From: a virus | Reading direction: 5' to 3' (one strand) | Length of the DNA stretch: 25,260 nucleotides | IMG/VR virus record: IMGVR_UViG_3300023296_001674 | In this document: positions 1-25,260 of the stretch, one piece after another | Layout: each line of letters opens with the position of its first letter | How positions within the stretch are numbered: position 1 is the first letter of the stretch | Made by a program: the position numbers and the translations under genes | The notes under the pieces: model-generated | What the model saw: the letters and a program-made list of their open reading frames with translations, nothing else | Database searches by the model: none | Told to the model about the DNA's origin: nothing

Positions 1-186
1 ACAATAACCGAACAAAAAAATATAGAACGTAATTATTGGCGCATTTTTAGCGAATTGGAAGAAGCAAACAAAAAAATAAAAACATTAGAAGCAGAAAATA
101 AAAAATTAAAAGAGAGTGCTAAAAAAGTGCCAAAGAAAAATATATTAACATCAACAAGTGCTGATATATTTTCATCTGATGACTAA
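1..186 (+). CDS. 3' end of a CDS truncated by the window edge (K/E-rich, coiled-coil-like C-terminus), stop TAA at 184-186
   Basis: Open frame 1 from position 1 to TAA; composition ...LEEANKKIKTLEAENKKLKESAKK... Confidence 0.4.
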   Translation, partial: TITEQKNIERNYWRIFSELEEANKKIKTLEAENKKLKESAKKVPKKNILTSTSADIFSSDD

Positions 187-453
187 CAAAGTTTAGTTTA
201 ACGGCGGCGAGTGTTTTTACACTTGTATTTCAAAGATGGTCTCCTGATTGTCGTTAAACTAATAGGGGCGATGATTGTGGCAAAACAGTTCATCGTCCCT
301 TCTACATTACCTGCGGATGGAATAATATTCTTTATCGCTCGCCCACCATCCTTTCTTCGGAATGCACTGATGAGTAAGGGATTAAAAATAACAAACCTAT
401 TGTACGGTGGTTCTAGAACATCTAATCGGCGATAGACAAATGGTTTTTATAAA

Positions 454-492
454 GGCGAGACTACACAAGAGGTAGTCTCGCCTATTTCATTT
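454..492 (+). terminator. Rho-independent terminator: 11-bp perfect stem GGCGAGACTAC / GTAGTCTCGCC followed by a T-rich tract
   Basis: Inverted repeat read directly, then tatttcattt. Confidence 0.6.
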
Positions 493-497
493 AGCCC

Positions 498-525
498 TTG
501 ACATATTATATTAATCGTATATAAT
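498..525 (+). promoter_or_regulatory. sigma70-like promoter TTGACA-N16-TATAAT
   Basis: TTGACA at 498-503, TATAAT at 520-525, upstream of the RBS and ATG at 554. Confidence 0.55.
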
Positions 526-553
526 AATAAAAATTGCACGAAAGGATTTAATA

Positions 554-979
554 ATGACATATAGAAATATTAATGTGAATGGCACTGATTACAAATATGT
601 GATCGGTAAGACTTATATTAAAGTTGTCGGCATTGGATCGATATTAAAATATCGTGTGGGCACACCGGCTGGTATAACATATAAAACATATCTTGAGTGG
701 ATGAAATTGTCCGATTCAGAGTTACAAGAAAAAACTAAAGGTCATAGAGTTCAAACTGGACCCGGTGATGTTAAAAAGTTTATATTAAATCCAGACGGCA
801 ACATTCCTTTATTGGAACCGTTTCGCTGCAATGGATATAGATATATCCATGAAGAGTCGGGACGAGTTCAGGATGATGTAAGATTAAGATCCGACCCATT
901 TGATGGTGAAATCTATCGCAAACTTAATTTTTCATTTTATTGCCAAGAATGCCACGATGAACGCGCAATGGATATTTAA
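554..979 (+). CDS. hypothetical protein (141 aa)
   Basis: ORF with SD aaagga upstream of ATG. Confidence 0.6.
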   Translation: MTYRNINVNGTDYKYVIGKTYIKVVGIGSILKYRVGTPAGITYKTYLEWMKLSDSELQEKTKGHRVQTGPGDVKKFILNPDGNIPLLEPFRCNGYRYIHEESGRVQDDVRLRSDPFDGEIYRKLNFSFYCQECHDERAMDI

Positions 980-991
980 AGGAGTTAAATT

Positions 992-1294
992 ATGAATAAA
1001 AATAAAGCAGTGCGAAATCTTCAGTTGATGATTGATATCAGAGAAGGCAAGCCACCGGTTAGAACTACGGAGAAATCTGCGTTCAACAAAGGCATTGAAG
1101 TAAATCAACCAAAGCACGATGTTTCACGATATCAATATTTTTCTTCGTATACAGGAAGAATGTTATCGCAGCATGAAATGGGCATGATTCGGAGATTTCA
1201 ACAAGCAGAAAATCTTATGTTTGATGGATCGCATACGCAGATTTTTGCAAATGCAATTCGTGGGCATCAAGTTGAAGCAGTTAATAGGGGATAA
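992..1294 (+). CDS. hypothetical protein (100 aa)
   Basis: Strong SD aaaggag 8 nt upstream of ATG. Confidence 0.6.
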   Translation: MNKNKAVRNLQLMIDIREGKPPVRTTEKSAFNKGIEVNQPKHDVSRYQYFSSYTGRMLSQHEMGMIRRFQQAENLMFDGSHTQIFANAIRGHQVEAVNRG

Positions 1295-1302
1295 TTATTA
1301 TA

Positions 1303-1584
1303 ATGCATATTGATAAAATACTTAATCTGCCAATGCAAGAAAATGATGCTGAAGCGAAAACAATACGGGATTATTTGAAAGAGTTGCTTAAAGAACTTTG
1401 GGTGGAGGGTGAAGGATTTTCGGGTAAACGTCCTTTCGGAAATAGCGGCTGGCATCACGAACTCTATACTACATTAATTATACATAAAGTGATTGATGGA
1501 ACGTTGGACGAAGATGGATATATAGATCATTGTGATGATGCACAAGGAGATACCATTATAATTGCTGTGATAAATGCTTTATAA
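1303..1584 (+). CDS. hypothetical protein (93 aa)
   Basis: SD agggga upstream; tightly packed operon-like arrangement. Confidence 0.6.
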   Translation: MHIDKILNLPMQENDAEAKTIRDYLKELLKELWVEGEGFSGKRPFGNSGWHHELYTTLIIHKVIDGTLDEDGYIDHCDDAQGDTIIIAVINAL

Positions 1585-1601
1585 TTATTTAAAAATGAGG
1601 A

Positions 1602-1880
1602 ATGTTTTATATGTTGTATGAAAAGTTATCAGATCATGAAACACTTGATTTAAACAGTGTTGTTTATATTCATTATAGACAGGGTGTGATTTTTAAAAAA
1701 CCGCCATTTTGGGTTAGATGGATTCCAATGGTAATGATCGGCGAAGATATACCTGCTCGAATTCAAATATTACTTGACAATAAGGAACGGTTGATGTATT
1801 ATTATGAAACTAACGAAGAAGCAAATACAGCTTATAATGATGTAGTTGCTAATTGGAAAAAGATCGCGGGACCGTTGTAG
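1602..1880 (+). CDS. hypothetical protein (92 aa), TAG stop
   Basis: SD gagga upstream of ATG; ends in TAG, with 24 further in-frame sense codons before the next TAA. Confidence 0.55.
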   Translation: MFYMLYEKLSDHETLDLNSVVYIHYRQGVIFKKPPFWVRWIPMVMIGEDIPARIQILLDNKERLMYYYETNEEANTAYNDVVANWKKIAGPL

Positions 1881-1975
1881 ACCTTGTATTATGGTTTTGT
1901 ATTTCATACCCCGCAAAAAGACCATGTAATTGCGGATACTGAACATGGTAATTTTTTTTAATAAAAGGCGACAAT

Positions 1976-2398
1976 ATGGTTAATACTAAAACACTTAATA
2001 AAATAGCCACCGACATAGAAAAAAATAAAAAACGTAAAGAACGACGTCGCGAGTTATATGCTTTAAAAAAAGAAGAAATAAGAAAAGAAGCAGTGATACA
2101 AAAAGGTGTTAAAAAGGCATTAAGACGATTGGGACCACGTTGCGAAGAATCCGCAAAAAACGGCGAAAAATATCTTCCGTTGATTACAACAAGATCAACA
2201 AGCGGAAATGACTCTATTGATTTTTGGCATCCAAGTGAACGCGACGAGCCAGAATGTTTTCATGAAATTGCTTCTAGGATAGAAGAACATTTAGAAAAGA
2301 AAAATATTGATCATGACTGGCGGCATTGGGATGATAGTGGAGTGGCAACTTGGAGCAATTATGCGCTTTGTGTTGTATGGGATGGTATAAATAAATAA
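1976..2398 (+). CDS. hypothetical protein (140 aa) with a basic N-terminus
   Basis: SD aaagg upstream; KKRKERRRE basic tract. Confidence 0.55.
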   Translation: MVNTKTLNKIATDIEKNKKRKERRRELYALKKEEIRKEAVIQKGVKKALRRLGPRCEESAKNGEKYLPLITTRSTSGNDSIDFWHPSERDEPECFHEIASRIEEHLEKKNIDHDWRHWDDSGVATWSNYALCVVWDGINK

Positions 2399-2492
2399 GA
2401 TGTTTGGCACCGGTTGTAAGTCACCTGACGACATAGGGCGGATCGGCTAAGAGAGTGCATGTAGGACTACCAAATATTTTCAAGGAGTTAAT

Positions 2493-2684
2493 ATGAACGA
2501 TAAAGATGAAATGCTACAAATTATTGGCGAACTTAAAAATGGTGCGATGGATATTCTTAAAAAAATACAAAATCATGAATTATCAGAAGACGAGTTGTTA
2601 TACTATATGAATATAGCAGATGATGCAAACAGCATACTTGCTGGAACAATTAAAAAAATAGATGAAGCGCAAAAAACTACTTGA
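2493..2684 (+). CDS. hypothetical small protein (63 aa)
   Basis: Strong SD aaggag upstream of ATG. Confidence 0.55.
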   Translation: MNDKDEMLQIIGELKNGAMDILKKIQNHELSEDELLYYMNIADDANSILAGTIKKIDEAQKTT

Positions 2685-2709
2685 CAATCTAAAAAGGGTG
2701 TTGTATAAT
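2681..2709 (+). promoter_or_regulatory. sigma70-like promoter TTGACA-N17-TATAAT
   Basis: TTGACA 2681-2686, TATAAT 2704-2709. Confidence 0.6.
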
Positions 2710-2881
2710 GCCTAAAGTTAAAAAATGATAAATACTTTTACGGTGAACATCTTCGCCATGGTGAAATACCCAAAACCCAATTAAGTGGATGTGAAAAAAC
2801 ATAGAACAAAACGCCATGGTGGCGTATTATTTGAATCGGCTTTAAAAACTTTTTAAGCCTAACGAGAAAAGGAACCGAGAT

Positions 2882-3043
2882 ATGACTTCTACTTTTAAAC
2901 ATAAACATATAGATACAGGGACCATTTGTAATGGTAACGGTATTGTTGTGTTTATGCGCAATGTAGTGAGAAATACAAATGATACAAAACGAGGTTGGGA
3001 TTTTACCAACTTTATCAAAGGCAAAGGAGTTAACGGGCATTAA
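2882..3043 (+). CDS. small hypothetical protein (53 aa), absent from the ORF track (under 60 aa)
   Basis: SD aaagga 9 nt upstream of ATG at 2882; sits between promoter 2681 and terminator 3073; the overlapping minus-strand ORFs have no signals. Confidence 0.4.
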   Translation: MTSTFKHKHIDTGTICNGNGIVVFMRNVVRNTNDTKRGWDFTNFIKGKGVNGH

Positions 3044-3072
3044 AACCTAAAATTCCAGTTCAAACAGAACTA

Positions 3073-3107
3073 AAAGCCTTTGATAGAAATATCAAAGGCT
3101 TTTTTTA
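3073..3107 (+). terminator. Rho-independent terminator: stem AAAGCCTTTGATA / TATCAAAGGCTTT followed by T7
   Basis: Long inverted repeat followed by ttttttt. Confidence 0.65.
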
Positions 3108-3394
3108 TTGAGCAAACGAGATCGAATACAGTGTTAACGCGGAACGAGACTGCTAGGAACACTTAAAATATACCTAATATGGGCGCGTTGTGGATGGATT
3201 TCCTTTTGTGGAATGATAAAAGCAATGGTAGGAAGCAAAGCGACCTACTAGGGAAAGCGTTATATGCTTTCCTGATAAGTTATTTTGTATGGAAGTGCCA
3301 TTAAAGCAGAACAATTGGTTTGGCGACCAAGCACCTTCGGGGCATAAAATCTGCTACTACTATACTATTTTAATCATAACTAAGTGTCACAAAA

Positions 3395-3464
3395 TATTGT
3401 ATGGTGTAGTGGTAACACGCTGCCTTTATCGGCGGAGCCGTGGGTTCGAGTCCTACTATGATAT
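3395..3464 (+). tRNA. tRNA-like gene: 7/7 acceptor stem (two G-U), D-arm gtgt/acac, GGTTCGAGTCC T-arm, but only a 6-nt anticodon loop and no encoded CCA
   Basis: Manual cloverleaf; acceptor tattgta pairs with tatgata. Confidence 0.35.
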
Positions 3465-3822
3465 TTGGATTACGTTCAGTGTGCACACCGAACGCCACAA
3501 ATTATCTGTTATTATCGCGATAGTGATAGATAATGTTGGGTCACTTAGTTATGATTAAAGTTTTTAGGGTGTTCGTCTAGTGGATTAGGACGCGCCGCCT
3601 TGGGTAGTTGGAGTTCGATTCTCCTTAGCAACGGTTACGTAAATCCGCACGGTGAGACATTGGTTCGAATCCAATACATGTTAAAATAACGATTTCACAT
3701 GAGATGTATAGTTTTAATGGATAAATCAGGCATGAGCCTTGTGCGGCAAGATAGTGGGTTCGATTCCCCTTGCGTTGAATGTGAAATGATGCTATATTGG
3801 TTTTTTAATATAGGAGATAATA

Positions 3823-4377
3823 ATGGAACTAGAAACATATCTTAAAGATTATGGCTTAACTGATGATATTATACGTTATGCTATATTCACTGGTACATTA
3901 ACCAAATATAGTATTTCAGATTGGCGTGTTATATGTTATATAATCGACGATCCTGATTTAGATCGTGAAACAAAAGTAGCCATGATTGAAAAAGCATTTA
4001 AAGATGATAAATGGCGTGCCAAAGAATTATTTGTTTTTATTGAAACATTAAATCAATTTGTAAAAGCAGATGATATTCTTTCAGGGGCACACGAAAAAGA
4101 TTCATGGGGAAAAGGTACACCATCTGAGCAATTTGCCATATCAGTGTCGCTCTGTGAAGCACTTAAAAAAATGAAAACCGAAAATAAATTAAACAGCGAT
4201 GAACAAATTGATGTTTTTGACCGATTTGTTGTATACATTATGGATATGTTTTCACCCGAAATGGTTGTGTTGACATTCAGACATGCTATCAAACAATATG
4301 GTATAAAATTCGATATACATAAACATTCCGAATTTAAAAAAGCAATGAAAGCATATAATCGTATAATATTAGCATGA
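3823..4377 (+). CDS. hypothetical protein (184 aa)
   Basis: SD taggag upstream of ATG. Confidence 0.6.
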   Translation: MELETYLKDYGLTDDIIRYAIFTGTLTKYSISDWRVICYIIDDPDLDRETKVAMIEKAFKDDKWRAKELFVFIETLNQFVKADDILSGAHEKDSWGKGTPSEQFAISVSLCEALKKMKTENKLNSDEQIDVFDRFVVYIMDMFSPEMVVLTFRHAIKQYGIKFDIHKHSEFKKAMKAYNRIILA

Positions 4378-4679
4378 AAGCATATAAATTATTCAAAAAA
4401 CGAAAAGATGGTTCAATTGGACCACTTTTCATTAATGCCAAAATGCGTATACCATTAAATGTGTGGCTGGATGCTGAAGATCATCCAACCAAAGGTTATG
4501 CACATAGACCAGGATGGCATGCTGGCGCTGAACCAAATGCACCACACCTAAGTGAAAAAGGACGCGTTTGGTATGAAGTAGAAATAAAAGACTTTGTGAC
4601 ATTTAAACGACCCATCAATCAAGGTGGTGAATGGTTGATTGCACAAAAAATCAAAGTGATAGGTGAATATCACAAATAA
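4374..4679 (+). CDS. hypothetical protein (101 aa), ATGA start/stop overlap with the upstream gene
   Basis: Translational coupling overlap. Confidence 0.55.
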   Translation: MKAYKLFKKRKDGSIGPLFINAKMRIPLNVWLDAEDHPTKGYAHRPGWHAGAEPNAPHLSEKGRVWYEVEIKDFVTFKRPINQGGEWLIAQKIKVIGEYHK

Positions 4680-4682
4680 TAT

Positions 4683-4757
4683 GGACCGGTAACTCAGAGG
4701 CAGAGTGTTCGCCTTTTAAGCGAAACGTCGGGATTTCGAAATTCCCCCGGTCTACCA
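4683..4757 (+). tRNA. tRNA, anticodon UUU (Lys), CCA encoded
   Basis: Acceptor ggaccgg/ccggtct, anticodon stem ttcgc/gcgaa, loop cttttaa, T-arm TTCGAAA. Confidence 0.75.
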
Positions 4758-4766
4758 ATCACTTAT

Positions 4767-4841
4767 GCACGATAGATAACTGGGGTTACGACGGCTTTTA
4801 CATGGCTGTTGTGGTGGGTTCGATTCCCACATCGTGTACCA
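4767..4841 (+). tRNA. tRNA, anticodon probably UAC (Val), weak D-stem
   Basis: Acceptor gcacgat/atcgtgt, T-arm gtgggTTCGATTcccac, loop tttacat. Confidence 0.6.
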
Positions 4842-4852
4842 ATACAATATAT

Positions 4853-4927
4853 GGACCGGTAGCTCAGAGGCAGAGCGTTCGCCTCTTAAGCGAAATGTCG
4901 AGATTTCGAAATTCTCCCGGTCTACCA
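4853..4927 (+). tRNA. tRNA, anticodon CUU (Lys)
   Basis: Close paralog of the 4683 gene with loop ctcttaa. Confidence 0.75.
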
Positions 4928-4936
4928 ATACCTTAT

Positions 4937-5011
4937 GCTCGATAGATAACTGGGGTTACGACGGCTTTAACATAGCTGTTGTGGTGGGTTCGATTCCCAC
5001 ATCGAGTACCA
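4937..5011 (+). tRNA. tRNA paralogous to the 4767 gene; loop ttaacat gives an apparent AAC anticodon (Val-like, A34)
   Basis: Acceptor gctcgat/atcgagt, perfect 5-bp anticodon stem cggct/agctg. Confidence 0.6.
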
Positions 5012-5094
5012 ATATTTTTGATACACATAATGGTTTAGTGTATTGATAAACCGGCTGTGGGTGAAGCGGTATAACAAATGTCTACCCCCAATAT

Positions 5095-5169
5095 GGTCGT
5101 GTAGCTCAAAGGCAGAGCATTCGCTTTACATGCGAAAGGTTGTGATATCGTAATTCACCACGACTACCA
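5095..5169 (+). tRNA. tRNA, anticodon UAC-like, non-canonical T-loop atcgtaa
   Basis: Acceptor ggtcgtg/cacgact, anticodon stem ttcgc/gcgaa, loop tttacat. Confidence 0.6.
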
Positions 5170-5224
5170 ATATTGCTTTTTAGTTGTATAGTATGCTATT
5201 ATTGTTTTTTATAGGAGATATATA

Positions 5225-5617
5225 ATGGAATATGCATGGAATGATAAAATAGTTGAAGCGAATTTTAATTTTGATTCTGCGTATGAACATACGGAATGGG
5301 GATGTGATGATGGATATACATCATTATCGGTGTTGATTAATCGATGCCAAAATATGATAAAACTAAGATACACAAATGTTAATCGCATCCCGCCAAAAGT
5401 GCCTATGCCGATAACGCCGTGGTCGTTTGTTCTTGATGACATAGATATAGTAGTATATATGACATTGCGGTGCTATGATATATTTCTTATGGACACAAAA
5501 ACGTTTGATTATAGGCAGCATTTTACTATTAAAATCGATGACGATATGGATGATAATATAATAATAGTGTCATCTGTTGATAATGTATATACAGAAGCAA
5601 TAAGAATTCTAAAATAA
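5225..5617 (+). CDS. hypothetical protein (130 aa)
   Basis: SD taggag upstream of ATG. Confidence 0.55.
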   Translation: MEYAWNDKIVEANFNFDSAYEHTEWGCDDGYTSLSVLINRCQNMIKLRYTNVNRIPPKVPMPITPWSFVLDDIDIVVYMTLRCYDIFLMDTKTFDYRQHFTIKIDDDMDDNIIIVSSVDNVYTEAIRILK

Positions 5618-5653
5618 TATCTAACGCAGTGCTAATCACATAAGCCGTTATTT

Positions 5654-5728
5654 GCAGGGGTAGCTCAGTGGTAGAGCGGTTGGTTGAAGCCCAGCGCGTG
5701 AGGAGTTCGATTCTCTTTCCCTGCACCA
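5654..5728 (+). tRNA. tRNA-Phe, anticodon GAA
   Basis: Canonical: gcagggg TA GCTCAGTGGTAGAGC ... loop ttgaagc ... GAGTTCGATTCTC ... CCA. Confidence 0.85.
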
Positions 5729-5740
5729 ATACAATAATAT

Positions 5741-5816
5741 GGAACCCAGGTATATCTGGTGAGTACGCGTGGTTGAAGTTCACGAGGACGCAGTTCGATC
5801 CTGCGGGGTTCCACCA
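5741..5816 (+). tRNA. tRNA, anticodon GAA (second, diverged Phe-like copy)
   Basis: Acceptor ggaaccc/gggttcc, anticodon stem cgtgg/tcacg, loop ttgaagt, T-arm cgcagTTCGATCctgcg. Confidence 0.75.
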
Positions 5817-5831
5817 ATCAAAGACCATTAT

Positions 5832-5906
5832 GGACCGTAGGTGTAATGGCTGCATCCGAGCCTTTTAAGCTCAGGGGACAGAGTTCGATTCTCTGATGGT
5901 CTACCA
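5832..5906 (+). tRNA. tRNA, anticodon UUU (second Lys-like copy)
   Basis: Acceptor ggaccgt/atggtct, loop cttttaa, T-arm cagagTTCGATTctctg. Confidence 0.65.
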
Positions 5907-5915
5907 ATAATCAAT

Positions 5916-5991
5916 GCCGTATTAGTGACACTGGCTAACACGCCTGTTTTGTAATCAGGAAAATGGGGATCGATACCTCAATATGGCACCA
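5916..5991 (+). tRNA. tRNA, anticodon UGU-like (Thr), non-canonical T-loop atcgata
   Basis: Acceptor gccgtat/atatggc 7/7, loop tttgtaa. Confidence 0.6.
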
Positions 5992-6008
5992 ATAAATAAT
6001 ACTATAGA

Positions 6009-6083
6009 GCCTCTGTAGTTAATCTGGTATAACGGTAGATTTGTAATCTTCAATGCGCGGTTCGAGTCCGTGTGGAGGCACCA
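6009..6083 (+). tRNA. tRNA, anticodon UGU-like (second Thr-like copy)
   Basis: Acceptor gcctctg/tggaggc, D-stem gtta/taac, T-arm cgcggTTCGAGTccgtg. Confidence 0.7.
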
Positions 6084-6089
6084 ATAAAA

Positions 6090-6854
6090 TTAATCATTGT
6101 GTAGTTGCGTTTTTTCATATTCATCGACATCAAGTTTTAATTGTTTATATGTGATAGATGATGTATTACGTTTTTTTACATTATCTTTCTGAAGCATTAT
6201 TTCACAATTTAATGGATGTGTAATATAATATGGATCATACTTGTTAACAATTGATTCATTTATAGATATTTTATGATCCCTCGCTACACCGTTTGAATTT
6301 TTCTTTGGGACATACCAACCATGTTTTTTTATTAAATCTAAATTGAGTAGATTGGGATAATCATTGACATCAAATTTGAAATAATATGGACGTTTCGTAG
6401 TTTGAAGTTCTTTTGCTGTTCTACCATATTGTTCAACGCAGCATTGACATTTTGATATATACCGATCTTTGGCGGTGAAAAGTGTAATACAGGTGGAGCA
6501 AGTTCTAAACCATACCATGGAATATTCACCATCGATATATTTTTTTAGTTTATCCCATCTTTTTGGATAATGACCAATATCTTTTATGATTTTGATATGA
6601 CTTTTACTCATTCGTTCTTTAGTTTCATTGCTATGTTTGCGACGGCTATTATTATATTTGGCGGCACAAGATTGATTACAATATTTCTTTTTTATAAGTG
6701 CTTCATCGTATGACCATGATTTGCCGCATTGGTTGCATGTTTTTGGATTTTTATTATATTCGGCAATGCGATGGTTTTTTTGATTTATTTGCGTTTTTCG
6801 TGAAGCTATAAATCCTAATTTACCAGCTTCAGATTTGGACAATTTACATGTCAT
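6090..6854 (-). CDS. HNH-family homing endonuclease (254 aa), one of four paralogs; N-terminal CxxC / C-N-Q-SCAAKYNNSRRK zinc-binding-like motif, C-terminal RDHxxS...HPxNC core
   Basis: SD aagga upstream of the ATG at 6854; conserved C-terminal block shared with ORFs 8344, 11473 and 14042. Confidence 0.75.
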   Translation of the reverse strand: MTCKLSKSEAGKLGFIASRKTQINQKNHRIAEYNKNPKTCNQCGKSWSYDEALIKKKYCNQSCAAKYNNSRRKHSNETKERMSKSHIKIIKDIGHYPKRWDKLKKYIDGEYSMVWFRTCSTCITLFTAKDRYISKCQCCVEQYGRTAKELQTTKRPYYFKFDVNDYPNLLNLDLIKKHGWYVPKKNSNGVARDHKISINESIVNKYDPYYITHPLNCEIMLQKDNVKKRNTSSITYKQLKLDVDEYEKTQLHND

Positions 6855-6967
6855 GGCATATTTTTCCTTGTTATAAATAACTATGGCGGTAGATCAATCC
6901 TTGTGTCTTTAGTGATAAGTGCTTCAACACTTGTCACGCCGCTACTACTATTTATAACTTATACTAA

Positions 6968-7061
6968 GTCGGATTTCCCTAACTGGTGTGGGTAGAATCC
7001 ATAATATGCACTGGGTGATCCTTATGTGCTGCACGTGGTTCGATTCCACGATCCGGCTCCA
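6968..7061 (+). tRNA. tRNA-like gene, 94 nt: good acceptor and T-arm, unresolved internal extension
   Basis: Acceptor gtcggat/atccggc (one G-U), T-arm cgtggTTCGATTccacg, CCA encoded. Confidence 0.4.
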
Positions 7062-7307
7062 ATTAATTTTGTTCAATTAAATTCGAATCACTGATTGAAC
7101 AATTGCTCATCCGGCGGGTTACATGAGCCACGCCATAACGGATTGAAATGAGCCATGCCGTTGGGTATGGATATCAGGAGTTTCGGTGATGAGCTACCAA
7201 TTAACTAAGGTGAACGGTAGTAACCTTTAATGTGCGGCAGTGGTGCAATTCCCTAACTGATTGAGTTCGACTCTCATTCGGGTCTAGATGACAAAACATT
7301 ATAATAT

Positions 7308-7391
7308 GGACGGTGATGTTAAGACTATGGCTGGGCCAGCGCAAGCCTCTTAAGCTTGTATAAAAGAGTTCGATTCTCTCACCGTCTTCCA
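7308..7391 (+). tRNA. tRNA, anticodon CUU (second Lys-like copy), 84 nt with about 9 extra nt in the D region
   Basis: Acceptor ggacggt/accgtct, anticodon stem caagc/gcttg, loop ctcttaa, T-arm TTCGATT. Confidence 0.5.
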
Positions 7392-7457
7392 ATTATGCAG
7401 GCCATAGATGTTCCCTTTGTCCATTATTGGGAACTGTGGATGAAAACAAAAACGAAA

Positions 7458-7527
7458 GCAGGGTTAATGGACTGTGTGTAAGTTTTGTGATTAAAAGGGA
7501 TGGTGCAAATCCAATTCCCCTGCGCCA
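7458..7527 (+). tRNA. degenerate tRNA-like gene (70 nt), weak T-arm
   Basis: Acceptor gcagggt/cccctgc 6/7 with encoded CCA; body related to the fragment at 9244. Confidence 0.3.
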
Positions 7528-7531
7528 AATT

Positions 7532-7604
7532 TGTTTGATCGTCTTTGGAATACAAGATACCGTTGTCGAAGGCGGAGACGTTGGTTCGAATCCAACTTGA
7601 ACAC
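7532..7604 (+). tRNA. tRNA without encoded CCA; ambiguous anticodon loop (canonical numbering gives GUC; only a 6- or 8-nt loop pairs well)
   Basis: Acceptor tgtttga/ttgaaca 7/7, T-arm gttggTTCGAATccaac. Confidence 0.5.
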
Positions 7605-7694
7605 TTATTGTTAGTAATGATTTTATGTACATAAATGATTTGCTAGGCGAAAGCCAATAGTTTGCTGGTTCTATTTCTTAAAAATCCTCTTATG

Positions 7695-7770
7695 GTAGGT
7701 GTAGTGTTAACGGTTAGCACGTCAGACTGTGACTCTGAAAGTGCCGGTTCAAATCCGGTCATTTACCCCA
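7695..7770 (+). tRNA. tRNA-His, anticodon GUG
   Basis: Anticodon stem tcaga/tctga, loop ctgtgac, T-arm gccggTTCAAATccggt. Confidence 0.8.
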
Positions 7771-7854
7771 AATTTAATGCTGCTTGAGTTCAGGGTTCCA
7801 AGTAGATATTGTGGCTAAACCTAGCCGGTTCTAGCGTGATAATAAATTTTTAAT

Positions 7855-7930
7855 GGCTACGTAGTAATCTGGGATTACGGTGCACTGTCGATGCACGTCG
7901 AGGAGGGTTCAATTCCCTTCGTAGCCGCCA
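7855..7930 (+). tRNA. tRNA-Asp, anticodon GUC
   Basis: Acceptor ggctacg/cgtagcc perfect, anticodon stem gtgca/tgcac, loop ctgtcga. Confidence 0.8.
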
Positions 7931-7932
7931 AT

Positions 7933-8004
7933 ACCCCAGCCGATGCATTCGGACTCGAGTTTTCGAAACTTGACGGGAAGGTTTGATTCCTTCTTGGGGT
8001 GCCA
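7933..8004 (+). tRNA. compact tRNA (72 nt) with a miniature D-arm, anticodon UCG-like (Arg)
   Basis: Acceptor accccag/ttggggt, T-arm gaaggTTTGATTccttc, loop tttcgaa. Confidence 0.5.
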
Positions 8005-8120
8005 ATTTAAAGAACGAGGGTGTAAACCGGTAGGAACTTACGTTGAACGGGATTTGCGGCAAAACCTACTTGCCAATTAACCTGTGATTTTAATAGTCGG
8101 TAGCACCCCGCAGAAATAAT

Positions 8121-8195
8121 GGTCTATTCGTATAGTGGCTAATACACCGGATTGTCGATCCGGGAACGAGAGTTCAATTCTCTCATAGACCGCCA
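8121..8195 (+). tRNA. tRNA-Asp, anticodon GUC (second copy)
   Basis: All four stems perfect: ggtctat/atagacc, gtat/atac, ccgga/tccgg, gagag/ctctc. Confidence 0.85.
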
Positions 8196-8200
8196 ATTAA

Positions 8201-8278
8201 GGCCCATCGGTCCAGCATGGAGTGGACATTTCCCTGTCACGGAAAAGATCACCGGTTCAAGTCCGGTATGGGTCGCCA
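8201..8278 (+). tRNA. tRNA, anticodon GUC-like (third copy), 10-nt D-loop
   Basis: Acceptor ggcccat/atgggtc, anticodon stem tttcc/ggaaa, loop ctgtcac. Confidence 0.7.
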
Positions 8279-8286
8279 AAATTCAA

Positions 8287-8362
8287 TTCAGATGACCAAG
8301 CAAGTGAACGGGACCGCCTGTTAAGCGGATATTGCAGGGAGCGTTACCCTGATCTGGAGCCA
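8287..8362 (+). tRNA. tRNA-Asn, anticodon GUU, non-canonical T-loop agcgtta
   Basis: Acceptor ttcagat/atctgga, loop ctgttaa, T-stem caggg/ccctg. Confidence 0.7.
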
Positions 8363-8991
8363 ATAACTTTATATTTTTTGTCCCATTCATTTATTCGATG
8401 GTATAAATCATATAATGATAAACTTGAATGACGATTTTTAGATGAATTTTCTGGCTGTGGCATTATCTTGCAGTTCGCTGGATGTGATATATGATTTGGG
8501 TCTATTTTGTTTACAAATCCATCATGTACACTATACATGTGATCTCTTGTTAATCCGTTTTTATTTTTGGTACTATGATACATGCCCTGTTGATGTATCA
8601 TTATAAAATCAAATTCTTCTGGAAATGTTTGAAATGAAAATATAAATTTACATTGTTCTTTATATTTTATCTTCTCAATCATGTATTCTTGTGGTGTCAC
8701 CCTCATGGCATTTGTGCAAGTAACTGCACAACTTCTTCCGCAATAATATTCACGAGTTCCGGTTATAGGGCTAAATTTATTATTACATGTTGGATTTTTA
8801 CACTCGATTAGTCGTTTTTGATATTTTGTTAAATTTTTTACCGATATTTCTTTTTTGGTGAATATGCAACTACATGTAATATGTGATATTTTACCGTTGC
8901 TTTTGCCATGCATACGTGAATGACCATTCAATGCCATTAAGGATTTAAATTGATTATCGCATATATTACATGTATAAATATCTTTAGACAT
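8344..8991 (-). CDS. HNH-family homing endonuclease paralog (216 aa from the MSKDIYTCNIC start)
   Basis: The ORF track extends further, but GGAGG SD precedes the ATG at 8991; same conserved C-terminal core. Confidence 0.7.
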   Translation of the reverse strand: MSKDIYTCNICDNQFKSLMALNGHSRMHGKSNGKISHITCSCIFTKKEISVKNLTKYQKRLIECKNPTCNNKFSPITGTREYYCGRSCAVTCTNAMRVTPQEYMIEKIKYKEQCKFIFSFQTFPEEFDFIMIHQQGMYHSTKNKNGLTRDHMYSVHDGFVNKIDPNHISHPANCKIMPQPENSSKNRHSSLSLYDLYHRINEWDKKYKVIGSRSG

Positions 8992-9080
8992 TATCAACCT
9001 CCATTGGTTGTTATAGTTTAGAAGATATGGGGAATTCCAGTTCTCTATATCTTCGTTAGTATTTATCAATAACATATTAT

Positions 9081-9166
9081 TCGGATATAGGAGAATTGGT
9101 AGACCCAGAAGATTGTTAATCTTCCGCAGCAATGCATTCCAGGTTCGAGTCCTGGTATCCGAGCCA
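9081..9166 (+). tRNA. type-II-like tRNA (86 nt, Leu-like D-arm GAATTGGTAGA, variable-arm hairpin) whose anticodon loop reads GUU
   Basis: Acceptor tcggata/tatccga perfect, anticodon stem gaaga/tcttc, loop ttgttaa, T-arm ccaggTTCGAGTcctgg. Confidence 0.65.
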
Positions 9167-9167
9167 A

Positions 9168-9240
9168 TAACACCGTAGCGTAGAAAATAGTTACTTCGTT
9201 TCACTCACGACTGGAATGGGTTCGATTCCCATGCCCTGCG
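9168..9240 (+). tRNA. tRNA-like gene with D, anticodon and T arms but no matching 5' acceptor strand; no CCA
   Basis: T-arm atgggTTCGATTcccat; its 3' strand gccctgc pairs only with the downstream fragment at 9244. Confidence 0.35.
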
Positions 9241-9243
9241 TAA

Positions 9244-9272
9244 GCAGGGTTTAGTGTAATGGTAGCACAGTA
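9244..9272 (+). pseudogene. tRNA 5' fragment (acceptor gcagggt plus D-arm), complementary to the 3' end of the upstream tRNA-like gene
   Basis: gcagggt TT AGTG TAATGGTA GCAC, then no anticodon or T arm. Confidence 0.35.
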
Positions 9273-9353
9273 TATCTCTATTTTCGTTTTTTACTCGGTG
9301 TTGTTATTAATAAATAGAATTATACAAATTATTAGATTGGAGTTGTTATTTAA

Positions 9354-9677
9354 ATGAGTGACGAACGACGAAATAGTTCCAGATTTTCGACTGGGCGTGT
9401 ATCATATTTACGATTGAACGATTATTATTTTCCATTGGTTGATATTAGTGATGATGGATTTTTTGCGGAATGCAGTGATGGTTCATTGAGTATTGGCGAT
9501 GTTGTTGATATTGAAATACATATCAGTGATCGACATGGAATAGCTACATTTAACACTGAAACAGAGATACTGCGTGTTGGCGGTAGATTTATTGCAGGAA
9601 AATGGGATTTAGAATTAAACAGGGCTACGGATTGCGTTAAAACTTATTTTGACAATAGGCACGCACAAGTAGCATAA
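9354..9677 (+). CDS. hypothetical protein (107 aa)
   Basis: SD ggag upstream of ATG. Confidence 0.55.
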   Translation: MSDERRNSSRFSTGRVSYLRLNDYYFPLVDISDDGFFAECSDGSLSIGDVVDIEIHISDRHGIATFNTETEILRVGGRFIAGKWDLELNRATDCVKTYFDNRHAQVA

Positions 9678-9684
9678 TACAAAT

Positions 9685-9759
<75 letters not shown>

Positions 9760-9849
9760 TATCGATGCGTAGTGTTAAGTTACTTCGATTTTTTTTAAAT
9801 AAAAAACCCAAAAACTCTTAATATGTCTTTTTCACGATGTTGATTTCAT

Positions 9850-9923
9850 AGGGGTATCGTATAGTGGTAATACGGTGGATTCCAAACTCACAGACCGGGG
9901 TTCGATCCCTCGTTCCCCTGCCA
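9850..9923 (+). tRNA. tRNA-Trp, anticodon CCA
   Basis: D-stem gtat/atac, loop ttccaaa, T-arm cggggTTCGATCcctcg. Confidence 0.75.
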
Positions 9924-9939
9924 ATTTAACGAGAATAAC

Positions 9940-11166
9940 ATGCATTTTATAATAAGTATCGATAGTGTATCAACGGATAGTCGGCATTATGACTGTGCCA
10001 AAAGTGATGAAAACTGTTGGCTTGATATATACGATGGCAATATCTATAACGATACTATATTAACCAATGCATTTTCATATAAAAACAAAACGATAAAACT
10101 TGATAAAGGTTGGCATACATTAGACCGCGACAAAGATGTTGTATGGTTTAAGGGTTATTCAACAGAAGCAAGATTGATTGATAGGGTTGAAGCCCGTAAT
10201 TATTCATCAATGGATGGAAATTATTGTTTTATTGTGTTTGATAAAACGACAGAATGTATTAACATATATCATGATACCAATCGTGGATTTGGTATATATT
10301 ATACAGATTCTATTATAACCAATTTATATACAATCAAAACATGCGTTAAGTTTGACGGGTGTATCATGGTAGATCACAATGACGAAATAATTGTTTCATC
10401 GTTACAGACAACGTTCACATTGCCTGATATAATTAAAGACAAATCTATTGACGATATGGCTGCTATTATAGCGCCTATGATGATTAAGAAAATCGAAGGA
10501 TTTATGAAATATAATAATGTGGTTGATTTAGAAATACAAGCAACTGGCGGTTTAGATACATTAACGGTGCGTGCATTATTAGATATCTGCGCGATTGATT
10601 ATAAATTGATTGATATAAAACCATTTAAAGATGGATGCAACTGGACTAATGATACAAATTCAATGATGGATATATTATCAAAATATCATTGGGGATTTCA
10701 GCAATGCAATTATTATGATGATATTACATATGTTGCCACTGGTTTTTGGGGCGATGAGTTATTGATGCGCAATCCGCTTCAAGTTCATTGGATATTGAAT
10801 CATTATGATATTGATTTATCGAATGAATATACAAAGCACCCTGATTCATATATGCTAGGATATTTTCAACAAGCGTATAAAGAGAAACTTATAGAACGCG
10901 ATAAAATATTTTCCAATGAAAATGAATTATATCAATATTCATTAGATTATGCACTTGATGAACCACAGATAACGCATGTTGATAATGTTATAATGTTTTC
11001 ACCATTTAAGGGTATTGACATATATATGAAAACACTCAATATGACGAATGAGGCAATATTAGAACAGGTTATAAATGGTGCACTGCAAAAGAAAATTATA
11101 TACGATATTAATCCTAAGTTATTGGATTGCTTAGAAAAATATAAAAATAGAAGAATACCAGTGTAA
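9940..11166 (+). CDS. asparagine-synthetase-like protein (408 aa): AsnB-type block GNYCFIVFD...IYHDTNRGFGIYY and PP-loop-like TGGLDT, but no N-terminal catalytic Cys
   Basis: Motif recall of AsnB (MFAFALYD...GRDHLGIIPLYMGY; SGGLDS). Confidence 0.5.
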   Translation: MHFIISIDSVSTDSRHYDCAKSDENCWLDIYDGNIYNDTILTNAFSYKNKTIKLDKGWHTLDRDKDVVWFKGYSTEARLIDRVEARNYSSMDGNYCFIVFDKTTECINIYHDTNRGFGIYYTDSIITNLYTIKTCVKFDGCIMVDHNDEIIVSSLQTTFTLPDIIKDKSIDDMAAIIAPMMIKKIEGFMKYNNVVDLEIQATGGLDTLTVRALLDICAIDYKLIDIKPFKDGCNWTNDTNSMMDILSKYHWGFQQCNYYDDITYVATGFWGDELLMRNPLQVHWILNHYDIDLSNEYTKHPDSYMLGYFQQAYKEKLIERDKIFSNENELYQYSLDYALDEPQITHVDNVIMFSPFKGIDIYMKTLNMTNEAILEQVINGALQKKIIYDINPKLLDCLEKYKNRRIPV

Positions 11167-11228
11167 TATACCCCGCCCGAAAAGTAAAAATAGCTGTTAA
11201 GTATTTCATAAATAAGCATAAATACTAT

Positions 11229-11498
11229 ATGGATAATAGTACATTAATAGCGTTAGGAAGTTTGTTGTTTGCCATGATTGGTGGATTTTGGGGTGTCATA
11301 ACATACATCCTTGGAATCATCAAGGTGGAAAACGTTGAACGTCGTGGTGTCCAAGAAAAATTATATATGCGCGATGATGTAGCCAAAGATGTAATGAACG
11401 AAAGTTTAACAGAAGTAAAAAGTACCATCCGTGATACGAATGATAGACTCATACGTGTAGAAACAATATTATATGAAAGAACTGATAGAACAAAATAA
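11229..11498 (+). CDS. small membrane protein (89 aa), one N-terminal TM helix
   Basis: Hydrophobic segment LIALGSLLFAMIGGFWGVITYILGII. Confidence 0.45.
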   Translation: MDNSTLIALGSLLFAMIGGFWGVITYILGIIKVENVERRGVQEKLYMRDDVAKDVMNESLTEVKSTIRDTNDRLIRVETILYERTDRTK

Positions 11499-12108
11499 AA
11501 TATGGTTTTTAAGCAAAACGGTAATACGTTGTATAAATAGTTATATGGTTGATTTAAGAAAGAGTTTGCAAACACCAAAAGTTTGCTGTATTGAATGTAA
11601 AACAATATTTAGAACTAATCATTTTGTTAGACACTCGAAGAAGCGATGTATTGAGTGGAAAAAGAAAAACGGCATGATCCCAAAAGGGAAGCGTGGCGGT
11701 TGGAATAAAGGATTAACGAAAATGACTAGTTCGTTGGTCAAAAAAGGAACCGATACTTATCGTCGCCGTTATGAAAATGGTGAATATACACGACGCACAC
11801 AAACCGATGATATAAAGAAACAATATTGGCAAGATTGTAAATTTAAATTCAATGTTTATAATTATCCTGAAATATTTGACTTAAATTTACTCGATAAATT
11901 TGGGTGGTATCATCCTGTAGAAAATCCAAGTGGCGTAAGTAGAGATCATATTATTTCTGTATCATATGGATGGAAAAATGGTATAGATTCGAATATTATT
12001 AATCATATAGCCAATTGTAAATTGATGATTCATTTAGAAAATAACAAAAAAAATAATCGATCTGATTTATTATTAGAAGAATTATTACAAAAAATACACT
12101 CTATGTAG
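11473..12108 (+). CDS. HNH-family homing endonuclease paralog (211 aa)
   Basis: SGVSRDHIISVSYGWKNGIDSNIINHIANCKLM core; N-terminal CxxC pairs. Confidence 0.7.
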   Translation: MKELIEQNKIWFLSKTVIRCINSYMVDLRKSLQTPKVCCIECKTIFRTNHFVRHSKKRCIEWKKKNGMIPKGKRGGWNKGLTKMTSSLVKKGTDTYRRRYENGEYTRRTQTDDIKKQYWQDCKFKFNVYNYPEIFDLNLLDKFGWYHPVENPSGVSRDHIISVSYGWKNGIDSNIINHIANCKLMIHLENNKKNNRSDLLLEELLQKIHSM

Positions 12109-12139
12109 GGGTGGTGTGAATCTGAACCCTTACTCCAAT

Positions 12140-12213
12140 GTTCCGTTGACAGAATGGTTATGTGCGTGGCTGCAACCCGCGTTATCCCGGTTCGATTCCG
12201 GGACGGAACTCCA
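12140..12213 (+). tRNA. tRNA-Cys, anticodon GCA
   Basis: Acceptor gttccgt/acggaac perfect, anticodon stem cgtgg/ccgcg, loop ctgcaac, T-arm cccggTTCGATTccggg. Confidence 0.75.
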
Positions 12214-12221
12214 ATACATAT

Positions 12222-12296
12222 GCCCGGTTCGTCCAACGGTTAGGACACTCTCCCGATAAGAGAGGAATAGTGGTTCGATTCCACTACTGGGTACCA
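12222..12296 (+). tRNA. tRNA-Ile, anticodon GAU
   Basis: D-stem gtcc/ggac, anticodon stem ctctc/gagag, loop ccgataa, T-arm agtggTTCGATTccact. Confidence 0.8.
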
Positions 12297-12317
12297 ATCA
12301 AACAATTTGACCTTAAT

Positions 12318-12391
12318 GGTCCGTTAGCTTAATAGAAAAGCACATGGCTGATAACCGTGCGACGGTGGAGCGTAACCATCACGGACTACCA
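12318..12391 (+). tRNA. tRNA, anticodon GAU (second Ile-like copy), non-canonical T-loop agcgtaa
   Basis: Acceptor ggtccgt/acggact, D-stem gctt/aagc, loop ctgataa. Confidence 0.65.
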
Positions 12392-12507
12392 ATTATGACA
12401 TGATAGTTTAAACAGCTTATTAAATCCATGGATTGTGAGCAAAAGTAGAACATGCCCGTATTCGGGGCAAGATGAGGTGAAATGCCTTGAATGTCGCCAA
12501 GTTTAAT

Positions 12508-12581
12508 GCGGGTATCGTATAATGGAATTACTACACATTGCCTATGTGTAGACGGGGGTTCGATTCCCCCTACCCGCTCCA
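12508..12581 (+). tRNA. tRNA, anticodon GCC (second Gly copy)
   Basis: Acceptor gcgggta/tacccgc perfect, anticodon stem acaca/tgtgt, loop ttgccta, T-arm gggggTTCGATTccccc. Confidence 0.75.
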
Positions 12582-12593
12582 ATAAATAGAAAT

Positions 12594-12848
12594 ATGAACA
12601 GAGAAACATTTGCCAATGCGTTAGAATACTATAGAAATATCAATATCCCACATGGATTTGATACGTGGGCTTATTTTGATGATATGCCGCCTGTTTTAAA
12701 GGAACGTGTTCGTGAATCGATGTCAAATAGAAATAGTGTAGCCATACATCAGATATTCAATGACGATGGCATGGAAGTGGCTATTGCAGTTCTAAATTTT
12801 TTAGACGAAACTGAAAAAGCGCAATATTATAAAACATACGACGATTAA
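12594..12848 (+). CDS. hypothetical protein (84 aa)
   Basis: ORF directly after the tRNA, AT-rich leader. Confidence 0.5.
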   Translation: MNRETFANALEYYRNINIPHGFDTWAYFDDMPPVLKERVRESMSNRNSVAIHQIFNDDGMEVAIAVLNFLDETEKAQYYKTYDD

Positions 12849-12851
12849 TAT

Positions 12852-12938
12852 AGAAGTACTTTGTATTGGTGAACTCAGCAGTCTCCAAAACTGTGTCGCA
12901 TTTGTGACTGGTAGGTTCGAATCCTACTACTTCTGCCA
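12852..12938 (+). tRNA. type-II-like tRNA (87 nt, variable-arm hairpin) whose anticodon loop reads CCA (Trp-like)
   Basis: Acceptor agaagta/tacttct perfect, anticodon stem gcagt/actgt, loop ctccaaa, T-arm gtaggTTCGAATcctac. Confidence 0.65.
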
Positions 12939-12993
12939 ATTTAACTCCCCATGATAAATATCATTTGTGACATAACGCGAATGGGGTAATATC

Positions 12994-13326
12994 ATGATGG
13001 ACGATGATACAAAAAACAGGTTCATAAAAACATTCAGTGATTATATCACAATGATTAAAGGCAAGCATGAATGTGCAAGACTTGTTGATATTAAAATGAT
13101 GGATTTATATACAATTGCGCCACATATATGCATTGTAGATATAGAACATCCATCGTTACGAAAGAAAATTATATTTTTTGGAACACAATTGGTATTAAAC
13201 GCTAATGCTGATTTAACTGGAACATACCTCGACTATGATGAATTAAACATTGATGATATATCCTTTCCATTATATGGTGATGGTGATATTATTGATCACA
13301 TTATAAGTGTTTCATTCAAAAATTAA
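12994..13326 (+). CDS. hypothetical protein (110 aa)
   Basis: ORF with weak SD. Confidence 0.5.
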   Translation: MMDDDTKNRFIKTFSDYITMIKGKHECARLVDIKMMDLYTIAPHICIVDIEHPSLRKKIIFFGTQLVLNANADLTGTYLDYDELNIDDISFPLYGDGDIIDHIISVSFKN

Positions 13327-13329
13327 TAT

Positions 13330-13400
13330 ACCTCCGCTGATGGTTCAGACATAAGCTTGCGAAGCTTGTTGGGAAAGTTCGATTCTTTTCGGGGGTTCCA
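13330..13400 (+). tRNA. compact tRNA (71 nt), anticodon loop ttgcgaa (GCG, Arg-like)
   Basis: Acceptor acctccg/cgggggt, T-arm gaaagTTCGATTctttt. Confidence 0.5.
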
Positions 13401-13441
13401 ATATTGTTATAGCTATGGAAATTAGTTCCTTCTTATCCCAA

Positions 13442-13509
13442 CCTGTAGGTCGTAGGTTCGAATCCTGCTCCTCGCGCCAATTATGCGGGGATAGCTCAGT
13501 GGTAGAGCA
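13442..13509 (+). tRNA. split/permuted-looking tRNA locus: 3' portion (13442-13479, anticodon 3' stem through encoded CCA), then attat, then 5' portion (13485-13509, acceptor plus D-arm GCGGGGATAGCTCAGTGGTAGAGCA)
   Basis: The 3' acceptor tcctcgc pairs 7/7 with the downstream gcgggga; anticodon 3' stem cctgt pairs with the downstream actgg. Confidence 0.4.
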
Positions 13510-13562
13510 ACTGGCAATTTTACTGGTTCCAATTATTATAGCAATATTTTATTAAATAGGTC

Positions 13563-13757
13563 ATGAACAAGTATGACACGGCGTATAGAAATCGCATTGC
13601 TGCCCAACGCAAACAGTGGGCAAACAATACGAAACAGCGTTTGTGGAATAAACGAATAAAGATATTGTATATTGCATGTGTATGTATTATAATCTCTTTA
13701 TCGGTTGCGGCAGAAGTATTTGGATATTTAAATATAATATTTGGTTTTTTGTTGTAA
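13563..13757 (+). CDS. small membrane protein (64 aa)
   Basis: C-terminal hydrophobic segment; weak SD. Confidence 0.35.
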   Translation: MNKYDTAYRNRIAAQRKQWANNTKQRLWNKRIKILYIACVCIIISLSVAAEVFGYLNIIFGFLL

Positions 13758-13765
13758 CATGATAT

Positions 13766-13843
13766 TGACTAGTAGCTCAGTGGTTTAGAGCGGGGAGTTC
13801 TAAACTCTCGACAGCGTTGGTTCAAATCCAACCTGGTCAACCA
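13766..13843 (+). tRNA. tRNA with anticodon CUA (amber-suppressor-like); U1-A72 acceptor
   Basis: D-arm GCTCAGTGGTTTAGAGC, anticodon stem gggag/ctctc, loop ttctaaa, T-arm gttggTTCAAATccaac, CCA encoded. Confidence 0.6.
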
Positions 13844-13850
13844 ATACTAA

Positions 13851-14022
13851 GCGGGTATCGTATAATGGTATTATCGCAGCCTTCCATGTGATATGTTTAA
13901 CATATCTCAGGTTGAGCCATTTATTGGCTCCTTGAAGGTCGAGGGTTCAGACCCCATCCGGTTTAAGCCCGGTAGACCAACTTAAGCTGATGACGGGAGT
14001 TCGATTCTCCCTACCCGCTCCA
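13851..14022 (+). tRNA. tRNA-Gly(UCC)-like gene interrupted by a structured insertion of about 98 nt in the anticodon loop (about 13887-13984)
   Basis: 5' part gcgggta TC GTATAATGGTATTAT... and 3' part ...GACGGGAGTTCGATTCTCCCTACCCGCTCCA match the Gly tRNAs at 9685 and 12508; the 7/7 acceptor pairing exists only across the insertion. Confidence 0.5.
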
Positions 14023-14041
14023 ATATTTGATAAATAGTTAT

Positions 14042-14818
14042 ATGAAATGTAAACAATGTAAAATATCATTTACCCCTATCCCACAAGCAAAAAAAGGTAT
14101 ATTTTGTTCGCACGATTGTCATAATGTATACCAGCGCGTAAATACTCGTGAGCAATACTTAAAAAATCCCAAACGGTGTATTTTTTGTGATGATATAATA
14201 TCATATAGAGAAAATATAAAAGTGGCGAAGTTTTGCAATAGGTCTTGCGGGGCAAAATATAATAATAAAAGACGTACAGAATGCGGATACACCCCAAGTC
14301 ATAAAAAATGGTCTAGTGGTAAAATATCTGCTAAAATGTCATCAAAAATGCGCCGTGCGGATATCAAATCAAGTGTCGTGTTTGGTGATTTTACTATAAT
14401 AACATTTGCTATATGCAATATTACGAATAAACCATATGTTCTACAAACACCGCATGGTGGTATAAAGCAAATATCACCATATATTAAATCATCTAAACAG
14501 ATATATTATGAGCAAGCCAAATTTCGATTTAATGTATATGACTATCCAGATATATTTGATATAACACTTTTAGAAAAATATGGATGGTATACATGTCCCG
14601 GCAAGAAACGAAAAAATCAAAAAAAGAATATAAATGGTGTAAGTAGAGATCATATAATATCTATCAATGATGGATTTAAGAATGGGTATGATCCATATAT
14701 TTTAGCACATCCTGCTAATTGTCGATTGATTAAACAAGTGGATAATGTTAAAAAATTAGATAAATCTAATATGTCATATGACGAGTTATTGATTAACATA
14801 AAACAATGGAATGGATAG
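14042..14818 (+). CDS. HNH-family homing endonuclease paralog (MKCKQCK start; the ORF track's TTG at 14027 overlaps the tRNA), TAG stop
   Basis: CNRSCGAKYNNKRR motif and NGVSRDHIISINDGFKNGYDPYILAHPANCRL core. Confidence 0.7.
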   Translation: MKCKQCKISFTPIPQAKKGIFCSHDCHNVYQRVNTREQYLKNPKRCIFCDDIISYRENIKVAKFCNRSCGAKYNNKRRTECGYTPSHKKWSSGKISAKMSSKMRRADIKSSVVFGDFTIITFAICNITNKPYVLQTPHGGIKQISPYIKSSKQIYYEQAKFRFNVYDYPDIFDITLLEKYGWYTCPGKKRKNQKKNINGVSRDHIISINDGFKNGYDPYILAHPANCRLIKQVDNVKKLDKSNMSYDELLINIKQWNG

Positions 14819-14825
14819 ACTATTC

Positions 14826-14900
14826 GCCCCTATAGTACAATGGTTAATATGATCGCCCGGTAAGCGATAGATGAAAGTTCGATTCTTTCTAGAGGCACCA
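14826..14900 (+). tRNA. tRNA-Thr, anticodon GGU
   Basis: Anticodon stem atcgc/gcgat perfect, loop ccggtaa, T-arm gaaagTTCGATTctttc. Confidence 0.8.
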
Positions 14901-14912
14901 ATAAATAACAAT

Positions 14913-15728
14913 ATGACAATGACACCACCAAATATTATAATTTATAGTAATCCACGTTCAGGAACCACATTGCTTCATCATACATTATTATTATTTTTTC
15001 AAGAATATTATGGTGATTATTATTGTGATTTACATGAATTCTTTACAACATCGCATATGACAACGAGACATCGTAATAATATAGATGAAATAAATTCCAT
15101 TACGTATGAACAGAATAACAATATATTAATAAAGACATACAAGCCAGCAGATACCGAAAGCAATGACTTCGAAGAAGAATTGCAACAACGAATTTCACAA
15201 TGGAACAATTGTGTAATAGCTGATAACAATCAGCCGTTTATAACAAAAATATTTCACAAAAATTTGATTGATCACAATTTTTCAAATACAATATTTGATC
15301 ATTCATTAAATTTGGTTCTTGTAAGAAAAAACGTACAAGATATGATATTGAGTTTTATAATATCAAATAGCAACAATAACTGGTTTTATTATGAAAATGA
15401 AAATATAGAAACATTGCGCGGAAGTTTGATTGGTGATATAGATATAATACGCATTCATTTGGAACGCAATAAATTATTTCTTGAAAATATACCCAATATA
15501 CCCAATGCATTAATCATTGATTATGATGAACTTAATGACTATGAATATTTTTATCAAGTTATTATAGATATGGGCATTGTTGATATTCGTGAATTGCATG
15601 CCATGGAAATATTTGATAACATACAGCTAAAACGTAAAATTATTCCAACACCATATACAATGGATCGTATAGATTATTTTAAGAATGCCAATGAAATAAA
15701 AACACTCATGGATGAATATTGTTCTTGA
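14913..15728 (+). CDS. sulfotransferase-like protein (PRSGTT PAPS-binding-like motif near the N-terminus), 272 aa from the ATG at 14913
   Basis: NPRSGTTLLH resembles the sulfotransferase 5'-PSB loop; the ORF track start at 14871 overlaps a tRNA. Confidence 0.45.
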   Translation: MTMTPPNIIIYSNPRSGTTLLHHTLLLFFQEYYGDYYCDLHEFFTTSHMTTRHRNNIDEINSITYEQNNNILIKTYKPADTESNDFEEELQQRISQWNNCVIADNNQPFITKIFHKNLIDHNFSNTIFDHSLNLVLVRKNVQDMILSFIISNSNNNWFYYENENIETLRGSLIGDIDIIRIHLERNKLFLENIPNIPNALIIDYDELNDYEYFYQVIIDMGIVDIRELHAMEIFDNIQLKRKIIPTPYTMDRIDYFKNANEIKTLMDEYCS

Positions 15729-15752
15729 CAATTTGTATCATTATGTTATTAT
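15725..15752 (+). promoter_or_regulatory. sigma70-like promoter TTGACA-N16-TATTAT
   Basis: TTGACA 15725-15730, TATTAT 15747-15752. Confidence 0.5.
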
Positions 15753-15778
15753 AAACTCTTGAAATATGGAGAATTCCA

Positions 15779-16024
15779 ATGGATGATTATGATAAAATGT
15801 TTGATAATATGATAGAAGGATTCAAATCTGGTAGATTTAATGCTAAGGATTGGAATTTTTGTATTGATATAAATCTTGCTAATAAAAAAGATGTTTATGA
15901 TGGTTATATCATGGGAACTGGTGCTGAACAATGCGCTGGTTGTAAATCGTTTTCGACAAGGGAAGAACTTGTTGATTTGTTTACCAAAGTAGGCGCAAGG
16001 TTTATAATGAATGGAGTTGGTTGA
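15779..16024 (+). CDS. hypothetical protein (81 aa)
   Basis: SD tggaga upstream of ATG. Confidence 0.55.
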   Translation: MDDYDKMFDNMIEGFKSGRFNAKDWNFCIDINLANKKDVYDGYIMGTGAEQCAGCKSFSTREELVDLFTKVGARFIMNGVG

Positions 16025-16329
16025 TGGCACCTCATAGAGTACGACAATTGCATCGACCACGAAAAAAACCATATGGATTTGAAATATATGAAGATTCAAC
16101 ACCACTTAGTCTTGCCAATATTAGAAAGTGGTGCAAAAGTGTTATTGGTAATCTCGGCGAGCCACGCGGATGGTCATTAAAAGATGATACCATTTATATT
16201 AGAGGTCAAAAACGTGGTGGAAAACCCATGATTTATTTTATGGAAGAAAAACACGCTTTAGCATTTAAAAAAATGATAAACACAACAAATGTTGATGATA
16301 TACTTCTTTTTAAATTTATGTATTATTAA
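16021..16329 (+). CDS. hypothetical protein (102 aa), tandem paralog A
   Basis: Shares R.RQ..RPR..PY.F.IY.D...W...IYFM......AFK with the next ORF; ATGA overlap. Confidence 0.55.
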   Translation: MMAPHRVRQLHRPRKKPYGFEIYEDSTPLSLANIRKWCKSVIGNLGEPRGWSLKDDTIYIRGQKRGGKPMIYFMEEKHALAFKKMINTTNVDDILLFKFMYY

Positions 16330-16586
16330 TGGCAAACCGAATAAGACAAATGGTTCGCCCTAGAATAATGCCGTATGCGTTTAAAATTTATAGTGATTTT
16401 ATGGATCGACGTAATGTACATAAAGATCACAACAAACAAATGGCAATATATGGATGGGTTAAAGACACGTTTGGTGAATCTAACTATGATGTATGGACTT
16501 CGCGGCGTGAACCCACACGATATGCAACAATGATATATTTTATGGATGATACATCCGCCATGGCATTTAAGCTGCAATGGATGTAA
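16329..16586 (+). CDS. hypothetical protein (85 aa), tandem paralog B
   Basis: Paralog of 16021-16329; TAATG overlap. Confidence 0.55.
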   Translation: MANRIRQMVRPRIMPYAFKIYSDFMDRRNVHKDHNKQMAIYGWVKDTFGESNYDVWTSRREPTRYATMIYFMDDTSAMAFKLQWM

Positions 16587-16799
16587 ATAAAGCGTGATGA
16601 TCGGGTATCTAGTTCGATTTTTATCGGGATACCAAAATTTTTAACCCAAATAATAGGAGTTCGACATGAAAACGGGATAACTTAGCGGCGGTTTGCCGCA
16701 CACATGGATTACAGCTAAAATCAAGAAATTTAAACTTTAATTAAGGAGATACACAATGAGTAATGAAAACTCAAGGGTATCGCAGAAAGTTTAGACAGT

Positions 16800-17129
16800 A
16801 TGGATAAAGCTGCGCTAAAAACACTTTCCGATACTCTTAATCGGATATGGGGAATCCCTGAACCAAGGGTCTATTATCCGAATAAACATTTCGAAAAACC
16901 TGAACCAGTTGAACAGACAATGTTCTCAGTGTTCATTCTTGACGCTGGTCCTAAACGGATTAACGTCATTAAAGAAATCAGATCAATCTTAGGATTGACC
17001 CTGAAAGAATCAAAGGATTTTGTTGATAATATAGACAAGAGCCTTGTTCAAGAAGACTTAGAAAAATGGGATGCAGATGCATTAGCCGAAACATTATCAA
17101 ATGTTGGAGCAACTGTTGAAGTTTCTTAA
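16800..17129 (+). CDS. ribosomal protein bL12 (L7/L12) C-terminal-domain homolog fused to a novel N-terminal segment (109 aa)
   Basis: FSVFILDAGPKRINVIKEIRSILGLTLKESKDFVDN...DADALAETLSNVGATVEV matches the bL12 CTD pattern. Confidence 0.6.
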   Translation: MDKAALKTLSDTLNRIWGIPEPRVYYPNKHFEKPEPVEQTMFSVFILDAGPKRINVIKEIRSILGLTLKESKDFVDNIDKSLVQEDLEKWDADALAETLSNVGATVEVS

Positions 17130-17172
17130 AATATACCAGTTTGGTGTCTGGGGTATAAACAAAACACCACCT

Positions 17173-17225
17173 TCCTCTTTCGTATAGTGGTTATGATCTT
17201 TGTGTCGCAATCAGAGGACGATTTT
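17173..17225 (+). pseudogene. tRNA 5' fragment (D-arm plus anticodon arm, no T-arm), diverged copy of the tRNA at 17331
   Basis: ttcgtatagtggttatgatctttgtgtcgcaatcagaggacg versus ttcgtatagtggtcattatctctgtgtcgtactcagaggacgg. Confidence 0.3.
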
Positions 17226-17241
17226 TTGTGGAGGCAATTAT

Positions 17242-17325
17242 GCGCGTAGCCGGTATGTTGGTACTACCACTGGTCTTCCAAACCAGCGCGAAAGCATTGG
17301 GGTTTGATTCCCCCTACCCGCTCCA
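17242..17325 (+). tRNA. tRNA, anticodon UCC (Gly-like), with an 11-nt extended variable region (84 nt)
   Basis: Acceptor gcgcgta/tacccgc 6/7, D-stem ggta/tacc, anticodon stem ctggt/accag, loop cttccaa, T-arm ggggTTTGATTcccc. Confidence 0.6.
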
Positions 17326-17330
17326 ATCAA

Positions 17331-17405
17331 GCCCCATTCGTATAGTGGTCATTATCTCTGTGTCGTACTCAGAGGACGGCAGTTCGATTCCGCCATGGGG
17401 CACCA
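17331..17405 (+). tRNA. tRNA, anticodon CGU-like (Thr); 9-nt loop alternative
   Basis: Acceptor gccccat/atggggc perfect, anticodon stem ctctg/cagag, T-loop TTCGATT, CCA encoded. Confidence 0.65.
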
Positions 17406-17471
17406 ATTACATATTGCATTATATCCTATTTTTTTATATAATAAATAAAAAGAACAATAGGACACGAAACT

Positions 17472-18023
17472 ATGCGCGGAACATTAGAAGTGATTACTGG
17501 CCCAATGTTTGCCGGTAAGACGACAGAAATAATAAAACGATTATTATGGTCAAAACATCAAGGTAAATCAACAATTATATACAAACCAGCAATGGATGAT
17601 AGATATAGTGAAACTGAAATAGTTACACATACCAAATTTTCATACGAAGCAACATCCATCATTGATAGTTTTAATATCAATCCAACATACGATCATTATT
17701 TTTTTGATGAAATACAGTTTCATGATAAAAATATTGTTCCATCTATAACTAAATTATTAGATGAAGGAAAAAATGTAACGGTGGCTGGTTTAGACGCTGA
17801 TTATAAAGGTGTTGCATTTGCGAACACTGCTACGTTAATGGCGATGGCAGACGAAGTATTTAAGATAAAATCGCATTGTAGTTTATGTGGCAAAGATGCT
17901 GCTAAAACATTTAAAACTGGTTCGACAAGCGACCAGCGCATAGAATTGGGTGAAAATGACTTATACCGTGCCAGATGTAATGAGCATTGGTATGTATCAG
18001 GAACTGACGATAGTTTTTCTTGA
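17472..18023 (+). CDS. tdk: thymidine kinase (TK1 family)
   Basis: P-loop GPMFAGKTTE, C-terminal CxxC...CxxH zinc ribbon; SD agga. Confidence 0.8.
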   Translation: MRGTLEVITGPMFAGKTTEIIKRLLWSKHQGKSTIIYKPAMDDRYSETEIVTHTKFSYEATSIIDSFNINPTYDHYFFDEIQFHDKNIVPSITKLLDEGKNVTVAGLDADYKGVAFANTATLMAMADEVFKIKSHCSLCGKDAAKTFKTGSTSDQRIELGENDLYRARCNEHWYVSGTDDSFS

Positions 18024-18048
18024 CAATATTTTTTATATAGCATATAAT
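18020..18048 (+). promoter_or_regulatory. sigma70-like promoter TTGACA-N17-TATAAT
   Basis: TTGACA 18020-18025, TATAAT 18043-18048, upstream of the desaturase gene. Confidence 0.6.
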
Positions 18049-18079
18049 GTTAGTATACAAAATTTTTAGGAGATATTAA

Positions 18080-19063
18080 ATGGATAACAACAATTACAAC
18101 GATTTAAAACAGCGTTTGGTTAATGCAGGATGTTTCGAACGAGCGACATCGCATTATGTTCTACGTATTACAGCAATTCTAATTGCTTATGTGGGAGCAT
18201 ATTTTGTTCTGCTTACACAGCCACTAGGATTGGTTGCAGTGGGTGCATTGATTATTGCAGCCTTTGCCAGCGTTCAGGCTGGTTTCATTTCACACGATGC
18301 TGGTGATGGCGGTATTACATCAAATAAGATGCTATCTACCGGTATGCGACAATTCTTTTTATCGTTTGTTACTGGTGTGAGTAGTTCATATTTTCATGCA
18401 CTACATAAAGTGCATCACAAAACAATGTTTAAAGGATCATCGAAATCATCCGACACAGTTTCAGAAAATGAATACGAAGGCAAATGGTTGAAGAAATTAG
18501 TTTCACGTGATGGTTTGTTATTCATGGTAACGATGGTTACATTACGGGGATTCACATTCAAATTTGAAAGTGTAAAATATATGCTTAAACACGCCAATAA
18601 AACCGCCGCAGATCAACTGTTGGTGGGATTGCACGTTGTAGCATGGCTGATCGTTCCAATGATGATTATTGGACCAGTAGCCATTCTAAACTATGCATTA
18701 TTGACGTTGTTGATTGGACCTTATATCGGAACGGTATTGGTTATTAATCATGCCGGTATGGTAACAGCAAACCGACAAATGCATTTGCCTAAATTTGAAC
18801 GCGTAGTAAATACTACACGCAATCTTGGTGACGGCGTTTGGAACAATCTGTTCTTCGGTGGTGTAAACAACCATATTGAACACCATTTGTTTCCGGGTGT
18901 GCCAGTGCCAAATCTAGGTGAAGCTAGAAAGATTACTGAAGCCTTTTGTGAAGAACGTGGTATTAAATACACCAAAGCTTCATATTTCAGCGCATTAATC
19001 GAAGCCAAAGACCATTTCAAGGGTTTGTCTTCACAGAGATTAGTTGCTGAAGCACTCAACTAA
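18080..19063 (+). CDS. membrane fatty-acid-desaturase-family protein (desaturase / carotenoid-ketolase-like His boxes)
   Basis: HDAGD, HKVHH and HIEHHLFPGVP boxes with several TM segments; SD aggag. Confidence 0.65.
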   Translation: MDNNNYNDLKQRLVNAGCFERATSHYVLRITAILIAYVGAYFVLLTQPLGLVAVGALIIAAFASVQAGFISHDAGDGGITSNKMLSTGMRQFFLSFVTGVSSSYFHALHKVHHKTMFKGSSKSSDTVSENEYEGKWLKKLVSRDGLLFMVTMVTLRGFTFKFESVKYMLKHANKTAADQLLVGLHVVAWLIVPMMIIGPVAILNYALLTLLIGPYIGTVLVINHAGMVTANRQMHLPKFERVVNTTRNLGDGVWNNLFFGGVNNHIEHHLFPGVPVPNLGEARKITEAFCEERGIKYTKASYFSALIEAKDHFKGLSSQRLVAEALN

Positions 19064-19073
19064 GGGAAACTAT

Positions 19074-19550
19074 ATGTTTAAATTTAATGTATGTAATTAC
19101 AGTGATTCACTGTATTCAATGGACAACTATACCAAGGCTATTGGTATAGTTGATCCAGATGAAAAAGTAACACCATCAGAAAAATATCATGTTGCACGAT
19201 GCCACGATATAGTAATGCAGGAACACCCTTGGGTGGCTCCCACAATAGACCAGTTTGTCGCAATTATGAATTTTGCAGAAGATTTTACAGACGATGATGT
19301 TGTAATGATTCATTGCTCTGCTGGTATATCACGCAGCACTGCAACTGCCATATTGTTATTAATGTTGCATGGCGCTGACGAAGAAGAAGCATTTAATGCT
19401 GTTGAACAAAATAGACCAAACATGAATCCAAACACATTGATTCTTCGCTTTGCTGATGAATTATTAGGAATGGATGGCGGTTTGATTGAATATCATAAAC
19501 AATGGATGGCGAAACGGGTTATTAAACCAGTTAGTTTCGCAGGACAATAA
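19074..19550 (+). CDS. dual-specificity (Cys-based) protein phosphatase
   Basis: CX5R signature HCSAGISRS; SD aaggga before the ATG at 19074 (ORF track start 19044 is less likely). Confidence 0.7.
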   Translation: MFKFNVCNYSDSLYSMDNYTKAIGIVDPDEKVTPSEKYHVARCHDIVMQEHPWVAPTIDQFVAIMNFAEDFTDDDVVMIHCSAGISRSTATAILLLMLHGADEEEAFNAVEQNRPNMNPNTLILRFADELLGMDGGLIEYHKQWMAKRVIKPVSFAGQ

Positions 19551-19562
19551 AAAGGAAATAAT

Positions 19563-19697
19563 ATGCATCGCGATAAATTAAAAACAGACCCAGCCAATAA
19601 AGAGTATATTGACGGTTGGAATAGAATCTTCAATAAAAAAGAAGAAGTAGTTAAACCAAAAAAGAAAACGGCTAAGAAAAAACCTGCTAAGAAATAA
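19563..19697 (+). CDS. small lysine-rich protein (44 aa), absent from the ORF track
   Basis: Strong SD aaaagga upstream of ATG; MHRDKLKTDPANKEYIDGWNRIFNKKEEVVKPKKKTAKKKPAKK. Confidence 0.45.
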   Translation: MHRDKLKTDPANKEYIDGWNRIFNKKEEVVKPKKKTAKKKPAKK

Positions 19698-19704
19698 AAT
19701 TCTA

Positions 19705-19732
19705 TTGACATATATCAACAATAGTGTATTAT
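19705..19732 (+). promoter_or_regulatory. sigma70-like promoter TTGACA-N16-TATTAT
   Basis: TTGACA 19705-19710, TATTAT 19727-19732. Confidence 0.5.
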
Positions 19733-19738
19733 TAACTT

Positions 19739-19987
19739 ATGATAGATTTAGGATACATATTGGTAGCATTCATATGCTCTACCCCGATTGATACACCAGA
19801 TGGGCACCACAAGTGCTACAGTGGTTCATACGGATGGCATGCGACTGTTAGCCAATGTAGGGCTGCTGGCAAGGAGAAGCTAGCAGTATGGGAACAGCAC
19901 GGCTTACGTTTAGTCGCGGGAGTATGTAGAACACCCTTACCAGACGATGTTGAATATGAACAAGCGAGAAAAGAAAAATCATTTTAA
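19739..19987 (+). CDS. hypothetical protein (82 aa)
   Basis: ORF downstream of a consensus promoter. Confidence 0.5.
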   Translation: MIDLGYILVAFICSTPIDTPDGHHKCYSGSYGWHATVSQCRAAGKEKLAVWEQHGLRLVAGVCRTPLPDDVEYEQARKEKSF

Positions 19988-20000
19988 AAGGATATTATGA

Positions 20001-20279
20001 ATGAATAAAATTTATGAATTTCATTGGGAAGTTGGTAGAATGGGTGACGTTGAAGGTTTGTTCGTTGCCGATGATGCTGACGTTGCTAATTTGATCGGTA
20101 AAGAAATTTACTTTGGTGAAATTCTTGGAAAACATTCCGAAGTTTATGGAACGTTGGAAAAGGGCGATCTTGTTGTGAAATCAGATGATCCAGAATTTGT
20201 TGAAAAATTCATCGAAATAATGGGTTACGGAACAGTATCTGGTTATAATCCATTTGATTATTATGATCCAGATCAATAA
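20001..20279 (+). CDS. hypothetical acidic protein (92 aa)
   Basis: SD aaagga upstream of ATG. Confidence 0.55.
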   Translation: MNKIYEFHWEVGRMGDVEGLFVADDADVANLIGKEIYFGEILGKHSEVYGTLEKGDLVVKSDDPEFVEKFIEIMGYGTVSGYNPFDYYDPDQ

Positions 20280-20328
20280 TAAAATATAGACAAACACTTC
20301 GTTTGGGTGTATAAATATAGAATAATAT

Positions 20329-20436
20329 TTCCAAGTAGCTCAGATGGTAGAGCGTCTGACTGTGGAACAGATGAGCCTAAAGCTTTGAAGTTCAAATTTA
20401 ATCAGAATGTCGGCGGTTCGATCCCGTCCTTGGAAG
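20329..20436 (+). tRNA. tRNA-His-like (anticodon GUG, second copy) with a structured insertion of about 40 nt in the variable position; no CCA
   Basis: Acceptor ttccaag/cttggaa perfect, D-arm GCTCAGATGGTAGAGC, loop ctgtgga, T-arm ggcggTTCGATCccgtc. Confidence 0.5.
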
Positions 20437-20575
20437 CAAATAAAAGTTTTAGGTCGTTCAATAAGCCATGTTTAGCGGCATGGTTAGGACAAGCGGGTAT
20501 AACCGCTAAATGGTATGCTGCAATCGGGGTTAACACTTATTGCAACGAGGTGAAAATCCACCCATAGAAATCAAT

Positions 20576-20667
20576 GCCTCGGTAGCTCAGAAAAGCAACG
20601 TAAGTTGTAGTGTAGTAGCAGGTGACTGAACCTCACCGTGTCGGTAGTTCGAATCTATCCTGGGGCA
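20576..20667 (+). tRNA. tRNA-like gene, 92 nt: canonical 3' two-thirds (anticodon stem ggtga/tcacc, loop ctgaacc = GAA) with about 17 extra nt between D and anticodon arms; no CCA
   Basis: Acceptor gcctcgg/ctggggc, T-arm ggtagTTCGAATctatc. Confidence 0.45.
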
Positions 20668-20711
20668 CAAATAATACAAAGGAAGATAACAATATCAAGT
20701 GAATAACATAT

Positions 20712-20787
20712 AGTTCCGTAGCTCAGTGGATAGAGCGCAACTTTGCGAAAGTTGAAGTCGGTGGTTCGATCCCACTCGGGACTGCCA
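20712..20787 (+). tRNA. tRNA, anticodon loop ttgcgaa (GCG, Arg-like, second copy)
   Basis: Acceptor agttccg/cgggact, D-arm GCTCAGTGGATAGAGC, anticodon stem caact/agttg, T-arm ggtggTTCGATCccact. Confidence 0.75.
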
Positions 20788-20806
20788 ATAACGATGAGGA
20801 TGTGAT

Positions 20807-21307
20807 ATGATCAGATTTTTTGATTACGAAGCAAGTGGATTGGACGCCGAGTCTTATCCTATTCAAGTTGCTTGGTGTGATGTGAATGGTGTTGGCGAAT
20901 CGCATTACATTATACCAAAAGATGAATGGACATATTGGGATTTTCACGCACAACGAGATGTGCATCATATTTCCAGAAGTATGCTTTATGAACAAGGAAA
21001 GCCAGTTGAAATAATCATTGAATTAATGGAAAAGGCATTGATGTGCCGTGATGTATATTGCGATGGTGGTCACTTAGATGAACATTGGCATGAACAGTTA
21101 TATGGTGATAACACCCCAACATTTTGGCTGAATGATTATTTTGCTTTTTTATATGATGTTGTAGACCCATTTAACAGAAAACCTAAATTACCGCATTTCT
21201 ATACAGAAGTGCGTGCCGCTGCTAGATTAGAATGTCCACCTACGCATGATGCCTTGGCTGATTGCCAATTTCTTGCTACTGGATATAGATTAGCAAAAGC
21301 GTTATAA
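20807..21307 (+). CDS. DEDDh-family 3'-5' exonuclease (DnaQ / RNase T / oligoribonuclease-like)
   Basis: Exo I FDYEASGLD, Exo III HDALADC; SD gagga. Confidence 0.7.
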   Translation: MIRFFDYEASGLDAESYPIQVAWCDVNGVGESHYIIPKDEWTYWDFHAQRDVHHISRSMLYEQGKPVEIIIELMEKALMCRDVYCDGGHLDEHWHEQLYGDNTPTFWLNDYFAFLYDVVDPFNRKPKLPHFYTEVRAAARLECPPTHDALADCQFLATGYRLAKAL

Positions 21308-21311
21308 CAAT

Positions 21312-21384
21312 GCCTCCGCCGCTGGGTCGGAGTTGGGACTTCTAATCCCAAACTGGATGAGTTCGATTCTCTCCGGGGGCACCA
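21312..21384 (+). tRNA. tRNA-Arg, anticodon UCU
   Basis: Acceptor gcctccg/cgggggc, 6-bp anticodon stem ttggga/tcccaa, loop cttctaa, T-loop TTCGATT. Confidence 0.65.
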
Positions 21385-21392
21385 ATATTTCC

Positions 21393-21421
21393 TTGACATT
21401 ATGATACAATTATGATACATT
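21393..21421 (+). promoter_or_regulatory. sigma70-like promoter (TTGACA, weaker -10 TACATT) spanning a tandem 11-bp direct repeat attatgataca x2
   Basis: TTGACA 21393-21398; repeat read directly. Confidence 0.35.
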
Positions 21422-21449
21422 TATCCTTTAACAGCAAGGAGTTTGTTCA

Positions 21450-21689
21450 ATGTCTAAAAAAGCAAAAAGAGAAAACGCGGCAAAACTTATTGCTGAAAAA
21501 GTAACTGCTGCTGAAAATTTAATCAAAGACGCAGAAAAAATCGCAAATAAGTATGGTTTAAGTTTTCGCCACAGTGTTGCATATGGCATGGGTGGCGAAT
21601 ATGAAGGTGACAAAAATTTACGAACAGATCGTTGGGGCGACGCTGATCCAGCAGAAGATGGATGGAGTCCTAGTTCACATAGTTGTTAA
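21450..21689 (+). CDS. small acidic protein, member 1 of a tandem triplicated family (79 aa)
   Basis: Strong SD aaggag; conserved SVAYGMGG.Y.GD ... DGWSPSS.C. Confidence 0.6.
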   Translation: MSKKAKRENAAKLIAEKVTAAENLIKDAEKIANKYGLSFRHSVAYGMGGEYEGDKNLRTDRWGDADPAEDGWSPSSHSC

Positions 21690-21698
21690 GGAGATAAA

Positions 21699-21929
21699 AT
21701 GGCAGATAAAATGACAAACGAAGAAGCAGCAAAGGCGATTTCTGAAAAAGTTTCAGAAGCATATGCTGCTATCAATGCAGCAGAATCAATAGCCGATGAA
21801 TATAAATTGGACTTTAATTTTAGTGTCGCATATGGCATGGGTGGTTATTATAACGGCGATCCAGAAGACCGCGACGACGATGATGATGAAATGAATGATG
21901 GATGGAGTCCTAGTTCACAGGGCTGCTAA
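21699..21929 (+). CDS. small acidic protein, member 2 of the tandem family (76 aa)
   Basis: SD aaggag; about 45% identical to member 1. Confidence 0.6.
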   Translation: MADKMTNEEAAKAISEKVSEAYAAINAAESIADEYKLDFNFSVAYGMGGYYNGDPEDRDDDDDEMNDGWSPSSQGC

Positions 21930-21945
21930 CAAACGGGATTAAGCG

Positions 21946-22176
21946 ATGACTGAATTTACAATGGAACAAGCTGCGCATGTTATTGCGTTAAATGTCGAAA
22001 AGATTAACAAACTGGCACAAGAAACTAAAAATCTTGCTAATGAGCATGGATTAGAGTTTGAATTACAATTGGGTGATACTACTGATGCGCCCTTGCAGTT
22101 TGACGAGAATTGGGATTCTAGCGACTGTGGTTATGATGACCCACCGCATTGGGATTCATCCGACTGTGAGTATTGA
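21946..22176 (+). CDS. small acidic protein, diverged member 3 of the tandem family (76 aa)
   Basis: Shared N-terminal A.HVIALNVEKINKLAQE..NLANEHGLEF pattern; repeated WDSSDC C-terminal motif. Confidence 0.5.
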   Translation: MTEFTMEQAAHVIALNVEKINKLAQETKNLANEHGLEFELQLGDTTDAPLQFDENWDSSDCGYDDPPHWDSSDCEY

Positions 22177-22192
22177 TTGAAAGGACATCGTT

Positions 22193-23101
22193 ATGCTTTT
22201 TATTGGGTCTACTGCATTTAAACAACATCATAATTTACCGGGAATTTTACCGAAAGATATTGATGTTATGGGAACATACGAAGATGTTTCAAAGTATGTA
22301 AAAAGTCTTCATGGTGATCTGGTTGCTGCAAGACCATTTGCGGAAGGTAAGAAATATCTTTTCGTTAAGGCTGGTGATCATAAATCACCCGAAACAATTA
22401 TTGAAGCAGAGATTGCGTGGGAAGGATCGTTAGCAGAAGAATTTATCAAATTGATGGATGATACTGCTGGACATACACGATATGCTACATTGAATGGTTT
22501 ATATACCCTTAAGATGTCGCATCGATATTTGAGAAACTCGCCACATTTTTTAAAGACAATGCGTGATATTCATTTTATGAGAACACTGAAGGCTAGAATT
22601 CCAGATGAGTTGAAGGATTTTTACAAACGGCGAATGGCAGCAACGTATGATTATTCTCATCCTAATTTGAGTGTTACGAAAAAGACATTTTTTGATGGTG
22701 ATGGTATTGATTATAAATATGACCATGATTCAATCCATGAGACAGTTAAGATTGGTGAACATCCGGCTTATTGGTATTTTAAGCCAGATACAAGTGAAGT
22801 TGCGGTAAGCAAGGATTTGTTTGAAGCACTTGATTATGAATCACGAATCAATTCGGTTTTGGAAGAGGCGTATGTTCTTGCTATTGAACGTTCACAGGTT
22901 CCACATCCGGGTGTATTAACACGTAGAAAGAGTTTTGTTCTTGCATTAAATAAAGTATGCTCAAGCATTACTTCTGGATGGTGGAGAGAGTTCGCATGGG
23001 AGAATTATGATTCTGTGTATGAACGATATGACGATTCATATATGTATCGTTTTAACGCTGGAATAGATAGTGGATTGGTAAAACCATTCAATGAGGGATA
23101 G
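22193..23101 (+). CDS. Pol-beta-superfamily nucleotidyltransferase (302 aa)
   Basis: N-terminal hG[GS]x(n)DhDh: IGSTAFKQHHNLPGILPKDIDVM; SD aaagga; TAG stop. Confidence 0.5.
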   Translation: MLFIGSTAFKQHHNLPGILPKDIDVMGTYEDVSKYVKSLHGDLVAARPFAEGKKYLFVKAGDHKSPETIIEAEIAWEGSLAEEFIKLMDDTAGHTRYATLNGLYTLKMSHRYLRNSPHFLKTMRDIHFMRTLKARIPDELKDFYKRRMAATYDYSHPNLSVTKKTFFDGDGIDYKYDHDSIHETVKIGEHPAYWYFKPDTSEVAVSKDLFEALDYESRINSVLEEAYVLAIERSQVPHPGVLTRRKSFVLALNKVCSSITSGWWREFAWENYDSVYERYDDSYMYRFNAGIDSGLVKPFNEG

Positions 23102-23103
23102 CA

Positions 23104-23352
23104 ATGATATATGTTTCTTTTTATAATTATTCATTGGATGCTTATGCAATAGTAGAAGCAGAAAACGTGGATATAGCAAAAGGCAAGTTTAAAAATTATT
23201 CTACCAGTGCTGATGGTTGGAGTAGTGGCGATGTGTTAAAATTTCCTAGAGTTAGCGTTCATGGAAATCTTTATACGATAGAAACTATTGAAGCATATAT
23301 ATCAGATACTCGTAGAAATTCAAAATCTATAGTTCTAATAAGGGATAAATAA
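23104..23352 (+). CDS. hypothetical protein (82 aa), coupled to the nucleotidyltransferase gene
   Basis: Starts 2 nt after the upstream TAG. Confidence 0.5.
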   Translation: MIYVSFYNYSLDAYAIVEAENVDIAKGKFKNYSTSADGWSSGDVLKFPRVSVHGNLYTIETIEAYISDTRRNSKSIVLIRDK

Positions 23353-23561
23353 TGAGAGATATAAATCGCATACCAGAAATTCTAGAGGCAATATATAATG
23401 CTTGGACTATTAATACTGAGTGTAGATTGGGACAAGTGCTTAATAATTCAATTCTTGGCAATCAGAGATTGGTTGATATTGAAGATGAGGAATTGCTTAA
23501 GGGGTTGAATGATTATTATGATAAATTAAATTTTAAGACGCATACAAAGGGTGACGTTTAG
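23352..23561 (+). CDS. hypothetical protein (69 aa), TAATG-coupled
   Basis: Overlapping stop/start. Confidence 0.5.
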   Translation: MRDINRIPEILEAIYNAWTINTECRLGQVLNNSILGNQRLVDIEDEELLKGLNDYYDKLNFKTHTKGDV

Positions 23562-23634
23562 GACGTTAGTCTGGGGGCAGTATAACTAGCACATCAGATA
23601 CCTGTATGTAAGGGTCATTTCAAGGAATGGCTGT

Positions 23635-23712
23635 TGACGCAGTATTCCGAAGAGAACGACGGTTGGTTGTAGGGCTGATACTGCCTGATGGGTTCGATTC
23701 CCGCTGTGTCAC
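23635..23712 (+). tRNA. tRNA-like gene: 7/7 acceptor (tgacgca/tgtgtca) and GGTTCGATTCC T-arm, unresolved anticodon arm, no CCA
   Basis: Manual fold only. Confidence 0.3.
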
Positions 23713-23768
23713 TAATTAATGTAACAAAAGGAGAAAGACAATGCTTAGAGGAACACGTTTGATGACTG

Positions 23769-24368
23769 GTGCGGAAGCATCTACATACACGAACACTGTT
23801 GACACACTACGGAGGTGTCTTCATCGATAATAATGTCGAAGAAGTTATAGTTCCGTCGTTATGGGAACAGCAGACATTTATTGATAAAGCAGGAAGTGAA
23901 ATTGTAAATCAGATGTGGGCATTTGAAGATAAGAAAAATCGCCCCGTATGTTTGATACCAGAAGTTACTGGTGTTATACAAGAAATGTGGCGCGATGATT
24001 GGAGTAAATCCAAACCAAAGCCATATTCTATTTTTTATGTGAATCGTTGTTATCGTTATGAACGACCACAGAAGGGTAGATATAGAGAATTCACACAAAT
24101 CGGATTAGAAATTCTTGGTGATACATCAGGGAATGATTACGATATGGCAATTAATTTATTGCAAAAGTGTCTCGATTGTTTTACTATAGATTATAAACTT
24201 ACAGAAACGGTACAACGCGGTTTGGCGTATTATGTTGATGATGGGTTTGAAGTCGAATGTGAGAAGTTGGGCGCACAGAAGCAAATTGCTGGTGGTGGTC
24301 GATACAATGAAGGTATTGGTTGGGCTATCGGCGTTGATAGATTAATATTGGGGATTGATGATGACTAG
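23769..24368 (+). CDS. minimal class II aaRS catalytic core of the HisRS/HisZ type (motif 1 region FEDKKNRPVCLIPEVT, motif 2 YRYERPQKGRYREFTQ, motif 3 GGGRYNEG), lacking the insertion and anticodon-binding domains
   Basis: Motif recall against E. coli HisS; an upstream ATG at 23741 with SD aaggag opens a different frame (MLRGTRL...), suggesting a frameshift at about 23790. Confidence 0.65.
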   Translation: MRKHLHTRTLLTHYGGVFIDNNVEEVIVPSLWEQQTFIDKAGSEIVNQMWAFEDKKNRPVCLIPEVTGVIQEMWRDDWSKSKPKPYSIFYVNRCYRYERPQKGRYREFTQIGLEILGDTSGNDYDMAINLLQKCLDCFTIDYKLTETVQRGLAYYVDDGFEVECEKLGAQKQIAGGGRYNEGIGWAIGVDRLILGIDDD

Positions 24369-24774
24369 TTTACACCTTATTACTTCACCGCGTGAATATG
24401 TGACAACTATGACACATAACTCGGATTATCTTCAGTCTTGCAAGACTAATAAACCATCATGGAAAAAAGCGGATCGTTCATTTCATACACTCGAAAATGG
24501 TGACAAATTATTTAATGTGTACTATGATAATGGTAAATTATGCGTGCAAAGATGGTATCAAAAAAGTGCTAAAATTGAATCTAATGATCTTCATCGATTG
24601 GATGGTCCAGCATATATATCTTATTATGAAAATGGCATGTATTATCGATCTTCGTGGTGGATCAATGGAAATTCTATTTCAGGCAAAGTGATGCGATCAT
24701 GGTTAAAAGAAAATAATATTTCTTCGCCATATTCAGATGAAGATCAAATGGCAATAATATTAAGGTGGGGATGA
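24355..24774 (+). CDS. hypothetical protein (139 aa) with an internally repeated LHR.DGPA...NG segment
   Basis: ATGATGA overlap with the HisRS-like stop. Confidence 0.5.
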   Translation: MMMTSLHLITSPREYVTTMTHNSDYLQSCKTNKPSWKKADRSFHTLENGDKLFNVYYDNGKLCVQRWYQKSAKIESNDLHRLDGPAYISYYENGMYYRSSWWINGNSISGKVMRSWLKENNISSPYSDEDQMAIILRWG

Positions 24775-24962
24775 AAACTGATATATCATCAGATGATGAA
24801 AAAGAATTGATGTATTATATTAAAATGTATAGTCTTGGTTTTCATGGCGCAATTAATTTATTGCGATCTGATGGTATGTTAGAATATTTGGTTGATACTG
24901 AAACAGTTAAGTTAGATATTTTAACACACGCAATAGCGAAGAAAATACGTGATACTAAATAA
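24765..24962 (+). CDS. hypothetical protein (65 aa)
   Basis: Overlaps the upstream stop. Confidence 0.45.
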   Translation: MGMKTDISSDDEKELMYYIKMYSLGFHGAINLLRSDGMLEYLVDTETVKLDILTHAIAKKIRDTK

Positions 24963-24966
24963 CAAT

Positions 24967-25043
24967 GGGCGATTAATCTGGCGAAAATAGGGGTAAAAGG
25001 TGAAGCTCCCCCTTCAGGCGGGTTCAATTCCACGCATCGTCCA
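24967..25043 (+). tRNA. degenerate tRNA-like gene: acceptor gggcgat/atcgtcc, 8-nt T-loop, 6-nt anticodon-type loop, no CCA
   Basis: Manual fold only. Confidence 0.3.
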
Positions 25044-25056
25044 CAAATACCCTATG

Positions 25057-25128
25057 GCTGGGGTGCTAGGAACACAGTTGTCCTTCATATGGATAATGCG
25101 CAGGGGGCGGAACCCTGACCAGCTACCA
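25057..25128 (+). tRNA. tRNA, anticodon CAU (Met/Ile2-like), non-canonical T-loop ggcggaa
   Basis: Anticodon stem tgtcc/ggata, loop ttcatat, acceptor ggctggg/accagct 6/7, CCA encoded. Confidence 0.55.
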
Positions 25129-25135
25129 ATACCAT

Positions 25136-25210
25136 GCTCTTGTAACATAATGGCTAATGTGAGCGTCTCATAAACGTTTGAAGAAGGTTCGATTCCTTCC
25201 TGGAGTACCA
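25136..25210 (+). tRNA. tRNA-Met-like, anticodon CAU
   Basis: D-stem acat/atgt, anticodon stem agcgt/acgtt, loop ctcataa, T-arm gaaggTTCGATTccttc. Confidence 0.7.
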
Positions 25211-25219
25211 ATAAAAGAC

Positions 25220-25248
25220 TTGACATAACTTTCAAGTTTTGATATATT
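25220..25248 (+). promoter_or_regulatory. sigma70-like promoter TTGACA-N17-TATATT at the window edge
   Basis: TTGACA 25220-25225, TATATT 25243-25248. Confidence 0.45.
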
Positions 25249-25260
25249 GTACATAGAAGA

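Follow-up and report, generated by a model that had tools for sequence, protein, structure and literature searches.

A phage tRNA island with many anticodons carried on two different tRNA bodies

The window, a DNA stretch of 25,260 nucleotides from IMG/VR record IMGVR_UViG_3300023296_001674, is a tRNA island of an uncultured huge bacteriophage (the phage contig reaches 570,750 bp), in which 13 of the 21 anticodons of the curated gene set are present in two or three copies. The approximately 36 CCA-ending tRNA genes of this set cover just 13 amino acids because most anticodons are present twice, in bodies that differ greatly and are for the most part intact. We propose that the island was accreted, that most second copies are working isodecoders, that two scaffolds per anticodon buffer attack on tRNAs and that a minority of the genes are relics or non-decoding; read from the sequence, this account has in our view about an even chance of being right. 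The tRNA genes all lie within 3394-25210, on the plus strand like every tRNA-like element described below, tightly spaced amid small open reading frames and four paralogous putative homing endonucleases. With the island genes within the window taken as the tRNA set, all codons for Lys, Thr, Gly and Arg, and those for several further amino acids, are readable. Close relatives of the phage were present in none of the collections searched.

An earlier note on this DNA had reported the same anticodon twice or more, in very different bodies, and all of its 27 genes and 13 anticodon sets were reproduced. Default ARAGORN and Rfam both recovered tRNA-Lys(UUU) at 4683..4757 and, as a second body, at 5832..5906 (42.5 bits), tRNA-Phe(GAA) at 5654..5728 and, again as a second body, at 5741..5816 (45.1 bits), tRNA-Thr(UGU) at 6009..6083, tRNA-His(GUG) with G-1:C73 at 7694..7770 (7695 in the earlier list), three tRNA-Asp(GUC) genes at 7855..7930, 8121..8195 (64 bits) and 8201..8278, tRNA-Asn(GUU) at 9081..9166 (86 nt, of which 14 form a GCAA-capped variable arm), tRNA-Gly(GCC) at 9685..9758 and 12508..12581, a tRNA-Trp(CCA) of ordinary length at 9850..9923, tRNA-Ile(GAU) at 12222..12296 and, with a remodelled elbow (T-loop AGCGTAA, D-loop AATAGAA), at 12318..12391, tRNA-Arg(GCG) at 20712..20787 (62.5 bits) and an ordinary tRNA(CAU) at 25136..25210. 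Default ARAGORN also called tRNA-Lys(CUU) at 4853..4927.

Rfam, together with low-threshold ARAGORN, found tRNA-Thr(UGU) with T-loop ATCGATA at 5916..5991 (43 bits), a tRNA-Trp(CCA) of 87 nt, 16 of them in a variable arm that has a 5-bp stem, at 12852..12938 and a tRNA-Gly(UCC) of 84 nt at 17242..17325 (11-nt variable region with a GAAA hairpin, T-loop TTTGATT). Rfam matched the other tRNA-Gly(UCC) at 13851..14022 (38.9 bits), a tRNA-like gene with GUG in its enlarged anticodon loop at 20329..20437 (54.1 bits) and a non-canonical tRNA-Arg(GCG) with a small D arm at 13330..13400, which scores 24.7 bits, below the gathering score, and has a cloverleaf as its minimum-energy fold. Three members of the earlier list escape the standard tools, wholly or in part. 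The tRNA-Lys(CUU)-like gene at 7308..7391, with U73 and an insert of 11-13 nt between acceptor and D arm, has a 7-bp acceptor by manual parse; no standard tool called it whole, and it yielded a partial low-threshold ARAGORN call (7322-7391) and a local Rfam match only. The tRNA-Asn(GUU) at 8287..8362 (remodelled elbow, T-loop AGCGTTA, D-loop without GG) and the tRNA(CAU) at 25056..25128 (remodelled elbow, T-loop GGCGGAA) drew no calls from standard tools, yet parsing gives each of them an acceptor of 7 or 6 bp, anticodon and T arms, and NCCA. The minimum-energy structure of 25056 is a full cloverleaf; that of 8287 comprises acceptor and T arm only, its GUU anticodon arm coming from the manual parse. 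The two CAU genes may differ in identity, Met or Ile2. The four non-canonical T-loops quoted in the earlier note (AGCGTTA, AGCGTAA, GGCGGAA, ATCGATA) read as given there.

Beyond that list we found a tRNA-Val(UAC) pair, one member with an aberrant D arm at 4767..4841 (default ARAGORN; Rfam just 27 bits) and one chassis variant with T-loop ATCGTAA at 5095..5169 (default ARAGORN, Rfam), several relics, and a non-canonical tRNA-Arg(UCG) at 7933..8004 (short D arm without GG, T-loop TTTGATT) that both ARAGORN and Rfam missed. Default ARAGORN and Rfam agree on tRNA-Cys(GCA) at 12140..12213, an amber suppressor tRNA(CUA) at 13766..13843, tRNA-Thr(GGU) at 14826..14900 and tRNA-Thr(CGU) at 17331..17405; tRNA-Arg(UCU) at 21312..21384, with atypical D and T arms, was called by ARAGORN.

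Genes with the same anticodon are 57-75% identical, the median for all tRNA pairs being 63%; judged by identity, the members of a pair resemble each other no more than unrelated tRNAs do. Two pairs only are recent duplicates, 4683/4853 and 4767/4937, the latter member being tRNA-Val(AAC) at 4937..5011 (default ARAGORN), and in both the anticodon was changed at the wobble position. The body of 4683 and 4853 is a widespread viral chassis (D-loop AGAGGCA, T arm GGGATTTCGAAATTCCC in 4683) that in viral contigs is combined with 17 or more different anticodons. Nine low-scoring copies, run as a joint blastn query against 50,697 phage genomes, gave no convincing match, the sole match spanning 31 nt (E = 0.008). 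The second copies stem from several tRNA lineages and do not make up one coherent second set. The systematic duplicate set of the earlier note is not borne out, as there is no common signature and the second copies include relics and insertion-disrupted genes. Its division into a canonical and a diverged copy fits about nine of the 13 sets and fails for four: the GCC pair and the GUC trio consist of ordinary tRNAs alone, and the GUU and UCC pairs of non-standard ones.

Low-scoring genes have 11 mismatches in 289 pairs of their acceptor, anticodon and T helices, high-scoring genes 9 in 289. The tandem Lys-Val unit differs between its repeats at 10 tRNA positions, none of them disruptive: three compensatory double changes (one of 4767 against 4937 among the Val genes), two switches of position 34, a G.U pair turned A-U and a single change in the variable loop. 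Identity features are common to pair members: G1.U72 with A73 in all Lys, Val, Ile and CAU genes save 7308 (U73), U1-A72 with G73 in both Asn genes, A1-U72 with G73 in both Trp genes, GCG/CGC with U73 in all four Gly genes and GCC/GGC with A73 in all four Thr genes. Intact helices, common acceptor features and compensatory changes argue that most second copies are maintained tRNAs and not products of decay, and the presence of intact duplicates with divergent bodies suggests that selection favours structurally distinct tRNAs as putative back-ups.

The same observations weigh against neutral birth and death, by which endonuclease-driven recombination and duplication would leave surplus second copies on their way to pseudogenes, the pairs not being under selection. 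We regard this as somewhat unlikely. It would account for the relics without CCA at 3394..3465 (6-nt anticodon loop; tRNA-??? in ARAGORN, Rfam 46.9 bits), 3566..3683 (a composite of tRNA fragments with two T arms, Rfam 31.3 bits), 7532..7604 (Rfam, low-threshold ARAGORN) and 9174..9241 (low-threshold ARAGORN), for the inserts in 7308, 13851, 20329 and 20576, for the lack of a usable anticodon arm in 6968 and for the many second copies that score below 45 bits or go undetected. Decay therefore does occur in the island; the claim of the earlier note that the pattern is not random decay finds support for the majority of second copies. Some oddities are also seen in other viruses, namely T-loop variants of the A54/T58 type (e.g. 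ATCGTAA) and long variable arms; the T-loops AGCGTWA and GGCGGAA (8287, 12318, 25056) are absent among 522 other viral tRNAs.

The insert-bearing genes invite another explanation, that expanded or CCA-less genes, perhaps with some of the odd-elbow ones, are non-decoding RNAs serving as nuclease decoys, regulators or partners of a phage Ro/Y-RNA system. In 20329, Infernal places the insert of about 35-38 nt in the anticodon loop, not in the variable region; since the gene lacks G-1:C73 and CCA, we rejected it as a histidine acceptor by identity. The gene at 20576..20667 (Rfam, fold) combines a D-loop of 26 nt with a GAA loop and also lacks CCA, and 13851 carries a structured insert of 98 nt directly 3' of the anticodon, in-silico removal of which leaves a 74-nt tRNA-Gly. 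The island also harbors a YrlA-like Y RNA at 13400..13548, whose permuted tRNA-like module is closed off by a long terminal stem (fold z-score -2.7). Upstream of the window, at a distance of 1.2-3.4 kb, are fragments of a TROVE (Ro60-like) gene. As an explanation of the island this is improbable: it could apply to about five genes at most, the YrlA match (32.4 bits) is far below the Rfam gathering score, and in the remaining second copies the anticodon loop is a normal one of 7 nt with U33 and a purine at 37, the CCA is encoded and the identity features are cognate. The 94-nt long-arm gene at 6968..7061 (low-threshold ARAGORN; tRNA-Sec model 26.6 bits) has acceptor, T arm and CCA intact, and neither fold nor covariance-model match gave a convincing anticodon arm. 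Together, 7308, 20329, 20576 and 6968 are probably relics or not tRNAs, a non-decoding minority to which 13851 would also belong unless its insert is removed.

Anticodon duplication in the island exceeds chance. Default ARAGORN sees 19 anticodons in the island, 6 of them more than once. By the same program, 21 of the 348 anticodons in 24 viral arrays used for comparison are duplicated (Fisher p = 0.0013), and a second group of 83 arrays gives 128 of 1350. The duplicated share in these 107 arrays, which were picked via tRNA patterns and not at random, is 6-9.5%. Body-divergent duplicates are found again in other large viral arrays: in the 83, duplicates have a median identity of 68%, exceed 90% in only 3 of 105 pairs, mostly concern CAU, GUU, GUC, UUU and GAU, and in about one fifth of cases consist of a normal and a long-arm copy. 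A 735-kb phage carries Thr-UGU twice, once as a 73-nt and once as an 88-nt gene. The long-arm tRNA-Trp at 12852 belongs to a class enriched in viruses: among 120 pattern matches in viral contigs 65 were real genes, among 120 in prokaryote genomes 5.

That the same anticodons are most frequently duplicated elsewhere would also suit gene dosage, the duplicates boosting tRNA supply for the commonest codons of an AT-rich phage. AAA, GAU, AAU, AUU/AUA and UUU, whose tRNAs are duplicated, are among these, and Val-AAC fits GUU, the top Val codon. We consider dosage quite improbable, as by codon counts that are approximate (one overlapping stretch was counted twice) Trp makes up 1.7% of codons and His 2.7%, yet CCA and GUG are duplicated, the latter through 20329, as is Arg-GCG, whereas Glu, Leu, Tyr, Ser, Ala, Pro and Gln, jointly about 36%, have no tRNA in the island. 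Identical copies would suffice for dosage, and the only two recent duplicate pairs are anticodon-switched.

In the accretion account that we prefer, recombination with other phages would have brought in tRNAs of different lineages, probably aided by the endonucleases (paralogs 1, phrog_23051, at 6090..6854 and 2 at 8344..9000 on the minus strand, 3 at 11473..12108 and 4 at 14027..14818 on the plus strand), homologs of which occur in jumbo and mega phages only, within the tRNA islands of those phages. Further genes would have arisen where a tRNA was duplicated locally in tandem and then switched its anticodon. Most second copies would act as working isodecoders, and with two scaffolds per anticodon translation could continue if one of them were put out of action by a tRNA-targeting host defence or, alternatively, by an attack of the phage itself on the tRNAs of its host.

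Our best guess is that both copies are kept for evasion of tRNA-targeting defences. Against the account as a whole, three second copies (7308, 8287, 25056) are called partly or not at all by standard tools, the anticodon loop is mostly identical within pairs, and published evasion mutations lie in or adjacent to that loop. Of the three functions proposed in the earlier note (a set tuned to another host, nuclease resistance, regulatory RNAs), nuclease resistance seems the most plausible by the published record. A tRNA-targeting defence that senses positions 39-41 and the D-loop is neutralised by T5 variants of three tRNAs (PMC12409363). All three of these anticodons are duplicated in the island, where the Asn copies are unlike at positions 39-41 (UAAUC in 9081, UAAGC in 8287).

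The anticodon redundancy of the window is real and more extreme than that of most viral arrays. Default ARAGORN reported 27 tRNA genes in the window, and Rfam at gathering scores (29 bits for RF00005) reported 26. A permissive Rfam scan together with low-threshold ARAGORN added 5916, 12852, 13330, 13851, 17242, 20329 and 20576 (genes are named by their start coordinates in the window), and a permissive E-value Rfam scan lifted 5741, 13851 and 3566 into the group scoring above 29 bits. The second copies, which share an anticodon with a gene of divergent body, pass the RF00005 threshold in the case of 5741, 5832, 5916, 9081, 12318, 13851 and 20329. Slightly below it are 4767 with 27.1 bits and 13330 with 24.7 bits. 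RF00005 does not match 4937 at all, the tRNA-Sec model being its best fit (24.6 bits), and a full-length RF00005 match is absent for 7308, 7933, 8287, 21312 and 25056.

Almost all good tRNA genes of the island terminate with N73-CCA followed by AT. The window was therefore searched from its CCA triplets, each being retained when a hairpin of 5 bp with a 7-nt loop lay at a fixed distance upstream and a 7-bp acceptor stem could be closed. This search recovered 7308, 8287 and 25056 (25057 in the earlier note), all of which had been folded by hand, and found an unlisted gene for tRNA-Arg(UCG) at 7933-8004. The minimum-energy fold is a cloverleaf for 7933, 13330 and 25056; that of 8287 contains the acceptor and T arm only, its anticodon arm coming from our arm-by-arm parse. 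In this parse the anticodons and T-loops quoted in the earlier note all proved right. The curated set comprises about 36 CCA-ending genes with 21 anticodons, 13 of which occur in two or more copies: UUU, CUU, UAC, GAA, UGU, GUC (three copies), GCG, GUU, GCC, UCC, CCA, GAU and CAU. A fourteenth duplicated anticodon is GUG, the second copy of which lacks CCA. Five likely genes (7308, 7933, 8287, 13330 and 25056) are missed by standard tools or score below their thresholds, which affects annotation. Two hairpin-rich elements (7104-7199 and 7458-7527) also have NCCA-AT ends and 6-bp closable ends; neither has a recognisable T or anticodon arm or an Rfam match.

The proposal that the second copies are not products of random decay holds for most of them, as judged from helix integrity, identity features, tandem duplication and array position. 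In the 17 genes that have less than 50 bits or escaped detection, 11 of 289 positions in the acceptor, anticodon and T helices are non-pairs, as compared with 9 of 289 in the 17 high-scoring genes; the deviations sit in the D arm and elbow. A cloverleaf with 7-bp acceptor, 5-bp anticodon stem, 7-nt loop with U33 and purine 37, and 5-bp T stem was found in 34 of the 36 CCA-ending genes, the exceptions being 6968, which lacks an anticodon arm, and 13851, which has its insert in the anticodon loop and was outside that parse; 7308 conforms except for an insert at the 7/8 junction. The canonical elbow (G18 G19; T54-Psi55-C56) is present in all but seven genes, whose T-loops are ATCGTAA (5095), ATCGATA (5916), TTTGATT (7933 and 17242), AGCGTTA (8287), AGCGTAA (12318) and GGCGGAA (25056); GG is missing from the D-loops of 7933, 8287 and 12318.

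Identity elements of tRNAs include, by the E. coli rules, the discriminator base and the pairs 1-72, 2-71 and 3-70. The acceptor and discriminator parse showed the expected features in every copy for Asn, Trp, Gly, Thr and Asp: U1-A72 and G73 in both Asn genes, A1-U72 and G73 in both Trp genes, G1-C72, C2-G71, G3-C70 and U73 in all four Gly genes, G1-C72, C2-G71 and A73 in all four Thr genes, and G1-C72, G2-C71 and G73 in all three Asp genes. They are lacking in 20329 (no G-1:C73), 7308 (U73) and 13330 (U73). The Lys, Val, Ile and CAU genes all have G1.U72 with A73, save 7308 with its U73. G1.U72 occurs in about 6-25% of tRNAs of the same isotypes in other viral arrays; here it is a genome-specific trait common to both members of each Lys, Val, Ile and CAU pair.

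The one recent event, a tandem duplication of 170 bp, comprises a Lys-Val unit (4675-4844 versus 4846-5014), the two units differing at ten tRNA positions. Three compensatory double substitutions (Lys 10-25, Lys 50-64 and Val 3-70) are accompanied by two changes at position 34 that yield new isoacceptors (UUU to CUU and UAC to AAC), by one change of G.U to A-U and by one in a variable loop; none is disruptive. The comparison covers the Val genes too, although Rfam gives them no more than about 25-27 bits. The odd genes also lie in register with the ordinary ones, with spacers of 2-21 nt and the same CCA-AT ends.

Several genes have a different standing. Gene 20329 lacks G-1:C73 and CCA, 20576 has a 26-nt D-loop and no CCA, 7308 has the insert at the 7/8 junction and U73, 6968 is without anticodon arm, and 3394, 3566, 7532 and 9174 are CCA-less relics; these eight can hardly be working tRNAs of the kind assigned to them. 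When exactly 98 nt behind the anticodon of 13851 are removed in silico, a tRNA-Gly(UCC) of 74 nt is left, the insert folding into three hairpins. In 20329 Infernal places a perfect stem UCUGA/UCAGA around the enlarged anticodon loop, with an insert of about 35-38 nt.

Known tRNA introns include group I introns in bacterial tRNA genes and, in archaea and eukaryotes, introns at 37/38 that are spliced by proteins. The inserts of 13851 and 20329 resemble tRNA introns in lying directly after the anticodon. Group I introns have about 200 nt or more and a group I core; with 98 and about 35-38 nt the inserts are too short for this class, and they gave no match to an Rfam intron or ribozyme at E values up to 10. 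A hammerhead was considered for the 3' junction, where a CUGAUGA motif is found, and was rejected, the remaining core being missing. No splicing enzyme was seen in the flanks. A gene call of 86 aa in the public assembly (20307-20567) overlaps 20329 and the structured spacer 20440-20575 and is probably a spurious ORF.

Also inside the island is a YrlA-like RNA (13400-13548) with T arm, loop-closed acceptor stem, D arm and a 13-bp terminal stem. In a local search the element matches YrlA (RF02553) over model positions 24-84 only, with 32.4 bits (E = 4.5e-5), the gathering score being 69. The architecture is as in YrlA, and the nearby TROVE fragments may stand for the Rsr/Ro60 gene that accompanies this RNA; the differences are the sub-gathering score, a TROVE gene that is seemingly split, and the position of the RNA outside the isoacceptor pairs. 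The TROVE matches are in two ORFs (26.9 bits, with a cut-off of 23, and 21.2 bits) at 6037-6786 and 7832-8278 of the upstream locus L007, 1.2-3.4 kb upstream of the window start and about 15 kb upstream of the RNA. Between them lies a 317-aa DUF7487 ORF, an arrangement suggesting that the Ro gene was split or invaded.

The earlier note had also regarded the second copies as one systematic set. This was not borne out: identity between same-anticodon genes is close to background, and several lineages are mixed. Same-anticodon pairs are 57-75% identical, the median for all tRNA pairs being 63%, and only the tandem pairs of Lys (92%) and Val (95%) are recent copies. Nine low-scoring copies, queried jointly by blastn against cultured phages, gave as sole match an unconvincing one of 31 nt (E = 0.008); the ordinary copies match hundreds of records. 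The body of Lys 4683/4853, hereafter the chassis, has the D-loop AGAGGCA and the T arm GAGATTTCGAAATTCTC with a U.U pair (U53.U61 mismatch). With its D arm, AGCTCAGAGGCAGAGC, this chassis is very common in viral contigs (IMG/VR loci L253-L372). It carries at least 17 different anticodons among the 120 viral-contig matches listed, an Asn gene of Vibrio phage 2.275.O being one example, which suggests that the chassis radiated by remoulding of anticodon and acceptor. Val 5095 is a chassis variant outside the scan pattern. Other bodies are distinct: 8287 and 12318 combine the T-loops AGCGTTA and AGCGTAA with D-loops lacking GG, and 25056 combines GGCGGAA with a parsed D region in which GG is present, the T stem CAGGG/CCCTG being common to 8287 and 25056. 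With pair identity at background level and with chassis and elbow types mixed, the island is thus, by sequence comparison, a mosaic of several tRNA lineages.

Default ARAGORN finds 6 of 19 anticodons duplicated in the window as against 21 of 348 in 24 other viral arrays with at least ten tRNAs each (Fisher p = 0.0013). In 83 further viral arrays the count, also with default ARAGORN, is 128 of 1350; both comparison sets were collected via tRNA sequence patterns and are not random samples. In three of these 83 arrays 28-32% of the anticodons are duplicated, and the island therefore stands at the extreme end of redundancy but is not unique among viral arrays. Same-anticodon duplicates in the 83 arrays behave like those in the window. 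Their median identity is 68%, with more than 90% in only 3 of 105 pairs; they cluster on CAU, GUU, GUC, UUU, UGG and GAU, and about a fifth consist of a normal and a long-arm copy.

Duplicates would raise tRNA supply, and dosage could in this way account for them. It explains little on its own, because Trp and the anticodon GUG are duplicated too (although the GUG copy 20329 is by identity not a histidine acceptor) and because seven amino acids are left unserved. Despite its about 36 genes, the island (3394-25210) lacks tRNAs for Leu, Ser, Tyr, Ala, Glu, Gln and Pro, which together account for about 36% of codons by approximate counts. A second tRNA island elsewhere in the 570-kb genome is possible. 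The long-arm bodies of the island carry Asn, Trp and Gly anticodons only.

An amber suppressor tRNA(CUA) at 13766-13843 has U1-A72 and A73. Recoding of TAG was considered as the reason for it and rejected for this region, in which none is visible: reading through TAG gives a smaller gain in ORF length than reading through TGA and merges no more ORFs, and roughly every seventh ORF stops at TAG. The standard code applies in the region. Wobble choices are odd for a bacterial system, with Val(AAC) at 4937-5011 and Arg(GCG) at 13330 and 20712 instead of Arg(ACG). Val(AAC) suits GUU, the commonest Val codon, and an unannotated Val(AAC) gene is also found in Vibrio phage 2.275.O (locus L250, 11148-11220).

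Variable regions of at least 10 nt with a stem-loop, the shape of class II tRNAs, were found in 9081 (Asn; 14 nt, 3-bp stem), 12852 (Trp; 16 nt, 5-bp stem) and 17242 (Gly; 11 nt, 2-3 bp stem, GAAA loop). Two of the three hairpins have GNRA loops, and 12852 and 17242 score higher with the tRNA-Sec model than with the general one. Class II tRNAs are those for Leu, Ser, Tyr and Sec; the three genes differ from them in having the anticodons GUU, CCA and UCC with cognate Asn, Trp and Gly identity features. Mukai et al. are said to have described in 2017 allo-tRNAs with an acceptor/T geometry of 8/4 or 9/3; with 7/5 the three genes do not belong to these. The long-arm Trp and Asn genes are not simple insertions into their ordinary partners either, pair identity being at background; for Gly 17242 a derivation from 12508 by simple insertion is plausible from their identity of 78%.

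Four features, all present in 12852, define the long-arm tRNA(CCA) class here: a CCA anticodon, 11-21 nt in the variable region, A-U or G.U as the 1-72 pair, and G73. A scan of IMG/VR with the pattern CTCCAAA, 20-30 nt, GGTTCRANTCC yielded, among the 120 matches listed (loci L009-L128), 65 real tRNA(CCA) genes whose variable regions measure 11-21 nt. About 55 of the 65 have G73, 29 have A-U and 20 have G.U at 1-72, and 32 of the 54 with a hairpin have a GNRA loop. In prokaryotes (one genome per species, 185,579 species) only 5 of the 120 matches listed were real (loci L130-L249); each of the five is in a locus of 1-9 tRNA genes, and one matches a viral sequence exactly. The viral enrichment is roughly 27-fold when non-tRNA matches serve as yardstick for the amount of sequence scanned. 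The independent 83 viral arrays contain long-arm forms of other class I tRNAs, namely of Asn (11 of 86), Ile (10 of 97), Lys (8 of 109) and Cys (5 of 53), besides Trp (3 of 57). Certain viral contigs (e.g. L015 and L088) have long-arm forms of five class I tRNAs in the stretch read.

Vibrio phage VBP47 (HQ634194), a cultured phage, has a member of the class of 12852, an 84-nt tRNA with CCA anticodon, G73 and a variable region of 13 nt. This tRNA differs in having no adjoining ordinary Trp tRNA and is annotated plainly as tRNA-Trp; no published study of it was found in the literature searched. Adjoining it is a pseudo 'tRNA-OTHER' (locus L129, 1585-1662) to which ARAGORN assigns the four-base anticodon UGUG in an enlarged loop. 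The literature search found no description of long-arm Trp tRNAs or of duplicated phage isoacceptors, and the island appears to include members of virus-enriched, undescribed tRNA architectures.

The window (G+C 31-43%) has no near match by megablast among 50,697 phage genomes, and IMG/VR peptide-pattern scans and an exact DNA pattern revealed no close relatives. Proteins encoded in it are found on contigs of up to 570,750 bp, and a second assembly of the same phage differs by 1 base in 21 kb. Four ORFs of the phrog_23051 family (6090-6854 and 8344-about 9000, minus strand; 11473-12108 and 14027-14818, plus strand) have weak links to HNH and endonuclease VII families and are putative homing endonucleases. 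Their homologs in cultured or deposited phages are confined to phages of jumbo and mega size, namely Vibrio phage 2.275.O, the GAP32-like phages, LR756501 (735 kb) and Lak phages, and lie there within tRNA islands; the window is therefore taken as a huge phage's tRNA island. Neither the upstream 9.4 kb nor the downstream 7.9 kb contains a tRNA gene. The upstream flank encodes ClpX, IF3 and the two TROVE (Ro60-like) fragments; the downstream flank encodes, about 3.3 kb past the window end, a full-length bacterial-type AspRS (637 bits; L006, 16365-18179).

In the window itself are genes for an L7/L12-like protein, a dual-specificity phosphatase and a 199-aa HisRS-like fragment and, by precomputed Pfam assignments, for thymidine kinase and fatty acid desaturase. 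The best protein-search match of the thymidine kinase (50% identity) is on contigs of roughly 2 kb, and that of a 408-aa island protein has 30% identity. This 408-aa ORF (9940-11166) was considered as lysidine synthetase-like on account of a TGGLDT motif and was dismissed, with no Pfam, NCBIfam, PHROG or PDB match. The HisRS-like fragment (23769-24368) corresponds to the catalytic core and scores 133 bits with the hisS model, far under the cut-off; the same phage has three tRNA-Asp genes, AspRS and a HisRS-like fragment. The protein with an L7/L12 C-terminal domain (16800-17129; Pfam 68 bits) is encoded immediately upstream of the tRNA pair 17242/17331. Promoter and terminator scans of the window gave counts near shuffled expectation.

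The island would have grown by accretion of tRNAs from different sources and by local duplication, followed in places by an anticodon switch, with endonuclease paralogs residing inside it, and both members of most pairs would be used in translation. Why both copies are kept is the weakest step of this explanation. One rather doubtful answer is a deliberate arrangement in large phages, each critical anticodon being carried by a pair of structurally orthogonal scaffolds, so that no single host tRNase or toxin that reads the tRNA body can silence a codon. The second scaffold can then be a class II-shaped Trp or Asn tRNA, a Gly tRNA with extended variable region or a tRNA with remodelled elbow, and the arrangement could also spare the phage tRNAs from the phage's own attack on host tRNAs. 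Were this true, the long-arm tRNA-Trp and the other long-arm class I tRNAs would be an undescribed virus-specific architecture.

Phage tRNAs are seen as weapons against immunity that cuts or modifies tRNAs, the known cases being single genes with few changes near the anticodon; the island suggests a broader strategy of two very different bodies per anticodon. Its shapes are not those of textbooks: Trp, Asn and Gly tRNAs have extended variable arms, and elbows are built without the G18-G19/T-Psi-C contacts. If the genes work, they show how far a tRNA may stray from the canonical form and yet be charged and used, and they would provide natural scaffolds for orthogonal translation and substrates for testing recognition by tRNA-targeting defence nucleases.

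In published work, particular tRNAs are put out of action by bacterial defences, and infection is rescued by variant tRNAs of the phage (PMC10264068, PMC11464382, PMC11555353). AriB of PARIS is countered by the T5 tRNAs for Lys, Thr and Asn (PMC12409363, PMC11464382), a retron effector is evaded via a phage tRNA-Tyr (PMC11555353), and anticodon-loop variants are among the immunity-escaping phage tRNAs (PMC10264068). AriB reads U36-A41 and the D-loop and requires further contacts away from the anticodon (PMC12409363). Like the T5 tRNAs that escape AriB, phage-borne Lys(UUU), Thr(UGU) and Asn(GUU) are present in the window, each of them twice, and the copies differ in the 3' strand of the anticodon stem and in the D-loop, the regions read by AriB. 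Positions 36-41 are UAAUCU in Asn 9081 and UAAGCG in 8287, and UAAUCA in Thr 5916 and UAAUCU in 6009; both Lys(UUU) copies have G39. The duplication of AriB-target anticodons with such differences fits a bet-hedging role, the argument being circumstantial. In the published cases a single phage copy shows a few base differences from its host counterpart close to the anticodon, whereas the two copies in the window diverge over the whole body, including elbow and variable arm.

Among jumbo and mega phages, Vibrio phage 2.275.O, Cronobacter phage GAP32 and LR756501 have islands in which tRNA genes are likewise scattered among small ORFs and which contain the same endonuclease family. In the uncultured 735-kb LR756501, Thr(UGU) genes of 73 and 88 nt stand side by side and an 86-nt Val(UAC) gene is present; Vibrio phage 2.275.O has an 83-nt Thr(UGU), Val(AAC) and the Asn gene on the Lys 4683 chassis. 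In the stretches examined these islands have, save for the named pairs, about one gene per anticodon, whereas in the window 13 of 21 anticodons occur more than once and seven amino acids lack a tRNA.

What the first reader, a model, noticed from the sequence alone, without database searches (positions are those of the whole stretch)
9081..9166. Type II (long-variable-arm) tRNA bodies carrying anticodons of type I amino acids
Gene 9081-9166 has a Leu-like D-arm (GGAGAATTGGTAGACCC) and a variable-arm hairpin, yet its anticodon loop ttGTTaa, closed by gaaga/tcttc, reads GUU (Asn). Gene 12852-12938 likewise has a variable-arm hairpin (gtcgc...gtgac) and loop ctCCAaa (Trp). Gene 20329-20436 reads GUG (His) with a 40-nt structured insert, and 17242-17325 reads UCC (Gly) with an 11-nt variable loop. 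Identity elements for Asn, Trp, His and Gly do not include a long variable arm, so these are either mischarging-prone tRNAs, decoys, or non-tRNA functional RNAs.
Basis: seen in the sequence. Interest (0 to 1): 0.65.

Follow-up and report, generated by a model that had tools for sequence, protein, structure and literature searches.

The report
Long-armed phage tRNAs for Asn, Trp, Gly
A giant phage's tRNA cluster holds asparagine, tryptophan and glycine tRNAs built with the extra arm normally reserved for leucine, serine and tyrosine tRNAs; they belong to families common in phages, and their charging signals match their anticodons, so they look like working tRNAs of an unusual shape rather than mischarging decoys.

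Summary
9081-9166 is an 86-nt tRNA(GUU) with a Leu-like D arm and a 14-nt variable region that forms a 3-bp hairpin. 12852-12938 is an 87-nt tRNA(CCA) with a 5-bp variable arm. 17242-17325 is an 84-nt tRNA(UCC) with an 8/4 acceptor/T layout and a 12-nt variable region.

The fourth, 20329-20436, is not a type II body. Its 35-nt insert sits in the anticodon loop of an Asn-type class I tRNA, and the His reading is not supported.

The mischarging/decoy interpretation is not favoured. In each gene the acceptor end carries the bacterial identity set of its anticodon:
- Asn: U1-A72, G73.
- Trp: A1-U72, G2-C71, G73.
- Gly: G1-C72, C2-G71, G3-C70, U73.

Each also lacks what LeuRS and TyrRS (A73) or SerRS (G1-C72 with G2-C71) need.

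All three belong to families found in many viral contigs: 35 distinct long Asn, 65 long Trp and 44 long Gly(UCC) sequences. The Asn type also occurs in cultured Pseudomonas, Brevundimonas and Acinetobacter phages. The Asn family shows strong compensatory change in the four main stems. Its variable region always folds into a hairpin, mostly GNRA-capped.

Most likely these are cognately charged phage tRNAs with remodelled bodies. Charging itself was not tested.

The parts
9081..9166 (+). 86-nt tRNA-Asn(GUU) with a class II architecture. It has U1-A72, C2-G71, G73 and an encoded CCA, and a Leu-like D arm (9090-9106).
   Evidence: ARAGORN. Rfam 48.6 bits. It scores 83.4 bits against the long-Asn family model R1.
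9115..9117 (+). Anticodon GTT in the loop TTGTTAA, closed by GAAGA/TCTTC.
9125..9138 (+). 14-nt variable region CGCAGCAATGCATT, with the hairpin GCA/TGC capped by GCAA.
   Evidence: Direct reading. The same C-[2-4 bp]-GNRA-...-ATT pattern recurs across the family.
12852..12938 (+). 87-nt tRNA-Trp(CCA) with a 16-nt variable arm (12895-12910, 5-bp stem). It has A1-U72, G2-C71, G73, an encoded CCA and a weak D stem.
   Evidence: Its closest relative is L144:4474-4555.
17242..17325 (+). 84-nt tRNA-Gly(UCC) in the 8/4 configuration. It has a 6-bp D stem with a tetraloop, a 12-nt variable region (17287-17298), G1-C72, C2-G71, G3-C70, U73 and CCA.
   Evidence: Relatives are L217, L179, L197 and L169.
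20329..20436 (+). Asn-type class I tRNA (U1-A72, G73, variable loop ATGTC) interrupted in the anticodon loop. There is no encoded CCA.
   Evidence: Rfam 54.1 bits with a 38-nt insertion in the loop. With the anticodon masked, the body best matches the class I tRNA-Asn L052:4655.
20364..20398 (+). 35-nt insert between CTGT and TAA (positions 35/36 of a CUGUUAA loop).
   Evidence: Direct reading. A homologous gene, L228:7811-7930 (minus strand), carries a 46-nt insert at the same place.
9850..9923 (+). Ordinary 74-nt tRNA-Trp(CCA) in the same array, for comparison.
13851..14022 (+). Class I tRNA-Gly(UCC) with an insert of about 100 nt in the anticodon loop. It is the interrupted counterpart of 17242.
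   Evidence: Rfam 38.9 bits with a 100-nt insertion. The fold z-score is -4.47.

Best explanation
These are working phage tRNAs whose bodies have been remodelled while their amino-acid identity follows the anticodon.

9081-9166 is the phage's tRNA-Asn. It is transcribed with the rest of the + strand tRNA cluster and matured at an encoded CCA end. It is then charged through the bacterial Asn signals: the GUU anticodon and G73 for AsnRS, or a non-discriminating AspRS followed by the amidotransferase that reads U1-A72. It reads AAU and AAC, which make up 6% of the codons in the neighbouring genes.

Its D arm and variable arm come from a tRNA-Leu-like ancestor. They are kept because they form one folding unit and do not interfere with Asn charging.

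12852 (Trp, on a Ser-like body) and 17242 (Gly, on an 8/4 body) follow the same logic. 17242 may be partly degenerate.

Shown here: the structures, the identity nucleotides, family membership and covariation. Inferred: expression, charging and decoding.
For: Identity sets are taken from Giege and Eriani 2023 (PMC9976931).
- 9081 has GUU, G73 and U1-A72 (Asn). [quoted passage not shown]
- 12852 has CCA, G73, A1-U72 and G2-C71 (Trp).
- 17242 has C35, C36, U73, G1-C72, C2-G71 and G3-C70 (Gly).

Family evidence for the long Asn type:
- There are 35 distinct long Asn tRNAs from viral contigs, a further metagenome contig and alphaproteobacterial genome records.
- In the 33 aligned sequences, G73 is present in 33/33 and U1-A72 in 31/33.
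- The variable region forms a hairpin in 33/33, against a shuffle mean of 10.6 (maximum 16). 27 of the 33 loops are GNRA.
- On 41 sequences, 96.8% of cells pair and the covariation score is 0.857, against 0.181 for shuffles and 0.11-0.14 for slid controls.
- 12 long Asn tRNAs retrieved without any Asn criterion have G73 in 12/12 and U1-A72 in 11/12.

Across the fetched viral loci, the 1-72 pair and the discriminator follow the anticodon, not the body class:
- Long Asn: U-A in 43/47.
- Long Trp: U72 in 61/65.
- tRNA-Ser: G-C in 76/86.

Other support:
- In 10 of 12 arrays with at least 15 tRNAs, the long form is the only Asn tRNA.
- Asn is 6.0% of the codons in the window's ORFs.
- The type is annotated tRNA-Asn in cultured phages.
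Against: No aminoacylation, expression or modification data exist here.

12852 keeps several Ser-like features: a 5-bp variable arm, G73, G2-C71 and A3-U70. Its nearest non-Trp relatives are tRNA-Ser, so some serylation cannot be excluded.

17242 has a C.C mismatch in the acceptor stem and U56 in the T loop.

In phage phiPsa374 the deposited annotation notes the homologous gene as 'tRNA-Pseudo-GTT'.

Several conserved positions in the families were fixed by my search patterns: the D loop, anticodon loop and T loop throughout, G73 for Trp, and G71, C72 and U73 for Gly.

The host and its synthetases are unknown.
Confidence: 0.66

Rival explanations
1. These are missense (mischarging) tRNAs. SerRS or LeuRS ignores the anticodon and charges the class II body, so Ser or Leu is inserted at Asn, Trp or Gly codons, as proposed for nematode nev-tRNAs and bacterial allo-tRNAs.
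For: SerRS and E. coli LeuRS do not read the anticodon. 12852 has a Ser-like body, G73 and G2-C71. 9081 has a Leu-like core. 17242 has the 8/4 allo-tRNA layout.
Against: None of the three has A73, which LeuRS and TyrRS need. 9081 lacks both G1-C72 and G2-C71, and 17242 lacks G2-C71 and G73. Across the families, the 1-72 pair has shifted systematically away from the Ser and Leu state to the state of the anticodon's own amino acid. Mistranslating 6% of codons would be very costly. The long Asn tRNA is the sole Asn tRNA in most large arrays.
Confidence: 0.1
2. These RNAs do not translate. They are tRNA-shaped decoys or sponges for host tRNA-cleaving defence nucleases or toxins, or regulators, and are not used by the ribosome.
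For: Phage tRNAs are known to counter tRNA-targeting defences (abstracts, e.g. PMC11555353). The array also holds tRNA-like modules that resemble Y-RNA-like RNAs. Canonical Trp and Gly(GCC) tRNAs coexist in the window.
Against: A decoy would not need an intact acceptor-end identity set, an encoded CCA and a canonical 7-nt anticodon loop, all conserved together. Nor would it need to be the only Asn tRNA in one-per-amino-acid arrays.
Confidence: 0.12
3. These are decaying pseudogenes: duplicated tRNA genes in a redundant array that picked up insertions in the variable region and are drifting.
For: The window has many duplicate and defective tRNA-like genes. 17242 has U56 and an acceptor mismatch, and 12852 has a weak D stem. 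The phiPsa374 annotation carries a 'Pseudo' note.
Against: 9081 has perfect acceptor, anticodon and T stems (its D stem has one A.C mismatch). Compensatory changes run through the main stems of the Asn family across very different phages, and the variable-arm hairpin is kept in 33/33. The weak D arm of 12852 is shared by its relative L144, with a G-C to C-G swap.
Confidence: 0.07

Closest known systems
Nematode nev-tRNAs and eukaryotic noncanonical V-arm tRNAs (Hamashima et al. 2012, PMC3333845)
   Same: They are class II-shaped tRNAs whose anticodons (Gly CCC, Ile UAU) belong to amino acids normally served by class I tRNAs.
   Different: nev-tRNAs keep leucine identity and are leucylated in vitro. 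Here the discriminator and the first acceptor pairs match the anticodon's own amino acid. These are also phage or bacterial-element genes, not eukaryotic ones.
allo-tRNAs and (8/4) tRNA-Ser / tRNA-His of bacteria and alphaproteobacterial phages (Mukai et al. 2017, PMC5389517)
   Same: 17242 shares the 8-bp acceptor / 4-bp T stem, the long D stem with a tetraloop, and an extra arm. Some of the known examples also lie in phage tRNA clusters.
   Different: allo-tRNAs are inferred to be Ser (or Ala) acceptors, have long V arms and often have 6-bp anticodon stems. 17242 has a short 2-bp V hairpin, a 5-bp anticodon stem and a full Gly acceptor set. 9081 and 12852 are ordinary 7/5 tRNAs.
Canonical bacterial class II tRNAs (Leu, Ser, Tyr)
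   Same: The core architecture is shared. 9081 has the D arm and V arm of a phage tRNA-Leu (L194:6186). 12852 has the anticodon stem, T arm and G73 of phage tRNA-Ser.
   Different: The anticodon, discriminator and 1-72 pair are those of Asn and Trp.
tRNA remoulding / alloacceptor anticodon shifts (known from mitochondria and eukaryotic gene families, e.g. PMC3923123)
   Same: A duplicated tRNA gene takes a new identity through changes in the anticodon and a few identity nucleotides.
   Different: Here the shift crosses the class I / class II structural divide, and the product is conserved as a widespread phage family.
Phage tRNA variants that escape host tRNA nucleases (e.g. PMC11555353)
   Same: They are phage-encoded isoacceptors that differ structurally from the host's tRNAs.
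   Different: The known cases differ by a few anticodon-loop or stem bases. No role in defence evasion has been shown for an added variable arm.

Membership tests
Bacterial tRNA-Asn (for 9081) | Anticodon G34 U35 U36. | tested here: met
   The loop is TTGTTAA.
Bacterial tRNA-Asn (for 9081) | Discriminator G73, and U1-A72 as read by the amidotransferase. | tested here: met
   TCGGATA...TATCCGA G CCA. The rule is from PMC9976931.
Bacterial tRNA-Asn (for 9081) | Class I shape, with a 4-5 nt variable loop. | tested here: not met
   The variable region is 14 nt and forms a hairpin.
Bacterial tRNA-Asn (for 9081) | Accepts asparagine, or Asp followed by amidation. | not testable with these tools
   This needs aminoacylation assays.
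The family features are U1-A72, G73, a Leu-like D arm and a GNRA-capped V hairpin. | tested here: met
   83.4 bits, within the family range of 69-97 bits. 9081 was one of the 33 training sequences, so the score is partly circular. Its independent resemblance to L008, L038 and L031 is shown.
tRNA-Leu (bacterial identity) | Discriminator A73. | tested here: not met
   The three genes have G73 (9081, 12852) or U73 (17242). A73 is present in 77/78 long and 39/39 short phage Leu tRNAs.
tRNA-Ser (bacterial identity) | G1-C72 and G2-C71, together with a long V arm. | tested here: not met
   9081 has U1-A72 and C2-G71. 12852 has A1-U72, with G2-C71 present. 17242 has C2-G71 and U73. Phage tRNA-Ser have G-C at 1-72 in 76/86 and at 2-71 in 82/86.
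tRNA-Tyr (bacterial identity) | A73, G1-C72, and anticodon G34 U35 A36. | tested here: not met
   9081 shares only G34 and U35, and has G73 and U1-A72.
Bacterial tRNA-Trp (for 12852) | CCA anticodon, G73, A1-U72 and G2-C71. | tested here: met
   AGAAGTA...TACTTCT G CCA, with loop CTCCAAA. G3-C70 and G4-C69 are replaced by A-U pairs, so two minor elements are not met.
Bacterial tRNA-Gly (for 17242) | C35, C36, U73, G1-C72, C2-G71 and G3-C70. | tested here: met
   GCGCGTAG...CTACCCGC T CCA, with loop CTTCCAA. The 3' acceptor strand is identical to that of the window's ordinary Gly genes.
allo-tRNA / (8/4) tRNAs (for 17242) | A 12-bp acceptor branch split 8/4, and a long D stem with a tetraloop. 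| tested here: met
   The minimum-energy fold gives 8 bp (one C.C mismatch) plus 4 bp, and a 6-bp D stem with one bulge and a UGGU loop.
allo-tRNA / (8/4) tRNAs (for 17242) | A long V arm and an extended anticodon stem, with a G73 or U73 discriminator taken to indicate Ser identity. | tested here: inconclusive
   The V hairpin has only 2 bp and the anticodon stem 5 bp. U73 is present, but together with the Gly acceptor pairs.
tRNA-His (for 20329) | G-1 paired with C73, or A73 in the alphaproteobacterial type. | tested here: not met
   The base before position 1 is T and the discriminator is G. The window's ordinary tRNA-His, 7695-7770, has C73.
Archaeal/eukaryal-type tRNA intron (for the 20329 insert) | Position 37/38 with a bulge-helix-bulge motif. 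| tested here: not met
   The position shared with L228 is 35/36. The fold shows no 3-4-3 bulge-helix-bulge (read by eye).

The most novel reading that the evidence does not exclude
Phage and mobile-element tRNA clusters may carry a systematic 'shape-swapped' tRNA set: class II-shaped Asn, Trp, Gly(UCC), Lys, Ile and Cys tRNAs, and class I-shaped Leu tRNAs. These would keep cognate charging while differing in body from the host's tRNAs. The purpose would be to escape host tRNA-cleaving defence nucleases, or to be handled selectively by phage-encoded enzymes. In this phage the ordinary-shaped Asn and Gly(UCC) genes are interrupted by inserts, which would leave the long-armed versions as the ready-made copies.
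Probability: 0.2. Interest if true: 0.85.

Novelty: new variant of a known kind. Interest (0 to 1): 0.58.

Why it matters
Textbook bacterial tRNA classification reserves the long variable arm for Leu, Ser, Tyr and Sec. Here the arm appears on Asn, Trp and Gly tRNAs whose charging signals still match their anticodons. The same designs recur in many viral contigs and in cultured phages, where one deposited annotation notes such a gene as a pseudogene.

If they are charged as predicted, three things follow:
- AsnRS, TrpRS and GlyRS tolerate a class II core.
- tRNA identity can be moved across the structural class boundary by changing only the anticodon, position 73 and the first acceptor pairs.
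- Annotation pipelines under-call a real part of the phage tRNA repertoire.

The cultured phages that carry the Asn type (phiPsa374, Kabachok, Acibel004) make this directly testable.

Tried and rejected
- A near-identity DNA search of the whole window against 50,697 phage records found nothing.
- The 408-aa neighbouring gene has no close relatives in IMG/VR, and only 22-30% identical proteins in the large protein database, all but the exact match on short contigs. Synteny-based comparison was therefore impossible.
- The first viral pattern, with an exact AATTGGTAGA...TTGTTAA, found only class I tRNA-Asn. This shows that the D loop alone is not diagnostic of class II.
- Walking about 9 kb upstream and about 8 kb downstream found no further tRNA genes and no AsnRS.
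- The MAFFT alignment misplaces the variable-arm columns. As a result the model-based pair count shows only 72% pairing for that helix. The arm was analysed instead by anchoring on each hairpin.
- A single model for the long Trp family was abandoned because the family is heterogeneous, with at least three D-arm types.
- Two Trp-type queries, 12852 itself and one common long-Trp type, found no cultured-phage relative.
- Rfam gave no significant family for the inserts of 13851 or 20329. No bulge-helix-bulge motif was seen.
- TAG recoding, as an explanation for the CUA tRNA, is not supported: TAG ends 5 of 28 ORFs.
- Seven literature searches found no description of class II-shaped Asn, Trp or Gly tRNAs in phages. 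The library covers open-access papers only.

Full report
**Context**

The window is the tRNA cluster of a very large phage.
- ARAGORN finds 27 tRNA genes, all on the + strand, between 3394 and 25210. Rfam adds several more.
- The genes between them are small phage-type ORFs. They include thymidine kinase, a fatty-acid desaturase, a dual-specificity phosphatase, a HisRS-like fragment and a DUF7275 protein whose best matches are in large myoviruses.
- The same proteins occur on contigs of up to 570,750 bp.
- There is no near-identical DNA among 50,697 phage records.
- About 9 kb upstream and about 8 kb downstream hold no further tRNA genes. The downstream flank encodes a 604-aa AspRS.

**Checking the observation**

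Gene 9081-9166 is called tRNA-Asn(gtt), 86 nt, with default settings. Its ARAGORN score of 117.2 is one of the best in the window. Rfam tRNA scores it 48.6 bits and places the surplus bases in the variable region.

Read directly, the gene is TCGGATA TA GGAGAATTGGTAGACCC A GAAGA TTGTTAA TCTTC CGCAGCAATGCATT CCAGG TTCGAGT CCTGG TATCCGA G CCA. The variable region is 14 nt and forms a 3-bp hairpin with a GCAA loop.

Genes 12852-12938 and 17242-17325 appear only with relaxed ARAGORN settings. In Rfam they match tRNA-Sec below that family's threshold, at 36.9 and 38.4 bits. Both nonetheless have complete cloverleaves.
- 12852 has perfect acceptor and T arms and a 5-bp variable-arm hairpin.
- 17242 folds by minimum free energy into an 8-bp acceptor / 4-bp T-stem cloverleaf. 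It has a 6-bp D stem, a tetraloop and a GC-GAAA-GC variable hairpin.

Gene 20329-20436 is a good tRNA (54.1 bits), but its surplus is inside the anticodon loop. TCTGA/TCAGA encloses 42 nt, and the variable loop is a normal ATGTC.

**Identity elements**

Rules are taken from Giege and Eriani 2023.
- Bacterial Asn identity is the anticodon plus G73, and U1-A72 is read by the amidotransferase. 9081 has all of these.
- Bacterial Trp identity is CCA, G73, A1-U72 and G2-C71, plus some minor pairs. 12852 has CCA, G73, A1-U72 and G2-C71.
- Gly identity is C35, C36, U73, G1-C72, C2-G71 and G3-C70. 17242 has all of these. Its 3' acceptor strand is identical to that of the window's ordinary Gly genes.

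The three genes also lack what the class II synthetases need.
- E. coli LeuRS needs A73 and ignores both the anticodon and the variable arm.
- TyrRS needs A73 and G1-C72.
- Bacterial tRNA-Ser conserves G1-C72 and G2-C71.

None of the three genes has A73. 9081 and 17242 carry C2-G71.

**Relatives of 9081**

A pattern scan for a Leu-like D loop, a GTT anticodon loop and a long variable region found the type in several collections:
- a metagenomic tRNA array (L008);
- a Bradyrhizobium tRNA array that is also listed as a prophage, and two alphaproteobacterial MAGs;
- 36 viral contigs.

Together these give 35 distinct 81-88-nt tRNA-Asn(GUU) sequences.

Among the 33 aligned sequences:
- G73 is present in 33/33, U1-A72 in 31/33 and an encoded CCA in 25/33.
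- The variable region is 11-15 nt.
- It folds into a hairpin of at least 2 bp in 33/33. Shuffled sequences give a mean of 10.6 and a maximum of 16.
- The loop is GAAA in 17 and GCAA in 8.

A covariance model built from these sequences scores 9081 at 83.4 bits, inside the family range. On the 41-sequence alignment, 96.8% of cells pair. The covariation score is 0.857, against 0.181 for shuffles (0 of 500 as high) and 0.11-0.14 for slid partners.

My patterns fixed the D loop, anticodon loop and T loop, so those positions prove nothing. However, 12 long Asn tRNAs that came in with the Trp and Gly scans, with no Asn criterion, have G73 in 12/12 and U1-A72 in 11/12.

With the anticodon masked, 9081's nearest neighbours are long Asn tRNAs. 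The next is a class II tRNA-Leu (L194:6186) with the same D arm and variable arm but G1-C72 and A73. This points to a Leu-like body re-identified as Asn.

In 10 of 12 arrays with at least 15 tRNAs, the long form is the only Asn tRNA.

Cultured phages carry the type, annotated tRNA-Asn: Pseudomonas phiPsa374-like phages, Brevundimonas jumbo phages and Acinetobacter Acibel004.

**Relatives of 12852 and 17242**

A scan for a CCA loop, a long variable region and G73-CCA returned 114 viral contigs with 65 distinct 82-92-nt tRNA-Trp sequences.
- Their variable regions are 11-19 nt. 51 of 65 form hairpins of at least 3 bp, against a shuffle mean of 13.
- U72 is present in 61 or 62 of 65, depending on the parse: G.U in 33, A-U in 28-29 and G-C in 3-4.
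- L144:4474-4555 is the closest relative of 12852. It shares the odd D arm, with a G-C to C-G swap in the 2-bp stem.
- The best non-Trp neighbours of 12852 are tRNA-Ser with the same anticodon stem, T arm and G73, so the body looks Ser-derived.
- In the same loci, tRNA-Ser have G1-C72 in 76/86 and G2-C71 in 82/86. The long Trp tRNAs have therefore moved away from Ser identity at exactly these positions.

A scan for a UCC loop, a long variable region and GC-U73-CCA returned 59 contigs with 44 distinct 81-91-nt tRNA-Gly(UCC) sequences.
- L197 has a variable region identical to that of 17242 (CGCGAAAGCATT). Those of L179, L168 and L217 differ from it by one or two bases.
- Several have the same 8/4 layout, including one from a 543-kb viral contig (L169). 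That contig also has a 92-nt Asn, a 90-nt Lys and an 88-nt Cys tRNA.
- For Gly, positions 71-73 were fixed by the pattern. Two long Gly tRNAs from the Trp scan also have G1-C72 and U73.

**The fourth gene**

With the insert removed and the anticodon masked, the body of 20329 best matches a class I tRNA-Asn (L052:4655). The two share the anticodon stem TCTGA/TCAGA and the variable loop ATGTC. 20329 has U1-A72 and G73, with neither G-1 nor C73, so it is not His-like. The window's ordinary tRNA-His has C73.

A 490-kb viral contig (L228) has a homologous gene with compensatory changes in the acceptor and T stems. It carries a different 46-nt insert at the same place, CTGT|insert|TAA. Read straight through, that copy gives GTA, not GTG. 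The framing common to both is therefore a CUGUUAA (Asn) loop interrupted between positions 35 and 36.

How the insert would be removed, or whether it is removed at all, is unknown. It is too short for a group I intron, shows no bulge-helix-bulge motif and matches no Rfam family.

The window also has a class I tRNA-Gly(UCC) with a structured insert of about 100 nt in its anticodon loop.

**Interpretation**

The simplest reading is that 9081, 12852 and probably 17242 are functional tRNAs charged with the amino acid of their anticodon. Their bodies derive from class II or 8/4 tRNAs. The extra arm is retained as part of the folding core and is tolerated by synthetases that read the anticodon and the acceptor end.

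Asn is 6.0% of codons in the neighbouring genes. Systematic mistranslation would therefore be costly, and a working tRNA-Asn useful. The nearby phage AspRS and three tRNA-Asp genes make an Asp-then-amidation route conceivable, but that is inference only.

The rivals cannot be excluded without biochemistry:
- Ser or Leu mischarging is most plausible for 12852.
- A decoy role is possible.
- Decay is most plausible for 17242, which has U56 and a C.C mismatch.

**Comparison with the known, and novelty**

The closest described things are:
- nematode nev-tRNAs, which are class II bodies with Gly or Ile anticodons that are leucylated;
- allo-tRNAs and the (8/4) tRNA-Ser and tRNA-His of alphaproteobacterial phages.

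The present families differ in that their identity nucleotides agree with the anticodon.

Seven full-text searches found no description of class II-shaped Asn, Trp or Gly tRNAs in phages. The genes do sit in public records under plain tRNA names.

I rate this a new variant of a known kind. It is of moderate to good interest and is testable in cultured phages.

Noticed in passing
window 13851-14022 (+): A class I tRNA-Gly(UCC) carries an insert of about 100 nt in its anticodon loop. The insert folds into three hairpins (z = -4.47) and matches no Rfam family. Together with 20329, this means the ordinary-shaped Asn and Gly(UCC) genes are both interrupted, while long-armed versions of the same anticodons are intact.
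   Followed up: partly
L228 7811-7930 (-), from a 490-kb viral contig: An Asn-type tRNA gene homologous to 20329 has a different 46-nt insert at the same site (CTGT|...|TAA). The insert contains a T-arm-like hairpin (CAG TTCGATT CTG). Both genes end G-CAA rather than G-CCA. This may be a short tRNA intervening sequence of an unknown kind.
   Followed up: partly
window 20576-20667 (+): A tRNA (Rfam 36.7 bits) has a 26-nt insertion in the D loop and the anticodon loop CTGAACC.
   Followed up: no
window 9210-9271 (+) and 13445-13511 (+): These are tRNA-like modules in permuted order: a T arm, then an acceptor-like hairpin closed by a loop (GCCCTGC-GTAA-GCAGGGT), then a D arm. This is the layout of bacterial Y-RNA-like YrlA. 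The Rfam YrlA scores are 15.4 bits (E 0.79) and 32.4 bits, both below threshold. An ORF about 2 kb upstream of the window start has a faint TROVE (Ro60) hit (L004 7832-8281).
   Followed up: partly
window 13766-13843 (+): This is a tRNA with a CUA anticodon (an amber suppressor; ARAGORN calls it 'Pyl'), U1-A72 and A73. TAG still ends 5 of 28 ORFs in the window, so there is no sign of TAG recoding here.
   Followed up: partly
window 3394-3465 (+): A tRNA-like gene (Rfam 46.9 bits) for which ARAGORN reports a two-base anticodon. By eye the anticodon loop has 6 nt.
   Followed up: no
window 6090-6854 (-), 8344-9000 (-), 11473-12108 (+), 14027-14818 (+): Four paralogous ORFs (phrog_23051, function unknown) are scattered among the tRNA genes. 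They have weak endonuclease VII and HNH hits and C2H2-like zinc-finger motifs, so they may be homing-type endonucleases.
   Followed up: partly
viral loci L009, L020, L021, L030-L032, L037, L042, L043 and others: The same phage arrays often hold class I-shaped tRNA-Leu: 74-79 nt, a 5-nt variable loop and A73 retained. There are 39 distinct sequences. This is the reverse swap of the long-armed Asn.
   Followed up: partly
viral loci L009, L019, L022, L030, L032, L169 and others: Long-armed tRNA-Lys (86-91 nt) mostly have U73 (11 of 16) instead of the A73 seen in short Lys tRNAs (39 of 43). This is the one isotype in which the discriminator does not follow the anticodon. Long Ile and Cys tRNAs also occur.
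   Followed up: no
window 16800-17129, 23769-24368; L003 16365-18179; L004 8867-9382: The phage encodes translation-related proteins around the array: an L7/L12-like protein, a 199-aa HisRS-like fragment, a 604-aa AspRS and an IF3 homologue.
   Followed up: no

What the first reader, a model, noticed from the sequence alone, without database searches (positions are those of the whole stretch)
9168..9272. Second locus where a tRNA-like 3' end is followed by its complementary 5' acceptor plus D-arm
At 9168-9240 there is a tRNA-like gene with D, anticodon and T arms (atgggTTCGATTcccat) whose 3' acceptor strand gccctgc has no upstream partner. The partner gcagggt (7/7 with one G-U) lies 4 nt downstream at 9244 and begins a tRNA 5' fragment (TT AGTG TAATGGTA GCAC). 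The junction ccctgcg-taa-gcaggg is a perfect inverted repeat. The fragment resembles the degenerate gene at 7458 (gcagggttaatgg...cccctgcgcca). Together with the 13442 locus this suggests recurrent tRNA-tRNA recombination in the array, plausibly driven by the neighbouring homing endonucleases, or a class of permuted tRNA genes.
Basis: seen in the sequence. Interest (0 to 1): 0.6.

Follow-up and report, generated by a model that had tools for sequence, protein, structure and literature searches.

The report
Phage Y RNA that mimics tRNA
The "back-to-front tRNA" is a gene for a YrlA-type Y RNA, a known small RNA with a tRNA-like head on a stalk that binds the Ro60 protein. It is one of several in the tRNA array of a roughly 570-kb phage, so it is an ordinary new member of a known family, not a recombination scar or a permuted tRNA.

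Summary
A T arm (9216-9232) runs straight into a 7-bp hairpin, gccctgc-GTAA-gcagggt (9233-9250), followed by a D arm (9253-9268). The 13442 locus has the same layout.

Both cores sit on a long 5'/3' stalk (9166-9305 and 13400-13548) that carries non-tRNA motifs: GCGUAG, GUUACUUC and CG-U-rich-AC. This is the architecture of YrlA, the tRNA-mimicking Y RNA bound by Ro60/Rsr.

I built a covariance model only from 41 phage elements in IMG/VR that lie within 1 kb of a Ro60 (TROVE) gene. It scores both window loci full-length at about 77 bits (E about 5e-17). The best tRNA junction scores 31 bits or less. Elements upstream of the Ro60 gene of phage CcrColossus, a phage listed in the literature as carrying Y RNA-like RNAs, score 84-87 bits.

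The source phage has its own Ro60 gene just upstream of the window. That gene is split by a homing-endonuclease-like ORF.

The recombination and true permuted-tRNA readings are not supported. Verdict: new member of a known kind, modest interest.

The atypical points are:
- the distance to Ro60 (10-14 kb);
- an encoded GCCA in the second locus;
- the failure of Rfam's YrlA model to detect either locus.

The parts
9164..9305 (+). Whole YrlA-like Y RNA gene 'w1' (the finding). It starts at the CCA of the preceding tRNA (9081-9166).
   Evidence: Model R1 hit at 9164-9297, 76.7 bits, E 5e-17, model positions 1-138. The MFE fold closes at 9166-9175/9296-9305, z = -3.4 to -3.6.
9166..9175 (+). Outer stalk helix, 5' strand (AAUAACACCG). 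It pairs with 9296-9305.
   Evidence: 10 bp including one G-U.
9177..9183 (+). AGCGUAG, the position of the Ro60-binding motif (published form GNCGAAN0-1G; Ro60-linked phage relatives have GN[C/U]G[U/A]AG).
   Evidence: Aligned to the conserved GugGuGuAG of R1. Same motif in Ro60-linked elements. Motif definition from PMC4201824.
9183..9190 (+). Inner stalk helix, 5' strand (GAAAAUAG). It pairs with 9278-9285 (CUAUUUUC).
   Evidence: This helix has compensatory changes at all 6 modelled pairs across 69 family members.
9190..9197 (+). GUUACUUC, a family-invariant motif. It contains the YUAY that opens the V loop in YrlA.
   Evidence: GTTACTT is invariant in alignment A2, because the scan pattern fixed it. 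It is found in the window independently of that scan. YUAY from PMC4201824.
9196..9210 (+). V hairpin UCGU-UUCACUC-ACGA.
   Evidence: Equivalent short hairpins seen by eye in relatives (UCAU/AUGA, UCC/GGA). Not in the R1 structure.
9216..9232 (+). T arm AUGGG-UUCGAUU-CCCAU.
9233..9250 (+). Acceptor-like hairpin GCCCUGC-GUAA-GCAGGGU (7 bp, GNRA tetraloop). This is the inverted repeat of the finding.
   Evidence: 19 of 59 relatives also close this stem with a tetraloop.
9253..9268 (+). D arm A-GUGU-AAUGGUA-GCAC with the G18 G19 equivalents.
9278..9305 (+). 3' strand of the stalk: CUAUUUUC (inner helix), CG-UUUUUUAC (conserved CGyuUGUUcC-type internal loop), CGGUGUUGUU (outer helix).
   Evidence: aligned to R1 positions 120-138.
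13399..13548 (+). Second YrlA-like gene 'w2'. Stalk 13400-13412/13536-13548, GUUCCUUC 13425-13432, T arm 13452-13468, acceptor hairpin 13469-13491 with encoded discriminator G plus CCA (13476-13479) in its 9-nt loop, D arm 13493-13508.
   Evidence: R1 76.8 bits, E 5e-17, full length. Rfam YrlA core 32.4 bits, E 1e-5. Folds.
9753..9842 (+). Stalk-only Y RNA-like element (GAUGCGUAG-UGUUAAG-UUACUUCGA ... CUUAAUA ... CACGAU) with no tRNA-like head. It lies between tRNA-Gly and tRNA-Trp and again starts at CCA-AUA.
   Evidence: R1 26.5 bits, E 5e-5, with the 56 head positions deleted. Fold z = -2.1. Weaker evidence than for w1 and w2.

Best explanation
Window 9164-9305 is a gene for a YrlA-class Y RNA, and 13399-13548 is a second one. 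It is about 140 nt long.

Its 5' and 3' ends pair into a two-part stalk. The internal loop of the stalk carries the Ro60-binding-type motif (AGCGUAG opposite CG-UUUUUUAC). The distal end of the RNA folds into a tRNA look-alike made of a V hairpin, a T arm, a closed acceptor-like stem and a D arm. The stalk replaces the anticodon arm. That is why the DNA reads as a tRNA 3' end followed by its own 5' end.

Shown here:
- the architecture;
- full-length membership in a covarying family of phage RNAs that lie next to Ro60 genes;
- a Ro60 gene in this phage.

Inferred:
- The RNA is made from the tRNA-array transcript. Its 5' end would be set by 3' processing of the upstream tRNA, since the two full elements and the weaker stalk-only one (26.5 bits) all begin CCA-AUA.
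- The phage Ro60 (or the host Rsr) binds the stalk.
- By analogy with bacterial Rsr-YrlA-PNPase and with Thermus phage phiLo, the RNA gates or tethers Ro60 to an exoribonuclease for structured-RNA decay or surveillance during infection.
- w1, capped by a GUAA tetraloop, stays in one piece.
- w2 has a 7-bp stem and an encoded GCCA. It is probably cut by RNase P at 13484/13485 and trimmed to CCA, as shown for M. smegmatis YrlA.
For: - Fold: stalk plus T arm, acceptor hairpin and D arm; z = -3.4 and -3.0.
- The Rfam YrlA model aligns both loci to its tRNA-like core, positions 24-84.
- An IMG/VR pattern scan found 59 elements of this layout. 46 have a TROVE ORF in the fetched locus, and 42 of those are within 1 kb on the same strand. 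TROVE/Ro60 was confirmed by Pfam for two of the query proteins.
- RNAalifold on a MAFFT alignment of 41 Ro60-linked elements, window excluded: 22 pairs, 19 with compensatory changes.
- Model R1, built from that alignment, scores w2 at 76.8 bits and w1 at 76.7 bits, both full length (E about 5e-17). The next window hit scores 31 bits.
- Elements upstream of the Ro60 gene of CcrColossus, a phage the literature lists as carrying Y RNA-like RNAs, score 84-87 bits.
- On 69 members, 95.5% of cells pair, against about 44% when partners are slid. The covariation score is 0.895, against 0.10-0.18.
- A Ro60 gene lies 9.8 kb upstream of w1 on the same strand.
Against: - Neither locus reaches Rfam's YrlA gathering score: 15.4 and 32.4 bits against 69. 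The CcrColossus elements also fail it (30-42 bits).
- The published motif GNCGAAN0-1G is not matched exactly. w1 has AGCGUAG; w2 has AGCUAUG, which is weaker.
- Both loci lie 10-14 kb from Ro60, whereas published YrlA genes lie within 4 kb.
- The phage Ro60 gene is split by an inserted ORF and carries an in-frame TAA, so it may not be functional.
- There are no expression, end-mapping or binding data.
- R1 E-values are rough because calibration was short. The training set was found with a pattern containing GTTACTT and the T loop, which both... only w1 matches exactly.
Confidence: 0.87

Rival explanations
1. Recombination scar or decayed tandem tRNA duplicate. Two copies of one tRNA stood head to tail. 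The 5' part of the first and the 3' part of the second decayed, or were deleted by endonuclease-triggered repair, leaving a non-functional junction whose acceptor strands happen to be complementary.
For: - Tandem tRNA genes with complementary neighbouring acceptor strands do produce the same local pattern (false positives L049, L091, L103, L077).
- The window contains many degenerate tRNA-like pieces: 50 T-arm-like motifs against 27 ARAGORN tRNAs.
- Four endonuclease-like paralogues lie nearby (phrog_23051, with weak endonuclease VII/HNH matches for two).
- The acceptor strands of w1 equal those of the 7458 element.
- This route may well be the ancient evolutionary origin of YrlA.
Against: - The flanks are not decayed tRNA. 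They form 18-23 bp of stalk and carry the non-tRNA motifs of Ro60-linked Y RNAs.
- The full-length model score is 77 bits, against 31 or less for real tRNA junctions.
- No resident tRNA is a close match to either half: best 42/55 and 47/57 identities, at the generic tRNA level.
Confidence: 0.04
2. A true permuted tRNA gene, as in Cyanidioschyzon merolae. The transcript is circularised or ligated at its ends and opened at the acceptor loop to give a working, aminoacylated tRNA.
For: - The order 3' half, linker, 5' half.
- w2 encodes the discriminator plus CCA.
- The phage carries much translation machinery: IF3, L12, aaRS-like genes.
Against: - There is no anticodon stem-loop to reconstitute. 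The ends form a long stalk with large internal loops, and no bulge-helix-bulge motif is evident.
- The only 7-nt-loop hairpin (9196-9210) sits on one side of the T arm, in the V position, and varies freely in relatives.
- ARAGORN and the Rfam tRNA model do not call it.
Confidence: 0.02
3. The inverted repeat is simply an intrinsic terminator or processing hairpin after a degenerate tRNA, and the downstream D-arm piece is untranscribed.
For: A GC-rich 7-bp stem with a stable GUAA loop is followed by UUU.
Against: - The terminator scan does not flag it; the tail is UUUAGUGU.
- The downstream D arm and 3' stalk are conserved and covary with the upstream strand across 69 relatives. That requires them to be in the same RNA.
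Confidence: 0.02
4. A Y RNA-derived tRNA mimic that now works without Ro60. It could act as a decoy or competitor for host tRNA-binding enzymes or anti-phage tRNA-targeting nucleases, or (for w2) as a CCA-ended two-piece RNA that is charged or used by tRNA-handling enzymes.
For: - The distance of 10-14 kb from Ro60 is atypical.
- Ro60 is split and carries an in-frame stop.
- The loci are embedded among tRNAs.
- w2 has a diverged Ro60-site motif but an intact 7-bp acceptor stem with GCCA.
- Only stalk-only Y RNA-like elements were found next to Ro60.
Against: - w1 keeps the stalk motifs on both strands in register with Ro60-linked relatives. There would be no reason to conserve them without Ro60.
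- About one third of Ro60-linked relatives also sit within 300 nt of tRNA genes, so tRNA-array context is not special.
Confidence: 0.05

Closest known systems
YrlA (Y RNA-like A) of Salmonella Typhimurium and Mycobacterium smegmatis; Rfam RF02553; Chen et al. 2014, PMC4201824
   Same: - The order is 5' stalk strand with the Ro60 motif, YUAY, V hairpin, T arm, closed acceptor-like stem, D arm, 3' stalk strand.
- The Rfam model aligns both loci to its core.
- w2 has a 7-bp acceptor stem plus CCA, like the M. smegmatis RNA that is cut by RNase P and receives CCA.
   Different: - Scores are far below Rfam's gathering threshold.
- The motif is AGCGUAG, not GNCGAAN0-1G.
- The 3' stalk strand is also conserved in the phage group.
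- The genes are 10-14 kb from Ro60, not within 4 kb.
- In w2 the CCA is encoded in the DNA rather than added.
Y RNA-like arrays of phages next to Ro60, e.g. Caulobacter phage CcrColossus (NC_019406, upstream of gp139) and many IMG/VR contigs
   Same: - Same covariance model, with comparable scores: CcrColossus 84-87 bits, the window 77 bits.
- Several copies per genome.
- Frequent proximity to tRNA genes.
- Some copies have CCA-containing acceptor loops.
   Different: In those phages the copies form a tight cluster immediately 5' of Ro60. Here the tRNA-like copies are dispersed inside a tRNA array interrupted by endonuclease-like ORFs, and only stalk-only Y RNA-like elements were found close to Ro60.
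Yrl1/Yrl2 of Thermus phage phiLo (PMC12135203)
   Same: Phage-encoded Y RNA-like RNAs with a 5'-3' stem and a CGAA-type bulge. They are bound by the phage Ro60 and assemble with host PNPase, which is the mechanism assumed here.
   Different: They were defined by the stem-bulge-stem only. No tRNA-like head was found in the passages I read, and no sequence comparison was made here.
Permuted tRNA genes of Cyanidioschyzon merolae (recalled from memory: Soma et al. 2007)
   Same: The 3' half is encoded upstream of the 5' half, and the acceptor strands are joined by a short linker that must be removed.
   Different: Those genes yield complete tRNAs with an anticodon arm, through a circular intermediate. 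Here the anticodon arm is replaced by a protein-binding stalk.
Two-piece (permuted) tmRNA of alpha-proteobacteria and cyanobacteria (recalled from memory: Keiler et al. 2000)
   Same: A circularly permuted tRNA-like domain in which the CCA-bearing strand is encoded upstream of the 5' acceptor strand. The intervening loop is excised. w2 resembles this.
   Different: There is no tag reading frame and there are no pseudoknots. ARAGORN finds no tmRNA. The Rfam tmRNA_permuted model gives only a 15-bit hit elsewhere in the window.

Membership tests
YrlA-class Y RNA | tRNA-like domain in the order T arm, closed acceptor-like stem-loop, D arm, with T-loop UUCRA and D-loop GG | tested here: met
   Sequence, folds, and Rfam YrlA core alignment to positions 24-84.
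YrlA-class Y RNA | The 5' and 3' ends pair into a stalk that takes the place of the anticodon arm | tested here: met
   w1 has 10 + 8 bp and w2 has 13 + 10 bp. The inner helix covaries at 6 of 6 pairs in the family.
YrlA-class Y RNA | GNCGAAN0-1G Ro60-binding motif on the 5' strand (PMC4201824) | tested here: inconclusive
   There is no exact match. w1 has AGCGUAG and w2 has AGCUAUG at the aligned position. Ro60-linked phage relatives show GGCGUAG, GGUGUAG, UGCGUAG and GCCGAAG there, so w1 fits the phage variant of the motif.
YrlA-class Y RNA | Conserved YUAY at the start of the V loop | tested here: met
   w1 has GUUACUUC (UUAC). w2 has GUUCCUUC (UUCC, one change)..
YrlA-class Y RNA | Encoded within about 4 kb of a Ro60/TROVE gene on the same strand | tested here: not met
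   A Ro60 gene exists on the same strand, but it ends 9.8 kb before w1 and 14 kb before w2. No TROVE ORF was found in the window or for 7.8 kb beyond it.
YrlA-class Y RNA | Score at or above the Rfam RF02553 gathering threshold (69 bits) | tested here: not met
   15.4 and 32.4 bits. The elements upstream of the CcrColossus Ro60 gene also score only 30-42 bits, so the threshold is not informative for phage members.
YrlA-class Y RNA | Significant full-length match to a model built from Ro60-adjacent elements | tested here: met
   R1, trained without the window, gives 76.7 and 76.8 bits over positions 1-138. These fall within the family range of 54-127 bits.
YrlA-class Y RNA | Bound by Ro60/Rsr; modified by TruB and DusA; in some species cut by RNase P | not testable with these tools
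   Needs co-immunoprecipitation, modification mapping and an RNase P assay.
Permuted tRNA gene (C. merolae type) | The two halves together give a complete cloverleaf including an anticodon stem-loop | tested here: not met
   No anticodon arm can be formed from the ends. Not called by ARAGORN or by the Rfam tRNA model.
Two-piece tmRNA | Tag-peptide reading frame and pseudoknots next to the permuted tRNA-like domain | tested here: not met
   ARAGORN reports no tmRNA. No Rfam tmRNA hit at either locus.
Intrinsic terminator | GC-rich hairpin followed directly by a run of U | tested here: not met
   The consensus scan of 8950-9950 does not report 9233-9250.

The most novel reading that the evidence does not exclude
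The tRNA-like Y RNAs of this huge phage have been moved out of the Ro60 locus into the tRNA array, so that they are made and processed as if they were tRNAs. At least w2, with its 7-bp acceptor stem and DNA-encoded GCCA, would mature by RNase P cleavage and 3' trimming into a two-piece, CCA-ended tRNA mimic. That mimic would act on tRNA-handling enzymes or host anti-phage tRNA nucleases, partly or wholly independently of the phage's split Ro60.
Probability: 0.15. Interest if true: 0.55.

Novelty: new member of a known kind. Interest (0 to 1): 0.3.

Why it matters
It removes a false lead: there is no evidence here for recombination hotspots or permuted tRNA genes in phage tRNA arrays.

It also shows that standard annotation misses this class in phages:
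- Rfam's YrlA threshold fails for both loci and for the CcrColossus elements.
- One CcrColossus copy is annotated as tRNA-Gln.
- ARAGORN calls overlap 5 of 59 relatives.

A quick scan shows that Ro60-linked tRNA-mimic RNAs are common and multi-copy in uncultured phages.

This phage offers natural variants for asking what the tRNA-like head is for. It has a tetraloop-closed copy, a copy with CCA encoded in the acceptor loop, stalk-only candidates, and a Ro60 gene split by a homing-endonuclease-like ORF.

Tried and rejected
Searches that led nowhere:
- Megablast of the locus against GenBank phages found no match.
- Relatives of the neighbouring ORFs in IMG/VR: none found.
- Homologues of the 408-aa neighbour exist only on short contigs at about 30% identity, so no orthologous locus could be compared.
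The last window ORF is not on record. The rest of the roughly 570-kb genome could therefore not be searched for more copies or a second Ro60.
- Rfam on the Ro60 region gave nothing, neither an intron nor a Y RNA.

Ideas considered and dropped:
- The 408-aa ORF after the locus as Ro60 or RtcB: no Pfam or PHROG hit.
- The 7458 element as a donor: it shares only the acceptor strands.
- The hairpin as a terminator.
- Two reviews on bacterial Y RNAs are not held in the library.

Weak extra hits of the model (20596-20761 at 31 bits, 7536-7678 at 23 bits) were inspected but not resolved.

Full report
**Context.** The window is a phage tRNA array. ARAGORN finds 27 tRNA genes, all on the + strand. Small ORFs and four paralogous endonuclease-like ORFs (phrog_23051, with weak endonuclease VII/HNH matches for two) lie between them. 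Proteins of the window occur on contigs of up to 570,750 bp. Nearby genes encode IF3, ribosomal protein L12, ClpX and aaRS-like proteins. The source is therefore an uncultured huge phage. It has no close relative in GenBank phages or IMG/VR at this locus.

**Observation.**
- T arm AUGGG-UUCGAUU-CCCAU, 9216-9232.
- GCCCUGC, 9233-9239.
- A four-base loop GUAA.
- GCAGGGU starting at 9244.
- UU, then a D arm, 9253-9268.

The locus at 13442 has the same layout, but its acceptor loop reads G-CCA-AUUAU. The window has 50 T-arm-like motifs. Shuffling the sequence after each gives 0.049 cases per window of a perfect 7-bp hairpin plus a correctly placed D arm. Two are observed (P = 0.001). A hairpin alone would not be remarkable (0.69 expected, 3 observed).

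The MFE fold of 9164-9312 (z = -3.6) encloses the three tRNA-like hairpins in a long two-part stalk made from the flanks:
- 9166-9175 pairs with 9296-9305.
- 9183-9190 pairs with 9278-9285.

The second locus behaves the same way: 13400-13412 pairs with 13536-13548, plus an inner helix. The supposed anticodon arm is a short hairpin in the variable-arm position.

A stalk carrying T arm, closed acceptor stem and D arm is the published architecture of YrlA. YrlA is the tRNA-mimicking Y RNA bound by the bacterial Ro60 orthologue Rsr (Chen et al. 2014, PMC4201824). Rfam's YrlA model aligns both loci to its tRNA-like core (positions 24-84), but weakly: 15.4 bits (E 0.87) and 32.4 bits (E 1e-5), against a gathering score of 69.

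**Independent test with relatives.**
- A pattern scan of IMG/VR for a T loop followed at the right distance by a D loop returned several elements with the same permuted layout that ARAGORN does not call as tRNAs.
- Two of the long ORFs beside them are TROVE/Ro60 proteins by Pfam, and a third combines DUF2828 and DUF7788.
- These elements share with w1 a non-tRNA motif, GUUACUU(C), about 18 nt before the T arm.
- Among the fetched loci, 59 elements have the T arm, hairpin and D arm layout. 46 have a TROVE ORF in the fetched stretch, and 42 of those are within 1 kb on the same strand.
- A MAFFT alignment of 41 such Ro60-linked elements, with the window excluded, gives an RNAalifold consensus of 22 pairs: stalk, T stem, acceptor stem and D stem. 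19 of them have compensatory changes.

**Model scores.** The covariance model R1 built from that alignment was run over the whole window without filters.
- 13399-13542 scores 76.8 bits and 9164-9297 scores 76.7 bits. Both cover model positions 1-138, with E about 5e-17 (rough, because calibration was short).
- The next hit scores 31 bits, and tRNA-tRNA junctions score 25 bits or less.
- The w1 alignment places GUAGCGUAG on the conserved GugGuGuAG, matches GUUACUUC exactly, and places CGUUUUUUAC on CGcuUuUUcC. The non-tRNA parts therefore match too.
- In Caulobacter phage CcrColossus, which the literature lists among phages with Ro60 and Y RNA-like RNAs (PMC12135203, citing Chen 2014), R1 finds an array just upstream of the Ro60 gene gp139. 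The scores are 87, 86, 84, 46 and 42 bits.
- Rfam's model gives those CcrColossus elements only 30-42 bits. Failing Rfam's threshold is therefore typical of phage members.
- On 69 aligned members, 95.5% of cells form pairs, against about 44% with slid partners. The covariation score is 0.895, against 0.10-0.18. That alignment was fitted to the model. The MAFFT-based result is the unbiased one.

**Ro60 in this phage.** No TROVE ORF lies in the window or in the 7.8 kb after it. Fetching 10 kb upstream of the first window ORF (L241; window position = L241 position - 9447) shows one:
- L241 6037-6789 encodes Ro60 residues 1-227 (36% identity to an IMG/VR phage Ro60, E 5e-45).
- L241 6864-7817 is an inserted ORF with its own ribosome-binding site. 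It matches PHROG 'homing endonuclease' (1.5e-15) and DUF7487.
- L241 7832-8281 resumes at Ro60 residue 215 and runs to the vWA motif DQSGSM.
- A single in-frame TAA follows, and the same frame continues to the Ro60 C-terminus (8330-8827).

The gene ends 9.8 kb before w1 and 14 kb before w2, on the same strand. About 400 nt upstream of it lies a stalk-only Y RNA-like element, L241 5572-5640 (26.8 bits). A similar one lies in the window at 9753-9836 (26.5 bits).

**Mechanism.**
- Shown: the fold, family membership, covariation, and a Ro60 gene in the same genome.
- Inferred from the family literature (PMC4201824, PMC12135203): Ro60 binds the stalk at the conserved internal loop. The RNA gates or tethers Ro60 to an exoribonuclease such as host PNPase. 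The tRNA-like head is handled by tRNA enzymes.
- Inferred from the sequence: the two full elements and the stalk-only candidate all begin at the CCA of the upstream tRNA (CCA-AUA...). This suggests co-transcription with the tRNAs and a 5' end set by tRNA 3' processing.
- w1 is closed by a GNRA tetraloop, like 19 of 59 relatives, and should stay in one piece.
- w2 has a 7-bp acceptor stem followed by an encoded G-CCA. Four of 59 relatives also begin this loop with CCA or NCCA. This matches the M. smegmatis YrlA that is cut by RNase P and carries CCA.

**Rivals.**
- Decay of tandem tRNA genes explains complementary acceptor strands. It does not explain the stalk, the Ro60-type motifs or the 77-bit full-length match. 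No resident tRNA, including the 7458 element, is a close source of either half.
- A true permuted tRNA is excluded because there is no anticodon arm.
- The terminator scan does not flag the hairpin.
- A Ro60-independent role cannot be excluded, given the distance from Ro60 and the split state of that gene. Conservation of the stalk motifs in w1 argues against it.

**Verdict.** This is a new member of a known kind: YrlA-type Y RNA genes of a huge phage. The atypical features are dispersal in the tRNA array, an encoded CCA in one copy, and a Ro60 gene split by a homing-endonuclease-like ORF. About one third of relatives also sit within 300 nt of a tRNA gene, and multi-copy arrays are common, so the context is not exceptional. 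Interest is modest.

Noticed in passing
L241 6037-8827 (window -3410 to -620, just upstream of the window): The phage Ro60/TROVE gene is in pieces. The N-terminal 250 aa come first, then an inserted 317-aa homing-endonuclease-like ORF (DUF7487, phrog_3339) with its own RBS, then the rest of Ro60 restarting behind a near-identical RBS (GGAGACCAAACC). It looks like a gene split by a free-standing endonuclease rather than an intron; Rfam finds no intron.
   Followed up: partly
L241 8282-8284: A single in-frame TAA interrupts the Ro60 vWA domain directly after DQSGSM. The same frame continues with sequence that aligns to Ro60. It could be a nonsense mutation, an assembly error or programmed read-through.
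   Followed up: no
window 3394-3465 and 13766-13843: Two unusual tRNAs. One has a 6-nt anticodon loop UUUAUC, which ARAGORN labels 'Stop|Ile'. The other has anticodon CUA (an amber suppressor, labelled Pyl). Together with the in-frame TAA in Ro60, this raises the possibility of stop-codon suppression in this phage.
   Followed up: partly
window 9753-9842 and L241 5572-5640: Stalk-only Y RNA-like elements with the GCGUAG and (G)UUACUUCGA motifs, an inner and an outer helix, and no tRNA-like head. They resemble a YrlB-type partner. R1 scores are 26.5 and 26.8 bits.
   Followed up: partly
L241 about 4990-5100: Another 5' Y RNA motif (GCUGCGUAG-UUAUUG-GUUACUUCGA), followed by a hairpin CAUGG-UGGAAAU-CCAUG. 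R1 does not detect it at E<0.01, and the fold is not significant (z = -1.5).
   Followed up: partly
window 20596-20761: R1 hit of 31 bits: GUAGUGUAG-UAGCAG-GUGACU plus a T arm (GUAGUUCGAAUCUAUC), then 57 nt, then the D arm of tRNA-Arg (20712-20787). It may be a degenerate or variant Y RNA-like element. Region 20330-20440 also looks like a tRNA with a long insertion.
   Followed up: no
window 7536-7678: R1 hit of 23 bits containing a canonical GUCGAAG motif directly before a T arm (GUUGG-UUCGAAU-CCAAC), with no clear acceptor hairpin or D arm.
   Followed up: no
window 7458-7527: A degenerate tRNA-like element, not called by ARAGORN. Its acceptor strands (GCAGGGU / CCCUGC-G-CCA) are the same as those of the w1 hairpin. 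The rest is no more similar to w1 than unrelated tRNAs are.
   Followed up: yes
window 9081-9166: The tRNA just before w1 is 86 nt long with a long variable arm (class II shape), but it has anticodon GUU (Asn). That combination is unusual.
   Followed up: no
window 13851-14019 and 12852-12934: The Rfam tRNA model matches a 169-nt stretch (38.9 bits), which suggests a tRNA with a roughly 95-nt insertion. A tRNA-Sec-like hit of 36.9 bits (below threshold) lies at 12852-12934.
   Followed up: no
window 6090-6854(-), 8344-8994(-), 11473-12108(+), 14027-14818(+): Four paralogous ORFs of phrog_23051 share a C-terminal ...RDH...HP(A/L)NC... motif. Two have weak endonuclease VII/HNH matches. They are probably homing endonucleases scattered through the tRNA array.
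   Followed up: partly
L243 3131-3198 (Caulobacter phage CcrColossus, NC_019406 109217-109284): The GenBank feature 'tRNA-Gln' lies inside a YrlA-like element (R1 86 bits, 3121-3288), so it is probably a mis-annotation. Two annotated 'terminators' also fall in the Y RNA array.
   Followed up: partly
IMG/VR loci L123-L240: Ro60-linked YrlA-like RNAs are abundant and often in arrays of 2-4 copies in uncultured phages. All members tested against Rfam RF02553 score 30-42 bits against the gathering score of 69, so the curated model under-detects phage members.
   Followed up: partly
L078 308-1651(-): In one IMG/VR phage, a CCA-adding enzyme gene lies on the same strand about 930 bp downstream of Ro60, and two YrlA-like RNAs lie upstream of Ro60. 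This fits CCA metabolism of these RNAs.
   Followed up: no

What the first reader, a model, noticed from the sequence alone, without database searches (positions are those of the whole stretch)
9940..11166. Asparagine-synthetase-like amidotransferase homolog lacking the catalytic N-terminal cysteine
The blocks IYDGNIYND, GNYCFIVFD...IYHDTNRGFGIYY and the PP-loop-like EIQATGGLDT parallel AsnB (VNGEIYNH, MFAFALYD...GRDHLGIIPLYMGY, SGGLDS). The protein starts MHFIISID, with no Cys2, so glutaminase activity is unlikely. It may be an ammonia-dependent adenylating enzyme. It sits in the tRNA island, so a role in tRNA or aminoacyl modification is conceivable.
Basis: partly seen in the sequence, partly recalled or inferred. 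Interest (0 to 1): 0.5.

Follow-up and report, generated by a model that had tools for sequence, protein, structure and literature searches.

The report
Cys-less asparagine-synthetase-like phage enzyme
This gene encodes a compact relative of asparagine synthetase B that keeps the ATP-using half of the enzyme and has lost the glutamine-splitting cysteine; it belongs to a large, unstudied, mostly phage-borne family whose substrate is unknown.

The parts
9940..11166 (+). Complete CDS, 408 aa plus TAA stop: a Cys-less AsnB-superfamily protein.
   Evidence: ORF list. Start and stop read. An identical protein is on record on contigs of up to 570,750 bp.
9940..10404 (+). N-terminal domain (about residues 1-155) with a class-II/Ntn glutamine-amidotransferase-like beta-sandwich. 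Residue 2 is His, not Cys. Family-invariant D55, W58 and K71, with G57, G72, G93, R115 and N128 near-invariant.
9967..10056 (+). Low model confidence; absent from most family members.
   Evidence: Alignments. pLDDT blocks of 31-42 and 51-53.
10216..10302 (+). GNYCFIVFD...IYHDTNRGFGIYY block (residues 93-121), homologous to AsnB GMFAFALYD...RDHLGIIPLY.
   Evidence: hhalign, high per-column confidence.
10435..11163 (+). C-terminal synthetase domain (about residues 166-408) with a PP-loop ATP-pyrophosphatase fold.
10543..10560 (+). PP-loop T202-G-G-L-D-T207. Family consensus is [S/T]-G-G-x-D-[T/S]; G204 in 154 of 154, D206 in 153 of 154.
   Evidence: In-register hmmsearch alignments to AsnB, human ASNS, CarA, NAD synthetase and GMP synthase. 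hhalign. Conservation.
10738..10776 (+). T267-G-F-W-G-D-E...R277-N-P279, aligned to AsnB S-G-E-G-S-D-E. D272 and E273 fall on the invariant AsnB D352/E353 (numbering counts Met1). F269 occupies the position of AsnB Glu348. R277 is family-specific (153 of 154).
   Evidence: hhalign extended alignment. AsnB invariants. Conservation.
10957..10977 (+). D340-E-P-Q-I-T-H346. The family motif is N-D-x-Q-H-W-H, which falls on the AsnB YDCARANK region (the substrate site, from memory). The window protein keeps Q343 and H346 but has E for D341 (D in 140 of 154) and T for W345 (W in 140 of 154).
   Evidence: hhalign. Conservation.
11143..11148 (+). K402-N403, a near-invariant C-terminal pair (K in 153 of 154, N in 145 of 154). 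Candidate counterpart of the catalytic Lys of AsnB/beta-LS; the register is not resolved.
   Evidence: Conservation. Conflicting low-confidence registers.

Best explanation
The gene encodes a compact (408 aa against about 500-550 aa) member of the asparagine synthetase B superfamily. It has an Ntn/class-II amidotransferase-like N-domain that cannot hydrolyse glutamine because it has no N-terminal Cys. This domain is fused to an apparently intact PP-loop synthetase domain.

The most likely chemistry is that of the superfamily. ATP/Mg2+ bound at the PP-loop adenylates a substrate carboxylate, releasing PPi. A nitrogen nucleophile that is not derived from glutamine then attacks the acyl-AMP. That nucleophile could be free ammonia, an amine of a co-substrate, or an amine within the same substrate. 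The product is an amide or a lactam.

The substrate is not aspartate, because the substrate-site motif is family-specific. In most relatives the enzyme is encoded beside a twitch-domain radical SAM enzyme and often directly after ClpP, which suggests a two-enzyme phage pathway. This copy, in a roughly 570 kb phage-like genome, has been separated from those partners. It sits between homing-endonuclease-like genes in a tRNA/translation-gene island.

Shown here: fold, domain architecture, PP-loop, GDE motif, absence of Cys, family size and gene neighbourhoods. Inferred: catalytic competence, adenylation chemistry, the nature of the nucleophile, and any functional link to the radical SAM or Clp proteins.

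For: Sequence: hhalign of family against AsnB profile gives E 2.4e-9 and E 7.5e-10 over query 13-404 to AsnB 57-468. 32 of 100 relatives hit PF00733, and no other Pfam family recurs in more than 2. All marginal PDB profile hits align on the PP-loop.

Active site: G204 is in 154 of 154, D206 in 153, D272 in 140 (the other 14 have E), E273 in 129, K402 in 153. The window protein keeps all of these.

No Cys: His2 here; Phe2 in 136 of 154 and Phe3 in 148 of 154.

Viral structure library: the best matches are phage and giant-virus proteins named asparagine synthase or GATase type 2.

Partners: ClpP (PF00574, E 8e-78) is immediately upstream in 42 of 56 observable loci. The radical SAM is immediately downstream in 51 of 66. 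After dereplication at 60% identity the figures are 12 of 22 and 16 of 24. All five radical SAM partners tested, from different sub-branches, exceed the curated cutoff of NF033640 (178-291 bits against 170).
Against: No biochemical data exist for any member. Direct Pfam, NCBIfam, PHROGs and PDB sequence searches of the window protein are negative.

The position of AsnB Glu348 / beta-LS Tyr348 is Phe here and varies across the family (F47, A43, S18, G14, T13), so the catalytic base is not the known one. The mapping of K402 to the catalytic Lys is unresolved.

The window protein departs from near-invariant family residues (F2H, P118G, D341E, W345T). It is only 43% identical to its ortholog in a related genome whose neighbouring genes are 62-80% identical. 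Relaxed constraint or a changed substrate is therefore possible.

The partners seen elsewhere are absent from about 42 kb around this gene. Gene adjacency may partly reflect shared ancestry of related phages rather than function.
Confidence: 0.78

Rival explanations
1. It amidates a sugar or glycan carboxylate, such as a uronic acid on a nucleotide sugar, as WbpS-type AsnB homologs do in polysaccharide biosynthesis. The radical SAM partner would modify the same sugar.
For: Sugar-pathway genes lie within a few kb in several family loci: UDP-glucose/GDP-mannose dehydrogenase in L003; a GT2 in L008; GT2s, a DegT aminotransferase and an epimerase next to the radical SAM in L095; a GT1/GT4 cluster in 4 loci. 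The KVP40 relative of the radical SAM lies two genes from a gene annotated with a PF00534 (glycosyltransferase group 1) match. PMC7029224 reports radical SAM cassettes in the host-recognition cluster of marine pelagimyophages and, separately, lists LPS-related genes among those present in marine genomes.
Against: The sugar genes are neither adjacent nor consistent across loci; no sugar-related cluster appears in more than 4 of 87 loci. None lies near the window gene apart from a weak sulfotransferase-like ORF 3.7 kb downstream.
Confidence: 0.12
2. It is a peptide (RiPP-type) macrolactam or amide-forming enzyme, analogous to lasso-peptide cyclases. It would work with the twitch/SPASM-like radical SAM maturase and a protease.
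For: Lasso cyclases are AsnB homologs (established knowledge). The partner radical SAMs give secondary NCBIfam hits to many SPASM/twitch peptide maturases. A protease (ClpP) is the most frequent upstream neighbour.
Against: No conserved small precursor ORF accompanies the module; the positions beyond the radical SAM are occupied by many different small clusters, each in 9 or fewer of 87 loci. No transglutaminase-like B protein or RRE was seen. The ClpP is a canonical housekeeping-type ClpP (E 8e-78), not a leader peptidase.
Confidence: 0.08
3. It acts on tRNA or aminoacyl-tRNA, for example as a PP-loop tRNA-modifying enzyme or a tRNA-dependent amidotransferase.
For: The gene sits in a 27-tRNA array within a translation-gene island: IF3 upstream, bL12, and a HisRS-like fragment and a full AspRS downstream. 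Its 43%-identical ortholog in a related 257 kb contig also has 7 tRNAs just upstream and AspRS 3.2 kb downstream. tRNA-Asn lies 0.8 kb upstream.
Confidence: 0.05
4. It is a genuine asparagine synthetase carried as an auxiliary metabolic gene. It would be glutamine-dependent, or ammonia-dependent on aspartate.
For: Some relatives carry the automatic names 'asparagine synthetase B' (JGI) or 'Asparagine synthase' (UniProt names in BFVD).
Against: There is no N-terminal Cys. The AsnB substrate-site region is replaced by a different invariant motif. The protein is about 150 aa shorter than AsnB. Identity to AsnB-family structures is only 8-12%. PF00733 is never reached at its gathering threshold.
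Confidence: 0.03
5. This particular copy is a decaying or non-catalytic remnant, stranded by mobile elements away from its partner genes.
For: It carries substitutions at near-invariant positions (F2H, P118G, D341E, W345T). It diverges much faster than its neighbours (43% against 62-80%). It lacks the radical SAM and ClpP partners. It is flanked by paralogous endonuclease-like genes.
Against: The ORF is full length and intact in the window genome and in a related one. All strictly invariant residues and the PP-loop are kept. The fold is predicted with very high confidence.
Confidence: 0.06

Closest known systems
Beta-lactam synthetase (beta-LS, PDB 1jgt) and carbapenam synthetase (CarA, PDB 1q15)
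   Different: Only 8-12% identity. They are about 500 aa against 408. The beta-LS catalytic Tyr348 position is Phe here and variable in the family. They belong to actinomycete and enterobacterial antibiotic clusters, not phage genomes. No clavam or carbapenem pathway genes are nearby. This family has its own invariant residues in both domains (D55, W58, K71, R277, Q343, H346).
Asparagine synthetase B (E. coli AsnB, PDB 1ct9; human ASNS)
   Different: No Cys1 (His2 here, Phe2 in the family). The Glu348 position is not conserved. The substrate-site motif differs. The protein is about 150 residues shorter. No Pfam PF00733 hit.
TsnB9 hydroxyamidotransferase (PDB 7ylz)
   Different: 576 aa, part of a Streptomyces secondary-metabolite pathway. 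No sequence-level similarity was detected.
Phage and giant-virus proteins annotated 'asparagine synthase' (e.g. Achromobacter phage Motura A0A514CSI5; Hyperionvirus A0A3G5AEI9)
   Same: Best hits in the viral structure library (Foldseek E 5.7e-10 and 2.3e-9). Viral AsnB-fold proteins of similar size (426-440 aa for the top two).
   Different: The Motura protein is recognisably similar in sequence to E. coli AsnB residues 24-179 (tblastn E 2e-11), whereas this family is not. tblastn of the window protein, P0171 and P0003 finds nothing in 50,697 deposited phage genomes.

Membership tests
AsnB superfamily (class-II/Ntn GATase-like N-domain + PP-loop synthetase C-domain) | Two-domain fold shared with AsnB, beta-LS and CarA. 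| tested here: met
AsnB superfamily (class-II/Ntn GATase-like N-domain + PP-loop synthetase C-domain) | PP-loop motif S-G-G-x-D-S/T at the start of the synthetase domain. | tested here: met
   T202-G-G-L-D-T207. Family consensus [S/T]GGxD[T/S], with G204 in 154 of 154 and D206 in 153 of 154. Aligned in register to AsnB, ASNS and CarA.
AsnB superfamily (class-II/Ntn GATase-like N-domain + PP-loop synthetase C-domain) | Significant sequence-profile match to Asn_synthase (PF00733) or AsnB. | tested here: inconclusive
   Direct hmmscan of the window protein gives no hit. 32 of 100 relatives hit PF00733 below the gathering score, best E 1.8e-4. The profile-profile comparison is significant: probability 96.5%, E 7.5e-10.
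AsnB superfamily (class-II/Ntn GATase-like N-domain + PP-loop synthetase C-domain) | Conserved acidic S-G-E-G-S-D-E motif of the synthetase site. | tested here: met
   T-G-F-W-G-D-E aligns to it. D272 and E273 fall on the invariant AsnB D352/E353 (Met1 numbering). D is in 140 and E in 129 of 154 family members.
AsnB superfamily (class-II/Ntn GATase-like N-domain + PP-loop synthetase C-domain) | Catalytic Lys near the C-terminus (AsnB K449 / beta-LS K443, from memory). | tested here: inconclusive
   K402 is in 153 of 154 members, but three alignments give different low-confidence registers. No coordinates were available for superposition.
Glutamine-dependent asparagine synthetase proper (EC 6.3.5.4) | N-terminal Cys nucleophile (Cys directly after the initiator Met). 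| tested here: not met
   The sequence starts M-H-F. The family has Phe at position 2 in 136 of 154 and never Cys.
Glutamine-dependent asparagine synthetase proper (EC 6.3.5.4) | Aspartate-site residues (the YDCxRANK region) and Glu348. | tested here: not met
   The region is replaced by the family motif N-D-x-Q-H-W-H (DEPQITH here). The Glu348 position is Phe269 and is variable in the family.
Beta-lactam synthetase / carbapenam synthetase | Cys-less N-domain together with a PP-loop C-domain. | tested here: met
Beta-lactam synthetase / carbapenam synthetase | Catalytic Tyr (beta-LS Y348) at the AsnB Glu348 position, and a clavam or carbapenem gene cluster around the gene. | tested here: not met
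   The position is Phe269 here, and F/A/S/G/T across the family. No antibiotic-pathway genes appear in the window or in 100+ related loci.
Lasso-peptide cyclase (RiPP C protein) | Co-located precursor peptide, B-type leader peptidase and RRE. | tested here: not met
   There is no co-conserved small ORF or transglutaminase-like gene. Apart from ClpP, the radical SAM and a 535 aa unknown (19 loci), each neighbour cluster occurs within 4 genes in 9 or fewer of 87 loci. Detection of small precursors by clustering ORFs of 70 aa or more is incomplete.
PP-loop tRNA-modifying enzymes (TilS, ThiI, MnmA, TtuA/NcsA) | PP-loop domain plus a tRNA-binding domain; genomic or functional link to tRNA. | tested here: not met
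QueC / 7-deazaguanine pathway (PP-loop amidoligase with radical SAM QueE) | QueC profile match, with QueE-type radical SAM and FolE/QueD/DpdA neighbours. | tested here: not met
   PF06508 is hit by 2 of 100 members at E 0.063 or worse. The partner radical SAMs are NF033640, with QueE models only at E 1e-3 to 1e-4. No FolE, QueD or DpdA was seen in the contexts.

The most novel reading that the evidence does not exclude
In this lineage of very large phages, a Cys-less AsnB-fold enzyme has been detached from its usual radical SAM and ClpP partners and fixed in the tRNA / aminoacyl-tRNA-synthetase island. tRNA-Asn lies 0.8 kb upstream, and a phage bacterial-type AspRS lies downstream in both this genome and a related one. 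The enzyme could there act on an aminoacyl-tRNA or tRNA carboxylate, for example amidating Asp-tRNA(Asn) to Asn-tRNA(Asn). That would be a tRNA-dependent amidation route unrelated to GatCAB. More broadly, the parent family together with the twitch radical SAM would be a previously undescribed two-enzyme phage pathway.
Probability: 0.04. Interest if true: 0.85.

Novelty: new variant of a known kind. Interest (0 to 1): 0.45.

Why it matters
The AsnB fold has repeatedly been recruited for unusual amide and lactam chemistry, including beta-lactams, carbapenems, lasso peptides and hydroxamates. This work defines a large family (at least 411 clusters at 50% identity) that no Pfam, PHROG or NCBIfam model covers. 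It is compact and Cys-less, and it is found almost only in uncultured aquatic phage-like contigs. It is usually paired with one specific radical SAM family and often with ClpP. That points to an unrecognised phage-encoded modification or small-molecule pathway, and it gives enzymologists a defined pair of proteins to express. For the window itself, the result turns an unannotated ORF in a tRNA island into a fold-level assignment. It also shows that the tRNA neighbourhood is not a reliable guide to function.

Tried and rejected
- Direct searches of the window protein found nothing useful: Pfam, PHROGs, NCBIfam, PADLOC and PDB sequences.
- The 11-sequence profile against PDB gave only spurious hits.
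- tblastn of the window protein, the core member P0171 and the marine member P0003 against 50,697 deposited phage genomes gave no match. megablast of the region against phages also gave none.
- Two GTDB genome scans gave one hit, on a 7.9 kb contig of a Rickettsiales MAG. A viral-contig scan with the relative P0021 found nothing.
- hhalign against a single AsnB sequence was only marginal (probability 53%). It became significant only after I built an 8-sequence AsnB profile.
- The AFDB fold library was unavailable.
- Three attempts to fix the register of K402 against AsnB K449 gave inconsistent results.
- The KVP40 relative of the radical SAM gave no useful context.
- Pfam scans of ten recurrent neighbour clusters were mostly empty.
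- Literature searches for the combination AsnB-like + radical SAM + ClpP + phage found nothing. Two papers gave only general context on radical-SAM-rich T4-like and pelagimyophage genomes.
- TAG recoding, suggested by the tRNA with a CUA anticodon, is not supported.
- A defence-system role has no PADLOC support.
- I first suspected a eukaryotic giant virus as the source, because of C2H2, DSPc and desaturase genes. I set that aside because of bacterial-type IF3, bL12, ClpX and AspRS and strong PHROG matches. No virion gene was seen in the roughly 45 kb viewed, so 'phage' remains an inference.

Full report
**1. The observation**

The window holds an intact ORF at 9940..11166 (+) of 408 aa. It starts 16 nt after tRNA-Trp (9850-9923) and ends in TAA. 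An identical protein is on record on contigs of up to 570,750 bp, and I retrieved its surroundings from a 74 kb assembly of the same genome.

**2. Is it AsnB-like?**

Routine searches say nothing.
- Pfam gives only an unrelated DUF1765 hit at E 0.069.
- PHROGs, NCBIfam and PDB sequences give nothing.

The protein does have relatives. A word-indexed search found 11. An exhaustive HMM search found 411 cluster representatives at 50% identity with E 0.001 or better, 225 of them at E 1e-30 or better, nearly all 340-410 aa.

Structure prediction was decisive.
- With 11 sequences, AlphaFold2 gave pLDDT 76 and pTM 0.82.
- With 100 sequences it gave pLDDT 91.1 and pTM 0.91.
- The two-domain combination is therefore specifically that of the AsnB superfamily.

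Sequence profiles agree once they are deep enough.
- 32 of 100 relatives hit PF00733 Asn_synthase below threshold (best E 1.8e-4), and no other Pfam family recurs in more than two.
- The family profile's marginal PDB hits all align in register on the PP-loop.
- Against an AsnB-superfamily profile that I built from E. coli asnB and seven plasmid-borne homologs, hhalign gives probability 96.2% and E 2.4e-9.
- With relaxed settings it gives E 7.5e-10 over query 13-404 to AsnB 57-468.

**3. Residue-level reading**

- GNYCFIVFD...HDTNRGFGIYY aligns to GMFAFALYD...RDHLGIIPLY.
- ATGGLDT aligns to LSGGLDS.
- It also places T267-G-F-W-G-D-E on AsnB S-G-E-G-S-D-E. D272 and E273 therefore fall on residues that are invariant in the AsnB profile.
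- F-S-P355-F-K-G-I-D falls on R-V-P-F-L-D-K-K.

Across 154 aligned family members:

| Residue | Members with the consensus residue |
|---|---|
| G204 | 154 |
| D206 | 153 |
| G268 | 154 |
| D272 | 140 (the other 14 have E) |
| R277 | 153 |
| P355 | 153 |
| K402 | 153 |
| N403 | 145 |

The third parallel (IYDGNIYND to VNGEIYNH) is not supported. It lies in an insert (about residues 10-39) found only in the window protein's small sub-branch, and this is the one poorly predicted segment.

The family N-terminus is M-F-F (Phe2 in 136 of 154, Phe3 in 148 of 154) and never Cys. In Ntn amidotransferases the Cys exposed by Met removal is the nucleophile (established knowledge), so glutamine hydrolysis can be excluded with good confidence.

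Even so, the N-domain is not a relic. D55, W58 and K71 are invariant, and G57, G72, R115 and N128 are nearly so. This implies a retained binding or structural role.

The position of AsnB Glu348 / beta-LS Tyr348 is Phe269 here and is variable in the family. The AsnB substrate-site region is replaced by a family motif, N-D-x-Q-H-W-H. The substrate is therefore not aspartate, and the catalytic base is not the known one. Whether K402 corresponds to the catalytic Lys of AsnB/beta-LS is unresolved, because three alignments give three registers.

**4. Where the family lives and with what**

Occurrence:
- No member is found in 50,697 deposited phage genomes.
- GTDB representative genomes gave one hit, on a 7.9 kb contig of a Rickettsiales MAG.
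- IMG/VR gave one locus.
- A metagenome scan gave 242 confirmed hits, of which 80 loci were kept. Judging by contig names they are mostly lake metagenomes.

Neighbourhood of 87 loci of the core sub-branch:
- A canonical ClpP (PF00574, E 8e-78) lies immediately upstream on the same strand in 63 loci. That is 42 of the 56 loci where the upstream flank is long enough to judge.
- In the loci shown, the ClpP stop overlaps the start of the AsnB-like gene.
- A radical SAM protein of about 378 aa, with a CNFACQTC motif, lies immediately downstream and convergent in 54 loci. That is 51 of the 66 observable loci.
- After dereplication at 60% identity the figures are 12 of 22 and 16 of 24.

Divergent sub-branches tell the same story for the radical SAM. 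L002, L091, L093, L095 and L096 all have one within about 4 kb. Five partners from different branches all exceed the curated cutoff of a single NCBIfam family, NF033640 'twitch domain-containing radical SAM protein' (178-291 bits against a cutoff of 170).

Clp-system genes also recur: ClpP in the freshwater loci, and ClpS and ClpX in the marine ones. The remaining neighbours are mostly unknown proteins, with scattered sugar-pathway genes.

The contexts resemble the radical-SAM-rich, Grx/PaaD/ClpP-carrying T4-like environmental genomes of Nishimura et al. (PMC5332604) and the pelagimyophages of Zaragoza-Solas et al. (PMC7029224). Neither paper mentions this protein.

**5. The window copy is atypical**

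- About 42 kb around the gene (window plus L001, L107 and L109) contains no NF033640-type radical SAM and no ClpP. A ClpX lies about 19 kb upstream.
- The gene sits in a translation-gene island: IF3, 27 tRNAs, bL12, a HisRS-like fragment and a full bacterial-type AspRS.
- It is bracketed by two of four paralogous endonuclease-like genes of phrog_23051.
- Its nearest relative with context, P0023 (43% identity), lies on a 257 kb contig that is syntenic with this genome (AspRS 80%, DSPc 63%, AstE-like 62%). That locus has 7 tRNAs just upstream, and its nearby radical SAM is not of the NF033640 type. The tRNA/aaRS setting is thus inherited within one lineage and counts as a single observation.
- The AsnB-like protein diverges much faster than its neighbours.
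- A third sub-branch member, P0035 (38%), sits among ordinary cellular genes on a 98 kb contig of an NCBI assembly.
- Family-wide, only 4 of 89 loci contain any tRNA.
- The window protein keeps every strictly invariant residue but departs at four near-invariant ones: F2H, P118G, D341E and W345T.

**6. Mechanism and rivals**

The best-supported mechanism is that of the superfamily. It is shown for AsnB, beta-LS and CarA in the literature and inferred here. The PP-loop domain binds ATP/Mg2+ and adenylates a substrate carboxylate. A nitrogen nucleophile that does not come from glutamine then attacks the acyl-AMP to form an amide or lactam. I put 0.78 on this general statement.

What the substrate is remains open. 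The rivals are:
- sugar or glycan carboxylate amidation (0.12);
- RiPP-type peptide cyclisation or amidation with the radical SAM (0.08);
- decay or a non-catalytic remnant for this copy (0.06);
- a tRNA or aminoacyl-tRNA substrate (0.05);
- genuine asparagine synthesis (0.03).

The first three and the tRNA reading are sub-cases or modifiers of the main statement rather than strict alternatives to it.

**7. Comparison with what is known, and novelty**

It works like the Cys-less branch of the AsnB superfamily (beta-LS, CarA). It passes the fold, PP-loop and GDE-motif tests for superfamily membership. It fails the tests for being an asparagine synthetase proper (no Cys1, different substrate site) and for being a beta-LS/CarA ortholog (no catalytic Tyr, no pathway context).

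A few relatives already carry automatic 'asparagine synthase' names, so the resemblance itself is not new. What is new:
- the delineation of a large, model-less, largely phage-borne family;
- its conserved pairing with NF033640 radical SAM enzymes, and frequently with ClpP;
- the atypical, partner-less copy in the translation island of a very large phage.

I rate it a new variant of a known kind, with interest 0.45.

Noticed in passing
L003, L008, L036 and about 60 other metagenome loci (e.g. L003:9378-12312): A conserved three-gene block in uncultured, mostly freshwater, phage-like contigs: canonical ClpP, then the Cys-less AsnB-like gene (stop/start overlapping in the loci shown), then a convergent NF033640 'twitch-domain' radical SAM. 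ClpP is adjacent in 42 of 56 observable loci and the radical SAM in 51 of 66. No literature was found on it.
   Followed up: partly
window 6090-6854(-), 8344-9204(-), 11473-12108(+), 14027-14818(+): Four paralogous ORFs of phrog_23051, with secondary HNH / endonuclease VII-like hits, are scattered through the tRNA array. Two of them bracket the AsnB-like gene and share 44% identity over their C-terminal 94 aa. One carries a C2H2 zinc finger. They look like homing endonucleases that may have shuffled this island.
   Followed up: partly
window 13766-13843: A tRNA with a CUA anticodon (amber-reading; ARAGORN labels it 'Pyl'). Treating TAG as sense does not lengthen ORFs more than treating TGA or TAA as sense, so there is no sign of TAG recoding in this window.
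   Followed up: partly
window 3394-3465: ARAGORN calls a tRNA-like gene with an undetermined identity and a two-base 'anticodon' (ta). It may be a degenerate or unusual tRNA.
   Followed up: no
window 1-25260 and flanks (L107, L109): The window is part of a translation-gene island of a roughly 570 kb genome. Upstream lie ClpX, an AAA+ protein and IF3. The window holds 27 tRNAs, bL12 (16800-17129) and a 199 aa HisRS-like fragment (23769-24368). A full bacterial-type AspRS with a GAD domain lies about 3.3 kb past the window end. No virion gene was seen in the roughly 45 kb viewed.
   Followed up: partly
window 9354-9677: A 107 aa ORF directly upstream of tRNA-Gly/tRNA-Trp has PilZ-like motifs (RRxxxR ... 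DISDDG) and a weak Pfam PilZ hit (E 0.012). This hints at a c-di-GMP-binding protein and a bacterial host.
   Followed up: no
window 14871-15728, 17472-18023, 18080-19063, 19044-19550, 22193-23101: Other cargo in the island: a sulfotransferase-like ORF (PF00685, E 2.8e-5), thymidine kinase, a fatty-acid desaturase, a dual-specificity phosphatase, and a DUF7277+DUF7275 protein (phrog_2141, E 7e-97).
   Followed up: no
L110 (257 kb contig, ERZ24794644 NODE_140) against the window genome: A related very large phage-like genome shares syntenic AspRS (80% identity), DSPc (63%) and an AstE/AspA-like gene (62%). Its AsnB-like ortholog is only 43% identical, so that gene evolves much faster than its neighbours. 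In the window genome, about 15 kb of tRNAs and other genes separate the AsnB-like gene from the AstE-like/AspRS block, which lies 1.6-3.2 kb downstream in L110.
   Followed up: partly
L112:10001-11224 (NCBI assembly GCA_030149295.1, contig JASBRV010000078.1): A 38%-identical member of the window protein's sub-branch sits alone among ordinary cellular genes: an RND pump, aminotransferases, a PLD-family enzyme, adenosine deaminase and a sulfatase. The contig is 98 kb with 39% GC. It may come from a bacterial relative or host lineage; the organism was not identified.
   Followed up: no
L076 and L067: Two of the core-family freshwater loci do carry tRNA arrays: 20 tRNAs in L076 and 9 in L067, with the nearest 1.2-2.9 kb from the AsnB-like gene. 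They are exceptions to the general absence of tRNAs (4 of 89 loci).
   Followed up: no
L096/L097/L098 and L093: Marine loci show a recurring ClpS - two small ORFs - glutaredoxin - AsnB-like arrangement. It is followed by an unknown 359-393 aa protein and the radical SAM, with ferredoxin, SufE and an FeS-assembly protein downstream. ClpX, S21 and Hsp20 lie upstream in L093.
   Followed up: no

What the first reader, a model, noticed from the sequence alone, without database searches (positions are those of the whole stretch)
13442..13509. tRNA 3' half directly upstream of its complementary 5' half (permuted or split arrangement)
Segment 13442-13479 is anticodon 3' stem (cctgt), a 5-nt variable loop, T-arm gtaggTTCGAATcctgc, acceptor 3' strand tcctcgc, G, CCA. 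After only attat comes 13485-13509: a textbook 5' half, GCGGGGA TA GCTC AGTGGTA GAGC A ACTGG. Its acceptor strand pairs 7/7 with the upstream 3' strand, and its actgg pairs with the upstream cctgt. Pairing in both acceptor and anticodon stems is what a circularly permuted tRNA gene needs (as in Cyanidioschyzon), and is not what a chance juxtaposition of two different decayed genes predicts. The alternative is a recombination scar between two copies of the same tRNA.
Basis: seen in the sequence. Interest (0 to 1): 0.7.

Follow-up and report, generated by a model that had tools for sequence, protein, structure and literature searches.

The report
Phage Y RNA shaped like tRNA
The "back-to-front tRNA" is real, but it is the tRNA-like core of a YrlA-type Y RNA, a known class of small RNA that partners the Ro60 protein, here as a divergent extra copy inside the tRNA gene array of a very large phage.

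Summary
At 13442-13514 a T arm and a 3' acceptor strand with GCCA are followed after AUUAU by the matching 5' acceptor strand and a D arm. The acceptor stem pairs 7/7, far beyond chance.

It is not a permuted tRNA gene and not a recombination scar. It is the tRNA-like module of a YrlA-type Y RNA spanning about 13400-13548. That module is described in the literature as resembling a circularly permuted tRNA.

- **Family match.** A covariance model built from 13 Ro60-type phage YrlA RNAs, without this element, matches it full length (78.8 bits). Tandem-tRNA junctions score 29 bits or less.
- **Ro60 partner.** The same phage, on a contig of about 570 kb, carries a Ro60 gene about 14 kb upstream on the same strand. 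It also has a canonical YrlA at 9164-9315 and two mini-Y RNAs.
- **Counterpart.** A related phage has a counterpart (L128 16434-16597) with the same NCCA + WUUAU acceptor loop. Of 24 stem bases, 11 differ and all 12 pairs are kept.
- **What is unusual.** The CCA is encoded, which predicts RNase P cleavage into a two-piece RNA, as shown for Mycobacterium smegmatis YrlA. The Ro-binding motifs are degenerate, and the Ro60 gene is itself split.

Verdict: a new member of a known kind, of moderate interest.

The parts
13400..13412 (+). 5' strand of the outer closing stem (AAUAUUGUUAUAG). It starts at the A of the CCA of the preceding degenerate tRNA.
   Evidence: RNAfold pairs it with 13536-13548 over 13 bp. 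The duplex is significant. The equivalent stem in L128 16434-16597 is AAUAUUACCG/CGGUAAUAUU.
13413..13415 (+). 5' side of a small internal loop (CUA). It occupies the position of the conserved Ro-binding motif GCGUAGA of canonical relatives.
   Evidence: In the cmsearch alignment the GcGuAGA consensus aligns to GCUAUG--GA. Comparison with 10 or more clade members that carry GCGUAG.
13416..13426 (+). 5' strand of stem B (UGGAAaUUAGU, with A13421 bulged).
   Evidence: RNAfold. It aligns to the covarying helix 1 of the family, where all 6 pairs show changes on both sides.
13427..13441 (+). Linker or 'V' region (UCCUUCUUAUCCCAA). With G13425-U13426 it forms GUUCCUUC, a degenerate copy of the family's invariant G(U/A)UACUUC.
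   Evidence: UACUU is invariant in A1, and here A is replaced by C.
13442..13451 (+). CCUGU (equivalent of tRNA positions 39-43, pairs with ACUGG 13510-13514, 4 of 5) and the 5-nt variable loop AGGUC, which carries G45, G46 and C48.
   Evidence: The same CCUG/CUGG is present in L128 16434-16597.
13452..13468 (+). T arm: GUAGG-UUCGAAU-CCUGC.
   Evidence: Rfam YrlA alignment. R1 alignment.
13469..13491 (+). Closed acceptor stem-loop: UCCUCGC, G73, CCA, AUUAU, GCGGGGA. The predicted RNase P site lies between U13484 and G13485. The predicted mature 3' end is A13479.
   Evidence: 7/7 pairing. The NCCA followed by AU(A/U) is the 3'-end context of 26 of 27 tRNAs in this array. The counterpart has UUUCCCC-ACCA-UUUAU-GGGGAAA. 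[quoted passage not shown]
13492..13509 (+). U8, A9, D arm GCUC-AGUGGUA-GAGC, A26.
   Evidence: The bases for the standard tRNA tertiary contacts are all present: U8:A14, G15:C48, G18/G19 with the T loop, G53:C61, U54:A58.
13510..13521 (+). ACUGG (partner of CCUGU) and the 3' linker CAAUUUU.
13522..13531 (+). 3' strand of stem B (ACUGGUUCCA).
13532..13548 (+). 3' side of the internal loop (AUUA, where relatives have UCGUUUUUUACUC) and the 3' strand of the outer stem (UUAUAGCAAUAUU).
13330..13400 (+). Degenerate tRNA-like gene (anticodon loop CUUGCGAAG, short D arm, ends UCCA) directly upstream. Its 3' end probably defines the 5' end of the Y RNA.
   Evidence: Rfam tRNA 24.7 bits, below the gathering score. 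The L128 counterpart likewise starts straight after the CCA of tRNA-Asp.
9164..9315 (+). Canonical YrlA paralogue of the same phage. Its Ro-binding motifs are intact and its acceptor stem GCCCUGC/GCAGGGU is closed by GUAA.
   Evidence: R1 gives 104.7 bits, but it is a seed member. Its fold shows outer stem, 7x10 internal loop, stem B and tRNA-like module.
9753..9854 (+). Mini-Y RNA: Ro-stem motifs without the tRNA module.
   Evidence: R1 35.4 bits.

Best explanation
Window 13400-13548 (+) encodes a YrlA-type Y RNA. The 5' and 3' ends pair into a long closing helix. The centre is a tRNA-like module made of variable loop, T arm, a closed 7-bp 'acceptor' stem-loop and D arm. That is a tRNA core with the acceptor end closed and the anticodon end open, which is why it reads as '3' half before 5' half'. 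It is a divergent paralogue of the phage's canonical YrlA at 9164-9315. It belongs to a set of Y RNAs that accompany the phage's Ro60 (TROVE plus vWA) gene.

**Shown here**
- Family membership by covariance model.
- A counterpart with compensatory changes in a related phage.
- A Ro60 gene on the same strand.
- An intact tRNA core.

**Inferred mechanism**
- The RNA is made as part of the tRNA-array transcript, and its 5' end comes from 3' processing of the preceding tRNA-like gene.
- It has a tRNA-length 7-bp acceptor stem followed by G73-CCA and the array's usual AU-rich trailer. Host RNase P should therefore cut before G13485 and exonucleases should trim back to CCA13479.
- The product would be a two-piece RNA held together by the acceptor stem and the closing helix, as shown experimentally for M. 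smegmatis YrlA.
- The tRNA-like module then acts as the effector or stability module. [quoted passage not shown]
- The Ro-binding internal loop is replaced here by a nearly continuous helix. This copy probably binds Ro60 weakly or not at all, so it may be a decaying or neofunctionalised paralogue.
For: **Family match**
- Rfam RF02553 YrlA is the only family that hits the site: 32.4 bits, model positions 24-84. A genuine Ro-adjacent phage YrlA (L107) scores only 39.5 bits.
- Model R1 was built from 13 Ro60-type phage YrlA elements without this one. 9 of them have a TROVE gene in the fetched locus. R1 matches 13401-13560 full length at 78.8 bits, E about 1e-15. Tandem-tRNA junctions score 29.1 bits or less.
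- The family structure covaries. 98.1% of cells are paired against 41-46% when partners are slid, and 18 of 21 pairs have changes on both sides.

**Counterpart in a related phage**
- L128 16434-16597 (not a seed, 101.3 bits) shares AACCUG...GAGCAACUGG, a 7-bp acceptor stem and an NCCA + WUUAU loop.
- 11 of 24 acceptor and T-stem bases differ, yet all 12 pairs are kept. Random substitution does this in a fraction of 2.5e-5 of trials.

**Ro60 partner**
- A Ro60 gene lies at window -3410..-620 on the same strand.
- It is 71% identical over its length to the intact 525-aa TROVE protein P0013.
- The order Ro60, IF3, tRNA array, HisRS-like gene is conserved in relatives.

**Other support**
- Closed-acceptor tRNA-like modules next to TROVE genes recur in many viral contigs.
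- The closing duplex is significant.
- Literature: YrlA architecture, the resemblance to a circularly permuted tRNA, and RNase P/CCA processing of the 7-bp-stem YrlA (PMC4201824; 10.1101/312249). Phage Ro60 with Y-like RNAs and host PNPase (PMC12135203).
Against: **Degenerate Ro-binding hallmarks.** These are conserved in all other members of the clade.
- GCGUAG(A) is replaced by GCUAUGGA.
- G(U/A)UACUUC is replaced by GUUCCUUC. The A is invariant in A1.
- UUCG.UUUUU.CUC is replaced by UUCCAAUUAUUAUAG.

**Other points**
- The element lies about 14 kb from the Ro60 gene, outside the 4-kb criterion used to define YrlA.
- The Ro60 gene is split by a homing-endonuclease-like ORF and carries a CAA-to-TAA nonsense codon.
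- Much of the R1 score comes from the tRNA module. Module-only hits in other loci reach 52-71 bits.
- Only one counterpart lineage was found, and overall identity to it is only 61%.
- There are no expression or processing data.
Confidence: 0.8

Rival explanations
1. It is a decaying, non-functional pseudogene copy of a YrlA gene. It is homologous to Y RNAs but no longer used, sitting in a tRNA array that is being reshuffled by homing endonucleases.
For: - The Ro-binding motifs are mutated at positions invariant in the family.
- The phage's Ro60 gene is interrupted and carries a nonsense codon.
- The immediate upstream neighbour is a sub-threshold, degenerate tRNA.
- Four paralogous endonuclease-like ORFs (phrog_23051) lie in the array.
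Against: - Every helix is intact: outer stem 13/13, stem B 10/10, T 5/5, acceptor 7/7, D 4/4. All tRNA tertiary-contact bases are present.
- Differences from the L128 counterpart in the stems are compensated.
- The Ro loop is replaced by extended pairing rather than by disorder.
- The canonical YrlA and two mini-Y RNAs in the same phage keep intact motifs, so the Ro system is not obviously dead.
Confidence: 0.15
2. It is a circularly permuted tRNA gene of the Cyanidioschyzon type. The flanks pair, the precursor is cut and circularised, and the acceptor loop is then opened to give a normal decoding tRNA.
For: - The order 3' half, linker, 5' half, with leader and trailer pairing and an encoded CCA.
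- Wang et al. note the resemblance of YrlA to such genes.
Against: - No anticodon loop can be assembled. After ACUGG comes CAAUUUU, and before CCUGU comes ...UUAUCCCAA, in an asymmetric internal loop followed by a 23-bp helix.
- The genome is a bacteriophage. No bacterial equivalent of the splicing endonuclease is reported.
- The flanks are homologous to Y-RNA Ro stems.
Confidence: 0.02
3. It is a scar or chance junction: the 3' part of one tRNA copy next to the 5' part of a tandem copy after deletions. This is the known false-positive class for YrlA searches.
For: - The array has many tandem duplicates (Phe-Phe, Asp-Asp, Ile-Ile).
- The loop GCCA-AUUAU looks exactly like a tRNA 3' end plus spacer in this array.
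- Chen et al. warn about dimeric tRNAs.
Against: - No tRNA in the window shares this acceptor stem.
- Real tandem junctions score 29 bits or less with R1, against 78.8.
- The flanks form a significant 23-bp helix.
- The same layout, with a different compensated acceptor stem, exists in L128/L129.
Confidence: 0.02

Closest known systems
YrlA (Y RNA-like A; Rfam RF02553), especially Mycobacterium smegmatis YrlA and the phage YrlAs of Chen et al. 2014
   Same: - Closing helix formed by the 5' and 3' ends.
- The order variable region, T arm, closed acceptor stem-loop, D arm.
- tRNA tertiary-contact bases.
- A Ro60 gene on the same strand.
- Several Y RNAs per genome.
- A 7-bp acceptor stem as in M. 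smegmatis, which is cut by RNase P and ends in CCA.
   Different: - The CCA is fully encoded, together with a tRNA-style AU-rich trailer. In M. smegmatis a CA is added after cleavage.
- The Ro-binding motifs are degenerate.
- The gene lies about 14 kb from Ro60, inside a tRNA array, rather than within 4 kb.
- Rfam scores it below the gathering threshold and only over the tRNA module.
Circularly permuted tRNA genes (Cyanidioschyzon merolae and other algae; Soma et al. 2007, as cited in 10.1101/312249)
   Same: Gene order 3' half, linker, 5' half, with pairing of leader and trailer.
   Different: There is no anticodon loop and no bulge-helix-bulge junction. The host is a bacterial system. The flanks are Y-RNA stems.
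Two-piece (permuted) tmRNA
   Same: Permuted gene order with a T arm and CCA-ending piece upstream of the piece that supplies the 5' acceptor strand. An intervening loop is removed to give a two-piece RNA.
   Different: - No tag reading frame and no pseudoknots.
- A full D arm.
- G3-C70 rather than G3-U70.
- Not called by ARAGORN or by the Rfam tmRNA models.
Thermus phage phiLo Ro60 with Yrl1/Yrl2 (PMC12135203)
   Same: Phage-encoded Ro60 with more than one phage-encoded Y-like RNA. These form complexes with host PNPase.
   Different: Those RNAs lie directly upstream of the Ro60 gene. They were identified by a CGAA motif. No tRNA-like, CCA-bearing module is described in the passages read.

Membership tests
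YrlA-type Y RNA | Conserved T and D stem-loops with a stem-loop between them in the place of the acceptor stem, in the order T, AS, D. | tested here: met
   Rfam alignment to model positions 24-84. R1 alignment shows all T, acceptor and D pairs standard.
YrlA-type Y RNA | tRNA tertiary-interaction bases, including the 15:48 Levitt pair. | tested here: met
   Read from the sequence: U8, A14, G15 with C48, G18 G19, G53-C61, U54/A58, G45/G46.
YrlA-type Y RNA | The 5' and 3' ends pair into a stem that closes the RNA. In the family alignment this is the covarying stem B. | tested here: met
   Stem B aligns to family helix 1 with no non-standard pair.
YrlA-type Y RNA | Ro60-binding motif near the 5' end (GNCGAAN0-1G in Chen et al.; GCGUAGA ... 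G(U/A)UACUUC ... UUCG.UUUUU.CUC in this phage clade). | tested here: not met
   GCUAUGGA, GUUCCUUC and UUCCAAUUAUUAUAG occupy the aligned positions. A regular-expression search for GNCGAAN0-1G found nothing in the 75 nt upstream of the T loop (13380-13454).
YrlA-type Y RNA | Encoded within 4 kb of a Ro60 (TROVE) gene on the same strand. | tested here: not met
   The strand is the same, but the gene is about 14 kb downstream of the Ro60 gene (L126 6037-8827 = window -3410..-620). The canonical paralogue at 9164 is also about 10 kb away. In L128 the two YrlAs lie 5-8 kb from Ro60.
YrlA-type Y RNA | Binding by Ro60, and modification by TruB and DusA. | not testable with these tools
   Needs EMSA or immunoprecipitation, and modification mapping.
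Circularly permuted tRNA gene | All parts of a tRNA are present, including a 7-nt anticodon loop that can be reconstituted at the junction. | tested here: not met
   No anticodon loop. The stem opens into a 15x7 internal loop and then a helix.
Circularly permuted tRNA gene | A bulge-helix-bulge junction and a host tRNA splicing endonuclease. | tested here: not met
   The fold shows no 3-4-3 bulge-helix-bulge geometry. The context is a bacteriophage. No such enzyme is reported in bacteria.
Two-piece tmRNA | Tag reading frame, pseudoknots, and a G3:U70 alanine identity pair. | tested here: not met
   ARAGORN finds no tmRNA. There is no Rfam tmRNA hit at the site. Pair 3:70 is G-C.
Tandem tRNA junction or deletion scar | Each half continues into the rest of its own tRNA or a remnant of it, and there is no selection for pairing between the halves. 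| tested here: not met
   No matching halves on either side. Compensated stems in the counterpart. The metagenome hits to the same T arm and D arm were all ordinary tandem tRNAs with unmatched acceptors.

The most novel reading that the evidence does not exclude
The most novel reading not excluded is a distinct 'type B' Y RNA. It is defined by a genomically encoded discriminator, CCA and tRNA-style trailer inside a 7-bp acceptor stem-loop, conserved between two large phages. It would be matured by RNase P and 3' trimming into a two-piece, CCA-ended and possibly aminoacylatable tRNA mimic. In this phage it has shed its Ro60-binding loop and would work independently of Ro60, for example as a decoy for host tRNA-targeting nucleases, tRNA-modifying enzymes, synthetases or EF-Tu during infection.
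Probability: 0.12. Interest if true: 0.7.

Novelty: new member of a known kind. Interest (0 to 1): 0.38.

Why it matters
- **Annotation.** A pattern that looks like an exotic permuted tRNA is explained by a known RNA class. Rfam's YrlA model and ARAGORN both miss or under-score such phage Y RNAs. The canonical copy at 9164-9315 is not found by Rfam at all.
- **Biology.** A phage of about 570 kb carries a small family of Y RNAs (two YrlA types and mini-Y RNAs) threaded through its tRNA array, together with a Ro60 gene.
- **Testable prediction.** One YrlA type keeps a tRNA-like, CCA-encoding acceptor end. This gives a concrete and easily tested prediction of RNase P-dependent maturation into a two-piece tRNA mimic.
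- **Ro60 dependence.** This copy has lost the Ro-binding loop but kept a perfect tRNA core. It is therefore a natural test of whether the tRNA-like module has a function independent of Ro60.

Tried and rejected
**Searches for close relatives that found nothing**
- Megablast and tblastn of the window against GenBank phages. Only the DUF7275 protein matched distant phages.
- IMG/VR scans with the 408-aa neighbour protein and with an element-specific pattern.
- The single metagenome pattern scan returned only ordinary tandem tRNAs.
- A homologue search with the sulfotransferase-like neighbour returned only itself.
- Exact look-ups of two window proteins were not on record.

**Ideas tested and dropped**
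- Stop-codon recoding as a reason for short ORFs: no gain from reading through TAG or TGA.
- A Ro-like identity for the 408-aa ORF 9940-11166: no Pfam or PHROG hit and no similarity to a DUF2828 protein.
- No TROVE gene inside the window itself. It was found only by extending leftwards.

**Limits of the library models**
- Rfam YrlA did not detect the YrlAs in relatives L128, L130 and L132, nor the canonical copy in the window. I therefore wrote a custom scanner and built a custom covariance model.
- Relatives other than L128/L129 have only mini or insert-bearing Y RNAs just upstream of Ro60 within the fetched 10-kb flanks. Only one counterpart lineage is therefore available.

**Other**
- A motif search for a possible ochre-suppressor anticodon loop was uninformative.
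- One review (PMC10870794) is not held.

Full report
**1. The observation**

- CCUGU (13442-13446)
- AGGUC
- T arm GUAGG-UUCGAAU-CCUGC (13452-13468)
- acceptor 3' strand UCCUCGC
- G, CCA, AUUAU
- acceptor 5' strand GCGGGGA (13485-13491)
- UA, then D arm GCUC-AGUGGUA-GAGC (13494-13508)
- A, ACUGG (13510-13514)

Three details need correction.
- The feature ends at 13514, not 13509.
- The acceptor helix is 6 Watson-Crick pairs plus one G-U.
- CCUGU/ACUGG pairs 4 of 5, with a central U-U mismatch.

ARAGORN finds 27 tRNAs in the window but none here.

**2. Context**

The window is an AT-rich bacteriophage tRNA array.
- It has phage-type proteins: DUF7275, thymidine kinase, and four paralogous endonuclease-like ORFs of phrog_23051.
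- 26 of 27 tRNAs encode CCA followed by AU(A/U).
- A protein identical to the 408-aa ORF lies on a contig of 570,750 bp. An independent assembly, L125, is 99.995% identical to the window.
- There are no close relatives in GenBank phages or IMG/VR.
- The standard genetic code fits.

**3. The lead**

Rfam's only hit at the site is RF02553 YrlA (Y RNA-like): 32.4 bits, model positions 24-84, which is the tRNA-like module only. RNAfold adds a long closing helix:
- 13400-13412 pairs with 13536-13548 (13 bp).
- 13416-13426 pairs with 13522-13531 (10 bp, one bulge).
- This duplex was reached by 0 of 2000 shuffles and by 14 of 3000 same-geometry genomic controls.

Chen et al. 2014 (PMC4201824) define YrlA by four features:
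- a Ro60-binding motif near the 5' end;
- T and D arms with a closed 'acceptor' stem-loop between them;
- location within 4 kb of the Ro60 gene on the same strand;
- tandem tRNAs as a known class of false positive.

They also show that M. smegmatis YrlA, whose acceptor stem is 7 bp, is cut by RNase P and ends in CCA. Wang et al. [quoted passage not shown]

**4. Is this a real class in phages?**

I scanned viral contigs for a T loop followed by a D arm and obtained 120 junctions.
- Acceptor complementarity was bimodal, with 23 at 7/7.
- The flanks of the closed-acceptor elements fall into classes.
- One class carries GCG(U/A)AGA ... UUACUUC and lies next to TROVE plus vWA (Ro60) genes.
- Another class carries ACAGCAA and lies next to DUF2828 plus DUF7788 genes.
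- None of them reaches Rfam's YrlA gathering score. A Ro60-adjacent example scores 39.5 bits. Rfam's score therefore cannot decide membership.

**5. The phage's own Ro60 system**

Extending the window leftwards (L126) reveals a Ro60 gene on the + strand at window -3410..-620. It is in three pieces:
- an N-terminal TROVE part;
- an inserted endonuclease-like ORF (DUF7487, PD-(D/E)XK);
- a C-terminal TROVE part ending ...VVDQSGSM, then an in-frame TAA, then the rest of the vWA domain.

The joined pieces are 55-71% identical over 98-99% of their length to the closest intact TROVE proteins, which are 518-543 aa long. The TAA aligns with a Gln codon of P0013. Contigs of relatives share the order ClpX, Ro60, IF3, tRNA array, HisRS-like gene. 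In the window the array is about three times longer.

A custom scanner and the sequences themselves then showed a canonical YrlA at window 9164-9315.
- It carries ACCGUAGCGUAGAAAAUAGUUACUUCG on the 5' side.
- Its acceptor stem GCCCUGC/GCAGGGU is closed by GUAA.
- It carries CUAUUUUCGUUUUUUACUCGGU on the 3' side.
- A counterpart lies at L128 19231-19393.

**6. Family test**

I aligned 13 class-1 elements without the finding (A1).
- RNAalifold gives stem B, T arm, closed acceptor and D arm. 16 of 21 pairs show compensatory changes.
- I built model R1 from this alignment.
- R1 matches the finding at 13401-13560 over the full model at 78.8 bits, E about 1e-15, with every modelled pair standard. 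E-values from this model are rough.
- tRNA-tRNA junctions in the same search score 29.1 bits or less.
- On the 21-sequence alignment made by the model, 98.1% of cells are paired, against 41-46% when partners are slid. 18 of 21 pairs have changes on both sides. That alignment is fitted to the model, so it leans towards the structure.
- R1 also finds mini-Y RNAs, which have the Ro-stem motifs but no tRNA module. They lie at window 9753-9854, at L126 5572-5658 (about 380 nt upstream of Ro60), and just upstream of Ro60 in every relative.

**7. A counterpart**

L128/L129 16434-16597 was not a seed and scores 101.3 bits. It shares with the finding:
- a start directly after a tRNA's CCA (CCAAUAUU...);
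- AACCUG ... GAGCAACUGG;
- a 7-bp acceptor stem;
- a loop of discriminator, CCA and WUUAU (ACCA-UUUAU against GCCA-AUUAU).

Between the two, 11 of 24 acceptor and T-stem bases differ and all 12 pairs are kept. Only 2.5e-5 of random substitution sets achieve that. Overall identity is 61%, the highest of the finding's comparisons. This rules out a local deletion scar. It also indicates that the CCA-bearing acceptor loop is a conserved feature of this YrlA type.

**8. What is unusual here**

In all other members of the clade the closing helix is interrupted by a conserved internal loop and motifs: GCGUAG(A), G(U/A)UACUUC and UUCG.UUUUU.CUC.
- In the finding these read GCUAUGGA, GUUCCUUC and UUCCAAUUAUUAUAG.
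- The loop has shrunk to 3x4 nt between extended helices.
- The tRNA core is nevertheless flawless.
- The L128 counterpart shows the reverse: intact Ro motifs but a deviant T loop (UGCAAAU) and D loop.

**9. Mechanism**

Shown here: homology to YrlA, conserved structure, a Ro60 gene in cis, and the tRNA-style acceptor end.

Inferred from published YrlA and RNase P biology:
- co-transcription with the array;
- a 5' end set by processing of the upstream tRNA-like gene;
- RNase P cleavage before G13485 and trimming to CCA13479, giving a two-piece tRNA mimic;
- the module serving as the effector or stability domain of a Ro60 ribonucleoprotein, which in studied systems recruits PNPase (PMC12135203).

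Because the Ro-binding loop is lost, this copy probably binds Ro60 poorly. It is either on its way to decay or acts through its tRNA-like end alone.

**10. Rivals**

- **Non-functional YrlA pseudogene** (about 0.15). The degenerate Ro motifs and the split Ro60 gene favour it. The perfectly preserved and compensated helices argue against it.
- **Genuine permuted tRNA gene** (about 0.02). It fails for lack of an anticodon loop and of a bacterial circularising pathway.
- **Tandem-tRNA scar** (about 0.02). It fails on the counterpart, the model score and the flanking helix.

**11. Verdict**

The finding is a real feature and a new, divergent member of a known kind (YrlA-type Y RNAs). It is of moderate interest for three reasons:
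- its genomically encoded CCA acceptor loop;
- its loss of the Ro-binding motifs;
- its setting among several Y RNAs in the tRNA array of a megaphage.

Noticed in passing
window 9164-9315 (+): A canonical YrlA-type Y RNA with intact Ro-binding motifs and an acceptor stem closed by a GUAA tetraloop. Rfam RF02553 does not detect it even at E<=0.1.
   Followed up: yes
window 9753-9854 (+); L126 5572-5658; L128 9614-9710, 9766-9852, 17648-17745: Mini-Y RNAs carry the Ro-stem motifs (GCGUAG, GUUACUUCG, UUUUUC.CG) without a tRNA-like module. One follows tRNA-Gly(GCC) both in the window and in L128. Others sit just upstream of the Ro60 gene.
   Followed up: partly
L126 6037-8827 (= window -3410..-620): The phage Ro60 (TROVE plus vWA) gene is split by an inserted endonuclease-like ORF (DUF7487, PD-(D/E)XK). 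It also carries a CAA-to-TAA nonsense codon inside the MIDAS motif DQSGSM(Q). Intact homologues are 55-71% identical.
   Followed up: yes
window 13851-14022 (+): tRNA-Gly(UCC) has an insert of about 95 nt at the canonical 37/38 position of the anticodon loop, which is too short for a typical group I intron. A homing-endonuclease-like ORF (14027-14818) follows directly. Rfam also reports insert-bearing tRNAs at 3566-3683, 20329-20436 and 20576-20667, and many more in other phage tRNA arrays (L041, L059, L066, L068, L089).
   Followed up: no
window 13766-13843 and 3394-3465 (+): There is a tRNA with anticodon CUA (an amber suppressor, labelled Pyl by ARAGORN), although the ORFs show no sign of TAG recoding. 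There is also an odd tRNA with a 6-nt anticodon loop, UUUAUC.
   Followed up: partly
window 6090-6854 (-), 8344-9204 (-), 11473-12108 (+), 14027-14818 (+): Four paralogous HNH / endonuclease VII-like ORFs (phrog_23051) are scattered through the tRNA array. They are probably the agents of its expansion and rearrangement relative to related phages.
   Followed up: partly
L058, L032, L012, L014, L013, L017/L070, L034, L059, L066, L102 (viral contigs): A second class of closed-acceptor tRNA-like RNAs has a conserved ACAGCAA motif in the 5' flank. They often occur as two tandem copies and lie next to DUF2828 plus DUF7788 proteins rather than TROVE-annotated Ro60. A full-text search for DUF2828 returned no paper on RNA partners.
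   Followed up: partly
L041 2749-2835 and 3065-3115; L004 6488-6551: Closed-acceptor tRNA-like modules with a third flank type (CCAAUGCUUAUUUCUU) lie in phage tRNA arrays that also carry GOLLD RNA. No Ro-like gene was seen in the fetched stretch.
   Followed up: no
L115 2896-3185 (-): A permuted (two-piece) tmRNA gene lies in a viral contig's tRNA array (Rfam, 101 bits).
   Followed up: no
window 16800-17129, 23769-24368, 18080-19063, 14871-15728; L126 8867-9382: Translation-related and unusual auxiliary genes are present: an L7/L12-like ORF, a truncated HisRS-like ORF, IF3, a fatty-acid desaturase and a sulfotransferase-like ORF.
   Followed up: no

What the first reader, a model, noticed from the sequence alone, without database searches (positions are those of the whole stretch)
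13766..13843. Putative amber-suppressor tRNA (anticodon CUA) in a genome that also uses TAG stops
The gene has a canonical cloverleaf with U1-A72 and loop ttCTAaa closed by gggag/ctctc. A CUA anticodon reads UAG. Several ORFs in this window end in TAG: 1602-1880, 14042-14818, 22193-23101, 23769-24368 and the 12-codon uORF at 16757. The TAG of 1602-1880 is followed by 24 further in-frame sense codons. The options are a stop-codon-recoding strategy (TAG to Gln or another residue late in infection), programmed read-through extensions, or a nonfunctional suppressor-like relic.
Basis: partly seen in the sequence, partly recalled or inferred. Interest (0 to 1): 0.7.

Follow-up and report, generated by a model that had tools for sequence, protein, structure and literature searches.

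The report
Amber-suppressor tRNA in a megaphage tRNA array
The window holds a real, intact tRNA gene that reads the stop codon UAG, inside a very large tRNA cluster of an uncultured giant phage; every part of the genome I could read still uses TAG as a normal stop, so this is a known kind of phage feature and not yet evidence of a changed genetic code.

Summary
Positions 13766-13843 (+) encode a canonical 78-nt tRNA with anticodon CTA (13800-13802), by ARAGORN and Rfam (57.1 bits). It is one unit of a same-strand array of at least 31 tRNA genes. The array belongs to an uncultured phage with a contig of at least 570,549 bp that also encodes EF-G, IF3, L7/L12 and AspRS.

I could read 49 kb (73 called genes, 8.6% of the contig). 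There TAG behaves as an ordinary terminator:
- It ends 10 of 73 genes, against 11 for TGA.
- It sits at natural C-termini.
- No TAG joins two sizeable ORFs.

The only relative found on a long contig (IF3 78% identical) has a syntenic array, but no CUA tRNA in the part I could see.

Amino-acid identity is unresolved between Gln (U1-A72, G2-C71, G10) and Lys (A73; anticodon stem and T arm identical to a phage tRNA-Lys).

Best reading (0.45): a biochemically active suppressor in a genome that looks standard-code, giving partial UAG read-through with short tails. Late-gene TAG recoding (0.25) cannot be excluded, because 91% of the genome was out of reach. This is a new member of a known kind, of moderate to low interest.

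The parts
13766..13843 (+). Amber-suppressor tRNA gene (78 nt, cloverleaf, U1-A72, A73, encoded CCA)
   Evidence: ARAGORN; Rfam tRNA 57.1 bits; arms read from the sequence
13800..13802 (+). Anticodon CTA (reads UAG) in loop TT-CTA-AA
13841..13843 (+). Encoded 3' CCA, followed by the ATA trailer shared with the other array tRNAs
   Evidence: Repeat families D1/D6, CCA-AT(A/T); tRNA 3' ends listed
3394..25210 (+). Same-strand tRNA array that contains the suppressor: 27 ARAGORN genes, further Rfam-only genes, and degenerate tRNA-like pieces
13851..14022 (+). Next gene downstream: tRNA-Gly(UCC) interrupted by a 100-nt insertion in the anticodon loop
   Evidence: Rfam tRNA 38.9 bits with a 100-nt insert
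14042..14818 (+). HNH-like ORF ending in TAG, one of four paralogs in the array; read-through would run into tRNA-Thr at 14826
1611..1880 (+). TAG-terminated gene; 26 sense codons follow, then TAA TAA
11473..12108 (+). TAG-terminated HNH-like gene; the tail would run through tRNA-Cys
20307..20567 (+). TAG-terminated ORF; next in-frame stop after 5 codons
22193..23101 (+). DUF7275/DUF7277 gene ending in TAG at its natural C-terminus; TGA follows one codon later
   Evidence: Homologs align over residues 1-302; Pfam; stop context
23352..23561 (+). TAG-terminated ORF; next in-frame stop after 7 codons
23769..24368 (+). Truncated class II aaRS core (HisRS-like, 199 aa) ending in TAG; next stop after 8 codons

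Best explanation
This is a genuine, structurally intact amber-suppressor tRNA. It is transcribed and matured with the rest of the megaphage's tRNA array. It is probably charged by a synthetase that reads U35, giving Gln or Lys. It then competes with RF1 at UAG.

The genome runs on the standard code as far as it can be read. The expected effect is therefore partial read-through of TAG-terminated genes, giving short C-terminal tails that nearby backup stops limit. It is not a change of genetic code.

It most likely arose by an anticodon point mutation in a Lys(CUU)- or Gln(CUG)-type array tRNA.

**Shown:** the gene, its anticodon, its array context, and the use of TAG as a stop. **Inferred:** expression, charging, read-through and origin.
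For: **TAG is a normal stop in what can be read.**
- In 49.15 kb (73 called genes) the stops are TAA 52, TGA 11, TAG 10.
- No TAG joins two sizeable ORFs on the coding strand.
- Long conserved genes are full length under code 11: EF-G 705 aa, AspRS 604 aa, ClpX 419 aa.
- TAG lies at natural ends. The DUF7275 protein aligns over residues 1-302 with homologs. IF3 is 171 aa and ends TAG-N-TAA in both this phage and its relative.

**Backup stops.** TAG-ended genes reach the next in-frame stop sooner: median 6 against 12 codons (one-sided p 0.045), and within one codon in 3 of 10 against 3 of 63 (p 0.03).

**The tRNA looks processed like its neighbours.** It shares the array's 5' leader motif and its CCA-ATA trailer (families D6 and D10).

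**Occurrence is sporadic.**
- The only relative found on a long contig has a syntenic array with no CUA tRNA in the 10 kb after IF3.
- About 200 tRNAs in other HNH-associated phage arrays include no clean CUA anticodon; one unassigned tRNA with a 4-base 'ctag' anticodon in L030 was not followed up.

**Precedent.** The jumbo phage phiKp24, described without any alternative code, carries a suppressor tRNA (PMC8386662).
Against: - Only 8.6% of the contig of at least 570,549 bp was readable, and it looks like an early or translation-gene region. Recoded phages often keep such regions compatible with the standard code (Borges et al. preprint).
- CUA suppressor tRNAs and intron-bearing tRNAs are both reported as common in jumbo phages that use alternative codes (PMC13037316). 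This array has intron-bearing tRNAs.
- Orthologous tRNAs differ by 25-35% between relatives whose proteins are about 78% identical. A tRNA that stays fully intact in such an array hints at selection for a function.
- The backup-stop statistics rest on 10 genes and on automatic gene calls.
Confidence: 0.45

Rival explanations
1. Stage-specific recoding. The suppressor is made from the early array, and later lets the phage translate late genes (structural, lysis) that carry in-frame TAG read as Gln, as in crAss-like, Lak and other code-15 phages.
For: - Suppressor tRNAs are strongly associated with recoded phages. They are reported in about 61% of jumbo phages that use alternative codes, and 77% of those phages have tRNA introns.
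- The genome is low in GC (0.36).
- The tRNA is intact in a fast-changing array.
- The acceptor end looks Gln-like: U1-A72 with A73 occurs mostly in Gln among 243 phage-array tRNAs.
- The same type of CUA tRNA gave 7 hits in IMG/VR and none in 185,579 species genomes.
Against: - There is no in-frame TAG in 73 genes, and TAG is not depleted as a stop (10 against 11 TGA). The published evolutionary model expects TAG depletion before recoding.
- No RF2, GlnRS or other code-change partner lies in the 49 kb.
- The relative shows no CUA tRNA in the syntenic stretch.
Confidence: 0.25
2. Inactive gene. The sequence looks like a tRNA, but it is not expressed, is misfolded, or is not aminoacylated, so it has no effect on termination. 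It would be a recent neutral anticodon mutant on its way to decay.
For: - The array holds many degenerate or fragmentary tRNA-like pieces.
- The predicted minimum-energy fold is not the cloverleaf.
- The visible part of the relative has no ortholog.
- The identity elements are mixed: U1-A72 with A73.
Against: - All four stems pair fully, and the conserved tertiary positions are present.
- At 57.1 bits it scores above most neighbours.
- It shares the processing motifs of the array.
- From established knowledge, amber suppressors with U35 are generally charged by GlnRS or LysRS in bacteria.
Confidence: 0.15
3. A role outside the phage's own decoding. Examples: deliberate weakening of host UAG termination during takeover, buffering of nonsense mutations (for instance CAG to TAG), or a decoy for a tRNA-targeting host defence.
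For: - Backup stops are enriched after the phage's own TAG stops.
- Phage tRNAs are known to counter anticodon nucleases (PMC10264068, PMC11464382, PMC11555353, listed).
- The tRNA body resembles a tRNA-Lys, and tRNA-Lys is a common nuclease target.
Against: Nothing here tests it directly. A CUA tRNA cannot replace a cleaved tRNA-Lys in decoding. No defence or counter-defence gene was identified next to it.
Confidence: 0.1
4. A pyrrolysine tRNA, as ARAGORN's label suggests.
For: Only the CUA anticodon and ARAGORN's default naming.
Against: The cloverleaf is canonical: 5-bp anticodon stem, 9-nt D loop with GG, two bases between the acceptor and D stems, 6-nt variable loop, and a standard T loop. 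tRNA-Pyl has none of these. No pyl genes lie in the 49 kb.
Confidence: 0.01

Closest known systems
CUA suppressor tRNAs of TAG-recoded phages (crAss-like, Lak megaphages, other gut clades; Borges et al., Yutin et al., Devoto et al.)
   Same: A phage-encoded tRNA with a CUA anticodon, in a low-GC genome and a very large phage. It lies among standard-code-compatible genes, and the same array holds intron-bearing tRNAs.
   Different: No in-frame TAG was found in 73 genes. TAG is used as a terminator at a normal rate. No release factor or matching aaRS was seen. Seven IMG/VR CUA tRNAs with the same D arm all start with G1 and have unrelated acceptor stems, so this tRNA is not their ortholog.
Suppressor tRNAs carried by cultured jumbo phages not described as recoded, e.g. 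tRNA-Sup-TTA of Klebsiella phage phiKp24 (PMC8386662)
   Same: A suppressor-type tRNA within the tRNA set of a large phage for which no alternative code is described; its function is unknown.
   Different: The anticodon differs (TTA against CTA), and the phage lineages are unrelated.
Classical amber suppressors made by an anticodon point mutation (E. coli supE/glnV, CUG to CUA; T4 psu1+ from tRNA-Ser)
   Same: The CUA anticodon sits in an otherwise normal elongator tRNA. U1-A72, G2-C71 and G10 match tRNA-Gln identity elements (from established knowledge).
   Different: The discriminator is A73, not G73, and the 3-70 pair is A-U. No parental Gln or Lys gene with the same body exists in the window: the best paralog shares 53 of 78 bases.
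Phage tRNA-Lys(UUU), e.g. Pseudoalteromonas phage J2-1 (MF988720)
   Same: It is the best database match: 78.9% over 71 nt, E 8e-6. The anticodon stem (GGGAG/CTCTC), T arm, D stem and A73 are identical.
   Different: The acceptor stem and the anticodon loop differ, and the next-best matches are Met, His and Arg tRNAs. Similarity therefore does not fix the isotype.

Membership tests
Canonical elongator tRNA (Rfam RF00005) | Cloverleaf with a 7-bp acceptor stem, D arm with GG, 5-bp anticodon stem, 7-nt loop with U33, and a T arm with a GTTCRA-type loop | tested here: met
   57.1 bits against a threshold of 29; arms listed
Amber suppressor tRNA | Anticodon CUA at positions 34-36 | tested here: met
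   ARAGORN and the Rfam alignment both place CTA at 13800-13802
Amber suppressor tRNA | Expressed, aminoacylated, and able to insert an amino acid at UAG | not testable with these tools
   Only indirect support: shared leader and trailer motifs and an encoded CCA
Phage TAG-to-Gln recoding (code 15) | In-frame TAG inside conserved genes | tested here: not met
   None in the 73 genes of the 49 kb that could be read. Late genes lie in the unread 91%, so this applies only to the region seen.
Phage TAG-to-Gln recoding (code 15) | TAG rare or absent as a true terminator | tested here: not met
   TAG ends 10 of 73 genes, TGA 11; the C-termini match homologs
Phage TAG-to-Gln recoding (code 15) | Fragmented genes or low coding density under code 11, repaired under code 15 | tested here: not met
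   Treating TAG as sense raises ORF content less than treating TGA as sense (ratios 1.20 and 1.56), and no coding-strand fusions appear. This covers the 49 kb only.
Phage TAG-to-Gln recoding (code 15) | Accessory code-change genes (RF2, GlnRS or similar) near the suppressor | tested here: not met
   The 49 kb holds AspRS, a HisRS-like fragment, EF-G, IF3 and L7/L12, but no release factor or GlnRS
tRNA-Gln-derived suppressor (supE type) | tRNA-Gln identity set: weak 1-72 pair, G73, G2-C71, G3-C70, G10, U35 | tested here: inconclusive
   U1-A72, G2-C71, G10 and U35 are present. A73 and A3-U70 are not the E. coli set. In phage arrays, U1-A72 with A73 is mostly Gln. The best identity to any tRNA-Gln in the set is 64%.
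tRNA-Lys-derived suppressor | A73, U35, and a body homologous to tRNA-Lys | tested here: inconclusive
   A73 and U35 are present. The anticodon stem and T arm are identical to a phage tRNA-Lys(UUU). The acceptor stem is unrelated, and the window's own Lys tRNAs are only about 64% identical.
tRNA-Pyl | 6-bp anticodon stem, short D loop without GG, 3-nt variable loop, one base between the acceptor and D stems | tested here: not met
   5-bp anticodon stem, 9-nt D loop with GG, 6-nt variable loop, and U8 A9

The most novel reading that the evidence does not exclude
A megaphage lineage outside the known gut clades switches UAG from stop to sense late in infection, while its early genes still end in TAG and are shielded by nearby backup stops. 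Because the tRNA has a Lys-like body and A73, the inserted residue could be Lys rather than Gln, which would be a code variant not described for phages.
Probability: 0.2. Interest if true: 0.6.

Novelty: new member of a known kind. Interest (0 to 1): 0.32.

Why it matters
Suppressor tRNAs are the main handle by which phages are thought to switch genetic code during infection. It is much less clear what they do in phages that keep the standard code.

This case shows an intact suppressor in a genome of at least 570 kb whose visible genes use TAG as a normal stop. If the rest of the genome is also standard code, it is a clean example of a tolerated suppressor, or of the stage before recoding that the published evolutionary model proposes. 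If late genes do carry in-frame TAG, it extends stage-specific recoding to a new megaphage lineage. Either outcome can be decided from public data.

Tried and rejected
**Searches for the phage or close relatives**
- Megablast of the window against GenBank phages found nothing.
- An exact search for the suppressor's anticodon arm in IMG/VR found nothing.
- Neighbour proteins queried against IMG/VR gave nothing (sulfotransferase) or only 43-47% relatives without arrays (DUF7275).
- AspRS and ClpX against GenBank phages gave no close relative.

**Attempts to reach the late genes**
- A 1265-aa concatenated query returned nothing. A 345-aa one returned hits only for its larger part. That used two of the three homolog searches.
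- The region was extended only to -16,051..33,101 in window coordinates.

- I used the HNH alignment as query.

**Other look-ups and searches**
- Two more IF3 homologs turned out to be another huge phage without a nearby array, and a bacterium.
- Assigning an isotype by sequence similarity failed. The best matches are Lys, Met, His and Arg tRNAs at 71-83%.
- The promoter and terminator scan around the gene was no better than shuffled sequence.
- No HDV-like ribozyme or other Rfam family lies next to the tRNA.
- A paper search for the sample accession found nothing.
- Crude code-11 against code-15 ORF statistics on short IMG/VR loci that carry CUA tRNAs did not discriminate.

Full report
**1. 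The observation**

ARAGORN finds 27 tRNA genes in the window, all on the + strand. One lies at 13766-13843, with anticodon cta at gene position 35. ARAGORN labels it tRNA-Pyl, but that is only its name for CUA. Rfam's tRNA model scores it 57.1 bits against a threshold of 29, eighth best of about 30 tRNA hits.

The sequence gives these arms:
- Acceptor stem UGACUAG/CUGGUCA, with U1-A72 and one G-U pair.
- U8 A9; D stem GCUC/GAGC; a 9-nt D loop with GG; G26.
- Anticodon stem GGGAG/CUCUC and loop UU-CUA-AA.
- A 6-nt variable loop and T arm GUUGG-UUCAAAU-CCAAC.
- A73 and an encoded CCA.

The RNAfold minimum-energy fold (-25.9 kcal/mol) differs from the cloverleaf (-21.9). It pairs part of the D arm with the anticodon loop. 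It offers no alternative cloverleaf with a different anticodon.

The tail after 1878-1880 is 26 codons rather than 24, and is followed by TAA TAA.

**2. Where it sits**

*The phage.* The window has no close match among GenBank phages. Its proteins include thymidine kinase, a fatty-acid desaturase, a dual-specificity phosphatase, a sulfotransferase, a DUF7275/7277 protein shared with large myoviruses, and a truncated HisRS-like class II core. Exact-protein look-ups place the window on contigs of 74 kb and 570,549 bp. The flanks encode EF-G, IF3, ribosomal protein L7/L12, AspRS, ClpX, a Ro/TROVE protein and a 2'-5' RNA ligase-like protein. This is therefore an uncultured megaphage with many translation genes, of the sort described by Al-Shayeb et al. 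(PMC7162821). Its IF3 is closest, at about 40%, to Helicobacter and other Epsilonproteobacteria. That is only a weak hint about the host.

*The array.* Besides the 27 ARAGORN genes, the array contains:
- Rfam-only tRNAs, some carrying insertions. The next gene, 13851-14022, is a tRNA-Gly(UCC) with a 100-nt insert.
- Class-II-like tRNAs.
- Many tRNA-like 3' halves.

Nearly all of these end in an encoded CCA followed by AT(A/T). The suppressor shares that trailer, and it shares an AT-rich leader motif with regular members. This argues that it is processed with them.

**3. Is TAG a stop or a sense codon here?**

I joined the flanks into 49.15 kb, window coordinates -16,051 to 33,101. One SNP separates the window from the Logan contig.

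- *Stop usage.* The 73 called genes end in TAA 52 times, TGA 11 times and TAG 10 times.
- *ORF fusions.* Treating TAG as sense joins no two sizeable ORFs on the coding strand. It raises ORF content less than treating TGA as sense does.
- *Natural C-termini.* The DUF7275 protein aligns end to end with homologs. IF3 is 171 aa and ends TAG-N-TAA in both this phage and its relative.
- *Read-through tails.* Two tails would run straight into tRNA genes.
- *Backup stops.* TAG-ended genes reach the next in-frame stop sooner than other genes: median 6 against 12 codons (one-sided p 0.045), and within one codon in 3 of 10 against 3 of 63 (p 0.03). This is suggestive, but it rests on few genes.

**4. Relatives**

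The only relative found on long contigs (IF3 78%, ClpX 81% identical) has the same gene order, and a tRNA array begins at the same place. In the 10 kb after its IF3 it has 16 tRNAs and no CUA anticodon. Its array continues past the end of what I could fetch.

Orthologous tRNAs in the two phages are only 65-75% identical, so the arrays change quickly. The relative's CAT tRNA has the same T stem and a long variable loop, and at 71% it is that tRNA's best match in the window. The acceptor and anticodon stems differ.

How common this type of tRNA is elsewhere:

| Collection | Query | Result |
|---|---|---|
| IMG/VR | Pattern for CUA tRNAs with this D arm | 7 hits, none orthologous (all G1, unrelated acceptor stems) |
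| 185,579 species genomes | Same pattern | 0 hits |
| Metagenomic phage arrays carrying homologs of the array's HNH gene | About 200 tRNAs examined | No clean CUA; one unassigned tRNA with a 4-base 'ctag' anticodon in L030, not followed up |

Such suppressors therefore look viral, and sporadic.

**5. Which amino acid?**

- *For Gln:* U1-A72, G2-C71, G10, C34 and U35. Among 243 phage-array tRNAs, U1-A72 marks Gln and Asn, and U1-A72 with A73 is mostly Gln.
- *For Lys:* A73 and U35. The best database match is a phage tRNA-Lys(UUU) with an identical anticodon stem, T arm and D stem.

Other near matches are Met, His and Arg tRNAs, so similarity does not settle the isotype. The structure rules out pyrrolysine. 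A single change from Lys(CUU) or Gln(CUG) would produce CUA, but no parent copy is present in the window.

**6. Interpretation**

Published surveys tie CUA tRNAs, and tRNA introns, to recoded phages. A jumbo phage described without any alternative code can also carry a suppressor. The region I could read shows none of the marks of recoding. It is, however, only 8.6% of the genome, and it looks like an early region, which recoded phages often keep standard.

| Reading | Weight |
|---|---|
| Active suppressor in an apparently standard-code genome, giving partial read-through limited by backup stops | 0.45 |
| Late-gene TAG recoding | 0.25 |
| Inactive or neutral variant | 0.15 |
| Other roles (host takeover, nonsense buffering, defence decoy) | 0.10 |
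| Pyrrolysine tRNA | 0.01 |

**7. Novelty and limits**

Phage suppressor tRNAs are well known, so this is a new member of a known kind in a new megaphage lineage.

The decisive test is gene prediction and homolog alignment over the whole public 570-kb contig. I could not run it, because look-ups were restricted to window proteins and to hits of three homolog searches. Two of those searches were largely lost to concatenated queries.

Noticed in passing
window 13851-14022 (+): tRNA-Gly(UCC) with a 100-nt insertion in the anticodon loop, directly after the suppressor (Rfam 38.9 bits). It is too short for a group I intron. ARAGORN does not call it, even in intron mode.
   Followed up: partly
window 13445-13511 (+): Partial match to the Y RNA-like family YrlA (32.4 bits, below the threshold of 69; E 2.9e-5 on 471 nt). 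It is a permuted tRNA-like module: T arm, closed acceptor-like stem, D arm. It fits with the phage encoding a Ro/TROVE protein.
   Followed up: partly
window coordinates -3410..-620 (L002 6037-8827); relative L017 8310-9887: The Ro/TROVE gene is one 525-aa ORF in the relative. In this phage it is three ORFs (250, 149 and 165 aa), with a 317-aa DUF7487 ORF inserted after the first piece. This may be a mobile insertion or an intron.
   Followed up: partly
window 6090-6854 (-), 8344-8991 (-), 11473-12108 (+), 14042-14818 (+): Four paralogous HNH-like ORFs lie inside the tRNA array. Homologs (31-51% identity) lie inside tRNA arrays of many unrelated metagenomic phages, which suggests a homing endonuclease family tied to tRNA clusters.
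   Followed up: partly
window 20329-20437 (+) and 20576-20667 (+): Two more tRNA genes carry insertions. ARAGORN in intron mode reads the first as tRNA-His(GTG) with an intron, although it has U1-A72 and G73. Both end in CAA instead of CCA.
   Followed up: no
window 7031-7064, 7363-7394, 7977-8007, 12911-12941, 13372-13403, 17295-17328 and others: Many tRNA-like 3' halves (T arm, acceptor strand, CCA-AT) are not called by any tRNA finder. One odd long-variable-arm tRNA at 12852-12938 has anticodon CCA with A1-U72 and G73.
   Followed up: partly
window 23769-24368 (+): A 199-aa truncated class II aaRS catalytic core, closest to HisRS, with no anticodon-binding domain. The overlapping next ORF has repeats that look MORN-like by eye (not scanned against Pfam) and is not the missing half.
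   Followed up: partly
window 16744-17129 (+): The ribosomal protein L7/L12 homolog has no Shine-Dalgarno sequence of its own. A strong AAGGAGA precedes a 12-codon uORF that ends in TAG four bases before the L12 ATG, in a different frame. This suggests coupled reinitiation.
   Followed up: no
flanks: L012 3066-5183, L002 8867-9382, L001 16365-18179: The phage encodes EF-G, IF3 and AspRS. Its IF3 is closest, at about 40%, to Helicobacter and other Epsilonproteobacteria, which is a weak hint about the host.
   Followed up: partly
window 4679-5014 (+): A 170-bp tandem duplication of a Lys-Val tRNA pair (93% identical). One copy is Lys(TTT)/Val(TAC) and the other Lys(CTT)/Val(AAC), so the anticodons have changed between the duplicated copies.
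   Followed up: no

What the first reader, a model, noticed from the sequence alone, without database searches (positions are those of the whole stretch)
13851..14022. tRNA-Gly(UCC)-like gene with a structured insertion of about 98 nt in the anticodon loop
The 5' segment (gcgggta TC GTATAATGGTATTAT C GCAGC CTTCCA) and the 3' segment (A GCTGA TGAC GGGAG TTCGATT CTCCC TACCCGC T CCA) reconstitute a Gly-type tRNA closely related to those at 9685 and 12508. The perfect 7-bp acceptor pairing exists only across a 98-nt intervening sequence placed 3' of the anticodon (position 37/38 if the mature loop is cttccaa). The insert folds into hairpins (gatatg/catatc, gagcca/tggctc, ggtc/gacc, ccgg-tttaagc-ccgg) and ends in ggtagaccaa, like the local tRNA 3' ends. 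It is far too short for a group I intron and too short to encode a protein. A tRNA interrupted at the archaeal/eukaryotic intron position inside a phage tRNA array is unexpected.
Basis: seen in the sequence. Interest (0 to 1): 0.8.

Follow-up and report, generated by a model that had tools for sequence, protein, structure and literature searches.

The report
Structured mobile intron splitting phage tRNA-Gly
A glycine tRNA gene of a roughly 570-kb phage is split right after its anticodon by a 98-base, tightly folded insert that is conserved in a second phage and travels with a neighbouring nuclease gene, making it a new example of the unexplained "megaphage tRNA introns" and one whose removal can now be tested.

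Summary
Rfam's tRNA model spans 13851-14019 (38.9 bits, cut-off 29) across a 100-nt insertion in the anticodon loop. The exons match 26 uninterrupted phage tRNA-Gly genes. I found a homolog of the same length (172 nt) in a second phage, on eight contigs. It places the insert between nucleotides 36 and 37 (window 13886-13983), not 37/38. Eight base pairs changed between the two phages and all eight still pair. Five changed on both sides, four of them in insert helices, so the insert is a selected RNA structure rather than decay. Similarity between the two phages starts at tRNA base 1 and runs through the downstream HNH-like gene (14042-14818). No flanking gene is shared, so this is a cassette. 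That nuclease family sits in phage tRNA arrays in all 79 IMG/VR loci examined. One relative lies beside a tRNA-Lys(UUU) split at 36/37 by an insert with the same three-domain layout. Group I, archaeal bulge-helix-bulge and twister-sister membership all fail. Devoto et al. 2019 reported "enigmatic introns" in megaphage tRNAs, including Gly(UCC). My best reading is a mobile intron plus free-standing homing endonuclease, spliced by an unknown mechanism that is not group I. Splicing is inferred, not shown.

The parts
13851..13885 (+). tRNA-Gly(UCC) exon 1: acceptor 5' strand, D arm, anticodon-stem 5' strand, loop nucleotides C32-C36 (anticodon UCC)
   Evidence: Rfam tRNA alignment. Near-identical to the 5' part of the paralog at 12508. 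The D stem covaries with the relB homolog, GTAT/TTAT versus GCAC/GTGC.
13886..13983 (+). 98-nt intervening sequence inserted between tRNA nucleotides 36 and 37
   Evidence: Absent from 26 related tRNA-Gly genes. The boundary is fixed by the relB and L073 homologs, where only a 36/37 junction gives a purine at position 37. 76% identical to relB, with the same length.
13890..13906 (+). Insert helix P-a (GAUAUGU/ACAUAUC)
   Evidence: Present in the minimum-energy fold. The loop-closing pair changes U-A to A-U in relB.
13907..13935 (+). Insert helix P-b (5 + 6 pairs with a UU bulge), directly abutting P-a
   Evidence: Present in the minimum-energy fold. Two pairs changed on both sides and two on one side relative to relB, and all still pair.
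13937..13978 (+). Insert domain P-c: a three-way junction closed by GGUC/GACC. It holds hairpin P3 (13943-13954) and hairpin P4 (13958-13972, CCGG-UUUAAGC-CCGG).
   Evidence: RNAalifold on the two homologs selects the P3 + P4 form. P3 has a G-C to A-U change. The block CCGGUAGACCAA is invariant. P4 has 19 nt identical to an anticodon arm of an Enterococcus phage tRNA(UAA), but at E = 3.
13979..13983 (+). Single-stranded 3' tail of the insert (AACUU), ending at the 3' junction N|A37
   Evidence: Unpaired in all folds. relB has AAAUC and L073 has AACCGGC; in all three, exon 2 begins AA.
13984..14022 (+). tRNA-Gly exon 2: A37, A38, anticodon-stem 3' strand, variable loop, T arm, acceptor 3' strand, U73, CCA
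   Evidence: Rfam tRNA alignment. 39/39 identical in relB, against 74-76% for exon 1, the insert and the nuclease gene.
14042..14818 (+). HNH-like putative homing endonuclease gene, 20 nt downstream of the tRNA, part of the same conserved cassette
   Evidence: Matches phrog_23051, and HNH endonuclease PHROGs in 5 of 10 family members. The 62%-identical homolog P0123 lies directly downstream of the relB split tRNA. DNA similarity runs from tRNA base 1 through this gene only. All 79 IMG/VR family members lie within 1.5 kb of tRNA genes.

Best explanation
This is a genuine tRNA-Gly(UCC) gene carrying a 98-nt intron between nucleotides 36 and 37. The intron RNA folds into three helical domains: P-a, P-b and the three-way junction P-c. 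The intron, the 3' exon and the HNH-like endonuclease gene immediately downstream form one cassette that moves between phage tRNA arrays.

The most likely logic is that of an ORF-less intron cooperating with a free-standing homing endonuclease. The nuclease would cut intron-less tRNA-Gly(UCC) genes of competing phages. The insertion would keep the carrier's own gene from being cut. Repair of the cut gene would then copy intron and nuclease gene together.

For the phage to keep a working Gly(UCC) tRNA, which reads GGA (31% of its Gly codons), the intron has to be removed from the transcript. Removal is not by group I or II chemistry or by an archaeal-type bulge-helix-bulge endonuclease. I infer two structure-guided cuts, after C36 and before A37, followed by sealing of the anticodon loop by an RNA ligase, the kind of anticodon-loop repair that T4-like phages are known to perform.

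Shown here: the split gene, its conservation, the selected intron structure, and the cassette with the nuclease gene. Inferred: homing, immunity, splicing and its enzymes.
For: - The tRNA model spans the insert, and the exons are intact and of Gly type.
- A second phage (relB, 8 contigs) has a 172-nt homolog of identical length.
- All 8 base pairs that changed between the two phages still pair. Five changed on both sides: one each in the D stem, P-a and P3, and two in P-b. Random substitutions at the same sites would do as well with P of about 6e-4. The tool count on the MAFFT alignment gives 98.9% of cells paired, against 38-47% when partners are slid.
- All three introns fold far better than shuffles, with z = -4.9, -4.1 and -4.4.
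- DNA similarity to relB begins exactly at tRNA base 1 and ends inside the nuclease gene (933 nt, 73.5%). None of the 12 flanking relB genes has a homolog in the roughly 37 kb held for this phage.
- Exon 2 is 39/39 identical.
- The nuclease family is tied to tRNA arrays: 79 of 79 IMG/VR loci. The window holds two further paralogs, each beside a tRNA.
- A 37%-identical family member follows a tRNA-Lys(UUU) split at 36/37 by an 87-nt insert. That insert has the same P-a/P-b/P-c layout, a GGUCC/GGACC closing helix and an AAC tail.
- GGA makes up 31% of Gly codons, and no other Gly(UCC) gene is present in the roughly 37 kb read.
- Precedent exists in the Lak megaphage introns, which include Gly(UCC) at the same site and show intron-less alleles. 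Lak genomes encode T4-type RNA ligase 2.
- More distant relatives of this phage carry RNA ligase, RlaP and CCA-adding enzyme genes.
Against: - There are no RNA data, so splicing is not shown.
- No endonuclease or ligase for the job was found. Only about 37 kb of the roughly 570-kb genome could be read.
- Only two close homologs exist, so the covariation statistics are thin. The tool's shuffle control is uninformative with two rows (57/500).
- Intact-looking exons could result from repeated invasion of intact genes rather than from selection in place.
- The nuclease assignment rests on PHROG matches only. Pfam and PDB sequence searches found nothing, and the AlphaFold model was poor (pLDDT 59.6).
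- The two more distant nuclease homologs examined, L051 and L052, lie near uninterrupted tRNA-Gly(UCC) genes.
- No target-site cleavage is demonstrated.
Confidence: 0.45

Rival explanations
1. Dead gene with a selfish scar. The insertion inactivates the tRNA and is never removed. It persists only because it shields the site from the linked nuclease. The exons look intact because the cassette keeps invading, and being repaired from, intact tRNA-Gly genes.
For: The array is full of tRNA debris, with about a dozen orphan T arms and composite tRNA-like pieces. relB has a second UCC tRNA-like gene. Exon 1's 5' part resembles the resident paralog at 12508, as expected for a co-conversion boundary. 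No splicing enzyme was found.
Against: Four compensatory changes inside the insert show selection on its RNA fold, which a passive scar does not need. Both the length and all helices are preserved at 76% identity. Exon 2 is 39/39 identical. A similar insert sits at the same position, 36/37, in a different tRNA. The same pattern is seen in four Lak tRNAs.
Confidence: 0.25
2. A new small self-cleaving or self-excising ribozyme. The intron's three-way junction and its T-loop-like hairpin dock on the anticodon-loop junction and catalyse cleavage at N|A37, and possibly at C36|N. A ligase such as RtcB then joins the ends.
For: A conserved multi-helix fold is unusual for protein-spliced introns. The only Rfam ribozyme signal is a weak twister-sister match at 12.9-14.5 bits, with 7 of 9 loop nucleotides of stem-loop 4 matching. 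If the anticodon stem is read as P1 and GGUC/GACC as P2, the twister-sister cleavage position (two nucleotides before P1) falls on the 3' junction. This last point is my inference, using PMC5660989.
Against: The score is far below the cut-off of 34, with E = 0.75-2.3. The 3' strand of loop L1 (GCUCAU) is absent and the catalytic G5 is not matched. relB changes the matched loop positions: UUUAAGC becomes UUUGAAU and GAAG becomes GUGG. The L073 intron lacks that hairpin. No ribozyme family was found in L067.
Confidence: 0.12
3. An unspliced functional chimera. The tRNA body serves as a processing and stability scaffold, or as a decoy for tRNA-targeting host defences, and displays the 98-nt domain in place of the anticodon loop.
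For: The tRNA fold and the insert fold are compatible in one minimum-energy structure. The same array encodes another tRNA-mimic RNA, a YrlA-like Y RNA at about 13405-13550. T4 also keeps non-tRNA stable RNAs, rnaC and rnaD, in its tRNA cluster.
Against: The anticodon UCC and the loop flanks that would restore CUUCCAA are kept exactly in both phages. The same layout occurs in a Lys(UUU) tRNA, again with its anticodon kept. No known RNA family matches.
Confidence: 0.1
4. Two overlapping genes. Domain P-c together with exon 2 forms a second, long-variable-arm tRNA, Leu(UAA) here and Ser(UGA) in relB, which shares the T arm and acceptor 3' strand with the Gly gene.
For: ARAGORN calls tRNA-Ser(UGA) at L043 1285-1373 with default settings. 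P4 equals a tRNA(UAA) anticodon arm over 19 nt. The Lak Thr intron was also predicted to hold a tRNA.
Against: In this window the alternative acceptor stem pairs at only 4 of 7 positions, and ARAGORN does not call it. The substitution that improves it in relB is already explained by compensation within P-b. The discriminator U73 fits Gly, not Leu or Ser. The 19-nt match has E = 3.
Confidence: 0.03

Closest known systems
"Enigmatic" introns of Lak megaphage tRNAs and of the 595-kb JGI phage (Devoto et al. 2019, Nat Microbiol, PMC6784885)
   Same: - Both occur in phages with genomes over 500 kb and interrupt the anticodon loop directly after the anticodon. Devoto et al. note that the true site is one nucleotide off the 37/38 prediction.
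- Lengths are similar: 79-141 nt there, 98 nt here.
- One Lak case is also in tRNA-Gly(UCC), at CUUCCA|...|A.
- Neither gives an Rfam hit.
- Both have a hairpin starting at the 5' end of the intron and a tRNA-like module near its 3' end.
- Paralogous introns occur in several tRNAs.

   Different: - There is no detectable sequence similarity, and the host phage lineage differs (36% GC versus 26%).
- Lak introns have an AAATTAAA linker, a 7-8-bp acceptor-like helix and a canonical TTCGAAT T arm ending 2 nt before the junction.
- This intron instead has a second long hairpin and a three-way junction closed by GGUC/GACC, with a 5-nt tail.
- The linkage to a nuclease gene and the covariation were not reported for Lak.
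ORF-less group I intron plus adjacent free-standing homing endonuclease ("collaborative homing", cyanophage psbA intron with F-CphI). Cited from my own knowledge of Zeng, Bonocora and Shub 2009.
   Same: An intron without an ORF interrupts a conserved gene, and a nuclease gene lies immediately beside it. The two are inherited together as a cassette.
   Different: The intron here is 98 nt and fails every group I criterion. Neither nuclease activity, target site nor homing has been tested.
T4 SegB, a homing endonuclease gene inside the T4 tRNA cluster
   Same: A free-standing nuclease gene sits among phage tRNA genes (T4 annotation; PMC13096335 abstract). The family found here is likewise always in tRNA arrays.
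   Different: SegB is a GIY-YIG enzyme, whereas this family is HNH-like. T4 tRNA genes are not interrupted.
Archaeal/eukaryotic protein-spliced tRNA introns (bulge-helix-bulge)
   Same: A short anticodon-loop intron that is not self-splicing by group I or II chemistry. The expected chemistry would be two cuts followed by ligation.
   Different: The position is 36/37, not 37/38. No bulge-helix-bulge motif forms. The intron has a conserved complex fold of its own. The host is bacterial, where no EndA-type enzyme is known.
Twister-sister self-cleaving ribozyme (RF02681)
   Same: A three-way junction with a T-loop-like hairpin. Seven of nine stem-loop 4 nucleotides and part of the 5' strand of loop L1 match.
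   Different: The score is 12.9-14.5 bits against a cut-off of 34. The 3' strand of L1 and G5 are missing, and the matched positions vary in relB.

Membership tests
tRNA (RF00005), Gly(UCC) type | Cloverleaf with conserved D- and T-loop nucleotides, scoring above the Rfam cut-off | tested here: met
   38.9 bits against a cut-off of 29, across the insertion. The spliced sequence folds as a cloverleaf.
tRNA (RF00005), Gly(UCC) type | Glycine identity set: G1-C72, C2-G71, G3-C70, U73, C35, C36 (from established knowledge of E. coli tRNA-Gly) | tested here: met
   All are present in the sequence. ARAGORN's alternative reading, Lys(UUU) with the intron at 33/34, conflicts with U73.
Group I intron | Core of P3-P9 with a G-binding P7; natural tRNA examples are 200 nt or more | tested here: not met
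   The insert is 98 nt with three simple domains. No group I family appeared in three small-region Rfam scans at E up to 10.
Group I intron | U at the end of the 5' exon (U-G pair in P1) and G as the last intron nucleotide | tested here: not met
   The 5' exon ends in C36. The intron ends in U here, and in C in relB and L073.
Archaeal/eukaryotic BHB tRNA intron | Two 3-nt bulges holding the splice sites, separated by a 4-bp helix | tested here: not met
   In the folds of this window's gene and of relB, both junctions lie in single strands of 7-9 nt at a multi-helix junction. The possible anticodon-intron pairing CCUUC/GAAGG is lost in relB, which has GUGGG.
Archaeal/eukaryotic BHB tRNA intron | Canonical position 37/38 | tested here: not met
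   In relB and L073 only a 36/37 junction gives a purine at position 37 and the canonical loop.
Archaeal/eukaryotic BHB tRNA intron | An EndA-type splicing endonuclease encoded by the phage or its host | not testable with these tools
   Only about 37 kb of the roughly 570-kb genome could be fetched, and the host is unknown.
Twister-sister ribozyme (RF02681) | Score at or above the gathering cut-off | tested here: not met
   12.9-14.5 bits against 34, with E = 0.75-2.3.
Twister-sister ribozyme (RF02681) | Conserved L1 nucleotides G5, C6, A8, G9 and G59-C60-U61-N62-A63-U64 (PMC5660989) | tested here: not met
   The 5' strand reads UGAAG here and UGUGG in relB. The 3' strand is deleted in the alignment.
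Lak-type megaphage tRNA intron family (PMC6784885, Table S6) | A non-group-I insert of 79-141 nt directly after the anticodon of a tRNA in a phage of more than 500 kb, with no Rfam match | tested here: met
Lak-type megaphage tRNA intron family (PMC6784885, Table S6) | Shared sequence and structure: a 5' hairpin with an A-rich 6-nt loop, an AAATTAAA linker, an acceptor-like 7-8-bp helix, a TTCGAAT T arm and a 2-nt tail | tested here: not met
   Only the 5' hairpin is shared. The MAFFT alignment shows no convincing similarity.
Intron plus free-standing homing endonuclease cassette | Intron and nuclease gene adjacent and co-inherited in different genomic contexts | tested here: met
   Similarity covers only the tRNA-through-nuclease stretch, and the flanks are unrelated. 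The same adjacency is seen on 8 relB contigs.
Intron plus free-standing homing endonuclease cassette | The nuclease cuts the intron-less allele at or near the insertion site, and the intron-containing allele is immune | not testable with these tools
   This needs a biochemical test. The HNH assignment itself is weak.

The most novel reading that the evidence does not exclude
The 98-nt insert, with its relatives in tRNA-Gly of relB and tRNA-Lys of L073, is a previously unrecognised class of small catalytic intron. It would be specialised for position 36/37 of phage tRNAs, would excise itself (or at least cut its own junctions) using the anticodon stem as one of its helices, and would be spread by a dedicated family of HNH nucleases resident in tRNA arrays. 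If so, it would also explain the "enigmatic" megaphage tRNA introns.
Probability: 0.12. Interest if true: 0.9.

Novelty: new variant of a known kind. Interest (0 to 1): 0.65.

Why it matters
Bacterial and phage tRNA introns are textbook group I ribozymes. Short non-group-I introns in megaphage tRNAs were noticed in 2019 and never explained.

This case adds three things:
- the intron's own fold is under selection;
- the insertion point is 36/37 in two different tRNAs;
- the intron travels with a nuclease gene family that lives only in phage tRNA arrays.

Together these turn a curiosity into a testable system: a 172-nt transcript for splicing or self-cleavage assays, and a defined DNA target for a candidate homing endonuclease. 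If the intron is spliced, bacteria or their phages have a tRNA splicing route that has not been described. If it is not spliced, phages tolerate selfish inactivation of their own tRNA genes. Either way, standard tRNA finders miss these genes, so phage tRNA repertoires are under-counted.

Tried and rejected
Searches for further copies or homologs of the insert:
- No paralog of the insert exists in the window (blastn-short).
- An exact 19-mer is absent from IMG/VR.
- An exon pattern with an 85-115-nt gap found nothing in JGI metagenome contigs, which do not even hold this phage.
- Insert-core patterns found nothing in metagenome contigs or IMG/VR. The single GTDB hit is a chance match in a GC-rich coding region.
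- blastn of the insert against 50,697 phage records gave only a 19-nt match to an anticodon arm at E = 3.
- A covariance model of the intron (R1) found only the two known copies, plus a weak hit at L067 that turned out to be a different split tRNA.

Searches through neighbouring genes:
- The sulfotransferase-like neighbour has no homologs other than itself.
- Relatives found through the DUF7275 protein (57-68% identity) lack a syntenic tRNA array.
- A single-sequence search with the nuclease in IMG/VR found nothing. The search that succeeded was the protein search plus contig look-up.

Other checks:
- T4 rnaC and rnaD were checked as possible analogues. They are not tRNA-with-insert.
- Local alignment of the insert to the window's tRNAs scored 31, just below the 95th percentile (32) of 200 shuffled-insert controls.
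- The twister-sister idea, including a circularly permuted version, was dropped after comparison with relB and with the crystal-structure paper.
- A weak minus-strand match to the "freshwater-2" motif (19.6 bits, E = 0.28) leads only to a 7-codon ORF.
- ARAGORN in forced-intron mode on arrays mostly fuses neighbouring tRNAs and was not used for counting.
- The promoter and terminator scan found nothing beyond chance.
- The AlphaFold model of the nuclease was too poor to use for a fold search.

Full report
**What is there.** The window is part of the tRNA array of a very large phage. Identical sequence lies on a 74-kb Logan contig, and its proteins occur on contigs of up to 570,750 bp. Default ARAGORN and the fast Rfam scan list about 27 tRNAs and skip 13851-14022. 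In small-region mode, Rfam's tRNA model aligns 13851-14019 end to end at 38.9 bits (cut-off 29), with a 100-nt insertion between the strands of the anticodon stem (seen again).

The exons carry the glycine identity set (G1-C72, C2-G71, G3-C70, U73, C35, C36), a canonical T arm and an encoded CCA. The single D-stem mismatch, U13-U22, is shared with the ordinary Gly(GCC) paralog at 12508. Twenty-six IMG/VR phage tRNA-Gly genes with the same T arm and acceptor strand are all uninterrupted and have the loop CTTCCAA. The extra 98 nt are therefore an insertion into a normal gene type.

The insert alone folds into three hairpin domains at -38.3 kcal/mol, z = -4.9. That is the lowest energy of 257 windows of the same length in this 25-kb window, and only 3 of the 257 have a z-score as extreme.

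**Finding a homolog.** DNA pattern scans for the insert failed in every collection, and the phage has no close relatives.

The gene just downstream (14042-14818) belongs to phrog_23051, with weak HNH and endonuclease VII matches. It has a 62%-identical homolog, P0123, found on eight Logan contigs. Directly upstream of that homolog lies a 172-nt homolog of the split tRNA, identical on all eight contigs. I call this second phage relB.

**What the homolog shows.**

- *Position.* relB has U after C36, and its insert ends ...AAAUC before AAGCUGA. Only a junction between nucleotides 36 and 37 restores the canonical CUUCCAA loop with a purine at position 37. In this window 36/37 and 37/38 are indistinguishable. 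The intron is therefore 13886-13983. This agrees with the remark in Devoto et al. that the real Lak intron is one nucleotide off the 37/38 prediction.
- *Structure.* The two genes are 74% identical in exon 1, 76% in the intron and 39/39 in exon 2. Of the pairs in the cloverleaf plus P-a, P-b and P-c, eight changed and all eight still pair. Five changed on both sides: one each in the D stem, P-a and P3, and two in P-b. Random substitutions at the same sites would do as well with P of about 6e-4. The tool count on the unedited MAFFT alignment gives 98.9% of cells paired and 3 double changes, against 38-47% paired and at most 1 double change when partners are slid. With two rows its shuffle control cannot discriminate. 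RNAalifold and the compensatory G-C to A-U change favour a three-way junction for P-c, with P3 and P4 inside GGUC/GACC.
- *Cassette.* blastn similarity between relB and this phage starts exactly at tRNA base 1 and ends inside the nuclease gene (933 nt, 73.5%). None of the 12 flanking relB genes has a homolog in the roughly 37 kb I hold for this phage.

**The nuclease family and further split tRNAs.** A profile of ten family members retrieved 79 IMG/VR loci, and every one has a tRNA within 1.5 kb (437 tRNAs in 270 kb). The window holds two more paralogs, next to tRNA-Thr and tRNA-Cys. The arrangement recalls T4 segB in the T4 tRNA cluster.

A strict split-tRNA finder of my own recovered the known cases. 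It also found L073 1049-1212, a tRNA-Lys(UUU) with an 87-nt insert that again fits only at 36/37. That insert has a P-a hairpin abutting a long P-b hairpin and a P-c domain closed by GGUCC/GGACC and followed by AAC. It lies about 145 nt upstream of a 37%-identical nuclease gene. L067-L069 carry a tRNA(UUG) with an insert of about 48 nt near another family member.

The more distant homologs in L051 and L052 lie beside uninterrupted tRNA-Gly(UCC) genes. The association is therefore with tRNA genes in general and with Gly(UCC) repeatedly, not always with an intron.

**What it is not.**

- *Group I.* The insert is too small, it gives no Rfam hit, the 5' exon ends in C, and the intron ends in U or C rather than G.
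- *Bulge-helix-bulge.* The junctions lie in single strands of 7-9 nt, and the one possible anticodon-intron pairing is not conserved.
- *Twister-sister.* The only ribozyme signal is 12.9-14.5 bits (cut-off 34, E = 0.75-2.3). It comes from the hairpin CCGG-UUUAAGC-CCGG resembling stem-loop 4. The 3' strand of loop L1 and the catalytic G5 are missing, and relB alters the matched positions. A related split tRNA gave no such hit.
- *A second overlapping tRNA.* ARAGORN calls tRNA-Ser(UGA) in relB from P-c plus exon 2, and P4 equals a tRNA(UAA) anticodon arm over 19 nt at E = 3. In this window, however, the alternative acceptor stem pairs at only 4 of 7 positions.
- *A coding sequence.* An ATG-to-TAA frame of 30 codons fills the insert (13893-13985). 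It has no ribosome-binding site, and the compensatory changes argue for RNA-level selection.

**Prior knowledge.** Devoto et al. 2019 (PMC6784885) reported that Lak megaphages carry tRNAs with "enigmatic introns" in Tyr(GTA), Phe(GAA), Thr(TGT) and Gly(TCC). These are 79-141 nt, give no Rfam hit, and have intron-less alleles in related genomes. They also reported at least four intron-bearing tRNAs in a 595-kb phage, one with a D-loop insertion. I found no later paper on the mechanism.

The Lak Gly(UCC) intron sits at the same CUUCCA|...|A site. The four Lak introns share a 5' hairpin, an AAATTAAA linker and a T-arm-bearing tRNA-like module. Across the four, the 5' hairpin and the T arm covary. 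The present intron shares only the general plan and has no sequence similarity. It is the same kind of thing in a different sequence family and a different phage lineage (36% GC, against 26%).

**Most likely working.** I commit to a mobile ORF-less intron cooperating with a free-standing HNH-like homing endonuclease. The insertion would protect the carrier's tRNA-Gly(UCC) gene, and the intron would be removed from the transcript by two cuts at C36|N and N|A37 followed by ligation.

- *Shown:* the split gene, the conserved fold, the cassette, and the nuclease family's restriction to tRNA arrays.
- *Inferred:* nuclease target, immunity, splicing and the enzymes.
- *Supporting context:* GGA is 31% of Gly codons, and no other Gly(UCC) gene lies in the region read. 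Megaphages and relatives of this phage carry RNA ligases.
- *Main rival:* a non-spliced selfish scar. It is weakened by selection on the intron fold but not excluded.
- *Most novel reading still open:* a ribozyme. A conserved multi-helix fold is not expected for a passively removed intron.

**Limits.** There are only two close homologs plus one architectural relative. There are no RNA data. Only about 37 kb of a roughly 570-kb genome was accessible. The nuclease assignment rests on PHROG matches, because Pfam, PDB sequence search and AlphaFold were uninformative.

Noticed in passing
window 13405-13550 (core 13445-13511): A Y RNA-like (YrlA, RF02553) element scoring 32.4 bits, E = 0.0016. It is a circularly permuted tRNA-like domain: T arm, an acceptor stem closed by the loop GCCAAUUAU, and a D arm, all held by a long terminal stem. 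A 149-aa protein with a faint TROVE (Ro) hit lies about 15 kb upstream, outside the window (L038 7832-8281).
   Followed up: partly
window 13766-13843: An amber-suppressor tRNA (anticodon CUA; ARAGORN labels it tRNA-Pyl), 57 bits, lies 7 nt upstream of the split tRNA-Gly. TAG still ends 10 of 58 called genes nearby, and no in-frame TAG is seen in them. L067-L069 also carry a tRNA(CUA).
   Followed up: partly
window 20329-20437: A second interrupted tRNA, His(GUG)-like at 54 bits, has about 35 extra nucleotides in the anticodon loop. ARAGORN instead reads a 17-nt intron plus a long variable arm. Its discriminator is G and it lacks an encoded CCA. The insert is not unusually stable (z = -1.1).
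   Followed up: partly
window 20576-20667: A tRNA (36.7 bits, anticodon loop CUGAACC, so GAA) has an insertion of about 20 nt forming a hairpin in the D loop. This resembles the D-loop insertion reported for a tRNA-Met of the 595-kb JGI phage.
   Followed up: no
window 3566-3683; also 3754, 7034, 7261, 7364, 7580, 9216, 12911, 13373, 13452, 23688: About a dozen well-formed T arms lie outside called tRNAs. One is a composite tRNA-like hit (31.3 bits) with a second T arm nested in its anticodon-loop insertion. Several are sub-threshold or Sec-like tRNA hits (12852-12934, 17241-17322, 6967-7058, 7532-7604, 13330-13397). The array seems rich in unusual or decayed tRNA genes.
   Followed up: partly
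window 6090-6854 (-), 11473-12108 (+), 14042-14818 (+): Three paralogs (35-37% identical) of the HNH-like protein family are interspersed among the tRNA genes. Each lies within about 30 nt of a tRNA gene.
   Followed up: yes
L073 1049-1212; L067 about 990-1120 (- strand): Two split tRNAs in other phages lie next to homologs of the same nuclease family. One is a tRNA-Lys(UUU) with an 87-nt three-domain insert at 36/37. The other is a tRNA(UUG) with an insert of about 48 nt containing a T-loop-like hairpin, CAGG-UGCAAGU-CCUG.
   Followed up: partly
window 13893-13985 (+) and 13918-13991 (-): A 30-codon ATG-to-TAA frame fills the insert on the + strand. On the - strand there is a weak match to the freshwater-2 RNA motif (19.6 bits, E = 0.28), with an AAGGAG-N7-ATG that opens only a 7-codon ORF. 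Both are probably chance.
   Followed up: partly
window 3039-3136, 6861-6958, 19111-19208: These three other 98-nt windows have folding z-scores of -5.0 to -5.8, as extreme as the insert's. None was examined.
   Followed up: no
window 23769-24368 and 24361-24774: A class II (His-type) aminoacyl-tRNA synthetase core fragment of 199 aa is followed by an overlapping 137-aa ORF. This may be a split or frameshifted synthetase gene.
   Followed up: no
window 16800-17129, 17472-18023, 18080-19063, 14871-15728; flank L038 826-2085, 8867-9382: Cell-like genes are embedded in or next to the tRNA array: a ribosomal protein L12-like protein, thymidine kinase, fatty-acid desaturase, a sulfotransferase-like protein with no homologs outside this phage, a ClpX-like ATPase and IF3.
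   Followed up: no
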